This document shows positions 1 to 43,809 of a stretch of 43,809 nucleotides of DNA, piece by piece. The DNA comes from Candidatus Coprovivens sp. (GTDB taxonomy: Bacteria > Bacillota_I > Bacilli_A > RF39 > UBA660), in NCBI GenBank assembly GCA_045654965.1, contig JAZOOK010000155.1, positions 1-43,809 on the forward strand, read 5' to 3'. Every line of letters begins with the position of its first letter. The stretch's first letter is position 1. The notes below the pieces were generated by a model. The model was not told the origin of the DNA. It ran no database searches and saw nothing but the letters and a program-made list of their open reading frames with translations. The position numbers and the translations under genes were made by a program.

Positions 1-1357
1 GATCGAAATTGTAGTCAGTTAATCTATATGGAATTAGGTCTGCGTATTTAACTGCTGCTACTGCTACAGTATCTGCAATTTTATCTCTTTCTTCACCTAC
101 TATGTTTGGAAGTATTTTTTTCTCACATTCATCTTTAGCTAGATCAAGTAATGCTTCTAGAGTCATTACTCCACCATCTCTTGTTTTGAATGGTTTACCA
201 TCAGCACCGTTCATAGTACCAAATGGAATAAATTCTAATATAGTTTCTGGATTTACTATTTCAGATTTTTGAGCTGCTCTAAATACTTGTTCAAAGTGTA
301 GAGCTTGTCTTGCATCTGTTAGATACCATATTTCATCTGGGTTAAATAATTTCATTCTTTCCCAAATACAAGCTAAGTCAGTTGTTTCGTATGAAGCTGA
401 ACCATTTGATTTAACTAGTAATAATGGTGGAATTTCATGATCGTCGTTTTCTTCTTTAACTTCGATAATTCTAGCACCTTCTGAATCTTTAACTAATCCT
501 TTAGATTCTATATACTCAACCATTTCTGGGATGTATTGGTTACCATCTGATTCACCTTCCCATACTTCGAAAGTGGTATTTAATCTATCGTAAATTCTTT
601 TTATGTCTGTTTTTGAAACATTCATTATGTGATGCCATAATGCCATTAAGCCTTTTTCACCATCTTGGAATCTAGCAGTTATATCCCTAGCTTCTTCCAT
701 GTATGCTTCATCTTCTTTTGATTTATTTGAAGCACATGGATATAGTTCCATTAAGTCATCGTTTGTTACTGGGGAAACACTAGGATATTCTCCTTCGTAA
801 TTTTGATTAAAGTATGGTAATTCTGGGAATCTATGTTTGATTTCTGTCATAACTAGACCTATTGGTCTACCCCAGTCCCCTAAGTGAGCATCTGCAATAG
901 TTTTGTTTCCTAAAGAGTTTGCTAATCTTTTTAAAGCTTCTCCTATATTAGCACTTCTTAAGTGACCTACGTGTAATGCTTTTGCAACGTTAGCTCCACC
1001 ATAATCTAAGAATATTGTTTTAGGATTATCATTTTCATAATTTAAGTTAATATTTTCTTTTAATTCATTAACATGTTCAATTAATTCTTCATCGCTGAAT
1101 GTAATATTAATAAATCCAGGACCAGCGATATTAATATCTTGGTATTTATTATCTTTCTTTATACTTTCTACTATTTCTGTAGCTATTTCCCTAGGATTTT
1201 TACCATATGTTTTAGCCATAGCCATTACACCATTATATTGGTAATCTCCAAATTCAGGTCTAGAAGATACGTTAAGTACTACTTCTTCTACTTCGTATCC
1301 ACATTCTTTTATTTTTTCTTTTATATAAGCTTCTTGTTTTTCAATAAAACTACTCAT
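1..1357 (-). CDS. argS: Arginyl-tRNA synthetase, 3' end runs off the window (missing from ORF track)
   Basis: Manual translation from ATG at 1357: MSSFIEKQEAYIKEKI...SSRPEFGDYQYNGVMAMAK...FLDYGGANVAKALHVGHLRSANIGE (ArgRS N-domain and HIGH motif). Confidence 0.95.
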   Translation of the reverse strand, partial: MSSFIEKQEAYIKEKIKECGYEVEEVVLNVSSRPEFGDYQYNGVMAMAKTYGKNPREIATEIVESIKKDNKYQDINIAGPGFINITFSDEELIEHVNELKENINLNYENDNPKTIFLDYGGANVAKALHVGHLRSANIGEALKRLANSLGNKTIADAHLGDWGRPIGLVMTEIKHRFPELPYFNQNYEGEYPSVSPVTNDDLMELYPCASNKSKEDEAYMEEARDITARFQDGEKGLMALWHHIMNVSKTDIKRIYDRLNTTFEVWEGESDGNQYIPEMVEYIESKGLVKDSEGARIIEVKEENDDHEIPPLLLVKSNGSASYETTDLACIWERMKLFNPDEIWYLTDARQALHFEQVFRAAQKSEIVNPETILEFIPFGTMNGADGKPFKTRDGGVMTLEALLDLAKDECEKKILPNIVGEERDKIADTVAVAAVKYADLIPYRLTDYNFD

Positions 1358-1703
1358 TTATATCATCCTCTTCATTTATTTCTATTTTAAAAGTTTCTTC
1401 ATCGCTAGATATCTTATACTCTAATATTATAGTATTTTTTTCTTTTTTATACACAACTTTTTCTACATCTATATCAAAGGACATGCTTTTTTCTTTTAAT
1501 AGATAAGATGATTTCCTTTCTTTAATATCTAGACTAAATTTATATTCATCAGTTTCTCTTGTGAACCGAGTTGGACCAAATACTGTTTTTACTCCATCCA
1601 AAGAGAAGATATACTCACTATCTTTTTCGATAGCTTTTATATCTTTATACTCGTTTTCTAGCCGATCTGCTTTAAATAAATTAAGAGTTATAATTTTTTT
1701 CAT
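1350..1703 (-). CDS. YwiB/DUF1934-like beta-barrel protein
   Basis: 117 aa, beta-strand-like composition, overlaps the argS start. ywiB-argS coupling is known in B. subtilis. Assignment rests mainly on synteny. Confidence 0.55.
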   Translation of the reverse strand: MKKIITLNLFKADRLENEYKDIKAIEKDSEYIFSLDGVKTVFGPTRFTRETDEYKFSLDIKERKSSYLLKEKSMSFDIDVEKVVYKKEKNTIILEYKISSDEETFKIEINEEDDINE

Positions 1704-1728
1704 AGTATCATGTCCCTTTTTGTTTGTG

Positions 1729-1757
1729 ATTATAACATAATATTAGTAAGTTTGCAC
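1729..1757 (-). promoter_or_regulatory. Extended -10 sigmaA promoter for ywiB-argS
   Basis: TGT-TATAAT on the minus strand at 1729-1737; weak -35 GTGCAA at 17 bp spacing. Confidence 0.55.
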
Positions 1758-1790
1758 TTATATTTTAGAAATTTCTATTAATAATAAATA

Positions 1791-3746
1791 ATGGGTGTTA
1801 ATATGAGATTAATTAAGAAAACTATTAGATTATTTTGTGTAGTATGTATAATTGGTTTATTTGTAGTATTTGGTTTATATTTATACGCTTATTTTAGTCC
1901 TAAATTAGATATTAAAAATGCTAATCAATTTTATATTTATGATGATGATGAACAACTTGTATATCAAGGTTCTGGTAATAATGAATGGGTATCATTGGAT
2001 GATATATCTCCAGAGTTAATCAACGCAGTGTTGTCTACTGAAGATAAGAATTTTTATAAACATCATGGATTTGATTATTTAAGGATTATTAAAGCTATGT
2101 ATACTAATTTAAAGAGTGGATCTATAGTACAAGGAGCTTCTACAATAAGTCAGCAATATATTAAGAATATGTATTTAGATTTTGATAAGACTTGGGAAAG
2201 AAAGATAGAAGAAGCTTTTCTTACATTAAGATTAGAGGTTCATTATAGTAAAGATGAAATATTAGAAGGTTATTTGAATACTATTAATTTTGGTCAAGGT
2301 AATTATGGTATTGAAAACGCTAGTCAGTTTTATTTTAATAAAAGTGCTAAAGATTTAAATCTAGAAGAAGCAATAATACTAGCTGGTATACCTAAAGCTC
2401 CTAATAAATATAATCCTGTTACTAATTATGATGCTGCTATTGAGAGAGCTAAAGTTATTAGTAGTGTTATGTTAAATAATGAAACTATAGATAATAATAT
2501 TTATGATAAGTTGTTTATAAGTGATATAGAAATATATGGAAAAGATAATGAAAATGATTTAAATATGCTTATGTATTATCAAGATGCTGTTTATAAAGAA
2601 TTACATAGTTTAGGTAGTATTCCAGATTCTTTGATAGAATCTGGTGGTATTAAGATATATACTTCTTTAAATATGGAAGCTCAAACTATTATGGAGAAAA
2701 GCATTAAAGATAATATGACTAAGGAAGATATGCAAGTAGCTAGTATTATTATTAACCCCCATACAGGTGGTGTTATGGCTTTATCTGGTGGTGTTGATTA
2801 TAGTAAGAGTCAGTTTAATAGAGCTATTAGTTCTAAAAGACAAGTTGGTTCTAGTATGAAACCTTTTTTGTATTATGCTGCTTTAGAGAATGGTATGGTA
2901 TCTAGTTCTACTTTTTTATCTGAACCTACTACTTTTATGTTTTCTAATAATCAAAGTTATTCTCCAGCCAATTACAATAATAAGTATGGGAATAAGAATA
3001 TTACTATGGCAGCAGCATTGGCCTATTCTGACAATATTTATGCAGTTAAGACTCATTTGTTCTTGGGAGAAGAAACTCTTGTTAATACGGCTAAAAGAAT
3101 GGGAATAGAGGGTAATTTAGAACCAGTTCCTTCTTTAGCTTTAGGTACATCTGAATTAAGTATGTTAGATTTTGCTAGAGGCTATACTACCTTGGCTAGT
3201 GGTGGTTATAAAAGAGATATTACTTTTATTGATAGAGTTGAAGATATGAATGGTAATATTTTATATAAAAAGTCTTTAAAAGATGAATTGGTACTTAACG
3301 AATCTTATACTTATATTTTAAATGAAATTATGACTTCTACTTATAACAGCGCTTTTGTTGATTATAATAGTCCTACTATTATTAGTTTAGCGTCTAAGAT
3401 ATCAAGTAAATATGCTATGAAGACTGGTTCTACTGGTACAGATTGTTGGATGGTAGGTTATGATTCTAATGTACTTATGTTAACTTGGAATGGATATGAT
3501 GATAATAAAGAGATGGAGGTTAAAGATGGAAGTATTTCTAAAAATATATGGGTAGATACTATTGAAAATATTAATGTAGAAAAGAAATGGTTTGATTTAC
3601 CTAATAATGTAGTTGGTATACCATTAGATGCAATAACTGGTAAAGAAACTAATGATACTAAAAAGACTACCATTTTTTATTATATAAATGGTAGTGAATA
3701 TAATAATCAAGATACTGAATTTGTATTTAAAGAAAAAGACGACTAA
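1791..3746 (+). CDS. Class A penicillin-binding protein (transglycosylase + transpeptidase), PbpG/YwhE-like; start may be 1803
   Basis: N-terminal TM; GT51 motifs EDKNFYKHHGFD, GASTISQQYIKN, RKIEE; transpeptidase motifs SSMK, SDN, KTG. Confidence 0.92.
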   Translation: MGVNMRLIKKTIRLFCVVCIIGLFVVFGLYLYAYFSPKLDIKNANQFYIYDDDEQLVYQGSGNNEWVSLDDISPELINAVLSTEDKNFYKHHGFDYLRIIKAMYTNLKSGSIVQGASTISQQYIKNMYLDFDKTWERKIEEAFLTLRLEVHYSKDEILEGYLNTINFGQGNYGIENASQFYFNKSAKDLNLEEAIILAGIPKAPNKYNPVTNYDAAIERAKVISSVMLNNETIDNNIYDKLFISDIEIYGKDNENDLNMLMYYQDAVYKELHSLGSIPDSLIESGGIKIYTSLNMEAQTIMEKSIKDNMTKEDMQVASIIINPHTGGVMALSGGVDYSKSQFNRAISSKRQVGSSMKPFLYYAALENGMVSSSTFLSEPTTFMFSNNQSYSPANYNNKYGNKNITMAAALAYSDNIYAVKTHLFLGEETLVNTAKRMGIEGNLEPVPSLALGTSELSMLDFARGYTTLASGGYKRDITFIDRVEDMNGNILYKKSLKDELVLNESYTYILNEIMTSTYNSAFVDYNSPTIISLASKISSKYAMKTGSTGTDCWMVGYDSNVLMLTWNGYDDNKEMEVKDGSISKNIWVDTIENINVEKKWFDLPNNVVGIPLDAITGKETNDTKKTTIFYYINGSEYNNQDTEFVFKEKDD

Positions 3747-3760
3747 GATTAGTCGTCTTT
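3735..3760. terminator. Probable bidirectional terminator formed by the last codons of the convergent pbp and noc genes
   Basis: Perfect 12-bp inverted repeat AAAGACGACTAA-ga-TTAGTCGTCTTT. Confidence 0.75.
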
Positions 3761-5251
3761 ATGTATTCTCATAGTTATTTGATAATTGCTATCAAAATCA
3801 ATTTCTTCTACGTCAATATAGAAACCACTTGCTCCTAATCCTTCAATACAAGAACGAATAGTAGCGATAGCATCTTTTAATTCCATTCCAGATACTTTTT
3901 TAGATGTTGATGTGTTGATTAAATCATCTACTGCCATCATAGGATCTACGTCATTATTCAGTTTAGTTTCCAATAAAGGAATATTTGTATTATCTTGGAT
4001 TGGTGTAAAGAATTTATTATGTGAATTAATTTCAATATCGTTGATGTTATTAAAATTATTCATTGGTTCCATTGGTTGTGCTGGAGTTGGTTTATTTTCA
4101 ACTATTGGAGCAGATATTCCGAAATCATTAATAAATTCTGATTTACTTGGTTCAGCATCAAATACTTCTAGACTTCCATTATTTGTAGTCATATTAGATG
4201 TTGGATTAAAGAAATCTTTTGCTGAAGCCATTGGTTCATTTGCTGGCAACGGATCTACACTGAAGAATTTATTATCGTTAGGTGTATCAAAAGTATCAAA
4301 ATTTTCAGTTGGATAAATTGTACTTGATGAGTTTGGAGTTGCTATATTAAACTCCGGAATAGTTGTTGCTGTCGTAAAAGTATCTTCTGATATAGGAGTG
4401 TTAAACGGAGATGGTTGTATTTCTCTTGTTTCCTCGATATCTAATGGTTCAACAGTCTTTGTTGGTTCTTCTAATACTTCTAATTCTTCTAGTACATCAA
4501 CAGATTGTTGATTATTTGTTTGAGTTCCCAGTCTATTAGCTTCTCTAAAGTCCATAGCGTTAGCTTTAATATCTTCTATACTTGGTATTGCTGATACTAA
4601 AGGTACATCTCCACCTTCATCAGATTCTGATACTGGTGTTTCTTCTACTGGTTTTAATTTTTTTAATTCTATATCTAATTGTCTTACAGTTAATCTTTCA
4701 TTGATTACTCTATGTAGCCATTCTCTTTGAGCGGCTTTATCATTTAGAGATAATAATGTTCTAGCATGTCTTTCAGAAATTCTTTCTTCTAAAAGTGCTT
4801 GTTGAACTTCTTCATCTAAGTTAAGTAGTCTTAATTTATTAGCGATAGCTGGTTGAGAAAGCCCCATACGTTTAGCTAGTTGTTCTTGAGTTAAATAACC
4901 TTTATCAAGTAAGTTCTTATATGAACGAGCTTCTTCGATAGCAGTTAAATCTCTTCTTTGAACATTTTCTACTAATGCTACTTCTGCAGATTTGTTATCA
5001 TCTATATTAGCAATAACTGCTGGTACTGTTGTTAATCCTACTAATTGAGCAGCTTTATAACGACGTTCACCAGCTATTATTTCATATTTTTCTCCTAGTT
5101 TTCTTAATACAAGGGGTTGAATTATACCGTGTTCTCTAATTGAGTCTGCTAATTCTTTTAATCCTTGTTCATCAAAATTTAATCTTGGTTGAAATCTATT
5201 TGGTATTATATCCTCTATATGTACTTGTAGTACTCCTGATTCTAAATTCAT
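3749..5251 (-). CDS. noc: Nucleoid occlusion protein Noc (ParB-family CTPase) with a long low-complexity insert
   Basis: PNRFQPR, IIAGERR, ENVQR motifs; HTH SQPAIANKLRLL...SERHAR with Q133/K139/N144/R161 (Noc QKKR-type); C-terminus resembles the Noc dimerisation domain; follows rsmG as in B. subtilis. Confidence 0.85.
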   Translation of the reverse strand: MNLESGVLQVHIEDIIPNRFQPRLNFDEQGLKELADSIREHGIIQPLVLRKLGEKYEIIAGERRYKAAQLVGLTTVPAVIANIDDNKSAEVALVENVQRRDLTAIEEARSYKNLLDKGYLTQEQLAKRMGLSQPAIANKLRLLNLDEEVQQALLEERISERHARTLLSLNDKAAQREWLHRVINERLTVRQLDIELKKLKPVEETPVSESDEGGDVPLVSAIPSIEDIKANAMDFREANRLGTQTNNQQSVDVLEELEVLEEPTKTVEPLDIEETREIQPSPFNTPISEDTFTTATTIPEFNIATPNSSSTIYPTENFDTFDTPNDNKFFSVDPLPANEPMASAKDFFNPTSNMTTNNGSLEVFDAEPSKSEFINDFGISAPIVENKPTPAQPMEPMNNFNNINDIEINSHNKFFTPIQDNTNIPLLETKLNNDVDPMMAVDDLINTSTSKKVSGMELKDAIATIRSCIEGLGASGFYIDVEEIDFDSNYQITMRIHKDD

Positions 5252-5289
5252 CTTAATCAGCCCCTTTTATCTAGTCTTTCCTATTATTA

Positions 5290-5318
5290 ATAATACCTTA
5301 ATTTAAGTTTTATTTCAA
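5290..5318 (-). promoter_or_regulatory. Internal sigmaA promoter for noc
   Basis: TTGAAA-17bp-TATTAT on the minus strand. Confidence 0.55.
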
Positions 5319-6017
5319 TGGTTTCTTGACTATCTTGTCATAGCGTCTTGGATACTCTTTTGGAGTATTTTTTTCTTTTTTTATACGTACTATATTTCTT
5401 TCTCCACCTTCATATGGAAGTTCGAAATTTAGTGTATTTTCTATTAGTCCACCTAGGATTTTTATAGCGTTTTTAGATTCTTCTAATTCATCTTGATTTG
5501 ATCCTTTTAGAGCTATAAAATAACCGTTAATTTTTACTAAAGGTAGACACAATTCTGATAAGGCAGTCATGTTAGTTACTGCTCTTGCTGTTACTATATC
5601 GAATGTTTCTCTATTTTTTACACAGAAGTCTTCCGCTCTACCGTGGAAGAAATTTACTTTTTGTAATCCTAATTTTTTTGATAATTCTTGTAAGAAGTTT
5701 ATCTTTTTGTTATTTGAGTCTAGTAAAGTTACTTCTAATTCAGGAAATACTATTTTTAATACCATTCCAGGGAATCCAGCTCCTGTACCTATATCAAGTA
5801 AATTATTGTATTTAGTTACATCTAAAGCTTTTATAAAAGTAAGAGAATCATAAAAATGTTTTAAATACACTTGGTCTTCTTCTTTTATAGCAGTTAGATT
5901 AGTATGAGAGTTATATTCTAATAGAAAGTTACAATATATATCTAGTTGATTTAGTTGTTCTTCAGTTAGATTTATACCTAACTCCCCTACTTTATTTATA
6001 AATTCTTGTTTATTCAT
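5310..6017 (-). CDS. rsmG: 16S rRNA m7G527 methyltransferase (GidB)
   Basis: NLTAI, KHFYDSL, LDIGTGAGFPG, VTARAV motifs; ATG at 6017 overlaps the mnmG end. Confidence 0.96.
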   Translation of the reverse strand: MNKQEFINKVGELGINLTEEQLNQLDIYCNFLLEYNSHTNLTAIKEEDQVYLKHFYDSLTFIKALDVTKYNNLLDIGTGAGFPGMVLKIVFPELEVTLLDSNNKKINFLQELSKKLGLQKVNFFHGRAEDFCVKNRETFDIVTARAVTNMTALSELCLPLVKINGYFIALKGSNQDELEESKNAIKILGGLIENTLNFELPYEGGERNIVRIKKEKNTPKEYPRRYDKIVKKPLK

Positions 6018-7878
6018 CTTTACCATATTCCTTTTTTAAGTATACAGATAGTATTGAGATATCTGCTGGATTTACCCCACTTATACGAATAGCTTGTGCT
6101 ATTGTAGTTGGTCTTACTTCTTTAAGTTTTTGTCTAGCTTCTGAAGCTATGTTATTAACTTTATCATAATCAATATCTTCTGGTATTTGTTTCTTTTCTA
6201 GTTTTAACATTTTTTCTGCTTCCTTATATGCTTTTTCGATATATCCTTCATATTTTAAGTTAATTTCTACTTGTTCTTGGATATCTATACTATAAGGAAT
6301 TTCTATTTGTGATCTTAAGAATTCCATATTAAGTTCTGGTCTTTTTACTAGTTGTTCTAGACTTAAAGATGCAGTTGGAACTTGATAGTTATTTGATTCA
6401 AAAGCAGTTCTAACTTCTGGAGTTATTTTTAACTTAGTTTGTTTCATATATTCTAGAAGCGCTGCTATTTCTTCTTCTTTTTTATTTAATCTGTTTATTT
6501 GTTCTTCTGAGATTAGTCCTACTTCATAACCTTTTCTTCTTAAACGTAGGTCTGCATTGTCACTACGTAATAAAAGTCTAAATTCGGCACGACTTGTTAA
6601 TAATCTATATGGATCTCTAATACCTTTTGTAATTAAATCATCAATTAATACACCGATATATGCATCAGATCTTTTAAGAACTAGAGGTTCTTTGCCTTCT
6701 AATTTTAGACATGCATTTATTCCGGCCATTAAGCCTTGGCATGCGGCTTCTTCATATCCACTTGTACCGTTTATTTGACCTGCAGTGAATAGATTTTTCA
6801 TTATTTTTGTTTCTAAACTTGCATTTAATTGTGTTGGGTATATAGCATCGTATTCAATTGCATATCCGTATTTTAAAATTTTGGCATTTTCAAAACCTGG
6901 TAAGCTGTGTACCATTTTTTCTTGTACTTCAGGAGGCATTGATGTTGAGAAGCCCTGTAGATACATATCATCGTAGTAACGACTTTCTGGTTCAATAAAT
7001 AGTTGGTGTTTTTCTTTATCAGAGAATCTAACTACTTTATCTTCTATTGAAGGACAGTATCTTGGACCTATTCCTTCTATGTCGTCTAACGCTCCGTACA
7101 TACTTGATTTATTTAGATTGTCTCTTATTATTTGATGAGTTTCTGGCGTTGTATATGTTAAGAAACAAGGTTCTTGTTCTTCTATTTTATAACAAGGATC
7201 CAAGTCGTAACTAAAAGTATAGTATTTGTTGTCTCCTGGTTCTAGTTTTGTTTTAGAAAAATCAATTGATTTTCTATCTATTCTTTGAGGAGTTCCTGTT
7301 TTTAGTCTAATTACTTTAAATCCATATTCTTTTAATTTATCACTTAAGAAATTTGAAGGTCTTTCATCATGAGGTCCTTTTCTTGTACGAGTATTTCCCA
7401 CAAGTATATCAGCTTTTAGGTAAGTACCAGTAGTAAGAATAACAATTTCAGATTCTATTTTAGTACCATCTTCTAATATTATTCCTTTTACTTGTTGATT
7501 ATCCACAATTAAATCTTCTACCATGCCTTCTTGAATAGTTAAATTTTCTAATGAATATAATGTATCTAACATTTCTTTAGGATATGTTACTTTATCTCCT
7601 TGAGCTCTTAATGATTGAACTGCTGGTCCTTTAGCACTATTTAACATCTTTATTTGTAGATGTGTTTTATCTGCTATTTTACCCATTATTCCACCAAGTG
7701 CATCTATTTCTCTAACTACTATACCTTTAGCACTTCCACCGATATGTGGATTACATGGCATGTCTGCTATATTTTTTATGTTACTTGTCATTAATAAAGT
7801 TTTATGACCTTTAGTGGCACATGCATATGCAGCTTCGCATCCTGCGTGACCTCCACCTACTACTATTATTTCATACAT
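6010..7878 (-). CDS. mnmG: tRNA uridine-5-carboxymethylaminomethyl modification enzyme (GidA)
   Basis: VVGGGHAGCEAA, MPCNP, GPRYCPSIEDK, AGQINGTSGYEEAA motifs. Confidence 0.97.
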   Translation of the reverse strand: MYEIIVVGGGHAGCEAAYACATKGHKTLLMTSNIKNIADMPCNPHIGGSAKGIVVREIDALGGIMGKIADKTHLQIKMLNSAKGPAVQSLRAQGDKVTYPKEMLDTLYSLENLTIQEGMVEDLIVDNQQVKGIILEDGTKIESEIVILTTGTYLKADILVGNTRTRKGPHDERPSNFLSDKLKEYGFKVIRLKTGTPQRIDRKSIDFSKTKLEPGDNKYYTFSYDLDPCYKIEEQEPCFLTYTTPETHQIIRDNLNKSSMYGALDDIEGIGPRYCPSIEDKVVRFSDKEKHQLFIEPESRYYDDMYLQGFSTSMPPEVQEKMVHSLPGFENAKILKYGYAIEYDAIYPTQLNASLETKIMKNLFTAGQINGTSGYEEAACQGLMAGINACLKLEGKEPLVLKRSDAYIGVLIDDLITKGIRDPYRLLTSRAEFRLLLRSDNADLRLRRKGYEVGLISEEQINRLNKKEEEIAALLEYMKQTKLKITPEVRTAFESNNYQVPTASLSLEQLVKRPELNMEFLRSQIEIPYSIDIQEQVEINLKYEGYIEKAYKEAEKMLKLEKKQIPEDIDYDKVNNIASEARQKLKEVRPTTIAQAIRISGVNPADISILSVYLKKEYGKDE

Positions 7879-7896
7879 AGTTATCAACACTCTCTT

Positions 7897-9261
7897 CTAT
7901 TTCCCAAGACAGAATCTACTAAACATTTCGTCTAATAATTCTTCTTCATATGTAGTACCATTTATAGTACCAAGTTTCTCCCAAATATCTTTTATATCTA
8001 GTTCTATCATGTCTATTGGTTGATTATTTCCCAAGCCTAATTCTACTTCATTTATAGATTCTAAGCATGATTCTAAAATACTTATACTTCTAGCATTACT
8101 TAGGTATGTAGGATCAGTTGTTTCTATTTGGGAAATATTAAACAATTCTACTATTTTTGCCTTTAATTCGTCGATTCCTTGATTATTTAAGATAGACATA
8201 TTTATAACATTAGACTTATCAACAGGAATACCTTCTAAATCTAATTTTCTTTCTAAATCATTTTTATTAATTATTATTATATAGTTCTTTCCTTCTAGTT
8301 GATTTAATAATGTTCTTATATCGTCTGTTATAGGTTCATTATTATTCAATACAAACAATACTAGGTCGGATTCATTCATCATTTTTATACTTTTTTCTAC
8401 ACCGATTGCTTCAATTTTATCGTCAGTTTCTCTAATACCAGCTGTATCTATCATATTTAGTAGAATTCCGTTAATACTTATTTGGCCTTCTACTATATCT
8501 CTTGTAGTTCCAGCAATATCGGTTACTATAGCTTTATCTTCTTCTAATAATGCATTTAATAAGCTACTCTTCCCTACATTTGGTTTTCCTATTATTGATG
8601 TTTTTATACCATCTTTAATAATACGTCCGTTTCTTGATTCGTTAAGTATTTTTACTATTTTATTCTTTAATTTAGTTATTTTAGGTATTAATACTTCATC
8701 TGTCATTATTTCTACATCGTCATATACTGGATAATCAATGTTTACATTTATATTAGATATTATGTGAACCATATCATCTCTTAATTCATTGATAAGTCCA
8801 GAAACTTTACCAGTGATTTGATTAACTGCTAATTCTCTTTGTGTATTTGTTTTAGCGTTTATCATATCCATTACTGCTTCTGCTTCTAGTAGATCTATTC
8901 TACCATTTAAGAATGCTCTTTTAGTGAATTCTCCTGGTTCGGCAAGTCTACATCCGCTAGTTAGTAGTAATTCTAATACTTTATTTGTTGGTGCTATTCC
9001 ACCATGAGTATTTATTTCTACTGTATCTTCTGCAGTAAAAGTACGAGGAGCTAGCATTACAGATACTAATACTTCATCTATAACATTTCCCGACTTATCA
9101 ACAATCTTACCGTAATTTATCGTATGAGTAGATACTTCTTTTAGATTATTTCCTTTAAATATTTTTGCTACGATATCAACAGCTTCTTCACCACTAACTC
9201 GTATTATTGAGATAGCACCTACACCTTGGCTAGTTGCTATAGCGCATATAGTATCGTTCAT
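7897..9261 (-). CDS. mnmE: tRNA modification GTPase (TrmE)
   Basis: DTICAIAT, GKPNVGKSSLLN, GTTRD, DTAG, C-terminal FCLGK; AAGGAG RBS fits ATG at 9261. Confidence 0.97.
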   Translation of the reverse strand: MNDTICAIATSQGVGAISIIRVSGEEAVDIVAKIFKGNNLKEVSTHTINYGKIVDKSGNVIDEVLVSVMLAPRTFTAEDTVEINTHGGIAPTNKVLELLLTSGCRLAEPGEFTKRAFLNGRIDLLEAEAVMDMINAKTNTQRELAVNQITGKVSGLINELRDDMVHIISNINVNIDYPVYDDVEIMTDEVLIPKITKLKNKIVKILNESRNGRIIKDGIKTSIIGKPNVGKSSLLNALLEEDKAIVTDIAGTTRDIVEGQISINGILLNMIDTAGIRETDDKIEAIGVEKSIKMMNESDLVLFVLNNNEPITDDIRTLLNQLEGKNYIIIINKNDLERKLDLEGIPVDKSNVINMSILNNQGIDELKAKIVELFNISQIETTDPTYLSNARSISILESCLESINEVELGLGNNQPIDMIELDIKDIWEKLGTINGTTYEEELLDEMFSRFCLGK

Positions 9262-9284
9262 TGCCTTCACTCCTTTTGGCTCGT

Positions 9285-9340
9285 ATTATAGCACAAATTC
9301 CCTACTTGGGAAATATTTTTATTCTATGTATATTATACCA
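9285..9340 (-). promoter_or_regulatory. Two tandem extended -10 promoters for the mnmE operon
   Basis: TGcTATAAT (9285-9293) and TGgTATAAT (9332-9340) on the minus strand. Confidence 0.6.
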
Positions 9341-9365
9341 AAATTATTTCCCGGGAAATAATTTT
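9340..9365. promoter_or_regulatory. Noc-binding site (NBS), perfect palindrome
   Basis: AAAATTATTTCCCGGGAAATAATTTT contains the B. subtilis NBS consensus ATTTCCCGGGAAAT. Confidence 0.85.
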
Positions 9366-9405
9366 ATGCATTATTTTTTATTTTTTTACATAAAAAAAAG
9401 AAGAA

Positions 9406-10026
9406 TTATTCTTCTTCTGTTTCTACATATCTAATTACTATGTGTCTATTAGGTTCTTCACCTTCACTAGCTGTTGATATATTTTTGAATTTTGTTAATA
9501 CGTTATGTATTATTCTTCTTTCATAAGAATTCATATTATCTAAGCTAACGTCTATTTTTGTTTTTTGAACTTCTTTAGCAATTCTCTTAGCAGTTCTTTC
9601 TAAGTTAGATATTTTCTTTTCTTTATAATTTTCAACATCTAATAATATATAAGGATACATTCCTATTTCGTTATGAACCATTTGTCTTAAAACAGTTTGA
9701 ATAGCCATTAGTGTTTGTCCATTCTTTCCGATTAAGATATTATTCTTATCTGAATACATTTTTATGTTGATTTGTTCATCTCTTACGTTTGTTTCGAATT
9801 GACATTCAATTCCCATATTTTCAAGTAGTTCAGCAAGTTTACCTTTTAAGAATACTGCTATATCAGATATTTTGATTGCGCTACATTTATAAGTTGTAGC
9901 CTTGAATAATTTCCCTTTTATTTCTTCTTCTTTGTAGAATATTTCTGTTTCACTAACATTTAATGCATCTAATGCTTTTTGTTTAGCGTCTTCTCTTGTT
10001 TTTCCTTCAAATACTTCTAACTTCAT
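9406..10026 (-). CDS. jag: RNA-binding protein Jag/EloR (Jag_N, KH, R3H)
   Basis: KH motif LIGKNGQTL, R3H motif ERRIIH, GEEPNRH; synteny after yidC. Confidence 0.95.
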   Translation of the reverse strand: MKLEVFEGKTREDAKQKALDALNVSETEIFYKEEEIKGKLFKATTYKCSAIKISDIAVFLKGKLAELLENMGIECQFETNVRDEQINIKMYSDKNNILIGKNGQTLMAIQTVLRQMVHNEIGMYPYILLDVENYKEKKISNLERTAKRIAKEVQKTKIDVSLDNMNSYERRIIHNVLTKFKNISTASEGEEPNRHIVIRYVETEEE

Positions 10027-10028
10027 AA

Positions 10029-10967
10029 CTAAATCCTCTTTTCAATAATTTTCTTAATTATTATATTTTGAATAACTGCAAATCCATTTGTTACTATCCA
10101 GTATAATGCTATAGCTGTTGGTAAGCTTAATGATGCAAATGAGATCATTATTATCATAAAGATAAACATAAATTTCATTTGTTGTTCCATTTCTGGAGTT
10201 TGATTTTGGCTACTCATTGAATTCTTAAATGATAAGAATGTCGATAAAATAATTAATACTATTAATACTATATAAATATAGTTTTGTCCAGCAATTCCTG
10301 CTGTTGGTGTCATTCCAAGGTTCATTCCTAAGAACTCTCCTTCGAATATTGCTGGTACCCTATTTATTGCTTCTAAGAAAGCAAAGAATAATGGTAATTG
10401 AATAAATGCTCCAAGACAACTACTTACTGGATTGATATTATATTTTTTGTATAACATCATAGTTTCTTGGCTTTTCATCATTAATGAATCGTTATCAGTT
10501 TTATTTTGATATTTCTTTTCAATTCTAGCCATTTCTGGTTGAATCTTTTTCATATTTTCAGATTGTTTTACTGTTTTTATTTGTAATGGCATCATTAATA
10601 TTCTTATTAATAATCCAATGATCATTACTGAAATACCCATATTTTTAATTAAATATCCAAGTTTTAATATTAACCATCCTAATGGTTTAACAAATATTGT
10701 TTCCCATAAACTTTGATATTCAAGTTTATTTGGAGTAAATGAACTACATGATGGTAAATCTTCTAATTTAACTTGAAGTTTATCATTGTATTTTTCATAT
10801 GTTTCTAGTAATTGTTTTTCTTCTGGTCTACATAAGATGTTTGAAGTTAATGTTTGACCAGTTTCCTTGTTAGTAACAACTTCCTTTCCATCTTTAATTG
10901 TTTCAGTACATCCTGTACAAAGTAGGAAAAGCAATGCTATTACTACAATTTTCATCTTTTTCTTCAC
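10029..10967 (-). CDS. yidC: Membrane protein insertase YidC/SpoIIIJ (lipoprotein type)
   Basis: Lipobox LCTGC; IRILMMPL, NPVSSCL, IQLPLF, LYWIV motifs; GTG start. Confidence 0.95.
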   Translation of the reverse strand: MKKKMKIVVIALLFLLCTGCTETIKDGKEVVTNKETGQTLTSNILCRPEEKQLLETYEKYNDKLQVKLEDLPSCSSFTPNKLEYQSLWETIFVKPLGWLILKLGYLIKNMGISVMIIGLLIRILMMPLQIKTVKQSENMKKIQPEMARIEKKYQNKTDNDSLMMKSQETMMLYKKYNINPVSSCLGAFIQLPLFFAFLEAINRVPAIFEGEFLGMNLGMTPTAGIAGQNYIYIVLIVLIILSTFLSFKNSMSSQNQTPEMEQQMKFMFIFMIIMISFASLSLPTAIALYWIVTNGFAVIQNIIIKKIIEKRI

Positions 10968-10977
10968 GTTCTCACCT

Positions 10978-11298
10978 TTATTTTTCTAATAATTCTACTA
11001 AGGCTCTATCCAAGGTTTTATAATCACTACCTACTGAACCTTTCCTAATCATTATAATATAATTATGTCCATTTTTGAATAAATTTCTATGATTATCTAT
11101 TATTGTTCTTGTTTGTCTTTTAAGCTTATTTCTAACTACGGCTTTTCCTAGTTTGTTACTTATGGCAATTCCATAGTTAATTTTGTCTTCTTCTTTCCTT
11201 ATATTATATATAACGAAAAAATTGTTCTTAATAAACTTGCCGTTTCTTATTATATTATTAAAAAGTTTTTGATCTTTTATAGTTTCAATTCTCTTCAT
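10978..11298 (-). CDS. rnpA: Ribonuclease P protein component
   Basis: GIAISNKLGKAVVRNKLKRQ (RNR motif); synteny. Confidence 0.95.
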   Translation of the reverse strand: MKRIETIKDQKLFNNIIRNGKFIKNNFFVIYNIRKEEDKINYGIAISNKLGKAVVRNKLKRQTRTIIDNHRNLFKNGHNYIIMIRKGSVGSDYKTLDRALVELLEK

Positions 11299-11323
11299 AC
11301 CAGTCATCCCTTTTTTAATACAT

Positions 11324-11346
11324 AAAAAACCACTTGGTTAAGTGGC
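11324..11346 (-). terminator. Intrinsic terminator after rpmH
   Basis: Minus strand GCCACTT-aacc-AAGTGGT followed by a T run. Confidence 0.75.
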
Positions 11347-11472
11347 TTATTTAACAACGATTTTTTTACGTCCTTTTTTTCTTCTTGAATTTAGAATATT
11401 GCTTTCTTTTCTAGCAAAGAAACCATGTTTTTTTGCTCTTTTTCTATTATTTGGTTGATAAGTTCTTTTCAT
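11347..11472 (-). CDS. rpmH: 50S ribosomal protein L34 (41 aa; missing from ORF track)
   Basis: [41 protein letters not shown]; GGAGGTG RBS. Confidence 0.96.
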
Positions 11473-11506
11473 TATATTACACCTCCACATCTAAATAAGC
11501 CCTTAT

Positions 11507-11536
11507 ATTATAACTACATCTCAGAAAAAATGTCAA
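11507..11536 (-). promoter_or_regulatory. sigmaA promoter for rpmH
   Basis: TTGACA-18bp-TATAAT on the minus strand. Confidence 0.85.
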
Positions 11537-11576
11537 GAAATATATTATTTAATGTGAATTTTTATGTTTTTTTGAG

Positions 11577-11780
11577 TTATCCACAAATTAGTTGTGGATA
11601 TGTGGATAACTTTTTGCACATGTTAATTTATAAATTGTGGATTATGTGGATAAATAGGGGAATGGCCCTTTTTTTAGGTGTTCGTCTGTTAGTATTTTTG
11701 TGAATAAACTGTGAATACTATTTTTTTCTAAAATTAGTCCTTTTATTTTTCCACAGGTTGAGTTAAAATATTTGTACACA
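11577..11780. other. oriC part 1: DnaA-box cluster upstream of dnaA
   Basis: Consensus boxes at 11577-11585, 11601-11609, 11645-11653 and 11699-11707; near-matches at 11593, 11636, 11710 and 11747. Gene orientation flips here. Confidence 0.92.
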
Positions 11781-11799
11781 AATGGTTCGAAGTGGGGTG

Positions 11800-13170
11800 A
11801 TGGAATTGAATTTTGATGATATTTGGACAAAAGTCTTGGATATTTTAAGAGAAGAACTTAGTCCAATGTCTTTTAATACTTGGATTCAACCTACTAAGTT
11901 ACATAATATTACGGATGATAAAATAACTTTGTTAGTAGAAATGCCTTTAGCTAAGAAAATAATAGAAAAAGCTTGTAAAGATTATTTGATTAATGCATTT
12001 ACTACTGTTTTAGGGGAAGAAAAGACTATTGAGTATGTTTTAGAAGAAGAAATTACTGATAAAACTGAGAATTTAGTTAGTAAAGTTGTAGATAATAAAG
12101 AAACTCCTAGTGTTTCTAGTAAAATATTTGAAAGTAATTTAAATAAAGCTCTTACTTTTGAAAATTTCGTAGTAGGGGATACTAATAAATTTGCTAGAAC
12201 TGCTGCTTTTGCAGTAGCTGAATCTCCAGGAACTTTGTATAATCCTTTATTTATATATGGTAAAAGTGGGTTAGGTAAGACTCACTTGATGCATGCTATA
12301 GGGAATTATATTAATGAAACTAATAAGAATTTAAAGGTTTTATATACTACTAGTGACGATTTCTTAAAAGATTTTACAGGGATTGCTAGTAATAGTGGGA
12401 ATTCTGCGGATTATGCCAACGATTTTATAGATAAATATAGAAATATAGACGTTCTTATAATAGATGATATTCAATATTTAGTTGGTGCAGATAAAACACA
12501 AGAAGAGTTTTTCCACACTTTTAACCATTTACATACTAATAAAAAGCAAATAATAATAAGTTCAGATAGATCGCCTGAAGACCTTAAATTATTAGAAGAG
12601 CGTCTTAGAAGCCGCTTTGCTTGGGGACTTCCTGTAGATATATATCCTCCAGATTTTGAATTAAGATGTAGGATTGTAAAAGAAAAAATATCTAAACTTA
12701 CAATAGCAAGTAAAATGACTGATGATGCTATAGAATATATTGCACAAAACTGTGATACTGACGTTAGAGCATTAGAAGGAGGAATTGCTAGATTAAGTGC
12801 TTATACTTCTATGATTGTTCCTGATATTATAGATGTAGAGTTTACTAATGAAGCATTAAAAGACTATATAAAGACTAATCCTTATGTATCTAATGATATT
12901 GCTAGTATTCAAAAAGCAGTTGCAGATTACTATAAATTAACTGTAGAAGTACTAAAAGGTAAGAAAAGAAGTGCTAATATAGCTTATCCAAGAATGGTTG
13001 CTATGTATATGTGTAGAACATTAACTGATCAATCTTTCCCTAGAATAGGGCTAGAATTTGGTGGTAAAGACCATTCTACAGTAATTCATGCAGTTGATAA
13101 GATAACTGAAGATTTAAAAACTAACAGTCAATTAAAAGAAATTATTAATGAAATAAAATCTAAATTATAA
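11800..13170 (+). CDS. dnaA: Chromosomal replication initiator DnaA
   Basis: YNPLFIYGKSGLGKTHL, LIIDDIQ, RLRSRF, GGKDHSTV motifs. Confidence 0.98.
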   Translation: MELNFDDIWTKVLDILREELSPMSFNTWIQPTKLHNITDDKITLLVEMPLAKKIIEKACKDYLINAFTTVLGEEKTIEYVLEEEITDKTENLVSKVVDNKETPSVSSKIFESNLNKALTFENFVVGDTNKFARTAAFAVAESPGTLYNPLFIYGKSGLGKTHLMHAIGNYINETNKNLKVLYTTSDDFLKDFTGIASNSGNSADYANDFIDKYRNIDVLIIDDIQYLVGADKTQEEFFHTFNHLHTNKKQIIISSDRSPEDLKLLEERLRSRFAWGLPVDIYPPDFELRCRIVKEKISKLTIASKMTDDAIEYIAQNCDTDVRALEGGIARLSAYTSMIVPDIIDVEFTNEALKDYIKTNPYVSNDIASIQKAVADYYKLTVEVLKGKKRSANIAYPRMVAMYMCRTLTDQSFPRIGLEFGGKDHSTVIHAVDKITEDLKTNSQLKEIINEIKSKL

Positions 13171-13173
13171 AGT

Positions 13174-13300
13174 TGTGGGTAAGTTCAATGTTATCCACAT
13201 AGTTATTCATAGGCTTTTGGCCCTATAATTGTGGAGAAAAATGGAGTTATCAACATAATCCACAGCATAATAATAATAATTAATATAAAAAATAATATAA
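13174..13300. other. oriC part 2: DnaA boxes, DnaA-trio repeats and AT-rich unwinding element
   Basis: TTATCCACA at 13191-13199; tandem TTATCAACA-TAATCCACA at 13247-13264, then GC, (ATA)4 at 13267-13278 and an AT-only tract. Confidence 0.88.
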
Positions 13301-13316
13301 GAAAGAAGGAATTGGA

Positions 13317-14435
13317 ATGAAATTTACAATTGGAAAAAATTTATTATTAGAAAATTTATCTAATGTTGTTAAAGCTATTTCTACTAAAAATATAATACCT
13401 ATATTAAATGGTGTTAAATTCGAATTAAATGATGAAGGATTATTTTTAACAGCTAGTGATAGTGAATTAACAATTAGAGCATTTATAGGAAAAAAGGAAA
13501 TTACTAATGTAGAAAAAGAAGGATCTATTATTATTCAAAGTAAGTATATTTTAGATATTATTAGAAAAATGCCATCTGATACTATTAATTTTGAATTAAT
13601 GGATGGTTTAAAAATAAAAATTTATTCAGATAATTCACAATATGATTTAAATTGTTTAGATCCTAAAGAATATCCTAGTTTAAAATTAGAAGAATCTAAT
13701 AATCCTATAGTAGTAGATGGAAATACATTTAAAACTATTATTAGTCAAACTGCATTTGCTATATCTACACAAGAACTTAGACCTTTACTTACAGGTTTAA
13801 ATTTTAAAATAGTAGGTGATGTATTTGAATGTATTGCTACAGACTCATATAGATTAGCTAAAAAGAATATAAAACTTAATGTTCCTTCTGAAGAAGAAAT
13901 AAATATTGTTATTCCTGGTAAAAATATTATGGAATTAGATAAAATCATTTCTGACGAAGAAAACGTTGAAATGCATGTATTTAGCAACAAAGTGTTGTTT
14001 AAATATAAAAATATCATATTCCAAAGTAATTTATTATCTGGAACATATCCTAATACTTCTAATTTAATACCTAATGACTTTGCTATTATAGTTAATACTA
14101 AGTTAAATGCTTATGAAGGAGCTATAGATAGAGCTGCTTTATTAACTCAAAGTAAAGATAAGAATATTGTTAAAATGAAAATTAAAAATAATCAAATGAC
14201 AATAAATTCTTATGCTTCTGAAATTGGTAAAGTTGAAGAAAAATTAAACGTAGAAACATCAACAGATGCAAATATTGATATTTCATTTAGTGCTAAATAT
14301 ATGTTAGATGCATTAAAAACAATGAAAGATGAAGAAATATTAATATTATTAAATGGTGAAGTTAAACCAATAGTTATTAAATCTATGACAGATGAATCAC
14401 TAATTCAATTAATTTTACCTATTAAAACTTATTAA
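13317..14435 (+). CDS. dnaN: DNA polymerase III beta clamp
   Basis: ATDSYRLA and C-terminal LILPIKTY; synteny. Confidence 0.98.
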   Translation: MKFTIGKNLLLENLSNVVKAISTKNIIPILNGVKFELNDEGLFLTASDSELTIRAFIGKKEITNVEKEGSIIIQSKYILDIIRKMPSDTINFELMDGLKIKIYSDNSQYDLNCLDPKEYPSLKLEESNNPIVVDGNTFKTIISQTAFAISTQELRPLLTGLNFKIVGDVFECIATDSYRLAKKNIKLNVPSEEEINIVIPGKNIMELDKIISDEENVEMHVFSNKVLFKYKNIIFQSNLLSGTYPNTSNLIPNDFAIIVNTKLNAYEGAIDRAALLTQSKDKNIVKMKIKNNQMTINSYASEIGKVEEKLNVETSTDANIDISFSAKYMLDALKTMKDEEILILLNGEVKPIVIKSMTDESLIQLILPIKTY

Positions 14436-14446
14436 TTTTGATAATT

Positions 14447-14481
14447 AGAACACTAATAATAGAAAAGTGTTCTTTTTTTTT
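14447..14481 (+). terminator. Intrinsic terminator after dnaN
   Basis: AGAACACT...AGTGTTCT followed by a long T run. Confidence 0.8.
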
Positions 14482-14496
14482 GCAAATAACTTATAA

Positions 14497-14523
14497 ATCG
14501 ACAAAAGTAGTCTTTTTTCGACA
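14497..14523. promoter_or_regulatory. Candidate Spo0A boxes upstream of comK
   Basis: TTCGACA at 14517-14523 (reverse of TGTCGAA) and ATCGACA at 14497-14503, 20 bp apart. Confidence 0.45.
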
Positions 14524-14574
14524 TATTTTGGGGTTATAAGATTGGTAAATTTTGGAAAGAAGGAGGTTTTGTGC

Positions 14575-15030
14575 ATGGATTCATATGAAATTAATAAGGA
14601 AACGGTTGCATTAATTCCAAAAGATGAAAATACTACTATTGTTTATGAAGTGGATAACTCTTTTGTTATCAACAAACCTACATTAAAAATAGTGGAAGAA
14701 AGTTGTGAGTACTTTGGTAGTTCATTAGAAGGGAGACAGATAGGAACATCTAATTTAGTTGGTTTTACTCATAAAGTTCCAGTTATAATAGAAGAAAGTT
14801 TCAATTTAATATTTTTTCCTACTGCATCACCTAAGAACGAAGAATGTACATGGTTGGCTTATGAACATATTTTTAAACCAGATAGCTTTAAAGATAAGAC
14901 AATTTTAGAGTTAAAAAATGGTAAAAAAATAATAGTAAATGTTTCAACTCCGATCATTCATAATCAACTTTATAGATGCTCTAGATTAAAAGAATCTTTA
15001 ATGATGAGAAAAATTAACAAAAATGACTAA
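14575..15030 (+). CDS. comK: ComK-family competence transcription factor
   Basis: SYEINKETVALIP, KIVEESCEYFGSSLEGR, HKVPVII, FFPTASP..ECTWL, NGKKI..NQLYR match B. subtilis ComK as recalled (SYEVN, SCRFFGSSYAGR, HKPPI, FPT, CGWI, NQVYR); AGGAGG RBS. Confidence 0.88.
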   Translation: MDSYEINKETVALIPKDENTTIVYEVDNSFVINKPTLKIVEESCEYFGSSLEGRQIGTSNLVGFTHKVPVIIEESFNLIFFPTASPKNEECTWLAYEHIFKPDSFKDKTILELKNGKKIIVNVSTPIIHNQLYRCSRLKESLMMRKINKND

Positions 15031-15037
15031 AAATGTC

Positions 15038-15065
15038 AAAAAAGCTACCTTACGTGGCTTTTTTT
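15038..15065 (+). terminator. Intrinsic terminator after comK
   Basis: AAAGCTAC-cttac-GTGGCTTT followed by a T run. Confidence 0.7.
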
Positions 15066-15066
15066 G

Positions 15067-15075
15067 TGGTATAAT
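15067..15075 (+). promoter_or_regulatory. Extended -10 promoter for recF-gyrB-gyrA
   Basis: TGgTATAAT immediately after the comK terminator. Confidence 0.6.
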
Positions 15076-15142
15076 TACTTTGAGGTATAGGAGTACTCAA
15101 AAAACACTTTTTTTTATTATCGGTCGTAAAAGAGGCTTAAAA

Positions 15143-18146
<3,004 letters not shown>

Positions 18147-18158
18147 GAGGTGTTGGTT

Positions 18159-20738
18159 GTGGATAGATTAGAACAAAATAATATTGTTAAAGAGGTTAGA
18201 GATTCATTCTTAGATTATTCCATGAGTGTTATTGTTGCTCGTGCGTTACCTGATTTAAGAGATGGTTTAAAACCTGTTCACAGAAGAATTTTATATTCAA
18301 TGTATGAATCTGGTTATACACCTGATAAACCTCATAAAAAGAGTGCTAGAATTGTTGGAGACGTAATGGGGAAATACCATCCACATGGTGACTCGTCTAT
18401 TTACGAAGCAATGGTTCGTATGGCACAAGATTTTAGTTATAGATATATGCTTGTTGATGGACATGGTAACTTTGGTAATATCGAAGGTTATGGTGCAGCA
18501 GCGATGCGTTATACAGAGTCTAGATTATCTAAGATGTCTTTAGAATTATTAAGAGATATCAACAAGGATACTGTAGATATGATACCTAACTTCGATGATT
18601 CTGAGAGAGAACCAGCTATATTACCTTCTAGATTCCCAAATATACTAGTTAATGGTACAATGGGTATTGCAGTAGGTATGGCAACTAATATTCCACCTCA
18701 TAATTTAGGTGAAGTTATTGATGGTTGTGTAGCAGTTATTGACAATCCGGATATCGAATTAGAAGAATTAATGACAATAGTTAAAGGACCTGATTTTCCT
18801 ACTGGAGCTAGTATTTTAGGTAATTCTGGTATTAGAAGAGCTTATGAAACTGGTAGAGGTTCAATTACTATTAGAAGTAAAGCTACTATTGAAGAAAAGA
18901 ATGGTAGACAATATATAGTTGTTGATGAAGTTCCTTATGGTGTTAATACTTTAGATTTAAAAAATAAAGTTGCTGATTTAGTACATAATAAGGTTATTGA
19001 TGGTATTACAGATTATCATACTGATTTAAAGAATGGTATTAAGATTACAATTACTTTAAAGAAAGATGCTAATGCACAAGTAATATTAAATCAACTTTAT
19101 AAACATACTGATTTTCAAACAAATTATGGAATTATTTTCTTGATGTTAGATCAAGGAGTTCCAAGAACTTTAGGATTAAAAGATATATTAACTAAATATA
19201 TTGATTATCAAAAAGAAGTTATAATTAGAAGAACTAAGTTTAATTTGGATAAAGCTGAGAAAGAAGCTCATATTTATGAAGGTTTGAAAATTGCTTTAGA
19301 TAACATTGATGAAGTAATTAATTTAATTAGATCAGCAGAAAGTGATAAAGAAGCTTTAACTGGATTAATGACTAGATTCGGCTTAACTGAAGTTCAGGCA
19401 CAAGCTATTCTGGATATGAGATTAAGAAGACTAACAGGATTAGAACGTGATAAAATTGAAGCTAAATTAGCTGAATTATTAAAAGAAATTGATGAATTAA
19501 GATCTATTTTAGCTAGTGAACAAAAAGTTCTTAATATTATTAAAGAAGAAATGATTGAAATTAAGAATAAATTTGGTGATGAAAGACGTACTAAGATTGA
19601 TATGACTGCAATAGATTATATTGAAGATGAGTCTTTAATACCAAATGAAGATGTTATTATTGCTTTAACTAACAAAGGTTATATTAAGAGAACTACATCT
19701 GATACATTTAAATCTCAAAATAGAGGTGGAGTTGGTATTAAGGGTATGGCTACTAACGAAGAGGATTTCGTTGAACATATGATTAATATTCAAACTCATG
19801 ATGATGTTATGTTCTTTACTAATAAGGGTAAGGTTTATAGATTAAGAGGATATGAAATTCCTGAATATAGTAGACAATCTAAGGGATTACCTGTTGTTAA
19901 CTTGATTCAAGTTGATAAAGATGAAATGGTTAATTCTATAATTAAGGTTACTAAGGATGAAATTGAGACTGTTAATAACTTGATTTTTGTTACTAAGTCT
20001 GGTCTTGTTAAACGTACTTCTTTAGAGGAATTTAAAAATATTCGTCAAAGTGGTAAGATTTGTATTACATTAAAAGAAGACGATGAATTAATTGCTGTTA
20101 AGAAGACTACAGGTAATGATTTTGTATTATTAGGATCAAGTAATGGTCGTATGGTCAAATTTAATGAAAATGACGTCCGTATAATGGGAAGAACAGCTTC
20201 TGGAGTAAAAGGTATTGAATTAGATGATTCGTCTTGTATTGGGGCTGAAATTGCGTCAGAAGACGATGTTGTAATTATAGTTACTAAGAAGGGGTATGGA
20301 AAACAAACAACTGTTCGTGATTATAGAGAAACAAAACGTGGTTCTAAGGGTGTAAAAGCTTTAAGTATTACTGATAAAAATGGTGATATTGCTGCATTTA
20401 AGATAGCTAGACCAGATACTGATATAGTTATTATTACAGATGCAGGTATGGTTATGAGAATGCCATTAGATCAAATATCTGTTTTAGGTCGTGTAACTCA
20501 AGGAGTTAGATTAATAAACTTGAAAGATGACCATACAGTTGCTACAATTAGTTTAGTTGATAAAGAAAAAGAGGAAGAACTAACTGAAGAAGTTGTTGAA
20601 AACTCTGAAGTTATCAACAACGATAATTCTGATATAATAGAATTAGCTGAAAGAGAAATTGCAGCAGCAGAGGAAAATGAAAATAGTGAAGTAGTTGATG
20701 AAGCTGCTGGTGAAAATTTAGAAGTTTCTGAAAATTAG
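18159..20738 (+). CDS. gyrA: DNA gyrase subunit A with acidic C-terminal tail
   Basis: [27 protein letters not shown], GyrA-box QNRGGVG; GTG start at 18159 (or 18150). Confidence 0.98.
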
Positions 20739-20751
20739 TTGTGAATTACTA

Positions 20752-20767
20752 AGTTTCACGTGGAACT
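20752..20767. promoter_or_regulatory. parS site 1
   Basis: AGTTTCACGTGGAACT versus consensus TGTTNCACGTGAAACA. Confidence 0.85.
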
Positions 20768-20958
20768 TATCAAAATAGTACTTAATTTCCTTGATTTTTG
20801 AAGTACAAAACAGGCTTCAAGGCCCGGAAATTAGGCAAAAATCTTAAATTTTAAATAAAAATAATAGGAATTGAGATACGAATCGACGATATGTTGGTCA
20901 TCTCAATTCTTTTTATATGCATAATTTTTTTTATTAAAAAATAAGTTGTGGAAAACTA

Positions 20959-20974
20959 TGTTTCACGTGGAACA
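20959..20974. promoter_or_regulatory. parS site 2
   Basis: TGTTTCACGTGGAACA, perfect consensus on the reverse strand. Confidence 0.92.
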
Positions 20975-21035
20975 TTATATTTTATTTTTTGTCAACATCG
21001 AATAACATTATTTTTTATACTAGACACATATTTGA

Positions 21036-21051
21036 TGTTTCACGTGGAACT
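21036..21051. promoter_or_regulatory. parS site 3
   Basis: TGTTTCACGTGGAACT. Confidence 0.9.
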
Positions 21052-21199
21052 TTTTGTTTGTTGATAAATATATGGTTTGTTTTATAAAAAATCTTTATTG
21101 TTTTGATGGGGAAATAAAATGTTGATAGTTTTGACTAAATTATTTCCCAAGGTCAATTGTTATCTCTGGGAAATAAAGTAGTTTGTTTCTTTGTTAGAT

Positions 21200-21215
21200 T
21201 ATTTCCCGGAAAATA
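21200..21215. promoter_or_regulatory. Noc-binding site (1 mismatch) with flanking half-sites
   Basis: TATTTCCCGGAAAATA; half-sites at 21109, 21141 and 21168. Confidence 0.75.
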
Positions 21216-21232
21216 AAAGCTGTGAGTTTACA

Positions 21233-21248
21233 TGTTTCACGTGAAACC
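21233..21248. promoter_or_regulatory. parS site 4
   Basis: TGTTTCACGTGAAACC. Confidence 0.9.
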
Positions 21249-21261
21249 TTAATATTTGTTA

Positions 21262-21290
21262 TTGACTATAAATAATTAATTTGTTAATAT
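21262..21290 (+). promoter_or_regulatory. sigmaA promoter for the SRP RNA
   Basis: TTGACT-17bp-TAATAT with TG extension. Confidence 0.75.
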
Positions 21291-21296
21291 TAGTTC

Positions 21297-21367
21297 GTGC
21301 AACAAGTATATTGTAACCTGGTCAGGACCGGAAGGTAGCAGCCACATCAATCCCTATTTGTGTGCAC
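21297..21367 (+). ncRNA. ffs: Small signal recognition particle RNA (4.5S type)
   Basis: Domain IV TGGTCAGGACCGGAAGGTAGCAGCCA with GGAA tetraloop; closing stem GTGCA/TGCAC followed by a T run. Confidence 0.92.
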
Positions 21368-21386
21368 TTTTTTTATGGGTGATGTT

Positions 21387-21818
21387 ATGAATATAGATAA
21401 AAAAATACTAGATTTACTATTAAAAAATGCTGAAAAGGCTTATAAAAAGGGGGAAATTCCTGTTTCAGCAGTCATATTGGATCAAGACGGTAAACTTGTT
21501 AGTTCTGCATTTAATTCAAGACAAAAACAATATAATGTATTAGGACATGCAGAAATAAGTTGTATTTTAAAAGCTGAAAAGAAGCTTCGAGATTGGCGTT
21601 TAGATGGTTATTATATGATTGTTACTTTAGAGCCATGTAATATGTGTTCTATGATAATTAAAGAATCTAGATTAGATAAAGTTTATTATTTTTTACCTAA
21701 GAAAAGTGATAATGAGTCTTGGGAAATAAATATAGATAAAGAACAAATAGATAAATATGATGAATATTCGAAGAAATTTAAAGAATTATTAACAAATTTT
21801 TTCAATAATAAGAGGTGA
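21387..21818 (+). CDS. tadA: tRNA adenosine(34) deaminase family protein
   Basis: GEIPV, HAE, WRL, TLEPCNMC motifs; synteny with ffs and dnaX. Confidence 0.88.
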   Translation: MNIDKKILDLLLKNAEKAYKKGEIPVSAVILDQDGKLVSSAFNSRQKQYNVLGHAEISCILKAEKKLRDWRLDGYYMIVTLEPCNMCSMIIKESRLDKVYYFLPKKSDNESWEINIDKEQIDKYDEYSKKFKELLTNFFNNKR

Positions 21819-21832
21819 AAACCTCTTTTTTT
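21810..21832 (+). terminator. Intrinsic terminator after tadA
   Basis: AAGAGGT-gaa-ACCTCTT followed by a T run. Confidence 0.75.
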
Positions 21833-21833
21833 A

Positions 21834-21850
21834 TGTTATAATAATCCACA
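21834..21850 (+). promoter_or_regulatory. dnaX extended -10 promoter with a DnaA-box-like site at the start region
   Basis: TGtTATAAT at 21834-21842 overlapping TAATCCACA at 21842-21850. Confidence 0.55.
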
Positions 21851-21863
21851 GGAGGTTTTTGAT

Positions 21864-23591
21864 ATGAGCTATAAAGTTTTATATAGAAAATATAGACCTA
21901 ATGACTTTAATAATGTAGTAGGACAGGATTATACTGTTGAGATGCTGAAAAATGCTATAAGTACAGGCAAACATGCCCATGCTTATATATTTACTGGACC
22001 ACGTGGAACTGGTAAAACTAGTAGTGCCAAGATCTTTGCAAAGGCTTTAAATTGTGAAAATACGGTTGATGGGAATCCATGTAATGAATGTTCAGCTTGT
22101 TTAGCGTTCAAGGATAGTCCAGATATTATAGAAATAGATGCTGCTTCTAATAATGGTGTAGAGGAAATAAGGGAACTTATCAACAACGTGAAGTTAGTTC
22201 CATCTAATTTTAAGTATAAAGTATACATAATAGATGAAGTTCATATGCTTACAACTAGTGCATTTAATGCATTATTGCTTACTTTAGAGGAACCGCCATC
22301 GCATGTAGTATTTATTTTAGCTACTACAGATATCCAAGATGTACCTATTACTATACTTTCAAGATGTCAAAGATTTGATTTTAAGCCAGTAAATAAGACT
22401 GCTATAGTTAATCGTTTGAAGCATGTATGTACTGAGGAATCTATTAAGATTACTGATGATGCATTAGAGGAGATTGCTTTGATTTCAGCTGGAGGAATGC
22501 GTGATGCATTAGGAATGCTAGATCAATTAGCTAATGATGATAGTGAAATTACTATAGATATGGTTTCTGATTACTTTGGAAGTGTTTCTGTTAAGAAAAT
22601 TGATGAGTTATTAACAAGTATTGAAGAAAATAATGTAGATAATTTATTAGAAATACTTAAAGTAGTTAAGGAATCAGGTACTAATTATGCTGTATTTATA
22701 GAGAAGCTTATTTCTGAGTTAAGAAAGACTGCAATTGGAATTAAGTCTGGGAAATATAAGCATGATATGTATTTCGATGACATATATAGTATGATTTTTG
22801 ATTTGAATGAATGTTTATGTAATATAAATATTAATATTGATCCTTATGTACTTATTGAAATTGTATTGCTTAAGTATATAAATACGGGAAATAATTCTAG
22901 AGTAGGTTCGGGAAATAATTTTAGTACTTCTAGCAATGTTTCAGTTATTGAAGAAAAGGTAACAAAAAGTTCTACTAAATCTAATAAAAACAATGATGTT
23001 AATGGTACTGAAATAGCAGCGGGAAATAAAACAAACGCCGATACTAAGGGGTCCGAACCAACTACAAAGCCACTAGATAAAGATGTTGATAAAAAGAAAG
23101 TTATCCACAAGAAGAAAGCAAAAATAATAGATTTGAGTGCAAGAATAAATAATTGTTTTGTGGAATGTAGTAAGGATATTAAAGTTTCTTTTGCTAAGGA
23201 ATGGGGAAGTTTTATTAGTTCTTTACTTACTAAAGATAAGAGTTTGATGTCTATATTAGCTGATACTACAATTCTTGCTGCATCAAATACTTATGTTTTA
23301 CTTCAAAGTAAGATAAATAGTACTAATGAACTTATAAATAATTCTATAGATGATCTTGGGAAATATTTTGAAGATTATTCAGGAAATAAAGTTAAGTTTG
23401 CTGCTTTAACCGAAGAAATATGGCAAAAAGAGATGGAAAATTATAGAAATAATATTAAGAATGGAATAAAATATAATTATATAGAAGAAAAAGAGGAAAA
23501 ATCAGAGGAATCTAATGAAGATGTTGTTGTTGCGTCTGATAATATTGAGGATGTAGCAAAGGATATATTTGGTTCTTTTGAAGTTGAATAG
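21864..23591 (+). CDS. dnaX: DNA polymerase III gamma/tau
   Basis: LYRKYRP, GPRGTGKT, EIDAASN, IIDEVHML, SRCQ motifs. Confidence 0.97.
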   Translation: MSYKVLYRKYRPNDFNNVVGQDYTVEMLKNAISTGKHAHAYIFTGPRGTGKTSSAKIFAKALNCENTVDGNPCNECSACLAFKDSPDIIEIDAASNNGVEEIRELINNVKLVPSNFKYKVYIIDEVHMLTTSAFNALLLTLEEPPSHVVFILATTDIQDVPITILSRCQRFDFKPVNKTAIVNRLKHVCTEESIKITDDALEEIALISAGGMRDALGMLDQLANDDSEITIDMVSDYFGSVSVKKIDELLTSIEENNVDNLLEILKVVKESGTNYAVFIEKLISELRKTAIGIKSGKYKHDMYFDDIYSMIFDLNECLCNININIDPYVLIEIVLLKYINTGNNSRVGSGNNFSTSSNVSVIEEKVTKSSTKSNKNNDVNGTEIAAGNKTNADTKGSEPTTKPLDKDVDKKKVIHKKKAKIIDLSARINNCFVECSKDIKVSFAKEWGSFISSLLTKDKSLMSILADTTILAASNTYVLLQSKINSTNELINNSIDDLGKYFEDYSGNKVKFAALTEEIWQKEMENYRNNIKNGIKYNYIEEKEEKSEESNEDVVVASDNIEDVAKDIFGSFEVE

Positions 23592-23610
23592 AGAAAGAGG
23601 GAAATAAATT

Positions 23611-23904
23611 ATGAATATGCAAGCTTTAATGAGACAAGCTCAACAAATGCAAAAAGATATTACAAAGAAGAAAGATGAATTAAATAAGAAGACTTTTGTT
23701 GGTACTTCTGAATTAGTAGAAGTTACTTTTACAGGAGATAAGAAATTAGTATCTACTAAGATTAAAAGTGATATAGATAATGACGATAAGGAAATAATTG
23801 AAGATATGTTTGTTATAGCTGTTAATGATGCTATGGCTAAGATTGATAAAGAGACTGAAAGTATGTTAGGCGCATATGGAAGTCAATTAGGCGGATTATT
23901 CTAG
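23611..23904 (+). CDS. yaaK: YbaB/EbfC nucleoid-associated protein
   Basis: MNMQALMRQAQQMQ, EDMFVIAVNDA; between dnaX and recR. Confidence 0.93.
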   Translation: MNMQALMRQAQQMQKDITKKKDELNKKTFVGTSELVEVTFTGDKKLVSTKIKSDIDNDDKEIIEDMFVIAVNDAMAKIDKETESMLGAYGSQLGGLF

Positions 23905-23905
23905 T

Positions 23906-24505
23906 ATGGCGTATCCTACTGCTTTATCTGATTTAATTAATTATTTTCGTAAGTTACCAGGCATAGGTGAGAAGAGTGCTGAGAGAATGGCCCTTTCTTT
24001 ACTTGAGTTGACTGGTGAAGATGTAGAGAATTTTGCTGCATCTATGGTAGATAGTAAGAATAATTTGCATCCTTGTGAGGTATGTGGTCATATTACTGAT
24101 AAGGATGTATGTGATATTTGTTCTAATGAACGTCGTAATAAGTCTGTAATATGCATTTTAGAGGATTATAAGAGCGTTTTTGCGTTTGAGAAGGCTGGAA
24201 ACTATAATGGGACGTATCATGTCTTAAATGGGTTAATTTCGCCTATAGATGATATCAATCCTGAAGATATAAATATTTCTAGTTTAATTGATAGAGTAGA
24301 AAAGTTAGAAAATCCTGAATTGATTATAGCTTTAAAGTCTACTATAGAGGGTGAAACTACTACTTTATATTTGAAAAAAATATTCGAAAATAAGAATGTA
24401 GAGATATCTAGATTATCTTATGGTATTCCTATGGGAGCAGAGATAGATTATTTAGATGAAATTACATTGGATAGAGCATTAAGTGATCGTAAAAAAATAT
24501 CATAA
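23906..24505 (+). CDS. recR: Recombination mediator RecR
   Basis: LPGIGEKSAERMA, C4 zinc finger, YHVLNG, EGETT motifs. Confidence 0.97.
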   Translation: MAYPTALSDLINYFRKLPGIGEKSAERMALSLLELTGEDVENFAASMVDSKNNLHPCEVCGHITDKDVCDICSNERRNKSVICILEDYKSVFAFEKAGNYNGTYHVLNGLISPIDDINPEDINISSLIDRVEKLENPELIIALKSTIEGETTTLYLKKIFENKNVEISRLSYGIPMGAEIDYLDEITLDRALSDRKKIS

Positions 24506-24528
24506 TTTTAAATATAAGTTTATATGAT
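24500..24528 (+). promoter_or_regulatory. sigmaE-like promoter for bofA
   Basis: TCATAAT-14bp-TATATGAT. Confidence 0.55.
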
Positions 24529-24543
24529 TATGTAGGTGATTAT

Positions 24544-24726
24544 ATGAAACTTATATTTAAGGTAATTAAGAAATTATGTTTAGGTATATTTAGCATTTAT
24601 AGTGTTAATATATTATTTAGTTTAGTAAATATCATTATTCCAATAAATATTTATACAATTAGTATGAGTTCTTTCTTAGGAATATTTGGAATAATAGGTG
24701 TTATAGCTATGAAGTTTATAATATAG
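24544..24726 (+). CDS. bofA: Pro-sigmaK processing inhibitor BofA (short, 60 aa)
   Basis: Hydrophobic; N...IPINIYT...FLGIFG resembles the BofA IPIN...LGIPG motif; follows recR. Confidence 0.75.
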   Translation: MKLIFKVIKKLCLGIFSIYSVNILFSLVNIIIPINIYTISMSSFLGIFGIIGVIAMKFII

Positions 24727-24737
24727 TAGGTGGTATT

Positions 24738-25571
24738 TTGGTAGAAGCAAGTATCTTAAAAGATGTACTTAAGAGATACCGTGAGGGAAAGTTAGCTCAC
24801 GCTTTTTTGCTTGAAACAAATGATTCAAATAAGTGTTATAAAGATGTTATAGAATTATTAAAGAATCTTAATTGTCCTTTTGAATATAGTGATGATTGTG
24901 ATAAGGAATGTAATATTTGTAGATTAGTAGATACTGATTCTTTACCAAGTTTAATTACTGTAGTTCCTGAAGGTCAATTTATTAAGAAAGACCAAATACT
25001 TAATATGATGGATAAATTTAGTACTAAGCCAGTGTTTACTAAATATAATATGTATGTTATAAGAGAGGCAGATAGATTTAATTCTTCATCTGCAAATACT
25101 TTACTTAAGTTTTTAGAGGAACCAGAAGATAATATATTAGGGTTTTTTATTACGAATAATAAAGAGAATGTTATATCTACTATAAGAAGTAGATGTCAGG
25201 TATTTAGTTGTAATTATGATACTGATATTATGGAATCTTTAGATGAAGAAATACTTACAGATGTTAAGTTATATTTAAATGCTATTTATAAGAATAAAAA
25301 TGATATTCTTTATAATAAAACTCATATGAGTGGCTATTATAAAGAGAGAATTGAGTGGGAAAAGTTTTTCAACACTATGTTGTATTACTTAAAAGATTGC
25401 TATACTTCTAATAGAATTGATAAGATAGAGATGGTTAAGGAAGTTTCTAAAGAAAACTTAATAAAAATGGTAGTAGAAATAGAAACTATTCTTAAATATA
25501 TAAAGAGTAATGGTAATATAGATTTGATATTAGATAAATTTGTAATTGAAATGAGGGAATATTATGGATAA
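24738..25571 (+). CDS. holB: DNA polymerase III delta' subunit (divergent)
   Basis: LAHAFL, SANTLLKFLEEP, TIRSRCQ; TTG start. Confidence 0.9.
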   Translation: MVEASILKDVLKRYREGKLAHAFLLETNDSNKCYKDVIELLKNLNCPFEYSDDCDKECNICRLVDTDSLPSLITVVPEGQFIKKDQILNMMDKFSTKPVFTKYNMYVIREADRFNSSSANTLLKFLEEPEDNILGFFITNNKENVISTIRSRCQVFSCNYDTDIMESLDEEILTDVKLYLNAIYKNKNDILYNKTHMSGYYKERIEWEKFFNTMLYYLKDCYTSNRIDKIEMVKEVSKENLIKMVVEIETILKYIKSNGNIDLILDKFVIEMREYYG

Positions 25572-26367
25572 GATTTATGGAATTACATTAAAGAATGAAG
25601 GAAAGATATATTATTTTAACGGGCAAGATTTAGAATTAGAAAAAGATTCTTATGCAGTTGTAGAAACTGAAAAGGGAATACAAATGGGTAAGATTATGTA
25701 TCTTGCAGATAATGAAAAAGTTAATATTCCTGTAGAAGATATGAAGAAGGTTCTTAGAGCTGCTACTGAAGAAGATAATGATGCTTATTTAAAGAATTTA
25801 GCAGAAGCTGAAAAATGCTTAGAGAAAGCTAGAAAGATAGCTAAAGATCTTGAATTAAAGATGAATATTTTAGATGCAAGTTATACTTTAGATAAAAAAC
25901 AATTATTATTTAATTTTATAGCAGATGAAAGAATAGACTTTAGAGAATTAGCTAAGAAGTTAGCTGCTTCTTATAAAACAAGAATAGAATTACGTCAAAT
26001 AGGAGCTAGAGATAAAGCTAGAACTATTTGTGGTATTGGACAATGTGGAAGACCGTTATGTTGTTCTACATTCTTAAATCATATTGATTCTGTAACTATG
26101 AATATGGCTAAGAATCAAGGAATATCATTAAATCCAAATAAGATTAATGGATTATGTGGTAGATTATTATGTTGCCTTACATATGAAGATGAAGAATATG
26201 TAAGATGTGGTAAAGGATTACCAAATGTAGGTCAAACAGTTAAGACAGACTTTGGTAAAGGTAAAGTAATTAGTGTCGATATTTTAAATAGAAAATATAA
26301 AGCAGATATCGATGGAGTAATAAGGGAGATCGAGTTGGGCTGTGAAGAGTGCGAGCGTAGTAAATGA
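25564..26367 (+). CDS. yaaT: PSP1/stage 0 sporulation protein YaaT (RicT)
   Basis: RIDFRELAK, RIELRQIGARD, GQCGRPLCC, GLCGRLLCCL motifs. Confidence 0.95.
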   Translation: MDKIYGITLKNEGKIYYFNGQDLELEKDSYAVVETEKGIQMGKIMYLADNEKVNIPVEDMKKVLRAATEEDNDAYLKNLAEAEKCLEKARKIAKDLELKMNILDASYTLDKKQLLFNFIADERIDFRELAKKLAASYKTRIELRQIGARDKARTICGIGQCGRPLCCSTFLNHIDSVTMNMAKNQGISLNPNKINGLCGRLLCCLTYEDEEYVRCGKGLPNVGQTVKTDFGKGKVISVDILNRKYKADIDGVIREIELGCEECERSK

Positions 26368-27070
26368 TTTATATGATTATGATGGATTAAAGATATATCA
26401 ATATGAAGATAAATTTAAATTTTCATTAGATTCTATATTATTAGCTGAATTCGTTGAATTAAAGGCAAATACTAGGGTAATAGTTGATTTTTGTACTGGA
26501 AATGCTCCAGTACCTTTAATTCTTACAACGAAGACTAATGCAAGACTATATGGTTTTGAAATACAACCTAATATAGCTAAATTGGCTAAATTGAGTGTAA
26601 GAGAAAATAATTTAGATTCACAAGTTAATATAATAAATGCAAATTTAACAGAAGCATTAGAATATATACTACCTGAAAGTGTAGATGCAGTTACTTGTAA
26701 TCCACCATATTTTAAATATGATAAAAATAAATCATTAATTAATGAAGATGAAGAAAAAGCTATAGCTAGACATGAAATAACAATGAACTTAGAAGAGTTA
26801 ATGACTGCTGCTAAGTATATTTTGAAAAATAAAGCTCCATTATATCTTGTACATAGATGTGATAGATTAGAAGAGATATTAGATTGTTTAGCTAAATACG
26901 GTTTTAAAGTAAAGAAGTTACAATTCATTTACGCTGGATATAAAAAAGAAGCAATAATGGTATTAATTAAAGCTACTAAGAATGGTAAGATGGGTAGTTT
27001 AAAAGTAATGCCTCCAGTAGATGTATTGGAACATAAGAGTTATAAAGGAATATTCGAAAAGGGTGAGTAA
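26342..27070 (+). CDS. yabB: tRNA1(Val) adenine-37-N6 methyltransferase family
   Basis: FSLDSILL, VDFCTGN, CNPPYF, ARHE motifs. Confidence 0.9.
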   Translation: MKSASVVNDLYDYDGLKIYQYEDKFKFSLDSILLAEFVELKANTRVIVDFCTGNAPVPLILTTKTNARLYGFEIQPNIAKLAKLSVRENNLDSQVNIINANLTEALEYILPESVDAVTCNPPYFKYDKNKSLINEDEEKAIARHEITMNLEELMTAAKYILKNKAPLYLVHRCDRLEEILDCLAKYGFKVKKLQFIYAGYKKEAIMVLIKATKNGKMGSLKVMPPVDVLEHKSYKGIFEKGE

Positions 27071-27071
27071 T

Positions 27072-27626
27072 ATGAAGTTAATTATTGGACTTGGTAATCC
27101 TGGTAAAGACTATCAAAATACTAGACACAATGTTGGTTTTCTAGTATTAGATGCCTATTTAAACACTAGTGATTGGAAAGAAAAGTTTAATGCAATGTAT
27201 CATGAAGAAAGAATTAATGGAGAAAAGGTTATATTTGTTAAACCTTTGACATATATGAACTTATCTGGTGATGCAGTTGTAAAATATGTTAACTATTATG
27301 ATGTAAATATAGAAGATATACTTGTCGTACATGACGACTTAGATTTACCTTTTTCGACATATAAACTAAAAAAGAATAGTAGTGCTGGTGGACATAATGG
27401 TATTAAGTCAATAATTAATAGATTAGGTTCACAAGAATTTTTAAGATTAAAAGTTGGTGTATCTCATGATAGATCAATTGATACTAAAGATTATGTATTA
27501 GGTAATTTCTCTAAAGCTGAGAAAGATAAGTTTACTGAAATGCAAAAGACTTTTAATGAAATAATAGAATCTTTTGTTAAAGTTGGTATAGATAGAACAA
27601 TGAATATCTATAATACTAAGAAGTAG
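27072..27626 (+). CDS. pth: Peptidyl-tRNA hydrolase
   Basis: GLGNPG, TRHNVGF, KPLTYMNLSG, GGHNG motifs. Confidence 0.97.
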   Translation: MKLIIGLGNPGKDYQNTRHNVGFLVLDAYLNTSDWKEKFNAMYHEERINGEKVIFVKPLTYMNLSGDAVVKYVNYYDVNIEDILVVHDDLDLPFSTYKLKKNSSAGGHNGIKSIINRLGSQEFLRLKVGVSHDRSIDTKDYVLGNFSKAEKDKFTEMQKTFNEIIESFVKVGIDRTMNIYNTKK

Positions 27627-27633
27627 GGGTTAT

Positions 27634-30600
27634 ATGGATTTCTTATCTAAATATTTTAATTATGAAAATGGTTTGACTATAAGTGGTTTAACAAAAGAGT
27701 TAAACATTTTTTTCGTGCTTGAAGTATTTAAAAGAGAGAATAAGAATATATTGATATTAGCTAATACTTTATATGAAGCTAATATGTATTATGATTCTTT
27801 AAAGACTTATACTGATGATGTATGTTTATTTCCTATGGATGATTTCTTAACTAGTGTTGCTGTTGCAATATCGCCTGATTTAAAGATAAAGAGATTAGAA
27901 ACGTTAGATACTATTAGAAGTGGTAAAAAAACGATTGTAGTAACTAATTTAATGGGTTATTTAAGGTATTTACCTAATAAGAATGATTCTAGTAATTTAG
28001 AGTATAACTTAAGTTTGGGAAATAATATTAAAAGAGATGAAATATTAGATATACTTGGGAAATATGGTTATGTAAGAGAAAGTATTGTTACTACTACAGG
28101 AGAATTTGCTGTACGTGGTTTTATTATAGATTTATTTATTATAGATGAAGAACATCCTATTAGAATAGAGTTTTTTGGTGATGAAGTAGATTCTATTAGA
28201 TACTTTGATGAATCTACACAATTATCTATTAAAGAAATAGATAGTATTAAGATAAAACCATATACTGAAGTAGAAAGTAATGATAATAGTAGTTTAGTAG
28301 ACTATATGAATGATCCTTGGGTGATGATGATTAATAGGGATCAGATTGAATTAGCTTATGAAAAGTTACTTAATGATATTACTGAATATAATGAAGCGGA
28401 AAATATTTCCCGTAAGCATATGTATGAGATGGATGAGATATCTTATAACAATGTAATGTACCTAAATAGTATAGGTGATACTGAGTTTGGGAAATATTTA
28501 AGTTTTAAGAGTCAAGAAATAGAAAACTTTAATAGTGACTTTGAATTACTTGGGAAATATTGTGAAAAGCAATTAATCGGTGGTAAGACAGTTGTTTTAT
28601 GTTTAAGTAGAGAAAGTCAATTAAAGAGTTTAATTCCTTTTTTACCTAGTTATAAAGTTGTGAAAAAGGGGGAGTTTATTCACAGGGAAATAAATATCTT
28701 ATACAAGAAGATAAATAGTGGGTTTGTATTTGAAGATTATGTAGTAATAGCTGAATCTGATATTGAAAAGATTAAGAATGCAGTTATTAATTATAAGAAC
28801 TCATACCATGTGGGGAAGAAGATTAAGGATTTTGGTCAACTTGCTGTAGGTGATTATGTAGTACATAGTGCTCATGGTATAGGTATTTATAATGGAGTTA
28901 TTACTTTAACTAAGAATGGCTTAAAGAAAGATTATATACAAATTAATTATTCGGGAAATGATAAGATTTATATTCCTGTAGAAAAGATTAGTACTATATT
29001 TAAATATGCTGGTAAAGAAGGTTCAATGCCTAAGTTAGATAAATTAAATAGTACTAGTTGGGTTAAGAAGAAGAGAGAATTACGCAGTAAGATTAAAGAT
29101 ATTAGTGGTGAACTAATTAAGTTATATGCTGCTCGTAGTAGTGTTAAAGGTACTCCGTTTAGAGATTATGCTGAAGAAGCAGTATTTGGTGGGGAATTTA
29201 TTTACAAAGAAACTATAGATCAATTAAAGGCTATAGAAGATATAGATAGAGATTTATCTAGTGAAGTACCTATGGATAGATTATTATGTGGGGATGTAGG
29301 ATTTGGTAAGACTGAAGTTGCTTTTAGAGCTATGTTTAAGACAATAGTTAATAATAAACAAGTATTCTATTTATGTCCGACTACAATACTTTCTAAGCAA
29401 CAATATGAGAATGCTGTAGAGAGATTTAAGAATTATCCAATAGAAATAGCATTACTTAATAGATTTACTTCTCCTAAGGAAACTAAACGTATTTTAGAAG
29501 GATTAGAGAAGGGGACTATTGATTTAGTGTTTGGTACACATCGATTATTGTCTCCAGATATTAAGTTTGCTAAATTAGGTCTTTTAATAGTTGATGAGGA
29601 ACAACGATTTGGTGTTACTCATAAAGAAAAGATAAAAGAATATAAGAATGATGTTAATGTACTTACATTAAGTGCAACTCCAATACCTAGAACACTTAAG
29701 ATGGCATTAAGTGGTTTAAGAGATTTATCTATAATAGATACTCCTCCTACTAATAGGTATCCAGTACAAACTTATGTTATTCAAGATAATGATTTAATAG
29801 TTAAAGATGCTATATATAAAGAGTTATCTAGAAATGGTCAGATATTTGTTTTATATAATAAGGTAGCTTCTATTGAGAGTAAGATGGAACAGTTACATAG
29901 ATTAGTTCCTGAAGCTAGAATAACTATTGCTCATGGTCAAATGAGTAAGAAAGAACTAGAAGATGTAATGGAAGCATTTATTAATCATGAATTTGACATA
30001 TTATTATGTACTACAATAATTGAGACTGGTATTGATATTAGTAATGCAAATACATTAATTATATATGATGCAGATTGTTTTGGTTTATCTCAGTTATATC
30101 AATTACGTGGACGTGTTGGTAGAAGTAATAGAATTGCTTATGCATATTTAATGTATGATAAGAGTAAGATGTTAAATGATATAGCAGTTAAGAGATTACA
30201 AGCTATCAAGGAATTTACTGAATTAGGTAGTGGTTATAGAATAGCTATGAGAGACTTATCAATACGTGGTGCAGGAGATTTACTAGGTTCAGAACAAGCT
30301 GGTTTCGTAGATACTGTTGGTATAGAGTTATATATGCAAATGATTGAAGAAGAAATGCGTCGTATGAAAGGTGAAGTAGTAGAAGAAGATGAAGAAGAAA
30401 CTACTACAAATAGATCATTAGTAGAAGTTGAAACACATATTAGTGATGATTATGTATCTGATGAAGATATTAAGATTGAGATTCATAAGAAGATTAATGA
30501 AATTGATGGATATAAGAAATTATTAGAAATTAAACATGAATTAGAAGATAGATTTGGTAAGATTAGTAAAACTATGGAAATCTATATGTTTGAAGAGTGG

Positions 30601-30867
30601 TTTGAAAAACAAGCTAAAGAGATTGGTATTACTACAGTAAGACAAAGTGATAGAGAAATAGAGATTGAATTACCTAAAGAGTTATCTAGTAAGATAGAAG
30701 GGGATAAGTTCTTTATTAAGGCGTATAATATAAATCCTAGATTTAGATTAAAATACTTACATGAACAAGTAATAATCGCTTTAACTTTATTAAATCAAAA
30801 AGAACATTTCTTATACTATGTAGTTCCATTAATGGAAGAAATTCTAGAGGAAATAAGAGGAAAATAG
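27634..30867 (+). CDS. mfd: Transcription-repair coupling factor
   Basis: GDYVVH, CGDVGFGKTEVA, DEEQRFG, SATPIPRT, QLRGRVGR motifs; TRCF C-terminus. Confidence 0.97.
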   Translation: MDFLSKYFNYENGLTISGLTKELNIFFVLEVFKRENKNILILANTLYEANMYYDSLKTYTDDVCLFPMDDFLTSVAVAISPDLKIKRLETLDTIRSGKKTIVVTNLMGYLRYLPNKNDSSNLEYNLSLGNNIKRDEILDILGKYGYVRESIVTTTGEFAVRGFIIDLFIIDEEHPIRIEFFGDEVDSIRYFDESTQLSIKEIDSIKIKPYTEVESNDNSSLVDYMNDPWVMMINRDQIELAYEKLLNDITEYNEAENISRKHMYEMDEISYNNVMYLNSIGDTEFGKYLSFKSQEIENFNSDFELLGKYCEKQLIGGKTVVLCLSRESQLKSLIPFLPSYKVVKKGEFIHREINILYKKINSGFVFEDYVVIAESDIEKIKNAVINYKNSYHVGKKIKDFGQLAVGDYVVHSAHGIGIYNGVITLTKNGLKKDYIQINYSGNDKIYIPVEKISTIFKYAGKEGSMPKLDKLNSTSWVKKKRELRSKIKDISGELIKLYAARSSVKGTPFRDYAEEAVFGGEFIYKETIDQLKAIEDIDRDLSSEVPMDRLLCGDVGFGKTEVAFRAMFKTIVNNKQVFYLCPTTILSKQQYENAVERFKNYPIEIALLNRFTSPKETKRILEGLEKGTIDLVFGTHRLLSPDIKFAKLGLLIVDEEQRFGVTHKEKIKEYKNDVNVLTLSATPIPRTLKMALSGLRDLSIIDTPPTNRYPVQTYVIQDNDLIVKDAIYKELSRNGQIFVLYNKVASIESKMEQLHRLVPEARITIAHGQMSKKELEDVMEAFINHEFDILLCTTIIETGIDISNANTLIIYDADCFGLSQLYQLRGRVGRSNRIAYAYLMYDKSKMLNDIAVKRLQAIKEFTELGSGYRIAMRDLSIRGAGDLLGSEQAGFVDTVGIELYMQMIEEEMRRMKGEVVEEDEEETTTNRSLVEVETHISDDYVSDEDIKIEIHKKINEIDGYKKLLEIKHELEDRFGKISKTMEIYMFEEWFEKQAKEIGITTVRQSDREIEIELPKELSSKIEGDKFFIKAYNINPRFRLKYLHEQVIIALTLLNQKEHFLYYVVPLMEEILEEIRGK

Positions 30868-30889
30868 ACACAGTGTTGTCTATTTTTTT
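30861..30889 (+). terminator. Intrinsic terminator after mfd
   Basis: AAAATAGACA-cagtgt-TGTCTATTTT followed by Ts. Confidence 0.8.
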
Positions 30890-30918
30890 GCATAATTATA
30901 TCTATTTGAGGAACAATA
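30890..30918 (+). promoter_or_regulatory. sigmaF/sigmaG-like promoter for spoVT
   Basis: GCATA-15bp-GGAACAATA. Confidence 0.6.
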
Positions 30919-30925
30919 ATAGAGA

Positions 30926-31441
30926 ATGGAGAGTCTTATGAATAATGTTAATTTTATAAAGAATATTGATAATCTTGGTAGAATAGTTATACCTATGGAT
31001 ATTAGACGTAAGTTACAGATAAGTACTGGTGATGTTCTTAGTATTACATGTAACGATAAAAGTATTATGTTAACCAAATATAGTAATTTAGATAGTAATA
31101 GTAAAGTAGTAGAGATGATTAAATATTTTGTAGATGATTTTAATATAAAAGTAATACTTACTAATAAAGAATGTGTATTATATTCTAATTTAGTTAATAT
31201 GGGAGCTATGTTAGATAGTAATACTAAGTTATTAGTAAAAAAAGGAAGTAATATAAAATATACTAGTAATACTGGATACTTTGGGGATAGAAAGATTGAA
31301 GGTATTTATAATATGTTACCTATAGTTACTAGTGAAGGTATAGAAGGAAGTATTATAGTTTTTGGTAGTGAAGAAGATAGATCTTATGAGATATGTATGT
31401 TACTTAGTAAGTTAATTATGTTAGAACTAAATATAACTTGA
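30926..31441 (+). CDS. spoVT: Stage V sporulation protein T (AbrB domain + GAF-like domain)
   Basis: IDNLGRIVIPMDIRRKL, LTKYS, PIV...GSIIVF; ~170 aa; follows mfd. Confidence 0.85.
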   Translation: MESLMNNVNFIKNIDNLGRIVIPMDIRRKLQISTGDVLSITCNDKSIMLTKYSNLDSNSKVVEMIKYFVDDFNIKVILTNKECVLYSNLVNMGAMLDSNTKLLVKKGSNIKYTSNTGYFGDRKIEGIYNMLPIVTSEGIEGSIIVFGSEEDRSYEICMLLSKLIMLELNIT

Positions 31442-31466
31442 TTAATAAATAATTTTGTGTTAAATT
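31438..31466 (+). promoter_or_regulatory. sigmaA promoter for the T-box leader
   Basis: TTGATT-17bp-TAAATT with TG extension. Confidence 0.5.
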
Positions 31467-31478
31467 AACTCTATATTT

Positions 31479-31672
31479 AGCAATGAAGGAAAGAGTACCT
31501 TTATCAAATATTATAGAGAGATTCTGGTTGGTGGAAAGAATTATAGAGGATATTGGGAACATGGCTCTGGAGTTAAAGCGTATATTTCGCGTTAAGAAAT
31601 AAAGTGTATGATAATTCATAAACTAAGGTGGTACCGCGGGTTTTTCTCGTCCTTAGATTATGAATTTTTTTT
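31479..31672 (+). ncRNA. T-box riboswitch, Met (AUG) specifier
   Basis: AGTA, AGAGAG and GGTGGAA stem I motifs; GAAC-ATG-G specifier at 31561-31563; T-box AAGGTGGTACCGCG at 31625-31638; metG downstream. Confidence 0.9.
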
Positions 31673-31688
31673 ATTAGGAAGTGATAAA

Positions 31689-32327
31689 GTGATTAAAAGA
31701 ATTATATTTGATCTAGATAGAACTCTTATTCCTTGGTTAGATGAATGGGATGCTATGGTAGAGAAGACTTATAATTACTTTAATATTCCCTTTGAAGAAG
31801 ATGAGTTTATTAGATTTCATCAAGTGATGGTAGATTATGAGAAGCATCATAAGAAATTTGATAAAAAGGACATGTCTAGATACTTTAGAAATAATCTTGG
31901 TAAAGAAATACCAGATATGTTTGTAAAAGTGTGGACAGGTTATTTAAGTGAGTGTGTACCTAAAAAAGATAAGAAGTTAATTGAATTATTGGAATATCTT
32001 AGTAGTAAGTATTCTTTAGTAGTAGCTACTAATTGGTTTTATGATCAACAAGTATCTAAATTAAAGAAATATGGAATATATAAGTATTTTAATGAAGTAT
32101 TAACAGCAGATAAGTATTACAAGAAACCTTATAAAGAAATGTATGAGAAAGCTTGTGAAGGTTTTGATAAAAGTGAAGTGGTTATGGTAGGAGATTCCTT
32201 TAAATCTGATATAAAAAGTGCCATGGATTTTGGAATATATTCTTATTACTTAACAACTACTGATCCTAGAAAAGGTAAAAGGTTTAAAAGAATAAGAACA
32301 ATTTATGAATTAAAAGAATATTTATAG
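31689..32327 (+). CDS. HAD-superfamily hydrolase, YjjG-like nucleotidase
   Basis: IIFDLDRTL, VATN, KKP, MVGDSFKSDI motifs; GTG start at 31689 (the track extension runs through the T-box). Confidence 0.85.
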   Translation: MIKRIIFDLDRTLIPWLDEWDAMVEKTYNYFNIPFEEDEFIRFHQVMVDYEKHHKKFDKKDMSRYFRNNLGKEIPDMFVKVWTGYLSECVPKKDKKLIELLEYLSSKYSLVVATNWFYDQQVSKLKKYGIYKYFNEVLTADKYYKKPYKEMYEKACEGFDKSEVVMVGDSFKSDIKSAMDFGIYSYYLTTTDPRKGKRFKRIRTIYELKEYL

Positions 32328-32338
32328 GAGGGATTATT

Positions 32339-32821
32339 ATGAGAAAGTTTGAAAAGATATCATTTGAACAATTTAAAAAAGATATTAAAGATGATAAAGA
32401 ACTTTATGATAGATATCAATTACCAGTTAGAAAGACTAAAGCATCAGCTGGTTATGATTTTTTAGCTATAGAAAGTTTTGAAATTAAACCTGGAGAAGTA
32501 AAGAAAATACCAACAGGTATTAAAGCAATGTATCCAGATGATGAAGCATTAATGTTATTTGTTAGAAGTAGCATGGGATTTAAGTGGAATGTTCGGATGT
32601 GCAACCAAGTTGGTGTTATAGATGCTGATTTCTATAATAATCTTGATAATGAAGGACATATGTGGTTTGCTCTACAAAATCATGGAGATAAAGTATTTAA
32701 AGTAGAAGCAGGTCAAGGATTTGGTCAAGGTATATTTATGAAATACTATACTGTTGATGAAGAAGAAGTAACAAATGAAAGAACAGGTTGGAGTGGAAAA
32801 CCTGATGAAAGAGGGAATTAA
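32339..32821 (+). CDS. dut: Trimeric dUTP diphosphatase
   Basis: SAGYDF, RSSMG, GVIDADFY, GQGIF motifs; motif V atypical. Confidence 0.9.
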   Translation: MRKFEKISFEQFKKDIKDDKELYDRYQLPVRKTKASAGYDFLAIESFEIKPGEVKKIPTGIKAMYPDDEALMLFVRSSMGFKWNVRMCNQVGVIDADFYNNLDNEGHMWFALQNHGDKVFKVEAGQGFGQGIFMKYYTVDEEEVTNERTGWSGKPDERGN

Positions 32822-32822
32822 A

Positions 32823-34364
32823 ATGGAAGATAAAAAATATTATATAAGTACTGCAATTGCTTATACTTCAGGAAAACCTCATATTGGAAATACATATGAA
32901 ATTGTTTTAGCTGATGCAATTGCTAGATATAAAAGATTACAAGGTTATGATGTTTATCTACAAACAGGAACAGATGAACATGGTGAAAAAATTGAATTAA
33001 AAGCTAAGGATGCTGGTGTAGAACCTCAACAATTTGTTGATGATGTAGCAAATACTATTAAAGATATTTGGGATATAATGAATACTTCATATGATAAATT
33101 TGTAAGAACTACTGATCCTCATCATAAAAAAGTTGTTCAACATATCTTTAAGTATATGTTTGATAAAGGAGATATTTATAAAAGTGAATATAAAGGACTT
33201 TATTGTACTCCTTGTGAAAGTTTCTGGACTGAAAGTCAATTAGTTGATGGAAAATGTCCTGACTGTGGTAGAGAAGTTCAACCAAAATGTGAAGAAGCTT
33301 ATTTCTTTAAATTATCTAAATATCAAGATCAATTAGAAAAATATATTGAAGAACATCCTGAATTTATACAACCAGCTGCTAGAAAGAATGAAATGATTAA
33401 TAACTTCATTAAACCTGGTTTACAAGATTTATGTGTTTCTAGAACATCATTTAAATGGGGAATACCTGTAGATTTTGATGATAAACATGTTGTTTATGTT
33501 TGGTTAGATGCATTATCAAACTATATTACTAATATTGGATTTGATTTTGATGAAACTACTGAAGAATTTAATTATAGATGGCCAGCTGATTTACATTTAA
33601 TTGGTAAGGATATTATAAGATTCCATACTATTTATTGGCCATGTTTCTTAATGAGTTTAGATTTACCATTACCTAAACAAGTATTTGGTCATCCTTGGTT
33701 AATTATGAGTGATGGTAAGATGAGTAAGTCTAAAGGTAATTTAATTTATGCTGATGACTTAGTAAATGAATTTGGTGTGGATGCTGTAAGATATTATTTC
33801 TTACATGAAATACCTTTTGCTGCAGATGGAATATTTAGTAGAGATTTATTAATTGAAAGAATTAATGGAGATTTAGTTAATATATTAGGAAACTTAGTTA
33901 ACAGAACTGTTAGCATGAATAAGAAATACTTTGATGCAGTAGTTCAAGAACATAATGTTTCTGAAGATCTAGATAAGGATTTAATTGATTCAGTATTAGA
34001 CTTGGGGAATAAAGTTACTGCTAAAATGGATGAATTAAAAGTTGGAGAAGCATTACAAGAAATCTTTGATGTATTAAGAAAATGTAATAAATATATTGAT
34101 GATACAATGCCTTGGGCTTTAGCTAAGGAAGAAGATAAGAAAGCTAGATTAGGTACAGTATTATATAACTTATTAGAAAGTATTAGAATATGTGCTGTAT
34201 ACTTAAATCCATTCTTAACTGATACTTCTGAAAAGATATTTAAACAATTAAATACTGAAGTTAATACACTTGAAAATACTTTAACTTTTGGTGGATTAGA
34301 AGTAGGTACAGTATTAGCTGAACCAGTTCATTTATTTGATAGAATAGATACTAAAGAGCAATAA
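32823..34364 (+). CDS. metG: Methionyl-tRNA synthetase, without C-terminal tRNA-binding domain
   Basis: PHIGN, TGTDEHG, YVWLDAL, KMSKS motifs. Confidence 0.97.
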   Translation: MEDKKYYISTAIAYTSGKPHIGNTYEIVLADAIARYKRLQGYDVYLQTGTDEHGEKIELKAKDAGVEPQQFVDDVANTIKDIWDIMNTSYDKFVRTTDPHHKKVVQHIFKYMFDKGDIYKSEYKGLYCTPCESFWTESQLVDGKCPDCGREVQPKCEEAYFFKLSKYQDQLEKYIEEHPEFIQPAARKNEMINNFIKPGLQDLCVSRTSFKWGIPVDFDDKHVVYVWLDALSNYITNIGFDFDETTEEFNYRWPADLHLIGKDIIRFHTIYWPCFLMSLDLPLPKQVFGHPWLIMSDGKMSKSKGNLIYADDLVNEFGVDAVRYYFLHEIPFAADGIFSRDLLIERINGDLVNILGNLVNRTVSMNKKYFDAVVQEHNVSEDLDKDLIDSVLDLGNKVTAKMDELKVGEALQEIFDVLRKCNKYIDDTMPWALAKEEDKKARLGTVLYNLLESIRICAVYLNPFLTDTSEKIFKQLNTEVNTLENTLTFGGLEVGTVLAEPVHLFDRIDTKEQ

Positions 34365-34376
34365 TATGCTCTTTTT
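34353..34376 (+). terminator. Intrinsic terminator after metG
   Basis: AAAGAGCA-ataata-TGCTCTTT followed by Ts. Confidence 0.75.
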
Positions 34377-34390
34377 ATTTTTGTGTTAAT

Positions 34391-34477
34391 TTATTTCCCG
34401 GGAAATAATTTAGTTGTGGATAATTTTGTAAAAAATCACTTTATTTCCCAAGAATTACTGTAAAACGCGGGAAATAA
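34391..34477. promoter_or_regulatory. Perfect NBS, perfect DnaA box and two NBS half-sites
   Basis: TTATTTCCCGGGAAATAA at 34391-34408; TGTGGATAA at 34415-34423; TATTTCCC at 34442; GGGAAATA at 34469. Confidence 0.85.
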
Positions 34478-34526
34478 TCTAGTTTAATCAACATAGTGTT
34501 TGCTATAATTAAAGGAGGTGATTGAT

Positions 34527-35279
34527 ATGTTTACTGATACACATTGTCATTTATATAATGAATATTATGAAGAAGGTATAGATTCTATTTATGAAAAAAT
34601 GAAAGCTTCTAATATTACAAGAGTTATTAACAACGGATGCGATGGCAAGTCTAATAAAGAAGTCATTGAACTGCTTGGGAAATACGATTGGATGTATGGA
34701 ACGTTAGGTATTCATCCAGAAAGCGCAGATACTTATACTGAAGAAGATTTAAAATATGTAGAAGAACATATTAATGATCCTAAGGTTGTTGCTATTGGCG
34801 AGATAGGTTTAGATTATTATTGGACTAAAGATAATAAAGATAAACAAAAGGAATTATTTGAATATCAACTTAAGTTAGCTGAAAAGGTGAATAAGCCAGT
34901 AGTTATCCACAGTAGAGAAGCCACACAAGATACTATAGAGATACTTGGGAAATATAATGTAACTGGTGTTATACATAGTTTTAGTGGTAGTTATGAGACT
35001 GCTTGTATCTATATTAAGAAAGGATTCTTATTAGGTATTAATGGTGTTATTACGTTTAAGAATTGTAATTTAAAAGATGTAGTAGAGAAGTTAGACTTGG
35101 GAAATATTGTTTTAGAAACAGATTCTCCTTATTTAACACCTGTACCTTATAGGGGAAAGAGAAACGATCCTTCTCATGTTTGGGAAATAGCTGAGTATGT
35201 TGCTAATCTTAAACAAGTTAGTATAGAAGAATTGTCAAAGGAAACTAATGGTAATATATCTAGGTGTTTTGACATTTAG
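34527..35279 (+). CDS. tatD: TatD-family DNase
   Basis: DTHCHL, GIHP, GEIGLDY, IHSR, ETDSPY motifs; TGcTATAAT at 34501 upstream. Confidence 0.95.
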   Translation: MFTDTHCHLYNEYYEEGIDSIYEKMKASNITRVINNGCDGKSNKEVIELLGKYDWMYGTLGIHPESADTYTEEDLKYVEEHINDPKVVAIGEIGLDYYWTKDNKDKQKELFEYQLKLAEKVNKPVVIHSREATQDTIEILGKYNVTGVIHSFSGSYETACIYIKKGFLLGINGVITFKNCNLKDVVEKLDLGNIVLETDSPYLTPVPYRGKRNDPSHVWEIAEYVANLKQVSIEELSKETNGNISRCFDI

Positions 35280-35297
35280 TATTTGATATGTTAGGAT
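35269..35297 (+). promoter_or_regulatory. sigmaA promoter for the 3D-domain gene
   Basis: TTGACA-17bp-TAGGAT with TG extension. Confidence 0.6.
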
Positions 35298-35322
35298 AAT
35301 TCTCATCTTTAGAGGTGGATTT

Positions 35323-35892
35323 ATGAAAAATTATTCATGGATAAAGATGGGGTTTAAAATAGTAAAAATTATTATGTTAACTGGATTAGTAGTTTTATTA
35401 TTAACGGCTAATTCAAGTAATAAGTTGGATTTTACTAAAAAATATGATTTTGTAGAGATAGTTGATATGTCTGCAAATGCAACCAAGAAAGAAGAAGAGA
35501 AGCCAGTAGAGAAGCCACAATCAAATGGTACTGTACTTGGTTCTTATAAAATAAAAGGTGACTTAACTGGATATTCAGCTGATTGTCCTGCTTGTTATGG
35601 TACGTTAGCTTGTAAGCCTAGTTATAAAGTTTATAAAAATGGTGTAGTTACTTATCCTGATAAAGAGTATGGTAATGTAAGAATAGTAGCTACTCATCAA
35701 AAGAATTTAAAATGTGGAAGTATTATTAAGTTTAATCTTAGTACTATTTCTAAAGAACCAGTTTATGCTATTGTTTTAGATAGAGGAGTTTTAGGTACTG
35801 ATGTTGATTTGTTAGTGGAAAACTCATCTGTTGCTTACAATAAGGTTGGTAGAAGAAAAATAACTTATGAAGTAGTAAGAATAGGTTATTAA
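35323..35892 (+). CDS. Membrane-anchored 3D-domain (YabE/Sps-like) cell-wall protein
   Basis: N-terminal TM; LTGY...VAT...GS...AIVLDRG...VDL pattern; occupies the yabE position. Confidence 0.75.
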   Translation: MKNYSWIKMGFKIVKIIMLTGLVVLLLTANSSNKLDFTKKYDFVEIVDMSANATKKEEEKPVEKPQSNGTVLGSYKIKGDLTGYSADCPACYGTLACKPSYKVYKNGVVTYPDKEYGNVRIVATHQKNLKCGSIIKFNLSTISKEPVYAIVLDRGVLGTDVDLLVENSSVAYNKVGRRKITYEVVRIGY

Positions 35893-35906
35893 AGAGGTGA
35901 ATAAAA

Positions 35907-36695
35907 ATGGGTGAATTTAAACATAAACATAGTTTAGGTCAAAATTTCTTAAAAGATAAAGGTGTATTAGCTAAGATAATTGATAGTGTAGATGTACAAG
36001 AAGATGACTTAATTATTGAAGTTGGTCCTGGTCAAGGAGCTTTAACTAAGTTTTTAAAATTATTTAAAGCTAATTTAAGATGTTTTGAAGTAGATACTAG
36101 AGTTAAGAAGTATTTAGATAGTTTTGAAGATGAAAAGACTAAGGTTATATATAATGACTTTATGAAAGTTGATTTAGAAGAAGAAACTAAAGATATAGAT
36201 TATAAAGATTTATATGTTATAGCTAATTTACCTTATTACATTACGACTCCTATTATAGAAAAAATGATTAGTAGCCCTCTTAATGTAAAAGCAATGGTAT
36301 TAATGGTACAAAATGAAGTTGCTGATAGATTAAGTGCTAAACCTGGTAGTAAGGAATATGGAGCTATTACAGTATATTTAAATTATTATTATAATGTGGA
36401 AAAGTTATTCTTTGTCCACAGGTCAGCATTTGATCCAGCACCTAATGTAGATAGCGCAGTTATTAAGTTATCTAAGAAAGATAGTGAATTAGAATTAAAG
36501 AATAAAGAATTATTCTTTAAATTAGTACAAGATTCATTTAAGATGAAAAGAAAGAATATTAGAAATAACTTAAAAGGATATGATTTAGATAAAATAGCTA
36601 AAGTATTAGAAAGTTATGGATTAGATTTAACAGTTAGAGCAGAATCTATTACATTACAATGTTTTGTTGATATGGCTAATGAATTAAGTAAGTAG
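35907..36695 (+). CDS. rsmA: 16S rRNA dimethyladenosine transferase (KsgA)
   Basis: SLGQNFL, EVGPGQG, ANLPYYI, PAPNVDSAV motifs. Confidence 0.97.
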   Translation: MGEFKHKHSLGQNFLKDKGVLAKIIDSVDVQEDDLIIEVGPGQGALTKFLKLFKANLRCFEVDTRVKKYLDSFEDEKTKVIYNDFMKVDLEEETKDIDYKDLYVIANLPYYITTPIIEKMISSPLNVKAMVLMVQNEVADRLSAKPGSKEYGAITVYLNYYYNVEKLFFVHRSAFDPAPNVDSAVIKLSKKDSELELKNKELFFKLVQDSFKMKRKNIRNNLKGYDLDKIAKVLESYGLDLTVRAESITLQCFVDMANELSK

Positions 36696-36712
36696 AGATA
36701 CTTGCTTTTTTT
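36683..36712 (+). repeat. 30-bp direct repeat copy 1 (rsmA terminator)
   Basis: ATTAAGTAAGTAGAGATACTTGCTTTTTTT; hairpin plus T7. Confidence 0.85.
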
Positions 36713-36781
36713 ATGTAAATATATTTCAGTTTAAGTTTTATTGCTGTATATAAATGTTATAATAAAAATAGGTGATAGTTT

Positions 36782-37411
36782 ATGAAAAGAAAATATATAA
36801 TTGGATTAATGAGTTTACTTTGTATAACTGGTTGTGCTTCTGTTCCTAGTTTGGAATATGATGGCGATGAGCTAATACATATGTGTAGTGAAACTGATTT
36901 AGCTTTATTTAATGATAATTTAGTTGTAGAACTTGATGATGAACAAAGCTTTGTTATTGTAGGTAATGATAATAAATTTTCTGAATATAAAAATAAAAAA
37001 GTGAAATTTAATAAAAAAGATAATTTAAACATTAAAACTTGTATGTTTGTAAGTTATGATGACATTGAAGATAATAAATTTGGTACTTCTACACCTTTAA
37101 TGTTTGGTGGTTCTGGTACTGAGTTAATAAAAGTAAGAATGAATGGTGAATATTCTTATAGAATTAAAGATATTCAAAAATACATTGATTATCATGGTGG
37201 AGATGATTTGTTAAGTGTAGCTATTAGAACAAATATTATAAGTGTTTATTCTGATTATATTAGAGATAACTATCCTACAACATCTATTGATCAATTATTA
37301 TCTAAAAAGGAATTTAACAATGACGAATTGAATGAACTTAATAAAAAAATAGTTGAATATGGTATTGAAATAACTGAAGTTGATATTGAATCAGCAAATA
37401 CTATTAAGTAA
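36782..37411 (+). CDS. Lipoprotein with SPFH/Band-7 (YdjI-like) domain
   Basis: Lipobox ITGC; KFGTSTP..VRMNGEYSYRIKD...YGIEITEVDIES resemble YdjI-type SPFH motifs. Confidence 0.6.
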   Translation: MKRKYIIGLMSLLCITGCASVPSLEYDGDELIHMCSETDLALFNDNLVVELDDEQSFVIVGNDNKFSEYKNKKVKFNKKDNLNIKTCMFVSYDDIEDNKFGTSTPLMFGGSGTELIKVRMNGEYSYRIKDIQKYIDYHGGDDLLSVAIRTNIISVYSDYIRDNYPTTSIDQLLSKKEFNNDELNELNKKIVEYGIEITEVDIESANTIK

Positions 37412-37432
37412 GTAGAGATACTTACTTTTTTT
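37403..37432 (+). repeat. 30-bp direct repeat copy 2 (terminator)
   Basis: ATTAAGTAAGTAGAGATACTTACTTTTTTT; 29/30 identical to copy 1, 720 bp downstream. Confidence 0.85.
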
Positions 37433-37460
37433 GTGATATACTCTAGATATTGAGGGAGTA

Positions 37461-38027
37461 GTGGAGTTTATGAAGTGTATAAAATGTAAGACAGATAATG
37501 TTCATAATGCTAATTTTTGTATGAAGTGTGCCTATGAATTTTCTGAAAAAGAACAATTTGCAGCTGAAAAATGGACTGTTGTGGGTATTTTAAAAAGAAT
37601 CGATAACTTGAAAGAAAAATTATCTTTTGGATGGTTACTAGATCATTGGGCGTTTAAGATTGGAACAACTGTAGGTGTTTTAGCTCTTGGCATTGGTTTT
37701 ATATTTACTAATGGTAGTGAATTTAAAATAGTAGAAAGTGATAGTTATACCGGGAAATATAACGAGAAATTAGATGAATATTATTTATATTCGAAGAATG
37801 AAGAAACAAATCTTAATTTATATATTCCAAGAAAGATAGATGGTTTAGTTATTAAACATTATGATGATAATCATAAGATTTTAAGTGATATTGAGTATGA
37901 ATCAGTAGATGACATTGTTTTAGATACTAATGGATGTAACGATTATTATACTTTAGAGGCTAAATATAATGAAAATGATAAGGAATTGATTAAACTATTC
38001 ATTTATCATGTAGAGGATGGTGAATAG
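37461..38027 (+). CDS. Zinc-ribbon + single-TM membrane protein (start may be 37470)
   Basis: CIKC...FCMKC; TM at GTTVGVLALGIGFIF; acidic C-terminal domain. Confidence 0.75.
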   Translation: MEFMKCIKCKTDNVHNANFCMKCAYEFSEKEQFAAEKWTVVGILKRIDNLKEKLSFGWLLDHWAFKIGTTVGVLALGIGFIFTNGSEFKIVESDSYTGKYNEKLDEYYLYSKNEETNLNLYIPRKIDGLVIKHYDDNHKILSDIEYESVDDIVLDTNGCNDYYTLEAKYNENDKELIKLFIYHVEDGE

Positions 38028-38913
38028 TATGGCTAAGAAAAATAAAATATATTGTGTTTATTGTGGAAAAGAAAACGTTTTAGATGATAATAAATGTAGT
38101 AGTTGTAAAAAGTTATTAAATCCAAAAAATAGACCTTTTAGAGATTATATGTTTGATAAATTAAAAGATAAAGTCGAAGGTGATATTCAAGATAATATCT
38201 TTTCTTTGATAGTTGAATTTATTAAAAGTCATTTATATGGTTTTGTAATAACTTGTTCAATTATTTTTACTGCTGGAGCTATTGTAACTAGTTTAATTGA
38301 TAAACCAAGTGAATTTGAAATTGTTGATAATAGACCTAATATAATAAGTAAGATAGAGTATAAGGGGAAAGGGCTGACTCCTGAAGAGATTGTTGTTAAA
38401 TATGGTGATGCATTGAATTCTGGTGATTTAAAAGAGATAAGAGCTTATGAATTGAATTCTTTTTATCCTGAATTATTTGAAGAATTAAAAGATAAGAAGG
38501 TAGAAAAGAATGGTGAAGTTAAGTATTCTTTCTTAAAAAACAATCAGTTATATGAGAACAGTGAAATGGTCTTTAAAATGGAAAAGGAATATGATGTAAG
38601 TTTTTATTATGGAGCAACTCCTAAAGGAAAATATGGTAATTATGAGTTTGTTAGACATCCTCTATATATTGAATATGGTTATCCAGATATAGTATATGAT
38701 CCTAATGATGATAAATCAGAAGCTTATGCATTTACTTATTCAATAGAATTTATTAAAGTAGATGGTGATTACTACATTAGTGGTACTCAATTAGATCCAT
38801 TTGTTTCTGATCAACATGAATTGATTTTTGATTTTTTTGTTAAGTATAATGGTGATACTAGTAAAATTACTTATAAAGAGATATCAAAAAGTATATCTGA
38901 GATAGAAGGTTAA
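38017..38913 (+). CDS. Zinc-ribbon + single-TM membrane protein (start may be 38029)
   Basis: CVYCG...CSSC; TM at LYGFVITCSIIFTAGAIV; large C-terminal domain. Confidence 0.75.
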   Translation: MVNSMAKKNKIYCVYCGKENVLDDNKCSSCKKLLNPKNRPFRDYMFDKLKDKVEGDIQDNIFSLIVEFIKSHLYGFVITCSIIFTAGAIVTSLIDKPSEFEIVDNRPNIISKIEYKGKGLTPEEIVVKYGDALNSGDLKEIRAYELNSFYPELFEELKDKKVEKNGEVKYSFLKNNQLYENSEMVFKMEKEYDVSFYYGATPKGKYGNYEFVRHPLYIEYGYPDIVYDPNDDKSEAYAFTYSIEFIKVDGDYYISGTQLDPFVSDQHELIFDFFVKYNGDTSKITYKEISKSISEIEG

Positions 38914-38922
38914 TATTTAAAT

Positions 38923-38956
38923 AAAGAAAAAGAACAAAAATGTTCTTTTTTTCTTT
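38923..38956. terminator. Inverted-repeat terminator
   Basis: AAAGAAAAAGAACA-aaaa-TGTTCTTTTTTCTTT. Confidence 0.7.
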
Positions 38957-39012
38957 ATTCTCTTATTTTGTAGTATAATTAAATTGCCGTTTAAGGGCTG
39001 TGAGGAGTAGTT

Positions 39013-39726
39013 ATGAAAAAAGTTTTAATGATTATACCTGCGTATAATGAAGAAAAAAGTATTGTTAAAACAGTAGAATCAATAAATAAAATAGAATCTA
39101 AGAAATATAAAATAGATTATGTTGTTATTAATGATGGATCTACTGATAATACTAAAAAAGTATGTAAAGATAATAATTTAAATTTCATAGATTTACCATG
39201 TAATTTAGGTATAGGTGGTGCCGTTCAAACTGGTTATAAGTATGCTCATTATAATGATTACGATATTGCTATACAGTTTGATGGTGATGGTCAACATGAT
39301 GCTAATTATATTGAAAAGTTAGCTAGTAATATAGAAGATGGTAATAATTTAGTTATTGGTTCTAGATTTGTTGCTGAAGAAAGTGAATTTAAGTCTACAT
39401 TTATTAGAAGAGTAGGAATTAATTTCTTATCAGGTCTAATTAAATTATGTACTGGTAAAAAGGTATATGATGTTACAAGTGGATTTAGAGCAGCCGATAA
39501 AGATTTGATTAAGTATTTTGCATTTAACTATCCTACGGATTATCCTGAACCAGATTCATTGGTACAAGTAATAAAAAAAGGATATAAGGTTGCTGAAGTA
39601 TCAGTTAAGATGAATGAAAGACAAGGTGGAACAAGTTCTATTTCAGGACTTAAATCTGCTTATTATATGATTAAAGTTTCGTTTGCTATCTTGATTGCTA
39701 ATATTTCAACAAAGAAGGAGAGATAG
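39013..39726 (+). CDS. GT2 polyprenyl-phosphate glycosyltransferase (DPM1/GacI-like)
   Basis: IPAYNEE, NDGSTD, NLGIGGA, FDGDGQH, DVTSGFR motifs. Confidence 0.92.
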   Translation: MKKVLMIIPAYNEEKSIVKTVESINKIESKKYKIDYVVINDGSTDNTKKVCKDNNLNFIDLPCNLGIGGAVQTGYKYAHYNDYDIAIQFDGDGQHDANYIEKLASNIEDGNNLVIGSRFVAEESEFKSTFIRRVGINFLSGLIKLCTGKKVYDVTSGFRAADKDLIKYFAFNYPTDYPEPDSLVQVIKKGYKVAEVSVKMNERQGGTSSISGLKSAYYMIKVSFAILIANISTKKER

Positions 39727-39727
39727 T

Positions 39728-40075
39728 ATGAATACGAATTTAATATTATTTTTAATTTGTTTTTGTATAGTATTTGGAATATATATATTTGTTAATATAT
39801 TTAAAAGAAAGATATCTTTGCAACATTCATTAATGTGGTTTATATATGTTATTTTAATGGTATTATGTTTAGCATTTCCAGCAATTACAGAAGTTATAAC
39901 TAAAATATTAGGTTTTGAGTTAGCTTCTAATATGGTGTTTTTCTTTGGTTTTGCAATATTAATAATCATTTGTTTCAATATGACAAAACTTATTTCTAAA
40001 GAAAAAGAAAAGGTTGTTATATTAACTCAAGAATTAGCAATATTAAAACATGAATTAAGTAAGAGAGAAAAATAG
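39728..40075 (+). CDS. DUF2304-family (GacJ-like) small membrane protein
   Basis: 3 TMs, SLMW, LGFELASN, C-terminal LTQELAI; follows a GT2. Confidence 0.8.
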   Translation: MNTNLILFLICFCIVFGIYIFVNIFKRKISLQHSLMWFIYVILMVLCLAFPAITEVITKILGFELASNMVFFFGFAILIIICFNMTKLISKEKEKVVILTQELAILKHELSKREK

Positions 40076-40076
40076 T

Positions 40077-41927
40077 ATGGGAAAAGTTATTAAGAAAAAT
40101 AAAAACTCTAAGAAAAACGTACTTTTTTCAAGTTTATTTAAATATAAGAAATATTTATTGGCATTGTTAGCTTATTTTGCAATGTTTGTTGAATTAAATA
40201 AAAAAGGTATTGTATTTAATTATGAATGGTACCATTATATTGAATTAGTTATTTGGTTACCTTTGATTATTTGGTTATATACGAAAGTTTTTAAAGAAGA
40301 TAAAAAAGATAATTATAAATCTTTAAATTTCTTGTCTGGATGTTTTACATTCTTAATGATAGCTGGTTATAGTTTTAGTAGAGTTGGTACTGCTGGATTA
40401 TTAATATCTAGTTTTACTAATGTAATAATTACTATTTTAAAAGCTATAGGATTTTATTATTTCTTTAAAAATGCATTACATTCATTATTTAGATTATTTA
40501 CTAAATATGAATTTAAGAATCTACCTAATAAATTATTAAATAAGTTAAATGAACATCCATTTATATTTAGTTGTATAGTATTATTTGTAGTTTATGGTAT
40601 TTATTTATTAGTATTTTATCCTGGGGTTATTAATTATGATAACGCTAATCAAATTAAAGAAGTTATGGGGATGCATACTAGATATTTAGATAGTATAGTA
40701 GTAATGAATGAAAACATTACATTAACTAATTTTAATCCTATAATACATACTTTATTATTAGGTTATTTATTTAAATTTGGTTATGCTATTGGAAACGTTA
40801 ATTTTGGAATGTTCTTATATACGTTAATACAAGTAATTGTAGTTGTATTATCACTTGCTTATTCAATATATTTCTTACATAAAGAGAAGGTTAGAAATAA
40901 GTATTTACTTGTAATGTTAGGTGCTTATATATTTATTCCGTTCTTTCCTTTTTATGCTATAACAGCTGTTAAGGATACGTTATTTTCAATGGCAGTATTA
41001 ATTTATACTATAAAGTTATATCAGTTTATTAAGTATGAAAATACTGTTAAGAGTAATATATTATTTATGATAATTATAATGTTAGTTATATTATTAAGAA
41101 ATAATGGAATCTACTTAGTATTATTAAGTTTTCCATTTGTATTCTTTGTTAAGAAGAATTTACGTAAGTCAGTAGTTATAATGACTATATTAGTATTATT
41201 ATTTAATACTGGATATGGTAAATTGCTTACTGCTTTAGAAATACCTAATACAAGTATTAGAGAAATGTTATCTATTCCTTTTCAACAAACTGCTAGATAT
41301 GTTAAGTATTATAGTGATGAAGTAACGGATGAAGAGAGAGTAGCAATAGATAAGATACTTACTTATGATACTTTAGGTAAGAGATATCAACCTGAATTAT
41401 CTGATAAAGTTAAGAATGAATACAATAGATATGCAACTGATGAAGAATTAAAAGAATACTTTGTAGTATGGGGAAAGATGTTAGTTAAGAGACCAATGAC
41501 ATATATTAATGCAACAGTAAATAATATATATGGTTATTTTTATCCTGATACGTATAATTGGTATTTGTATACAAAGTTGAATAATAAGTTACCAGAAGCG
41601 GGGTTTGATTATCATTTTAATAGTTTAGATAAAACTAGATTAGTAATGTCTGGATATGGTAATGGATTTAAAGAAGTTCCAGTATTAAAGTTATTAGTTA
41701 ATTGTGGTATTTATACATGGGTTTATGTATTCATGTTACTTGTATTATTATTAACTAAGAAAAAAGATTTAATAGTTTTATTGCTTCCTGCTTTTGCGTT
41801 ATTATTAACTACAATTGCTGGACCAGCGAATACATATTTTAGATATGTTGTACCATATGCTATTACATTACCTGTAATACTTGGATTGGTATTAAAAGAA
41901 ACAAATAAAAGTTTTATAAAAAAGTAG
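40077..41927 (+). CDS. Polytopic membrane protein, DUF6020-like, probable GT-C glycosyltransferase
   Basis: More than 10 TMs; YPG...D..NQ, PIIHT, KDTLF, RNNG, SIPFQQTAR, FRY motifs. Confidence 0.7.
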   Translation: MGKVIKKNKNSKKNVLFSSLFKYKKYLLALLAYFAMFVELNKKGIVFNYEWYHYIELVIWLPLIIWLYTKVFKEDKKDNYKSLNFLSGCFTFLMIAGYSFSRVGTAGLLISSFTNVIITILKAIGFYYFFKNALHSLFRLFTKYEFKNLPNKLLNKLNEHPFIFSCIVLFVVYGIYLLVFYPGVINYDNANQIKEVMGMHTRYLDSIVVMNENITLTNFNPIIHTLLLGYLFKFGYAIGNVNFGMFLYTLIQVIVVVLSLAYSIYFLHKEKVRNKYLLVMLGAYIFIPFFPFYAITAVKDTLFSMAVLIYTIKLYQFIKYENTVKSNILFMIIIMLVILLRNNGIYLVLLSFPFVFFVKKNLRKSVVIMTILVLLFNTGYGKLLTALEIPNTSIREMLSIPFQQTARYVKYYSDEVTDEERVAIDKILTYDTLGKRYQPELSDKVKNEYNRYATDEELKEYFVVWGKMLVKRPMTYINATVNNIYGYFYPDTYNWYLYTKLNNKLPEAGFDYHFNSLDKTRLVMSGYGNGFKEVPVLKLLVNCGIYTWVYVFMLLVLLLTKKKDLIVLLLPAFALLLTTIAGPANTYFRYVVPYAITLPVILGLVLKETNKSFIKK

Positions 41928-41944
41928 AGTAATCTACTTTTTTT
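41919..41944 (+). terminator. Intrinsic terminator
   Basis: AAAAAGTAGA-gtaa-TCTACTTTTT followed by Ts. Confidence 0.75.
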
Positions 41945-41946
41945 AT

Positions 41947-41974
41947 GTATATATTTTTTTTATTAGCATAATTT
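41947..41974 (+). promoter_or_regulatory. Mother-cell (sigmaE/sigmaK-like) promoter for yabG
   Basis: CATAATTT -10-like element at 41967-41974 with ATA upstream. Confidence 0.4.
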
Positions 41975-41989
41975 TATCTAGGTGATAAC

Positions 41990-42778
41990 ATGAATTTTAA
42001 AGTAGGAGATTATGTTACTAGAAGTAGTTATGATAATGATATAGTTTTTGTAATAGTTAATATAAAAGATAATATTGCTTTACTTAAAGGGGTTAATTTA
42101 AGATTGGTAGCAGATAGTCCTTTGAATGATTTGAATTTATGCAGTAAGGAAGAGAGGGAGGATGACTTTTTAGTTGATCTTAATTTAGATATAGATATTG
42201 AAACTGATAGAAGTGAGTCTGGGTATTTTTATTTACCACCTAAAATTCTTCATTTAGATGGTGATAGTGACTATTTAGATAAGTGTTTAGGTTTTTATAA
42301 AAAGAATAGAGTTATGGCTTATGGAAGGACTATTTCAGAAAAGGATTTAGAGAAGAAAGTTATTCCTTTACTTACTGATATTAAACCTGATATTTTGATT
42401 GTTACTGGTCATGATGCATATAATAAAAATAATAATGATGTACATGATATGAAGAATTATAAGAATTCTCTTAATTTTATTAAAGCAGTTAAGGAAGCAC
42501 GAAGGTATGAGAAAAGTCATGAGAAGTTAGTTATTATTGCTGGTGCTTGTCAAAGTAATTATGAAGAATTAATTAAGGCGGGTGCTGATTTTGCTAGCAG
42601 TCCTAAAAGAGTAAATATTCATGCTCTAGATCCAGCTATTATAGCAACTACGTTGTCATTAACTGAAAGAAATAAAGAGGTAGACTTAATAAAGTTATTA
42701 GAAAAGACAAAATATGGAAAAGATGGTATGGGCGGTCTTAAAGTTAATGGTTTAATGTATGTGGGGTATCCTAGATGA
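41990..42778 (+). CDS. yabG: Sporulation peptidase YabG
   Basis: GDYVTRSSY, LHLDGD, VTGHDA, AGACQS, FASSPKRVNIHALDP motifs. Confidence 0.95.
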   Translation: MNFKVGDYVTRSSYDNDIVFVIVNIKDNIALLKGVNLRLVADSPLNDLNLCSKEEREDDFLVDLNLDIDIETDRSESGYFYLPPKILHLDGDSDYLDKCLGFYKKNRVMAYGRTISEKDLEKKVIPLLTDIKPDILIVTGHDAYNKNNNDVHDMKNYKNSLNFIKAVKEARRYEKSHEKLVIIAGACQSNYEELIKAGADFASSPKRVNIHALDPAIIATTLSLTERNKEVDLIKLLEKTKYGKDGMGGLKVNGLMYVGYPR

Positions 42779-42990
42779 GAACGATATATCAAGCTAAAGA
42801 TTTTATAAAGTCCAATTATGGAAAGAATGTAGTTATCAAAGTATTAGGAATTAGAAATAAAGTAGATACAATTGAAGGTATTATTAAAGAGTGTTATAGT
42901 CATGTATTCATAGTTGATACTAAGTTTGGAAGTAAGAGTTTTTCTTATAGTGATGTTTTGGTTGGTAATATCTGTGTTAGTGTAAAATAA
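42775..42990 (+). CDS. veg: Veg-family protein
   Basis: R.K...EG.I...Y..VFIV...SFSYSDVL; follows yabG. Confidence 0.88.
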   Translation: MRTIYQAKDFIKSNYGKNVVIKVLGIRNKVDTIEGIIKECYSHVFIVDTKFGSKSFSYSDVLVGNICVSVK

Positions 42991-43059
42991 ATATTGATTT
43001 TAGTGTTGATTTGCTTTAAAATTAAGGTAAGTAGATATACTTGGGAGGAGTGTTAATAC

Positions 43060-43350
43060 ATGAAAATTACAAAGGTAGTTCTTCGTAATAAAGAAAAAGA
43101 AGATTCAAGAATGAAGGCAATTGCTACAGTTACATTAGATGAAGCATTTGTTATTACAGGAATTAGACTAATTCAAGGAGACGATAAAATGTTTATCGCT
43201 ATGCCTAGTAGAAAGGTATCTGAAGGTGTTTACGATGATATAGCTCATCCAGTAAACCAAGAAACACGTCAAATGTTTGAAGATGCTATTTTCAAGGCAT
43301 ATGATGAAATGAAGAATACTGGTGAAGAACTAGTAAAAATTGATCTATAA
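43060..43350 (+). CDS. spoVG: Septation regulator SpoVG
   Basis: MKAIATVTLD, FIAMPSRK, DIAHPVN motifs. Confidence 0.96.
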   Translation: MKITKVVLRNKEKEDSRMKAIATVTLDEAFVITGIRLIQGDDKMFIAMPSRKVSEGVYDDIAHPVNQETRQMFEDAIFKAYDEMKNTGEELVKIDL

Positions 43351-43368
43351 GAAAATAAGTAAATAGTT

Positions 43369-43392
43369 AGCTTGGGAAACCAAGCTTTTTTT
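43369..43392 (+). terminator. Intrinsic terminator after spoVG
   Basis: AGCTTGG-gaaa-CCAAGCT followed by a T run. Confidence 0.85.
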
Positions 43393-43393
43393 G

Positions 43394-43422
43394 TTCTATA
43401 AAGTATTATTGTTGCATAGTAT
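43394..43422 (+). promoter_or_regulatory. sigmaE-like promoter for yabPQ
   Basis: TTCTATA-14bp-CATAGTAT. Confidence 0.6.
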
Positions 43423-43437
43423 ATAGTGGTGATAATA

Positions 43438-43722
43438 ATGGATAATGTAAGTGTTTATGATAATACGAAGCATGAAGTGAAATTGATTGATAGAAATTTA
43501 ATCTATTTGAGTGGTATAAGTAAGATTATTAGTTTTGATAGTGAAGAATTCTTAATGGAATCTGTAATGGGGATTATATTACTTAAAGGGCAAGATTTGG
43601 AGATAGTTAAATTAGATACTCATGATGGTAGAGTTAGTATTAAAGGTACTATAAATAGTATGATTTATGATGATGGTAAGAAGAAAGATAGTGAATCTTT
43701 AATAGGTAAGTTATTTAAATAA
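43438..43722 (+). CDS. yabP: Sporulation protein YabP
   Basis: HEVKL..R....SG....SFDSEEF...MG....KG..L....LD; ends in GKLFK. Confidence 0.92.
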   Translation: MDNVSVYDNTKHEVKLIDRNLIYLSGISKIISFDSEEFLMESVMGIILLKGQDLEIVKLDTHDGRVSIKGTINSMIYDDGKKKDSESLIGKLFK

Positions 43723-43809
43723 TGAAATCTTATGTTCAATTTATTAGTTTATTAGGTTCTTTTATATATGGAGTAGTTGTTTTTTATTTAAATAAGTTTA
43801 ATTATAAAC
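43722..43809 (+). CDS. yabQ: Spore cortex protein YabQ, 5' fragment
   Basis: ATG overlaps the yabP stop; hydrophobic MKSYVQFISLLGSFIYGVVV; synteny. Confidence 0.6.
   Translation, partial: MKSYVQFISLLGSFIYGVVVFYLNKFNYK

Follow-up and report, generated by a model that had tools for sequence, protein, structure and literature searches.

Noc is the standard example of a CTP switch in which clamping on DNA is tied to membrane binding by way of an N-terminal helix, and nucleoid occlusion in the Bacillus subtilis sense needs binding sites (NBS) over most of the chromosome, the terminus excepted. A working analogy for the protein described below is the origin tether, and RacA of B. subtilis is said to hold the origin at the membrane or pole in this way. 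RicO of Staphylococcus aureus (bioRxiv 10.64898/2026.03.06.710092), a DNA-binding protein whose motif is confined to the origin-proximal region, is likewise described by its authors as tethering origins to the membrane or pole via an amphipathic helix or a partner. For Noc, the N-terminal helix is reported to be required for function, to bind weakly and to be replaceable by an unrelated amphipathic helix (Adams 2015; Jalal 2021), and Adams 2015 reports it in all Noc homologues examined there. For canonical Noc, tens of NBS occupy the two-thirds or half of the chromosome nearest the origin (Pang 2017; Adams 2015), and a single lysine at position 179 or 184 (Caulobacter numbering) is reported to be enough for NBS specificity (Jalal 2020). 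KorB of plasmid RK2 is described as a CTP clamp of the ParB type that has disordered regions and a partner that locks it. In the full-text literature, supplements aside (the supplementary Noc alignments of Adams 2015 may include such forms), we found no description of a long-linker Noc, an origin-confined NBS cluster or NBS half-site arrays.

Within the whole stretch of DNA that we analyzed (43,809 nt, hereafter the window), ORF, Pfam and NCBIfam matches identified a noc-like gene at positions 3749–5251 of the minus strand, encoding 500 amino acids plus stop and located downstream of mnmE-mnmG-rsmG. A Shine–Dalgarno sequence, AAAGGGG (5261–5267, minus strand), was read from the sequence 9 nt before the ATG. 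[quoted passage not shown] Pfam matched ParB_N to residues 8–98 (E = 1.4e-33) and HTH_ParB to residues 101–200 (E = 4.2e-33). The GERR and ENxQR (95–99) boxes are intact, with G61–R64, E95, N96, Q98 and R99 invariant in 106 sequences, and residues 451–499 align with a canonical sister-family Noc over its CTD (BLASTP E = 5e-5). The initial annotation, made from the sequence alone, had divided the protein into a CTPase domain and HTH with these four specificity residues (1–200) and a C-terminal stretch (455–500) resembling the Noc dimerization domain; the Pfam matches and residues bear out the former, and the BLASTP alignment and AF2 confidence the latter. The long frame might be suspected to be an assembly or gene-calling artefact, that is, a fused or frame-shifted gene, as the source genome is a draft of 214 contigs. 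Against this, the same architecture recurs without internal stops in 23 of 24 genus relatives, all 23 with the long form, and in 144 of the 151 genomes sampled from its GTDB family (143 frames of 323–793 amino acids and one of 237 cut by a contig end), and 133 database proteins match the linker and CTD, which refutes an artefact for practical purposes.

Judged by its sequence, the protein is an orthologue of Noc, in the form carried by a large clade of uncultured gut Bacilli with small genomes; Candidatus Coprovivens, the label of one close homologue, is assigned to order RF39 in Gilroy 2021. The closest solved structures are those of Noc (7NG0/7NFU, E = 2.4e-57), followed by Spo0J (6SDK). TIGR04285 (Noc) was the best NCBIfam match, in two stretches, at 278.9 bits and thus below the cut-off of 315; the 13 other family members that were scored fell short of it as well. 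The specificity residues Q-K-x-R occur in 81 of 84 genera, while K184 (Caulobacter numbering) is missing in all 84. A separate soj-spo0J operon is present in the same genome, and its Spo0J carries LGKGLEQLF as well as R and G at the parS-type specificity positions (R173 and G201 in Caulobacter numbering), where the noc-like protein has Q133 and R161. In a maximum-likelihood tree from a quick search only, Spo0J formed one branch (SH-aLRT 100), with all long forms outside it. The best family match, the Spo0J encoded elsewhere with soj and the tree agree with the earlier call of a Noc-type protein. With Spo0J/ParB, the protein shares the fold, the CTP-clamp logic and sites near the origin, as with parS, but it differs in its NBS-type specificity residues, its CTD type and the lack of the ParA-interaction peptide LG[KR]GL. 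With Noc of B. subtilis and Geobacillus thermoleovorans (TIGR04285; PDB 7NFU, 7NG0, 7OL9, 6Y93), it has in common the ParB-type CTPase domain, the Noc-type CTD, an NBS-specific HTH with Q, K and R at three of four specificity positions, the absence of LG[KR]GL, a gene placed after rsmG and the same 16-bp NBS palindrome in the genome. It departs from them in having N instead of K at the fourth specificity position, no N-terminal helix or spacer, a 254-residue acidic disordered insert between DBD and CTD, and few, origin-clustered NBS.

The N-terminal amphipathic membrane-targeting helix is absent: just 16 residues precede PNRFQPR, compared to about 24–35 before its equivalent in canonical Noc of helix-bearing relatives. 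As the initial annotation had stated, the protein begins directly at the CTPase domain. An upstream start adding a helix, which it had listed as a refuting condition, does not exist; the reading frame offers no longer ORF, the end of rsmG is 58 nt upstream and the Shine–Dalgarno sequence lies 9 nt before the assigned ATG. The helix is likewise absent in 84 genera, doubtful long starts aside, and the N-terminal residues (roughly 10–30) that carry the membrane-targeting helix of canonical Noc are lost in the clade. Canonical Noc proteins in sister families start with MGLFDFLGTK, MNIFSGNK or MFNIFSRDD. In family f23, the Noc N-terminal helix is seemingly missing too, yet there is no insert.

The linker is an acidic, P/T/N/S/E/D-rich tract (58% of residues versus 31% in the remaining protein) with 46 D+E versus 13 K+R, for a net charge of −33; the initial annotation had described it as such, with exact boundaries at 3890–4651. 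The disorder and structure predictions that it had suggested place the linker on the disordered side of the charge–hydropathy line and, in AF2 with a 106-row alignment, at pLDDT <50 for most of residues 203–454, with short helices only at 225–231, 235–241 and 437–445. All three FF motifs that had been singled out as recurrent are present, namely NKFF at 327–330 and 412–415 and KDFF at 345–348. Alignment of 89 close homologues shows both NKFF motifs to be conserved (consensus fraction 0.89–0.91) and KDFF not to be, a correction to the proposed series. On the minus strand, the first conserved copy lies in DNKFFS (residues 326–331, 4259–4276), the nonconserved KDFF at 4208–4219 and the second, best-conserved copy in NSHNKFFTP (residues 409–417, 4001–4027). 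Further conserved islands on this strand are GGDVPLVSAIPSIEDIKANAMD (residues 213–234, 4550–4615), a copy of the family helix motif I-[DE]-x-I-K-x-x-A-x-D-I that includes the AF2 helix at 225–231; FTTATTIPEFNIATPNSSST (residues 292–311, 4319–4378), found by alignment of homologues and, from comparison with loci L040 and L043, possibly a diverged counterpart of the family FF motif; EVFDA (residues 362–366, 4154–4168); and DVDPMMAVDDL (residues 434–444, 3920–3952), with a short predicted helix. The only tandem repeats in the gene are two trivial 9-bp repeats, and the insert is not a recent repeat expansion. A Protein Atlas search with the linker yielded no usable match, and the predicted complex between NTD plus DBD (1–205) and linker segment 290–335 scored 0.00, a value taken neither for nor against an interaction.

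Across the 84 genera, the short DBD–CTD linker has evidently grown into an acidic, predicted disordered tether of 75–515 amino acids; all 84 linkers are net acidic and 78 fall on the disordered side of the charge–hydropathy line. NTD and DBD hardly vary, in contrast to the drifting linker. The pattern [KR]FF is present in 40 of the 84 linkers versus 1.9 ± 1.4 in shuffles and [KR]F[FILVMY] in 56 versus 10.6 ± 3.0, figures that overstate the number of independent retentions because kin are not independent. The most enriched 4-mers were KFFN, NKFF, FFNF and FNFL, corresponding to a commonest linker motif N-K-F-F-N-F-L-E-D-E and a family FF consensus P-x-N-K-F-F-N-F-L-E-D-E-E, with asparagine at −1 of K-F-F in 29 of 46 windows and at +3 in 30 of 46. 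Motif order is fixed, with I-[DE]-x-I-K-x-x-A-x-D-I (M1) followed by D-I-D-x-L-L-K in some genera (M2) and by N-K-F-F-N-F-L-E-D-E (M3). DIDxLLK occurs in 20 of 84 genera versus 0.2 in shuffles and is absent from the present 500-residue protein. Even with a widened pattern ([KR][FY][FILVMY] or [NL]FFN), no recognizable motif was found in 23 of the 84 genera; motif-negative genera carry other repeated F motifs (GMFNLN, GFGINN, NIFG), sometimes in tandem. An alignment of orthologues, the check first suggested for the insert, thus recovered FF-containing motifs that persist across genera within a variable linker.

Genome scans used a 16-mer that we take to be the NBS consensus. The 1.79-Mb genome contains two perfect and one one-mismatch copy, all inside the 43.8-kb origin window, with about 5e-4 expected from composition and, for up to three mismatches, 0.20 from window shuffles. 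The perfect palindromes are located at 9345–9360 (TATTTCCCGGGAAATA), between mnmE and jag and upstream of the consecutive genes mnmE-mnmG-rsmG-noc, and at 34392–34407 between metG and tatD; the one-mismatch site is at 21200–21215 between gyrA and tadA. NBS were detected in 91 of 100 other family genera at 1–23 copies, and the reversed control pattern had 0 copies in all 101 genomes. The five family genomes with the best contiguity contain 23 sites (≤2 mismatches), none of them farther than about 30 kb from noc, and two other genera have an NBS <0.3 kb upstream of noc. In four closed genomes with short canonical Noc, 14-mer sites are spread across 0.6–2.9 Mb. Nucleoid occlusion, initially put forward as the function, does not fit in its B. 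subtilis sense, as the NBS are few and all within about 30 kb of noc/oriC; action on the origin region is more probable than action on the nucleoid as a whole. About 35 isolated NBS half-sites are packed in the origin region, and about 31 isolated ones were counted in the window alongside the split sites. They cluster around the NBS at 9345 (GGGAAATA/TATTTCCC; 7392–9360), at 21109–23606 including the split site ATTTCCC-N19-GGGAAAT at 21142–21174, inside mfd (six half-sites, 28017–28692) and at 34392–35189, where a split site at 34443–34475 is joined by four half-sites inside tatD. Such arrays occur in both genomes of this genus that were examined (2/2), and none was found in seven other genera tested, which have long linkers as well.

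A model that we hold with about even confidence is that of a CTP-dependent clamp loaded near the origin in which a linker FF motif replaces the lost membrane-targeting helix. Dimers would load at origin-proximal NBS sites, CTP would close each dimer into a clamp with a DNA compartment bounded by two long flexible linkers, and the closed clamps would spread locally. The linker K-F-F(-N-F-L) motifs, two conserved copies here, would take over the role of the helix through weak multivalent contacts to the membrane or a membrane protein, effective only once many clamps accumulate. What would then stay at the membrane, away from the divisome, is the origin region and not the whole nucleoid; in this genus, single DNA-binding domains may find additional low-affinity contacts at the isolated half-sites around oriC. 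For membrane anchoring speaks a likeness of the linker motif to membrane-targeting sequences, namely the canonical Noc N termini of sister families given above, the C-terminal end of this genome's FtsA, VLGKLFGYIFNG, and the start of its SepF, MAFSIKDIFAKDEYDE, where a hydrophobic motif precedes acidic residues as in the linker motif. Against it, proline follows the FF motifs here (NKFFSVDP, NKFFTP) and AF2 shows no helix there, the strongly acidic context is unfavourable on anionic membranes, and the highly conserved asparagines beside K-F-F fit specific recognition between proteins better than they fit a generic amphipathic helix. Helical hydrophobic moments of the FF motifs (0.03–0.46) are unremarkable and separate them neither from background nor from known N-terminal helices. 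The sister-family Noc of genome G372 (locus L139) offers a further comparison. As here, it combines a long, acidic extension of low complexity, which contains the F-rich acidic motif NSFLFEDEDDE, with NBS clustered on the contig of noc, but its ~400-residue extension follows the CTD instead of being inserted before it, and the helix MALFNRKDK is kept. A motif of this kind therefore need not replace the helix, as the G372 Noc has both. Unlike RicO and RacA, which have unrelated folds and are not CTP clamps, the present protein is linked to the membrane by proposal only.

The main competitor, somewhat unlikely in our estimation, reads the conserved linker motifs (NKFF..., the I-D-x-I-K helix and DIDxLLK) as docking peptides for a protein partner of the divisome, pole or replication machinery (for example, FtsA, SepF, DivIVA or DnaN), which origin-loaded clamps would recruit or sequester. 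It would account for the sharply conserved polar positions around K-F-F (N at −1 and +3), for their acidic, proline-flanked context without an AF2 helix and for the fixed M1-M2-M3 order, which is typical of modular disordered-region scaffolds; G372 Noc, with an N-terminal helix plus an F-acidic motif in its acidic tail, fits as well. DIDxLLK resembles the FtsZ C-terminal peptide, which in this genome ends in DFDDIPPFLRNRDDF, but it is the motif that the present protein lacks. This genome also encodes a bitopic membrane protein in which an initial MSGGRFFNSLG leads into a long N/P/M/Q-rich tract, while the N termini of some homologues read KDFF-x-GAGFDE; this lead (contig C96), however, has just seven weak homologues in 24 genus genomes, with partly similar N termini. 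Pang 2017 makes the case that the contacts of Noc orthologues have to be species-specific. Nevertheless, no candidate partner was singled out, and a motif-matrix scan of all 2,155 ORFs revealed no convincing second carrier among division proteins.

Less probable still is a mainly physical or regulatory linker with no dedicated membrane or partner site, be it an acidic entropic spacer that enlarges the lumen, reach toward separated half-sites, a means of keeping clamps off nonspecific DNA or clustering through phenylalanine 'stickers'. Net acidity in 84 of 84 linkers of widely ranging length, the other repeated F motifs of motif-negative genera, the two split NBS of the window with the same 19-bp spacer alongside isolated half-sites, and an NTD and DBD that barely change while the linker drifts would all suit such a role. 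A pure spacer, however, has no need for motifs kept in dozens of genera far above shuffle expectation, and half-site arrays, carried by 0/7 of the other long-linker genera tested, do not track long linkers outside this genus. We consider it quite improbable that the Noc role was abandoned in favor of a KorB-like CTP-dependent sliding-clamp regulator of origin-proximal promoters or replication initiation. KorB is a described precedent for clamp silencing at a distance, and in this ParB-family clamp, too, regions outside the core are reported to mediate partner contacts and a non-segregation function; it differs in being a plasmid protein with other DNA sites and another domain order, and a KorA-like partner is not known here. 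Restraint of initiation by S. aureus Noc (Pang 2017), the intergenic position of all three good NBS, one of them upstream of mnmE-mnmG-rsmG-noc, and the NBS close upstream of noc in two other genera point the same way, but most half-sites (23/35) are inside genes, and the conserved hydrophobic linker motifs would be left unexplained.

Returning to the origin-loaded clamp, a more far-reaching version, which we put forward tentatively and consider rather doubtful, is that Noc gave up occlusion across the chromosome and became a second origin organizer, similar to a centromere. A few NBS would load CTP clamps by oriC, with dozens of origin-confined half-sites joining in this genus, and the long acidic linkers would let the two DBDs of a dimer bridge half-sites semi-independently and display NKFFNFLEDE as a transposed membrane-targeting or partner-docking peptide, so that the origin domain would be pinned either to the membrane or to a protein of the divisome or pole. 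The changes are clade-wide (143 of 150 sampled genera): the helix is dropped, a long, predicted disordered, motif-bearing tether lies inside the clamp and the NBS have collapsed onto the origin. Should the FF motif bind membrane, the anchor position, and with it the proposed CTP-gated autoinhibition, would be evolutionarily movable; should it bind protein, it would represent the long-sought specific contact of Noc with the division or replication machinery. The clade would also serve as a natural experiment on the size limit of a ParB-type clamp lumen, on the role of disordered linkers in ParB-family proteins and on the organization of origin–membrane tethering in gut Bacilli with reduced genomes, where no MinD was found.

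Two minor observations concern the origin region itself. The half-sites show a leading-strand bias, part of which may simply follow GC skew. The same window also contains four parS-like sites, clustered at 20752–21248.

The noc-like gene occupies positions 3749..5251 on the minus strand of the window and encodes 500 aa. This ORF is the longest possible in its frame, its ATG is preceded at 9 nt by a Shine-Dalgarno sequence (AAAGGGG) on the same strand, and 58 nt separate it from the end of the upstream rsmG. The window represents the origin region, with the gene order argS, class A PBP, noc-like, rsmG, mnmG, mnmE, jag, yidC, rnpA, dnaA, dnaN, comK, recF, gyrB, gyrA and onward. A second ParB gene lies beside soj on another contig, encoding the N-terminal peptide LGKGLEQLF and a C-terminus of the Spo0J type. 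MinD above the cut-off was not found in the source genome (90% complete).

Pfam assigns ParB_N (residues 8-98) and HTH_ParB (101-200) to the noc-like protein, with no match beyond residue 200. The best NCBIfam model is TIGR04285 (Noc), which matches in two stretches with 278.9 bits, below its 315-bit cut-off because the model is broken after position 199. The best solved relatives, Geobacillus Noc 7NG0/7NFU (E 2.4e-57), cover residues 7-204 only. Its specificity positions carry Q133, K139, N144 and R161; Jalal 2020 describes Noc as Q-K-K-R at the four positions, with a single lysine at 179 or 184 (Caulobacter numbering) being sufficient. Residues 451-499 align (E 5e-5) with the CTD of a sister family's canonical Noc, and the AF2 model places a confident helix and two strands in the CTD (pLDDT 82-90). 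In a quick maximum-likelihood search of 85 core domains, all 25 Spo0J sequences formed one branch (SH-aLRT 100), and the 25 long forms formed another with a short form of sister family f2 (SH-aLRT 96), adjoining canonical Noc. From its specificity residues, CTD alignment and tree position, the protein is, on sequence evidence, a Noc by descent, and we regard its identity and architecture as established. It nevertheless lacks three hallmarks of characterised Noc, namely the N-terminal helix, a score at the curated level and dispersed binding sites.

[quoted passage not shown] Of the close homologues aligned, 21/21 start with MNLE..., one after a doubtful 7-residue extension. In most of 84 genera the N-terminus can be no longer than 14-21 residues, and the few longer ones look like spurious upstream starts. 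Adams 2015 finds the helix in every Noc homologue examined there and shows it to be required; according to Jalal 2021, it is autoinhibited until CTP binding. Canonical Noc of sister families (28 loci) mostly has an F-containing start peptide (MNIFSGNK, MGLFDFLGTK or MFNIFSRDD, for example) ahead of a spacer, with the exception of four family-f23 sequences. These four (L123, L130, L131 and L134) score above the TIGR04285 cut-off, yet their CTPase domain seems to begin the protein directly, without an F-rich peptide ahead of it.

The insert (residues 201-454) lies at 3890-4651 on the minus strand, exactly where it had been placed initially. It consists of 58% P/T/N/S/E/D, has a net charge of -33, lacks W and C and falls on the disordered side of the charge-hydropathy line. 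AF2 (106 sequences) models residues 8-200 confidently and gives pLDDT <50 over most of 203-454, with short helices at 225-231, 235-241 and 437-445 only. Across 89 close homologues, the two N-terminal domains have consensus fractions of 0.96 and 0.94, the CTD 0.81 and the linker 0.48. Conserved islands within the linker are VPLV (216-219), SIEDIKANAM (224-233), TTATTIPEFNIATPNSS (293-309), KF (328-329, within NKFF 327-330), VFD (363-365), HNKFFT (411-416) and DPMM (436-439). Of the recurrent NKFF, KDFF and NKFF motifs noted earlier, both NKFF thus fall in conserved islands, and conservation of KDFF (345-348) was not seen among these homologues. A hydrophobic, low-complexity 134-aa ORF opposite the linker region (3912-4316, plus strand) most likely shadows the noc frame.

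The original observation proved real and more general than one sequence could show. A search with residues 195-500 matched 133 proteins, nearly all 460-580 aa, with identity down to 34% across the whole region; one was labelled Candidatus Coprovivens sp., a taxon placed by Gilroy 2021 in order RF39, family CAG-1000. The long form occurs in 23 of 24 genus relatives, the exception being a genome 65% complete. A query of residues 1-200 found a Noc-like match in 144/151 genomes of the GTDB family (143/150 genera), in open frames of 323-793 aa, save one cut by a contig end; Spo0J frames of the same genomes are ~295-304 aa, and Noc in other families of the class is 247-310 aa. Taking one protein per genus from 84 genera, with no locus left out, gave proteins of 322-789 aa and linkers of 75-515 aa (median 188), net acidic in 84/84. 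Linkers in two other genera (L026 and L032) comprise 3-4 tandem ~40-aa repeats (for example, ...MSEMGFGINNT... and ...IDSGMFNLNTPPVS...), and are therefore capable of growth by repeat expansion. The only sampled member of a sister family in the same order encodes a 247-aa Noc-like protein (L038; G025:C29, 486-1226, plus strand) with neither N-terminal helix nor insert, a degenerate box I (SNRYKTR) and a very long tree branch.

Linker motifs were evaluated against shuffles of the 84 linkers. Because related genera are not independent, the counts measure retention and not the number of independent events: [KR]F[FILVMY] occurred in 56/84 linkers (10.6 +/- 3.0 in 300 composition-preserving shuffles), [KR]FF in 40/84 (1.9 +/- 1.4), the helix motif I-[DE]-x-I-K-x-x-A-x-D-I in 48/84 (0.6) and D-I-D-x-L-L-K in 20/84 (0.2). 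The top enriched 4-mers were KFFN, NKFF, FFNF and FNFL, within the consensus P-x-N-K-F-F-N-F-L-E-D-E-E. Three further genera have K-less variants; the FF motif is absent from 23/84 genera even under a widened pattern, several of which bear other repeated F motifs. The order is helix motif, DIDxLLK, KFF in most genera, with an extra upstream PPKFI[ND]Y match in four. The subject protein has the helix motif as IEDIKANAMDF and two NKFF, and lacks DIDxLLK. In linkers of other genera (for example, L017, L022, L025, L066 and L072), D-[IL]-D-x-L-L-[KR] resembles the FtsZ C-terminal peptide; the source genome's FtsZ ends in DFDDIPPFLRNRDDF.

The K-F-F-N-F-L core resembles membrane-targeting peptides, namely canonical Noc N-termini and the source genome's FtsA C-terminus (VLGKLFGYIFNG) and SepF N-terminus (MAFSIKDIFAKDEYDE). 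Against a helix at NKFF in the subject protein stand a proline after both motifs, ordinary hydrophobic moments and an AF2 model that predicts none there. Alternatively, the motifs may bind a partner protein, a reading kept alive by the 675-aa Noc of G372 from family f24 (L139; G372:C11, 471-2498, minus strand). This protein has a full canonical core, keeps the N-terminal MALFNRKDK and adds a ~400-aa acidic C-terminal tail that contains NSFLFEDEDDE and ends in GFWNLFK; all five NBS (Noc-binding sites) of the genome are on noc's contig. The acidic extension of G372 Noc is thus a C-terminal tail accompanied by the helix, whereas that of the subject protein is an insert and the helix is absent. 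An acidic tail that bears an F-acidic motif and is accompanied by clustered NBS has therefore arisen at least twice, at different positions. This makes it less likely that the linker motifs simply replaced the helix. For the role of these motifs we infer that, most likely, the noc-like protein would be a CTP clamp loaded at the origin, in which an internal anchor, multivalent and directed at the membrane or a partner, would sit on a disordered tether inside the clamp. Such a long-linker Noc should clearly interest those who work on ParB and Noc.

One bitopic membrane protein of the source genome (L141; contig C96, 1803-3278, minus strand; 491 aa) has MSGGRFFNSLG at its N-terminus, then a low-complexity tract of ~370 aa rich in N/P/M/Q/G and a single TM helix. 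In some homologues in the genus the first residues are KDFF-x-GAGFDE, and the N-terminal motif may correspond to the short motif seen in the Noc linker.

We searched for TATTTCCCGGGAAATA, which we take to be the NBS palindrome consensus. The 1.79-Mb draft contains two perfect copies and one with one mismatch, all intergenic and in the window (9345, 21200 and 34392); at <=3 mismatches, the window has 5 matches versus 0.20 in window shuffles. NBS (<=1 mismatch) were present in 91/100 other family genera in 1-23 copies, usually 1-7, and a reversed control pattern gave zero matches in any genome of the family set. The five family genomes with the highest contiguity have 23/23 NBS (<=2 mismatches) within ~30 kb of noc. 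Across 21 family drafts, tallied by hand from genomes with both coordinate sets listed and leaving out G253, 33/60 NBS are on noc's contig, each <=25 kb away, and 27/60 on other contigs. Outside the family, any 16-mer match was found in 18/111 class genomes. Four closed genomes with short Noc each have 2-8 14-mer sites, spread across 0.6-2.9 Mb; no 14-mer site was found in a fifth. Pang 2017 gives 41 Noc loci for S. aureus, confined to +/-700 kb around the origin, and places those of B. subtilis in the origin-proximal two-thirds. Tandem NBS arrays occur in G253 (C1:89139-90103; at least 12 perfect copies, period ~79 bp, one ~158-bp gap) and G077 (C1:204165-206711; 11 copies in 2.5 kb, 9 perfect and 2 with one mismatch), each 15-17 kb from noc.

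One NBS half, the 8-mer GGGAAATA/TATTTCCC, occurs 35 times in the window versus 1.70 +/- 1.29 in shuffles; the other 1.75 Mb has 52 copies, about the composition expectation. These half-sites span 1184-37759, cluster next to NBS sites (7392-9360, 21109-23606, 28017-28692 and 34392-35189) and are isolated in 31/35 cases, the opposite side averaging 2.5/8 NBS matches, no better than the ~2.2 expected by our own arithmetic from base composition. Twenty-three are intragenic, 21 of them with GGGAAATA on the coding strand; all three reading frames are used, so that the feature is one of the DNA itself. GC skew may account for part of the orientation bias. Two split NBS (ATTTCCC-N19-GGGAAAT; 21142-21174 and 34443-34475) share the same 19-bp spacer, each adjoining a full or near-full NBS, and are the genome's only such pairs at spacers of 1-40 bp. 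Contig C205 carries the remainder of argS and so appears to abut the left end of the window; it has 8 more half-sites within 1.5 kb. Half-site arrays were found in none of seven other genera checked; in a second species of the genus, 31 half-sites fall in the 60 kb around noc, compared with 3 in 140 kb of one flank and none in 40 kb of the opposite flank.

The gyrA-tadA intergenic region (20752-21248) holds four parS-like sites (one perfect, two one-mismatch and one two-mismatch), with no better parS elsewhere in the draft genome. They are interleaved with an NBS-like site and half-sites as a composite centromere region. A small SRP RNA (21293-21373; Rfam 57.1 bits) lies immediately upstream of tadA, and a T-box leader (31474-31657; 117.9 bits) precedes a HAD hydrolase-dUTPase-metG gene string. 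The ComK-family gene (14542-15030; Pfam E 5e-43) has an unusual location between dnaN and recF. A YabG sporulation peptidase homologue (41990-42778), an AbrB/SpoVT-type gene (30926-31441) and the class A PBP (1791-3746) suggest that the organism, small as its genome is, has a cell wall and may form spores.

Follow-up and report, generated by a model that had tools for sequence, protein, structure and literature searches.

The origin region of this genome carries a dense array of copies of a short DNA word, which on sequence evidence are probably, though by no means certainly, a selected array of predicted binding sites for a neighbouring Noc-like ParB paralog; together with two to three palindromic NBS they would form a very-high-occupancy zone around oriC. 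The genome was assembled from a metagenome and belongs to an uncultured gut bacterium (Bacilli), in a draft of 214 contigs. The window is the whole stretch of 43,809 nucleotides that was analysed. The enrichment of the word, its confinement to the origin zone and its origin at the DNA level were demonstrated.

The 8-mer GGGAAATA was present in 35 copies in the window, against a mean of 1.70 in dinucleotide shuffles (sd 1.29, largest 6, with 0 of 100 reaching 35), and the sequence-only reading, which had expected only a few by chance, was right on this point. All 35 half-sites that it listed were exact matches in coordinate and strand, and its gaps were correct, with one copy (18369) in 9361-21108 and none in 23607-28016 or 28693-34391. 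The clustering test, made on 33 sites after merging the two palindromes, placed them in 12 one-kb bins against a null mean of 23.4, and 0 of 10,000 random placements were as concentrated. When all 8-mers were scanned without bias for enrichment in the window over the rest of the genome, GGGAAATA was the top word, and none of its 24 one-mismatch variants came near it, the best being GGGAAAGA (5 against 0.58 expected).

A genome-wide count gave 87 copies of GGGAAATA, 35 in the window and 8 at 2430-3919 of contig C205, which adjoins the left end of the window, and the cloud extends past the window onto this contig. The remaining 44 copies were at control level (43 for the reversed control word). 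As 43 of the 87 copies fell within about 41 kb, they were not scattered around the genome in the manner of half-parS sites. The zone with the array extended ~15 kb to the left of oriC and 26 kb to its right, enrichment of the arm was >20-fold, and in every species examined it was limited to about 2.5% of the genome.

The 8-mer is part of a longer true unit. The sites had been described as often preceded by TT or C, and this was sharpened to a preference for CYY, giving CYY-GGGAAATA or the 11-bp CYYGGGAAATA. Over the 35 sites, position -3 was C in 18 and T in 11, position -2 was T in 20 and C in 9, and position -1 was T in 19 and C in 11, while the 43 copies on contigs besides C155 and C205 were A-rich at -3 to -1. 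All 17 genome copies of CYYGGGAAATA and 28 of the 29 copies of YYYGGGAAATA were inside the origin zone. Like a half-parS, GGGAAATA is a single arm of a palindrome, TATTTCCCGGGAAATA, and each site is more than a bare half-site because the exact 8-mer is joined by the CYY flank.

This flank could also point to a different DNA-binding protein specific for CTTGGGAAATA, whose overlap with the NBS arm would be due to shared ancestry or competition. The CTT flank, as opposed to CCC in the palindrome, and the genera that have a Noc-like gene without a cloud would agree with such a protein. However, the 8 specified bases are exactly the NBS arm, the C at -3 and the pyrimidines at -2/-1 match the purine/pyrimidine pattern of the palindrome centre, single-arm sites and palindromes cluster together in every congener, and a candidate gene was not found, which makes a different protein very unlikely.

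Features of the window (coordinates from the first nucleotide of the window)
Feature	Position	Strand	Description
Single site, argS	1184..1191	-	
Noc-like ParB paralog, 500 aa	3749..5251	-	Pfam ParB_N 1.4e-33, HTH_ParB 4.2e-33
Cluster A	7392..9360		5 single-arm sites in mnmG, mnmE and the mnmE-jag spacer, and a perfect 16-bp NBS palindrome (9345-9360); copies at 7392, 7898, 8025, 8130, 9308, 9345/9353
oriC	11577..13264		DnaA-box clusters flank dnaA on both sides; perfect DnaA boxes at 11577, 11601, 11645, 13191
Single site, gyrA	18369..18376	+	
Canonical parS sites	20752..21248		gyrA-SRP RNA spacer; 20752 (2 mismatches), 20959 (0), 21036 (1), 21233 (1)
Cluster B	21109..23606		4 spacer sites with alternating strands (21109+, 21141-, 21168+, 21200-; 21200 is a 1-mismatch palindrome), 1 in tadA, 5 in dnaX, 1 just 3' of dnaX; other copies at 21721, 22749, 22886, 22910, 23021, 23358, 23599
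Cluster C	28017..28692		6 single-arm sites in the 5' third of mfd; 28017, 28057, 28404, 28489, 28552, 28685
Cluster D	34392..35189		Perfect palindrome 34392-34407, split pair 34442(-)/34469(+) in the metG-tatD spacer, 4 sites in tatD; copies at 34392/34400, 34442, 34469, 34677, 34947, 35099, 35182
Single site, 188-aa ORF	37752..37759	+	

The placement of oriC agreed with the sign change of GC skew and the gene order rnpA|dnaA-dnaN, and oriC was central in the stretch 9361-21108. Only two perfect NBS palindromes (16-mers that include the 14-bp NBS core) existed in the genome, both in the window, as was one more with 1 mismatch; the copies share their 8 bases with the two perfect ones. In the gyrA-SRP RNA spacer the parS sites were interspersed among the NBS-type sites of cluster B, and the only three parS-like matches of the genome with <=1 mismatch were all located there. 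The internal control, the half-arms of these canonical parS sites, formed no cloud in the window, so the half-site cloud is specific to NBS.

Inside coding sequence there were 23 copies of GGGAAATA against 2.45 +/- 1.35 (max 7) in 500 codon shuffles that preserved every protein and the codon usage of each gene, and the excess thus stands against the protein-preserving null that had been proposed. These copies used all three reading frames and encoded three different peptides, with 21 in sense and 2 in antisense orientation; the 12 intergenic copies were on both strands. In mnmE, dnaX, mfd and tatD 17 of 24 compatible peptide contexts were used, whereas the remaining 34 ORFs used 5 of 27. Several sites arose by non-synonymous change at residues otherwise conserved, namely L[E/D]KYG to LGKYG in mfd, and LKKYN to LGKYN and VEDIA to VWEIA in tatD, while the gyrA site 18369 came from the synonymous change GGT to GGG at the conserved MGKYH. 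The remark that sites use an otherwise uncommon Gly codon was also correct, since GGG made up 60 of the 724 Gly codons in the window ORFs and 10 of these 60 were frame-0 sites. The Leu codon preceding frame-0 sites was CTT in 6 of 6 cases, although CTT was 12.4% of Leu codons overall. The proposed selection on the copies was thus borne out at the DNA level by the codon-shuffle excess, the frames and strands, the use of contexts, the non-synonymous creation of sites and the CTT bias.

The same enrichment was found in 8 of 8 congeners examined, mostly at different positions, with 14-30 copies in 36-55 kb and 1-4 perfect palindromes in each; in G023 the copies were concentrated near oriC. In G038, from another family, there were no copies above control. 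A perfect palindrome in the mnmE-jag spacer and parS in the gyrA-SRP RNA spacer were present in all 9 congeners. The dnaX gene had sites in 9 of 9 congeners, in alignment columns that mostly differed, and mfd in 4 of 9. Conservation in relatives had been put forward as a check, and by position it came out negative, the sites being no better kept than random 8-mers of the same genes. Conserved among alignable sites, with the baseline of all 8-mers in brackets, were 5 of 19 in G023 (23.8%), 2 of 18 in G001 (21.1%), 5 of 18 in G002 (18.0%) and 1 of 17 in G024 (19.7%), and 0 of 20 in G021 and 0 of 19 in each of G010, G016 and G022 (13-15%). Therefore the case for selection lies in the recurrent enrichment and in the mode of site creation.

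This lack of positional conservation above baseline, together with the predominance of the sense strand in coding sequence, would be expected if the copies were a functionless by-product of mutation bias, a protein motif or an RNA-level signal. However, the codon-shuffle null reproduced the sense bias (2.39 sense against 0.027 antisense), which is thus expected from composition, and one-mismatch variants were without enrichment. The three frames and peptides, the intergenic copies on both strands, the restriction of enrichment to a small part of each genome and the overwriting of conserved residues also argue against it. This explanation is already disfavoured and is hardly credible.

The adjacent 500-aa ParB paralog, judged by its sequence, is the likely binder of the arm sites. 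It is composed of a ParB N-domain, an HTH domain, a disordered linker of ~250 aa and a small C-terminal domain, and its closest solved relatives were the Noc entries 7ng0 and 7nfu. Alignment to these chains gave Q173, K179, N184 and R201 at the Jalal positions (Caulobacter ParB numbering), that is, Q, K, N and R at the NBS-specificity residues. NBS specificity is reported to depend on Q173, K179 and/or K184, and R201, a single lysine at 179 or 184 being enough (PMC7383237). The N in place of K at 184 counts against the sites being its binding array; still, a Noc-like gene with NBS-type specificity residues, as described in that report (PMC7383237), does stand adjacent to the sites, as had been supposed. 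For CTP binding, the ParB_N match was accompanied by GERRYKAA and ENVQRRDL in the translation, both invariant in 17 orthologs, so the GERRxR motif was present.

Noc is marked by an amphipathic N-terminal helix of 10 aa that targets the membrane (plus the conserved helix alpha2), and this was absent. No N-terminal membrane helix could be placed, since residue 7 aligned to residue 28 of 7nfu and the frame opened just 5 aa further upstream; all 9 congeners kept the start codon, 5 aa ahead of the first strand, and had stops upstream of it. AlphaFold2 gave pLDDT <50 for residues 202-220, 244-409 and 415-433, and 86-89 for about 460-490. It predicted a helix (458-474) and two strands (478-497) in this C-terminal region, a candidate for the dimerisation domain of Noc that was conserved in 17 orthologs; the linker carried conserved short motifs. 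The NCBIfam Noc model TIGR04285 scored 278.9 bits, under its 315-bit cut-off, which counts against the assignment (240.6 for the Spo0J paralog), and its match was limited to residues 7-204, the C-terminal domain being set apart by the linker. Neighbours of the gene were rsmG and a class A PBP, and no ParA was adjacent, unlike the usual arrangement for the ParB of a ParABS centromere. The only soj of the genome was in the soj-spo0J operon on contig C184, whose Spo0J paralog has the parS-type residues R173 and G201.

If the paralog binds the array, the palindromes would, as for Noc and ParB, be the places where clamps load in a CTP-dependent way, and each CYYGGGAAATA unit would be recognised by one DNA-binding domain. 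Such single-domain recognition would explain why only exact copies were kept, with no second arm to compensate a mismatch. Many units within tens to hundreds of bp could capture dimers multivalently and hold the protein in the origin zone. Bridging of DNA may be a further effect, since long disordered linkers would tether the two DNA-binding domains of a dimer. What counts against the array is that the spacings showed weak helical phasing, with a pooled p=0.0075 from non-independent data and no significance in this genome alone. The complex would sit beside Spo0J-parS, which is loaded in the same spacer. Its output is probably partner recruitment or origin organisation instead of membrane tethering, because the membrane helix is absent and the linker has conserved short motifs.

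With the same binder, single-arm sites might be a passive local store of unclamped protein near the loading palindromes, with neither bridging nor a role of the linker. Half-parS sites were proposed as a ParB reservoir in Pseudomonas aeruginosa, where half-parS binding is described as requiring neither spreading nor an intact dimerisation domain (PMC10419367), and in several family genera a single-arm site was 21-32 bp from a palindrome. A passive store is nevertheless unlikely. The mfd cluster has six sites but no palindrome within 5 kb (its nearest 16-mer has 3 mismatches), and the half-sites of P. aeruginosa are described as scattered over the genome, whereas those found here were confined to the origin and strongly selected, with proteins altered. 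The mfd cluster also limits the earlier view of nucleation sites ringed by half-site clouds. The cloud is indeed specific to NBS and shares its arm with the palindromes, but it does not always surround a nucleation site.

The sites might instead control replication, by placing the Noc-like protein where it could modulate origin firing or the amount of DnaA available. Of the 26 perfect DnaA boxes outside oriC in 9 pooled related origin regions, 10 were <=150 bp from a copy, against 10.7% at random (P about 0.0004), although the test was post hoc, with small numbers and related genomes. Of the 5 boxes of this kind in the window, 4 were within clusters, one being 15 bp from palindrome 34392. Noc of Staphylococcus aureus restrains initiation and small ChIP peaks flank dnaA, yet the same report judged the effect unlikely to come from site-specific binding alone (PMC5540599). 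Moreover, the oriC block 9361-21108 contains a single copy, and control of replication is quite unlikely as the role of the sites.

The favoured array of Noc-like binding sites resembles several known systems in part. Noc-NBS of Bacillus subtilis and S. aureus has the same palindrome, a ParB-type N-domain with GERRxR, an HTH with Q173, K179 and R201, and a small C-terminal domain, as described in PMC7383237 and PMC8429893, and its gene also follows directly after rsmG. Different from Noc-NBS are the ~250-aa disordered linker with conserved short motifs ahead of the C-terminal domain, the absence of a membrane helix, and the site content of only 2 perfect palindromes and mostly single arms. Tens of NBS spread across the half to two-thirds of the chromosome nearest the origin, as in Noc systems, were not seen in this draft, which limits the whole-chromosome view. 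In P. aeruginosa one palindrome arm, the half-parS heptamer, also works as a separate site (PMC10419367; PMC5961200), with a proposed role in protein retention; ParB was bound at half-parS by ChIP-seq, scattered over the genome, in a role called enigmatic (PMC10419367). Unlike these, the predicted sites described here are >20-fold enriched, confined to the origin, CYY-extended and made by selection inside genes. Chromosomal ParABS (Soj-Spo0J-parS) likewise has origin-proximal palindromic loading sites and the CTP-switch fold, but this genome has a separate soj-spo0J with its own parS cluster, and the Noc-like gene is without an adjacent ParA. In F sopC, an iterated plasmid centromere, and in RacA-ram of B. 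subtilis, many copies of one unit build a large complex at a set address; their units are whole sites that form non-coding arrays or lie spread over hundreds of kb, whereas those of the window are single arms mostly within essential genes.

A broader reading can be offered tentatively. In this uncultured family of gut Bacilli, Noc may have given up nucleoid occlusion with membrane tethering to become a second centromere-type origin protein, loaded alongside Spo0J at interleaved parS/NBS and held over a ~40-kb domain by ~40 single-arm sites, gained under positive selection so readily that conserved residues of essential genes were overwritten. To our knowledge, nothing in the cases of half-site-bound ParB shows selection of the sites themselves. 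Such evidence is supplied by the sequence record in the strong enrichment of the arm, its origin confinement, its re-invention at new positions in each congener and the amino-acid changes in essential genes. If the centromere-type reading is true, this would be the first evolutionary evidence for ParB-family half-sites as functional elements themselves, and a natural system for asking what a long disordered linker with short motifs recruits. The data also expose a lineage of Noc that lacks the mechanism-defining membrane helix, and a conserved locus of interleaved parS and NBS sites.

The perfect 14-mer palindrome was found in 13 of 13 other genera of the family and in 8 of 137 genomes outside it. 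A long linker of 392-584 aa was family-wide, in 8 other genera. The suggestion that it suits Noc to separated half-sites gained no specific support, and linker length alone does not explain half-site use, because these genera mostly had few half-sites; one of them amplifies full palindromes instead. Gene and cloud do not always go together, because G216, G212, G201 and G178 had a long Noc-like gene with YYY-motif counts near control, which counts against the link. In G184 NBS and parS were interleaved at the same locus. The sister genus G206 had there at least 12 tandem NBS+parS repeats, a sopC-like array in which parS alternates with NBS, and the family thus reveals three evolutionary routes to site multiplicity: single arms in genes, tandem full-site arrays and mixed clusters.

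The sign of the GC skew changed near 11-12 kb of the window (G+C 28%), and perfect DnaA boxes were found on either side of dnaA. The genes were arranged in the order of argS, a class A PBP, the 500-aa ParB-family gene, rsmG, mnmG, mnmE, jag, yidC, rnpA, dnaA, dnaN, comK, recF, gyrB, gyrA, tadA, dnaX, recR and holB, followed with gaps by pth, mfd, metG, tatD, ksgA and yabG. Therefore the window is the replication origin region of this genome, a small draft of 1.79 Mb in 214 contigs.

The 8-base arm GGGAAATA, one half of the Noc-binding (NBS) palindrome, was present 35 times in the window, and the positions listed in the sequence-only reading were all exact matches (35/35). Dinucleotide shuffles of the window gave 1.70 +/- 1.29 copies, with 0/100 attaining 35. 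Twelve copies were intergenic and 23 were in coding sequence, and the coding surplus persisted under the protein-preserving null proposed in that reading: synonymous codons permuted inside each of 38 ORFs (n=500) yielded 2.45 +/- 1.35 copies, at most 7. The clustering described there was likewise confirmed, since the 33 sites (palindromes merged) occupied 12 one-kb bins, the null mean was 23.4, and 0/10,000 random placements equalled it. In an unbiased scan of all 8-mers GGGAAATA was the word most enriched in the window relative to the genome, followed by overlapping neighbour words and then DnaA-box words. One-mismatch variants were rejected as weaker members of the set, as 24/24 were without notable enrichment.

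Of the 87 copies in the genome, the window accounted for 35 and contig C205 for 9, 8 of which formed one cluster. Contig C205 adjoins the window at its left end, since it opens with the missing end of argS and aligns, in two congeners, to the stretch just left of that gene; this puts its cluster about 14-15 kb to the left of oriC. The 44 copies outside the window and this cluster were close to the level of the reversed control word ATAAAGGG (43 genome-wide, 0 in the window), thus the whole excess is confined to about 41 kb around oriC. The parS arms GTGAAACA and GTGGAACA had 4 and 3 copies in the window, where those outside parS sites were at chance level; no half-parS cloud was seen there, and the cloud is thus specific to the NBS arm.

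The coding copies were strongly biased to the sense strand (21 sense vs 2 antisense), which might be read as a function in RNA. This reading was rejected, because codon shuffles predicted the bias from composition (2.39 vs 0.027) and intergenic copies lay on both strands. A protein motif could not explain the sites either, since the arm was read in three frames as three peptides, GK[Y/stop], xGNx or [W/R]EI, and 12 copies were intergenic. The arm was actually encoded in 22 of the 51 compatible peptide contexts of the window, with 17/24 used in mnmE, dnaX, mfd and tatD vs 5/27 in the other 34 ORFs. Alignment with eight congeners revealed that conserved residues were replaced where several sites arose, namely L[E/D]KYG to LGKYG in mfd, [L/I]EKY to LGKY in dnaX, VKNNQ to LGNNQ in mnmE, and LKKYN to LGKYN, L[S/K/D]NIV to LGNIV and VEDIA to VWEIA in tatD. 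Other sites arose synonymously, such as gyrA GGT to GGG. Judged from these alignments and shuffles, selection acts on the DNA.

The origin regions of the eight congeners, 36-55 kb in extent, were syntenic with the window and contained 14-30 copies and 1-4 perfect palindromes apiece. The palindrome in the mnmE-jag spacer was present in 9/9 genomes, and sites were found in mnmE and dnaX in 9/9, in tatD in 5/9 and in mfd in 4/9. In congener G023, 84 copies were counted genome-wide vs 59 of the control word, 30 of them in its 55-kb origin region; in G038, from another family, 131 copies vs 204 of the control were scattered. The positions themselves turned over. For 21 coding sites in aligned genes (those in argS and a 188-aa ORF left out), 10 were common to at least one congener and 11 were unique. 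Positional conservation, of which the sequence-only reading had proposed a check at synonymous sites, was not above the baseline of all 8-mers in the same genes in pairwise comparison with the eight congeners: 5/19 vs 23.8% in G023, 2/18 vs 21.1% in G001, 5/18 vs 18.0% in G002, 1/17 vs 19.7% in G024, and 0/20 in G021 and 0/19 each in G010, G016 and G022 vs 13-15%. The case for selection therefore rests on recurrent local enrichment and the manner of site creation, and density appears to be the quantity under selection; pooled tests overstate significance as the congeners are related.

Perfect DnaA boxes also occurred inside arm clusters (4 of the 5 outside oriC). In nine pooled congeneric regions 10/26 non-oriC perfect boxes lay within 150 bp of an arm vs 10.7% at random, a post hoc count in related genomes.

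Coordinates of features in the window and on other contigs
Feature	Position	Remark
Noc-like gene	3749-5251 (-)	500 aa
Perfect DnaA boxes beside dnaA	11577, 11601, 11645, 13191	
Perfect DnaA boxes in arm clusters	7499, 23101, 34415, 34903	one 15 bp from the 34392 palindrome
One-mismatch DnaA box	28676	abuts arm at 28685
Perfect palindrome TATTTCCCGGGAAATA	9345, 34392	only two in genome
One-mismatch palindrome	21200	
Split palindromes TATTTCCC + GGGAAATA	21141-21175, 34442-34476	gap exactly 19 bp
parS sites of the genome	20752, 20959, 21036, 21233	gyrA-SRP RNA spacer
Four NBS-type sites	21109-21207	interleaved with parS
Tandemly duplicated arms	22886-22917	dnaX, two arms 24 bp apart
TTATTCACA-GGGAAATA	28676	
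Arms outside the origin zone	C127:678, C127:1312	
C205 arm cluster	C205:2430-3919	8 copies
G206 repeats after gyrA	L057:19139-20000; L058	L058 at contig end
G184 tadA-dnaX locus	L059/L060, about 19280-20190	joined-region coordinates
comK	14542-15030	between dnaN and recF
Small SRP RNA	21293-21373	overlaps listed tadA start
T-box leader	31474-31657	ahead of dut and metG

The motif extends past 8 bases. The 35 arms of the window carried C at -3 in 18 cases and a pyrimidine at -2 in 29 and at -1 in 30, and the 43 copies on other contigs were A-rich from -3 to -1. Of the 29 genomic copies of the extended word YYYGGGAAATA, the window had 24, C205 had 4 and a single one was elsewhere, and all 17 copies of CYYGGGAAATA were in the window or on C205 (17/17). 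Wherever Leu came directly before a frame-0 site, its codon was CTT (6/6, P about 4e-6), against a CTT share of 12.4% among all Leu codons of the window.

The single arms are not decayed palindromes, since 3-8 mismatches were counted in the left-hand 8 bases of sites that are not palindromic, with a pattern limited to the three positions nearest the centre. Both split palindromes were intergenic and lay beside a full or near-full palindrome. When the spacings of neighbours were tested for helical phasing, they gave a pooled Rayleigh peak at 10.5-10.6 bp (p=0.0075, from non-independent pairs); dyad-centred distances gave p=0.21, the window alone was not significant, and the signal was set aside. 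In the dnaX duplication the arm was repeated with its next 6-7 bases, so sites can multiply by local duplication too; in congener G016 the matching variable part of dnaX contained six arms spaced 12-42 bp apart. The two arms on contig C127 shared the preceding flank [A/G]TATTCAC, which resembles the box-arm junction in mfd, and a small repeated element may lie behind this likeness.

The 500-aa protein, which contains ParB_N and HTH_ParB domains, is likely the binder of the arms, to judge from its specificity residues and nearest structures. Among solved structures, the Noc entries 7ng0 and 7nfu matched best, at E about 1e-57, and Spo0J came behind them (1e-51). At the four positions that turn ParB towards NBS specificity it carried Q173, K179, N184 and R201; according to PMC7383237, Q173 and R201 read two NBS-specific bases if lysine is at 179 or 184. 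GERRxR was intact. The score against the NCBIfam Noc model was 278.9 bits, under the 315-bit cut-off. Contig C184 carried a distinct soj-spo0J operon, whose specificity residues were of the parS type. The membrane-targeting helix and helix alpha2 of Noc were absent, with the start about 21 residues later than in the G. thermoleovorans protein; the reading frame was closed 5 aa upstream of the start, and the same pattern was seen in 9/9 congeneric genomes. PMC8429893 shows that this helix is required for membrane binding of Noc. With AlphaFold2 on 17 orthologs, residues 1-200 and about 458-497 folded confidently, and residues 202-220, 244-409 and 415-433 had pLDDT below 50. The disordered linker (about 200-455) nevertheless kept short motifs across the 17 orthologs (VPLV...PSIE.IKANA, two of NKFF type, FE[VI][FI]D and DPMD.V), which are candidate docking sites for partners.

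The sequence-only reading had suggested a connection of the long linker with the half-site cloud. The long linker is indeed present, and the connection is not specifically supported. Of the 10 further genera of the family that were checked, 8 had long Noc-like frames (392-584 aa); among 61 genera, the extended motif was far over control in this genus and G206 alone. Co-occurrence was inconsistent: G216, G212, G201 and G178 have the gene with counts near control, and in G197 and G221 no long Noc-like gene was found and counts were low. Thus the linker is a family trait and the heavy single-arm cloud a genus trait. The perfect 14-mer was present in 13/13 other genera of the family (1-5 copies) vs 8/137 genomes outside it.

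The spacer holding the parS sites of this genome, interleaved with NBS-type sites, held parS in 9/9 congeneric genomes. In the sister genus G206 an array of at least 12 tandem repeats followed gyrA at this position, each repeat being about 79 bp long and with one perfect NBS and one 1-mismatch parS 49 bp apart; in G184, from another genus of the family, 3 palindromes and 5 single arms were interleaved with 5 perfect parS between tadA and dnaX. Such interleaving suggests a conserved dual centromere that serves two ParB paralogs.

By analogy with the Noc/ParB literature, the palindromes would load CTP-dependent clamps and each arm would be read by one HTH domain; arm exactness would then reflect single-domain binding, with no second arm to compensate. 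The clusters would give multivalent capture, perhaps with bridging by dimers whose domains lie far apart on disordered tethers, resulting in a high-occupancy origin domain beside Spo0J-parS. Possible outputs of this domain are control of cell division without a membrane helix, organisation of the origin, or control of replication. A literature search of partial coverage returned no description of selected or clustered NBS half-sites, of parS and NBS sites interleaved in arrays, or of a Noc lacking the membrane helix. The closest known case is the binding of P. aeruginosa ParB to half-parS sites, which PMC10419367 describes as independent of spreading and dimerisation and for which a reservoir role was proposed.

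A search for known RNA families in the window yielded just the small SRP RNA and the T-box leader, none at arm sites. A HAD-family ORF overlaps the T-box leader at its listed start, and the real starts of tadA and this ORF are probably further downstream. The comK homolog (Pfam ComK, 5e-43) had a conserved place between dnaN and recF, where each of the 8 congeners and two further genera of the family also had it.

Follow-up and report, generated by a model that had tools for sequence, protein, structure and literature searches.

ComK is the master regulator of competence and of the K-state in Bacillus subtilis, where it is a protein of 192 amino acids encoded far from oriC; its DNA site is a dyad of the form A4-N5-T4. 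To our knowledge, nearly all that is known of ComK comes from Bacillus, Listeria and Staphylococcus. In pneumococcus, competence control genes lie close to the origin and respond by dosage to replication stress. In Bacilli, the genes at the origin form a string in the order dnaA-dnaN-yaaA-recF-gyrB-gyrA, in which yaaA carries the S4_2 domain.

The available portion of one report (PMC3297582) describes direct binding of Spo0A to the comK promoter of B. subtilis. According to the part of PMC3485338 that was available, TGTCGAA flanked by A/T is a core box for Spo0A that functions in both Bacillus and Clostridioides; it is carried by the spo0A and sigH promoters, and auto-regulation of Spo0A has been described for Bacillus and C. 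difficile.

comK and its place in the origin string

The window, the whole stretch of 43,809 nucleotides that was analyzed, comes from a Candidatus Coprovivens genome with DNA of ~27% G+C. The host order is a group of uncultured, AT-rich gut Bacilli with genomes of 0.6-2.4 Mb, near Candidatus Coprovivens MAGs of order RF39. Pfam searches of the window identified dnaA, dnaN and recF, followed by gyrB and then gyrA. The sequence-only reading of this DNA had placed comK between dnaN and recF with these same neighbors, and this arrangement was confirmed. The features of the locus are as follows.

11782-13170: dnaA (Pfam search of the window)
13317-14435, + strand: dnaN, DNA polymerase III beta clamp, upstream neighbor of comK (Pfam DNA_pol3_beta, _2 and _3, E 4e-36 to 6e-40)
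14447-14481, + strand: intrinsic terminator after dnaN, stem AGAACACU/AGUGUUCU, 11-nt loop, 8 U (by folding)
14498-14503, + strand: box 1, TCGACA (by sequence; ATCGACA at 14497-14503 matches 6/7 of the Spo0A-box complement)
14517-14523, + strand: box 2, TTCGACA (by sequence), which on the opposite strand reads exactly TGTCGAA, the core box of Spo0A
14535-14540, + strand: TATAAG, candidate -10 hexamer for comK transcription, separated from box 2 by 11 nt
14561-14566, + strand: Shine-Dalgarno sequence AGGAGG of comK (by sequence)
14575-15030, + strand: comK, 151 aa, ComK family (PF06338)
15038-15066, + strand: intrinsic terminator after comK, AAAAAAGCUAC / GUGGCUUUUUU (by folding)
15067-15075, + strand: extended -10 TGGTATAAT for recF-gyrB-gyrA (conserved motif)
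15079-15101, + strand: small hairpin with an AGGAG-like loop, close to the 5' terminus of the recF leader (by folding)
15143-16249, + strand: recF, downstream neighbor of comK, true ATG at 15143

The comK gene lies within an open reading frame of 14542-15030, with its likely ATG at 14575 behind the Shine-Dalgarno sequence. The product matched the Pfam ComK model PF06338 with an E value of 3.9e-43 and a score of 147.3 bits, the cut-off being 22.3, over positions 2-150 of 152, in agreement with the earlier claim of a full-length homologue, and a whole-genome scan with this model returned one match. Thus, 14575-15030 is a genuine, single-copy gene for a ComK-family transcription factor. The protein resembles B. 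subtilis ComK in belonging to the same family over the whole PF06338 domain and in being encoded by a single copy; unlike its 192-residue counterpart, it comprises 151 amino acids, with nothing beyond the Pfam domain at the tail. Identity within the genus was 65-84%. Of 306 ComK candidates, 282 were at E <= 1e-5, and PF06338 was found on all 120 candidates among the matches listed, the few named ones being called "competence protein ComK"; databases already label these proteins ComK. A ComK model matching the 151-aa protein was not found in NCBIfam, nor was a solved relative found by sequence search of the PDB.

The position of the gene sets it apart from B. subtilis comK, which is far from oriC. 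GC skew switched sign at ~10.5-12.5 kb in the window, and DnaA boxes with at most one mismatch numbered 49 against 16.6 expected, with clusters at 11577-11755 and 13174-13264. From the latter, the dnaA-dnaN cluster and the second of the origin, comK is separated by ~1.3 kb. A scan of the window found no DnaA box in the comK promoter, and control of comK by DnaA was rejected on this ground. The surrounding genes and their order are those of the Bacilli origin string, and B. subtilis-like synteny continues further on with dnaX, ybaB, recR, pth, mfd, a spoVT-like gene, metS, ksgA, yabG, spoVG and yabP. The locus differs from that string in that the slot of yaaA is filled by comK, which has a promoter and terminators to itself. 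It is similar to the origin-proximal competence control of S. pneumoniae in that the gene for a competence regulator adjoins oriC, and differs from it in that the regulator belongs to the ComK family and not to the ComCDE/ComX system. No paper placing comK in the dnaN-recF slot was found in the literature.

The arrangement is not peculiar to this assembly. ComK was present in 24/26 genomes of the same genus, in 57/61 genera of the family and in 121/121 sampled genomes of the order, two of which had one in-frame stop. When one genome per genus was examined, the dnaN-comK-recF order was found in 51/56 genera (a count that leaves out G079, a ComK-positive genus of the family sample); one locus was cut, and in the other four genera comK had gone from the locus yet was retained elsewhere. 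By sample, this order was found in 25/29 loci other than our own, in 24/26 named loci, the remaining two being cut at comK, and in 42/45 further genera. Six of 19 further regions also had it, including that of the sole genome from the second family of the order, and two more were cut after dnaA-dnaN-comK; nine of the 11 misses were genomes that belong to other families of the class, and the remaining two were G033 and a contig of the genus without a tblastn match. The yaaA gene, which had been claimed to be absent from this locus, was not found elsewhere either: no S4_2 match was found in the window genome (90% complete), and none was above the cut-off in five relatives. In two outgroup families, an S4_2 gene fills exactly the dnaN-recF slot.

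Terminators and the recF promoter

Predicted folding and covariation supported the earlier claim that terminators flank comK, and motif conservation the claim that recF-gyrBA has a restart promoter of its own. Downstream of dnaN, 8 U follow an 8-bp stem at 14447-14473 (dG -8 kcal/mol, z -1.9), and a hairpin with a T run, differing in its stem sequences, was seen in most of the 22 aligned loci of the genus. The structure after comK was stronger, with an 11-bp stem at 15038-15064 running into a U run (dG -10.8, z -3.8) and none of 200 shuffles folding as well; compensatory changes in this stem were visible across most of the 22 loci. It is on this folding and on the compensatory variation in the 22-locus alignment that both terminators are supported. 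Neither was listed by a simple consensus promoter/terminator scan of the window, which also did not single out the recF extended -10 and in which promoter-like sites showed no excess (67 versus 69 in shuffles). RNAalifold on the entire comK-recF spacer alignment recovered the small leader hairpin and missed the terminator because of alignment gaps. With a rough heuristic of a hairpin and U tail, terminators were called in 48/81 spacers after dnaN and in 46/81 after comK, some of the latter calls being due to the hairpin in the recF leader. Flanking terminators are thus secure for the genus, but not for the whole order. These data support the view that comK is a self-contained cassette with a terminator on each side.

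The open reading frame listed for recF begins too far upstream, at 15023: Pfam SMC_N first appears at residue 43 of this long frame, and recF of relatives aligned by tblastn from the ATG at 15143. Ahead of recF, the motif TGNTAYAMT was present in 39/39 unique loci and in 41/42 further loci. The distance from its end to the recF ATG was mostly 64-69 nt and otherwise 73-78 nt, with one locus at 33 nt. Unlike in the Bacilli origin string, recF would therefore be read from its own extended -10 and would not be cotranscribed from upstream, as far as sequence can indicate. Between this motif and recF, the leader hairpin kept five pairs in 21-22 of the 22 genus sequences, and its stems compensate between lineages (for example AGGTA..TACCT, TGTA..TACA and AGGCGT..ACGTCT). 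The comK leader from 14541 was unstructured (dG -2; 199/200 shuffles folded at least as well). In a transcript that reads through from upstream, a U-rich stretch could pair with the Shine-Dalgarno sequence, but its z was 0.05 and the genus does not conserve it, so a hairpin masking the ribosome-binding site is not supported here. RNA contigs of relatives, 90-99% alike and mostly below 95%, overlie parts of dnaN, recF and gyrB and leave comK uncovered.

Spo0A-type boxes upstream of comK

The comK promoter is dominated by two to three phased, direct Spo0A-type boxes, which distinguishes it from that of B. subtilis comK. Box 1, which the genus alignment shows to be conserved, starts 20 nt ahead of box 2, and nowhere else in the 1.79-Mb genome (G000) do two TCGACA sites lie on one strand within 45 nt of each other. 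At least one box was present upstream of comK in 22/23 genus loci, 11/16 other loci and 20/42 further genera. Across 59 spacers, one per lineage, TTCGACA was present in 28 upstream of comK and in none downstream. Distances from GACA to GACA upstream of comK were 10 (27 times), 20 (13 times) or 21 (once), with no others. The repeats, TTCGACA(A/T), lie on the coding strand, and the array stops 11 nt short of a -10-like hexamer, for which the genus consensus is TA+AAG (22 loci) and which in other genera often reads TGnTATAAG or TGnTATAAT. Exact boxes were absent in 22/42 more distant genera, and in most of these nothing beyond degenerate, phased repeats of GACA or TTCNACA is left. Where comK has been relocated, it kept boxes in at least two of the four genera (L126 and L127, with GACA boxes that are exact or phased), and degenerate 10-bp repeats were seen in L014 and L133. 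Genome-wide, 22/119 TCGACA sites fell in non-coding DNA against ~8.6 expected, a modest enrichment obtained with a crude ORF caller.

The factor that would read these boxes is encoded in the lineage together with other sporulation genes. Spo0A_C was found in 5/5 genomes and Spo0A in 59/61 genera. In G000, Spo0A (C184:33911-34672; Spo0A_C E 2.1e-32) matched the DNA-bound B. subtilis domain 1LQ1 with an E value of 1e-22, with ERSIRSAIE aligning to ERAIRHAIE in the same stretch. TCGACA was present within 250 nt upstream of spo0A in 29/33 relatives (32 boxes versus 0.56 expected), in the same orientation as at comK and with ~60-fold enrichment; in G000, a box precedes spo0A by 62 nt and a SigF/G-like sigma gene by 46 nt. 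A box upstream of spo0A fits the auto-regulation of Spo0A described for Bacillus and C. difficile in the available part of PMC3485338.

These boxes resemble those of the tandem 0A-box promoters (abrB, spoIIG, spo0A and sigH) in matching TGTCGAA exactly, flanked by A/T, when the complementary strand is read, in being head-to-tail repeats at one helical turn and in recurring upstream of the lineage's own spo0A. The likeness extends to B. subtilis comK, whose promoter has Spo0A sites according to the available portion of PMC3297582. Unlike in the characterized 0A-box promoters, the last box is only 11 nt before the -10, a geometry without a match in the available parts of PMC3485338 and PMC3297582. 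A box that ends at this distance sits in the core promoter and fits repression equally with activation.

DNA-uptake genes and competing explanations

The sequence-only reading had pointed to the late competence genes and to mecA and comF as checks on a competence role, and these fared differently. ComEA (SLBB and HHH_3), comEC and holA form an intact operon in G023, where comEC scored 273 bits against the TIGR00361 cut-off of 190; ComEC was found in 5/5 genomes and in 56/61 genera, and in G000 ComEA/ComEC was represented only by a fragment at a contig end. None of the three outcomes that the sequence-only reading had named as refuting it was thus observed: the match to the ComK HMM is strong, the position recurs throughout an order, and comEA and comEC are present. 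In these incomplete MAGs, for which absence of a protein means that it was not found, there was no match to MecA (PF05389; 0/5 genomes, with B. subtilis and L. lactis positive as controls), to ComFC (TIGR00201; 0/20 genomes of the order at E <= 1e-5) or to CoiA (0/31 genomes), and DprA was found in 0/5 genomes and in 1/61 genera. This sets the lineage apart from B. subtilis. The signs of a ComG-type pseudopilus were ambiguous: a PilB-type T2SSE ATPase of 546 aa adjoins an A24 prepilin peptidase, and Tad-type pilus clusters were present. A two-domain T2SSF protein of the ComGB/PilC type was found in 2/5 genomes (only G026 and G036) and not in G000, G023 or G018. PurH and pyrF are markers of de novo purine and pyrimidine synthesis; they were found in 0/24 genomes of the order versus 7/13 other families. 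With MecA, DprA, ComFC, CoiA, purH and pyrF all not found, classical transformation is doubtful. When the 220 nt that precede comEA were inspected by eye in 20 genomes, no shared motif was seen; in DNA this AT-rich, scans for A4-N5-T4 would be uninformative.

The explanation that we favor, and hold to be probable, is that comK became frozen in the dnaN-recF slot with its transcription gated by Spo0A~P, as suggested by promoter sequence and synteny. Under this explanation, comK would have taken the slot from yaaA in the ancestor of the order and been kept there since. The TTCGACA repeats, read as the complement of TGTCGAA, would be Spo0A boxes, through which Spo0A~P, and hence starvation or entry into stationary phase, would gate comK as at the B. 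subtilis comK promoter, with the MecA/ClpCP layer of B. subtilis absent from the circuit. Activation seems likelier than repression as the sign of this effect, since the comK promoter lacks a -35 hexamer and has the boxes spread over that region. The terminators would shield comK from the constitutive transcripts of dnaA-dnaN and recF-gyrBA. The position beside the origin would be explained most simply as an insertion frozen in a highly stable gene string, with no need for a selected link to replication, and ComK would presumably turn on the remaining DNA-uptake kit (comEA-comEC) together with other genes.

The reading of the boxes has to be weighed against binding by ComK itself, which would then regulate its own gene through an altered site, or by another regulator whose half-site is similar, or against their being UP-like or -35-like elements. 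TCGACA departs by one base from TTGACA, the -35 consensus; DNA would also be bent by A-tracts in a 10-bp phase; and exact boxes occur in only about half of the distant genera. However, the C at position 2 was favored, with 53 TCGACA sites to 13 of TTGACA and a consensus of wwTTCGACAAAwTT, which argues against a plain -35 hexamer; the spacing between the last box and the -10 is also 11 nt rather than 16-18 nt, ComK is known to bind a dyad and not a direct repeat, and the enrichment of the motif upstream of spo0A points to Spo0A. We therefore regard a regulator or element other than Spo0A as unlikely. We give still less weight to the proposal that the origin position was itself selected, so that comK copy number is tied to replication initiation or fork stalling and stress lifts ComK past its threshold. 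The short distance to the dnaA-dnaN cluster, the retention of the position in most genera, the precedent in pneumococcus and the DnaA boxes nearby (two with one mismatch within comK and a perfect one within recF in the window, and perfect boxes in or beside the comK spacer of L049, L050 and L053) are in keeping with it. Yet dnaA, dnaN, recF and gyrB stay together in most bacteria, so a passenger gene would also stay; the conserved elements of the window's comK promoter are of the Spo0A type and include no DnaA box; four genera retain comK after it has left the locus; and a switch of this kind requires an autocatalytic loop, whereas the alignments of the genus and of other lineages showed no dyad resembling a K-box ahead of comK. 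The earlier suggestion of an effect of early trapping in the forespore is not moot, since the lineage carries sporulation genes; an origin-proximal gene occupies both compartments, however, and no specific forespore effect follows.

What ComK controls in these bacteria bears on two further readings. One, which we consider possible although on balance doubtful, is that ComK is a relic of its family that no longer serves DNA uptake and runs another stationary-phase or sporulation-linked program, comparable to the growth arrest of the K-state. The scarcity of DprA, MecA, ComFC and CoiA, the restriction of the ComGB/PilC-type protein to two of five genomes and the lack of a tail past the Pfam domain are in line with such a relic. 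Conversely, the comEA-comEC-holA operon is intact, ComEC is widespread in the family, a prepilin peptidase has a PilB-type ATPase as its neighbor, and there are Tad-type pilus genes. ComK is universal in the order sample and must therefore do something that is kept. The other reading, put forward tentatively and rated as improbable, is that ComK is a Spo0A-gated switch for nutritional uptake of DNA without recombination, to which the origin position may add an input from the state of replication. It was suggested by the retention of ComK, ComEA and ComEC where DprA, ComFC, CoiA, MecA, purH and pyrF were not found; if it holds, starvation would open a nucleotide-scavenging route via Spo0A.

In this large order of uncultured gut bacteria, ComK in a minimal form belongs to the universal core genes; its gene is fixed in the origin string and preceded by a very simple, conserved promoter made of Spo0A-type boxes. 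Promoter sequence points to a compact link from Spo0A to ComK that would operate without the MecA/ClpCP/ComS layer. For annotation, the presence of ComK and ComEC alone is no ground for inferring that a bacterium is naturally competent. Collectively, these findings raise the question of which genes ComK targets in a lineage in which proteins for the recombination step of transformation were not found.

The comK cassette in the origin region

The window is the origin region of the genome. The sign of the GC skew switches at about 10.5-12.5 kb, and DnaA boxes are clustered upstream of dnaA (11577-11755) and in the dnaA-dnaN gap (13174-13264), with 49 boxes of no more than one mismatch in the window against 16.6 expected. 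The cluster is two-part and flanks dnaA on both sides. Two one-mismatch boxes were also seen inside comK (14649-14674), and one perfect box inside recF (15307-15315, minus strand).

Features of the dnaA-gyrA region of the window
rsmG, mnmG, mnmE, jag, yidC, rnpA: minus strand
11782-13170, plus strand: dnaA
13317-14435, plus strand: dnaN
14447-14481: predicted terminator after dnaN, 8-bp stem then 8 U (dG -8, z -1.9)
14498-14503 and 14518-14523: TCGACA box copies, starts 20 nt apart, conserved in the genus alignment
14575-15030, plus strand: comK, 151-aa ORF
15038-15066: predicted terminator after comK, 11-bp A/U-extended stem into a U run (dG -10.8, z -3.8; 0 of 200 shuffles equal)
15067-15075: extended -10 element TGGTATAAT, directly after the comK terminator
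15143-16249, plus strand: recF
after recF, plus strand: gyrB, gyrA

The 151-aa ORF, which has an AGGAGG Shine-Dalgarno (SD) sequence 8 nt ahead of its ATG, matched the Pfam ComK family (PF06338; E = 3.9e-43) over model positions 2-150 of 152, as predicted by the sequence-only reading of a full-length ComK homologue between dnaN and recF. It was the sole ComK match in the genome to which the window belongs (G000; 1.79 Mb, 214 contigs, 90% complete). A ComK protein search returned 306 candidates, 282 of them at E <= 1e-5; among the matches listed, PF06338 was found in all of at least 120 relatives, and the few relatives with a name are called "competence protein ComK", a Candidatus Coprovivens MAG being the source of one. 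A sequence search of solved structures found none related to ComK.

A consensus terminator scan of the window listed neither of the hairpins flanking comK. Both hairpins recur in most of 22 unique same-genus loci with stem sequences that differ in the alignment with compensation, and these compensating stems are the better evidence for the two predicted terminators. Across the order, a rough heuristic detected a hairpin with a U-tail behind dnaN in only 48 of 81 spacers, and behind comK in 46 of 81. The extended -10 element, as TGNTAYAMT, was present in all 39 unique loci and in 41 of 42 further genera. The folds and the 22-locus alignment thus indicate that the proposed cassette of terminator, comK, terminator and restart promoter is real in the genus.

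The recF leader (15076-15142 in the window) is near-constant in length across the order, mostly 64-69 nt from the end of the -10 element to the recF ATG, otherwise 73-78 nt, and 33 nt in one locus. It opens with a small hairpin (15079-15101) that has an SD-like loop, AGGAG or GGGAG, and a stem with compensatory changes between lineages. The leader had no Rfam match at gathering score; the hairpin may serve as a 5' stabilizer.

Spread of the gene order and the slot of yaaA

ComK was found in 24 of 26 genomes of the genus, in 57 of 61 genera of the family, and in all 121 high-quality genomes of the order, representing 74 genera. Synteny was scored by tblastn of the DnaA, DnaN, ComK, RecF and GyrB proteins of the window on loci fetched from relatives (L numbers). 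The order dnaN-comK-recF was recovered in 25 of 29 loci other than the window's own; of the rest, one was cut by a contig end, one had dnaN beyond the fetched flank and two held comK alone. The same order was seen in 24 of 26 loci of named MAGs, among which ComK identity fell to 37%, and the other two were cut at comK. Of the records that carry names, the nearest are MAGs entitled "uncultured Bacilli bacterium" and "Candidatus Coprovivens sp.", a genus assigned to order RF39, family CAG-1000, in PMC8035907.

Among 19 further regions, six had the order, including one genome of the order's second family, and two more were cut after dnaA-dnaN-comK; the 11 without it comprised nine genomes belonging to other families within the class, the genome G033, and one contig from the genus without a tblastn match. 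The order was also present in 42 of 45 further genera. A family sample of one genome per genus covered 56 of the 57 ComK-positive genera (the genome G079 was left out), and showed the full order in 51, a cut after comK in one, and comK elsewhere in four. In these four genera recF is no longer next after dnaN, and comK lies on another contig. Thus, dnaN-comK-recF is a trait of the whole order and not a position unique to this assembly.

In one genus member (L084, G016:C4), an insertion of about 2.07 kb separates dnaN from the comK promoter, with the order kept. In two of the genera with a moved comK (L014 from G033 and L126 from G065), comK follows a gene whose C-terminus is similar in the two and, by eye, resembles a DNA-ligase tail, which suggests one common relocation event.

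The yaaA domain, S4_2 (PF13275), had no match in the G000 genome and none above cut-off in five relatives, in keeping with the absence of yaaA noted earlier. Two outgroup families of the class carry an S4_2 gene of 66-69 aa (E = 1.8e-24 and 4.8e-24) that occupies the space between dnaN and recF and runs into the start of recF. Since the domain is without a match here and its gene fills the slot in these outgroups, it is fair to describe what evolution has produced as "comK in place of yaaA". A third outgroup (G042) has a dnaN-recF gap of 240 nt and comK elsewhere; a 36-aa ORF in this gap (L103:1330-1440) resembles, by eye, part of the outgroup S4_2 proteins and may be a decayed yaaA.

Candidate Spo0A boxes at the comK promoter

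In the genus alignment, a conserved TATAAG lies 11 nt after the second TCGACA box and is followed by a conserved leader and SD. Read on the opposite strand, TTCGACA is exactly TGTCGAA, the Spo0A core box, which with A/T flanks is recognized by the Spo0A proteins of Bacillus subtilis and Clostridioides difficile (PMC3485338). The G000 genome holds 119 TCGACA sites on both strands, and only at comK do two on the same strand lie within 45 nt of each other. Twenty-two of the 119 are non-coding, against about 8.6 expected with non-coding DNA put at 7% of the genome by a crude ORF caller.

At least one box was found at 22 of the 23 loci from the genus, at 11 of the 16 others and in 20 of 42 further genera, and exact boxes in relatives are spaced by 10 or 20 nt without exception. 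When 59 one-per-lineage spacers were compared, 28 had TTCGACA upstream of comK, and between comK and recF it never occurred; neighbouring GACA cores were 10 (27 times), 20 (13 times) or 21 nt (once) apart, and at no other distance. TCGACA accounted for 53 sites versus 13 for the -35 consensus TTGACA, and the consensus of phased sites was wwTTCGACAAAwTT. Among the genera with a moved comK, L126 and L127 carry exact or phased GACA boxes upstream of it, and L014 and L133 only degenerate 10-bp repeats. The boxes go with the comK cassette rather than with the locus.

The Spo0A_C domain was detected in five of five genomes and 59 of 61 genera. G000 Spo0A could be aligned at E = 1e-22 to 1LQ1, the B. 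subtilis domain bound to DNA, with ERSIRSAIE opposite B. subtilis ERAIRHAIE, a stretch that we take to be the recognition helix. TCGACA was present no more than 250 nt upstream of spo0A in 29 of 33 relatives; these 32 boxes, against 0.56 expected from the genome-wide frequency, lie mostly 84-117 nt ahead of the start, 31 of them on the coding strand. Spo0A auto-regulation and the placing of boxes at C. difficile spo0A and sigH, as reported in PMC3485338, are mirrored here. At the B. subtilis comK promoter, direct binding of Spo0A~P at activating and repressing sites has been described (PMC3297582). Collectively, the presence of Spo0A, its likeness to 1LQ1, the boxes upstream of spo0A and the B. 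subtilis precedent argue that the comK-promoter array is a set of candidate Spo0A sites, a reading we favour with some confidence. Because the promoter lacks a -35 hexamer and the boxes span about -50 to -24 of the inferred start, activation by Spo0A would suit it; repression would be compatible too.

Elsewhere in G000, a box lies 62 nt ahead of spo0A (C184:34734, minus strand), a perfect box 46 nt ahead of a 217-aa SigF/G-like sigma gene (C7:18406, plus strand), and a tandem ACGACA-N4-TCGACA 24 nt ahead of a cold-shock gene (C7:11115, minus strand).

Origin-side position and the role of ComK

The position of comK beside oriC is real and old, and the sequence-only reading had proposed that it ties the gene dosage of comK to replication initiation or stalling. 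We consider this improbable. Nothing in the window ties comK to DnaA or replication, since its promoter contains no DnaA box, and it is Spo0A that the conserved elements of control suggest. A cassette in the vacated slot of yaaA would ride along without selection for position. The dnaA-dnaN-recF-gyrB string is among the most stable known, so that passive carriage of a comK cassette, once it had entered the slot left by yaaA, would be the default view. The further idea that comK is trapped early in the forespore adds little, because both compartments contain a gene that lies near the origin. Searches of full texts brought up no paper, as judged by title and abstract, that deals with comK in RF39 or in the dnaN-recF slot, and none tying comK gene dosage to the replication origin in this setting.

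In some more distant lineages (L049, L050 and L053), DnaA boxes without a mismatch (TTATCCACA or its complement) stand between the comK promoter and ribosome-binding site, or just downstream of comK; such boxes are absent from the dnaN-comK and comK-recF spacers of the window.

The expected competence genes were found in part. A comEA-comEC-holA operon was seen in G023, with ComEC scoring 273 bits for TIGR00361 (cut-off 190). Also present are a 546-aa PilB-type ATPase gene adjoining a prepilin peptidase gene, and Tad-type pilus clusters; ComEC was found in five of five genomes and 56 of 61 genera. All genomes searched were MAGs, and absence denotes not found in those searched: MecA in none of five genomes, DprA in none of five and in one of 61 genera, ComFC in none of 20 genomes of the order, CoiA in none of 31, and a two-domain PilC/ComGB-type protein in none of G000, G023 and G018. 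In several genera (L209, L212, L218, L219 and L221), comEA directly follows an ftsW/rodA-type gene, and a 10-12-bp palindrome (AATAATCTC..GAGGAGATT-like) covers its SD; this may be a terminator and translational mask at once.

Matches to purH (PF01808) or pyrF (PF00215) were obtained in 0 of 24 genomes of the genus and order (G000-G022, G037) and in 7 of 13 other families of the class, and the lineage probably depends on outside nucleotides. The window also holds a T-box leader (31474-31657; 118 bits) ahead of a HAD-type hydrolase gene, a dUTPase-like gene and metS, an unusual set behind one T-box.

The sporulation genes carried include Spo0A, SpoIVA in three of five genomes (not G000), and a spoVT-like gene, yabG, spoVG and yabP in the window; RF39 is predicted to include both species that sporulate and species that do not (PMC10868615). 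Classical transformation is doubtful because the recombination kit is thin. DNA uptake for a different purpose, or some other stationary-phase programme, may be what ComK controls.
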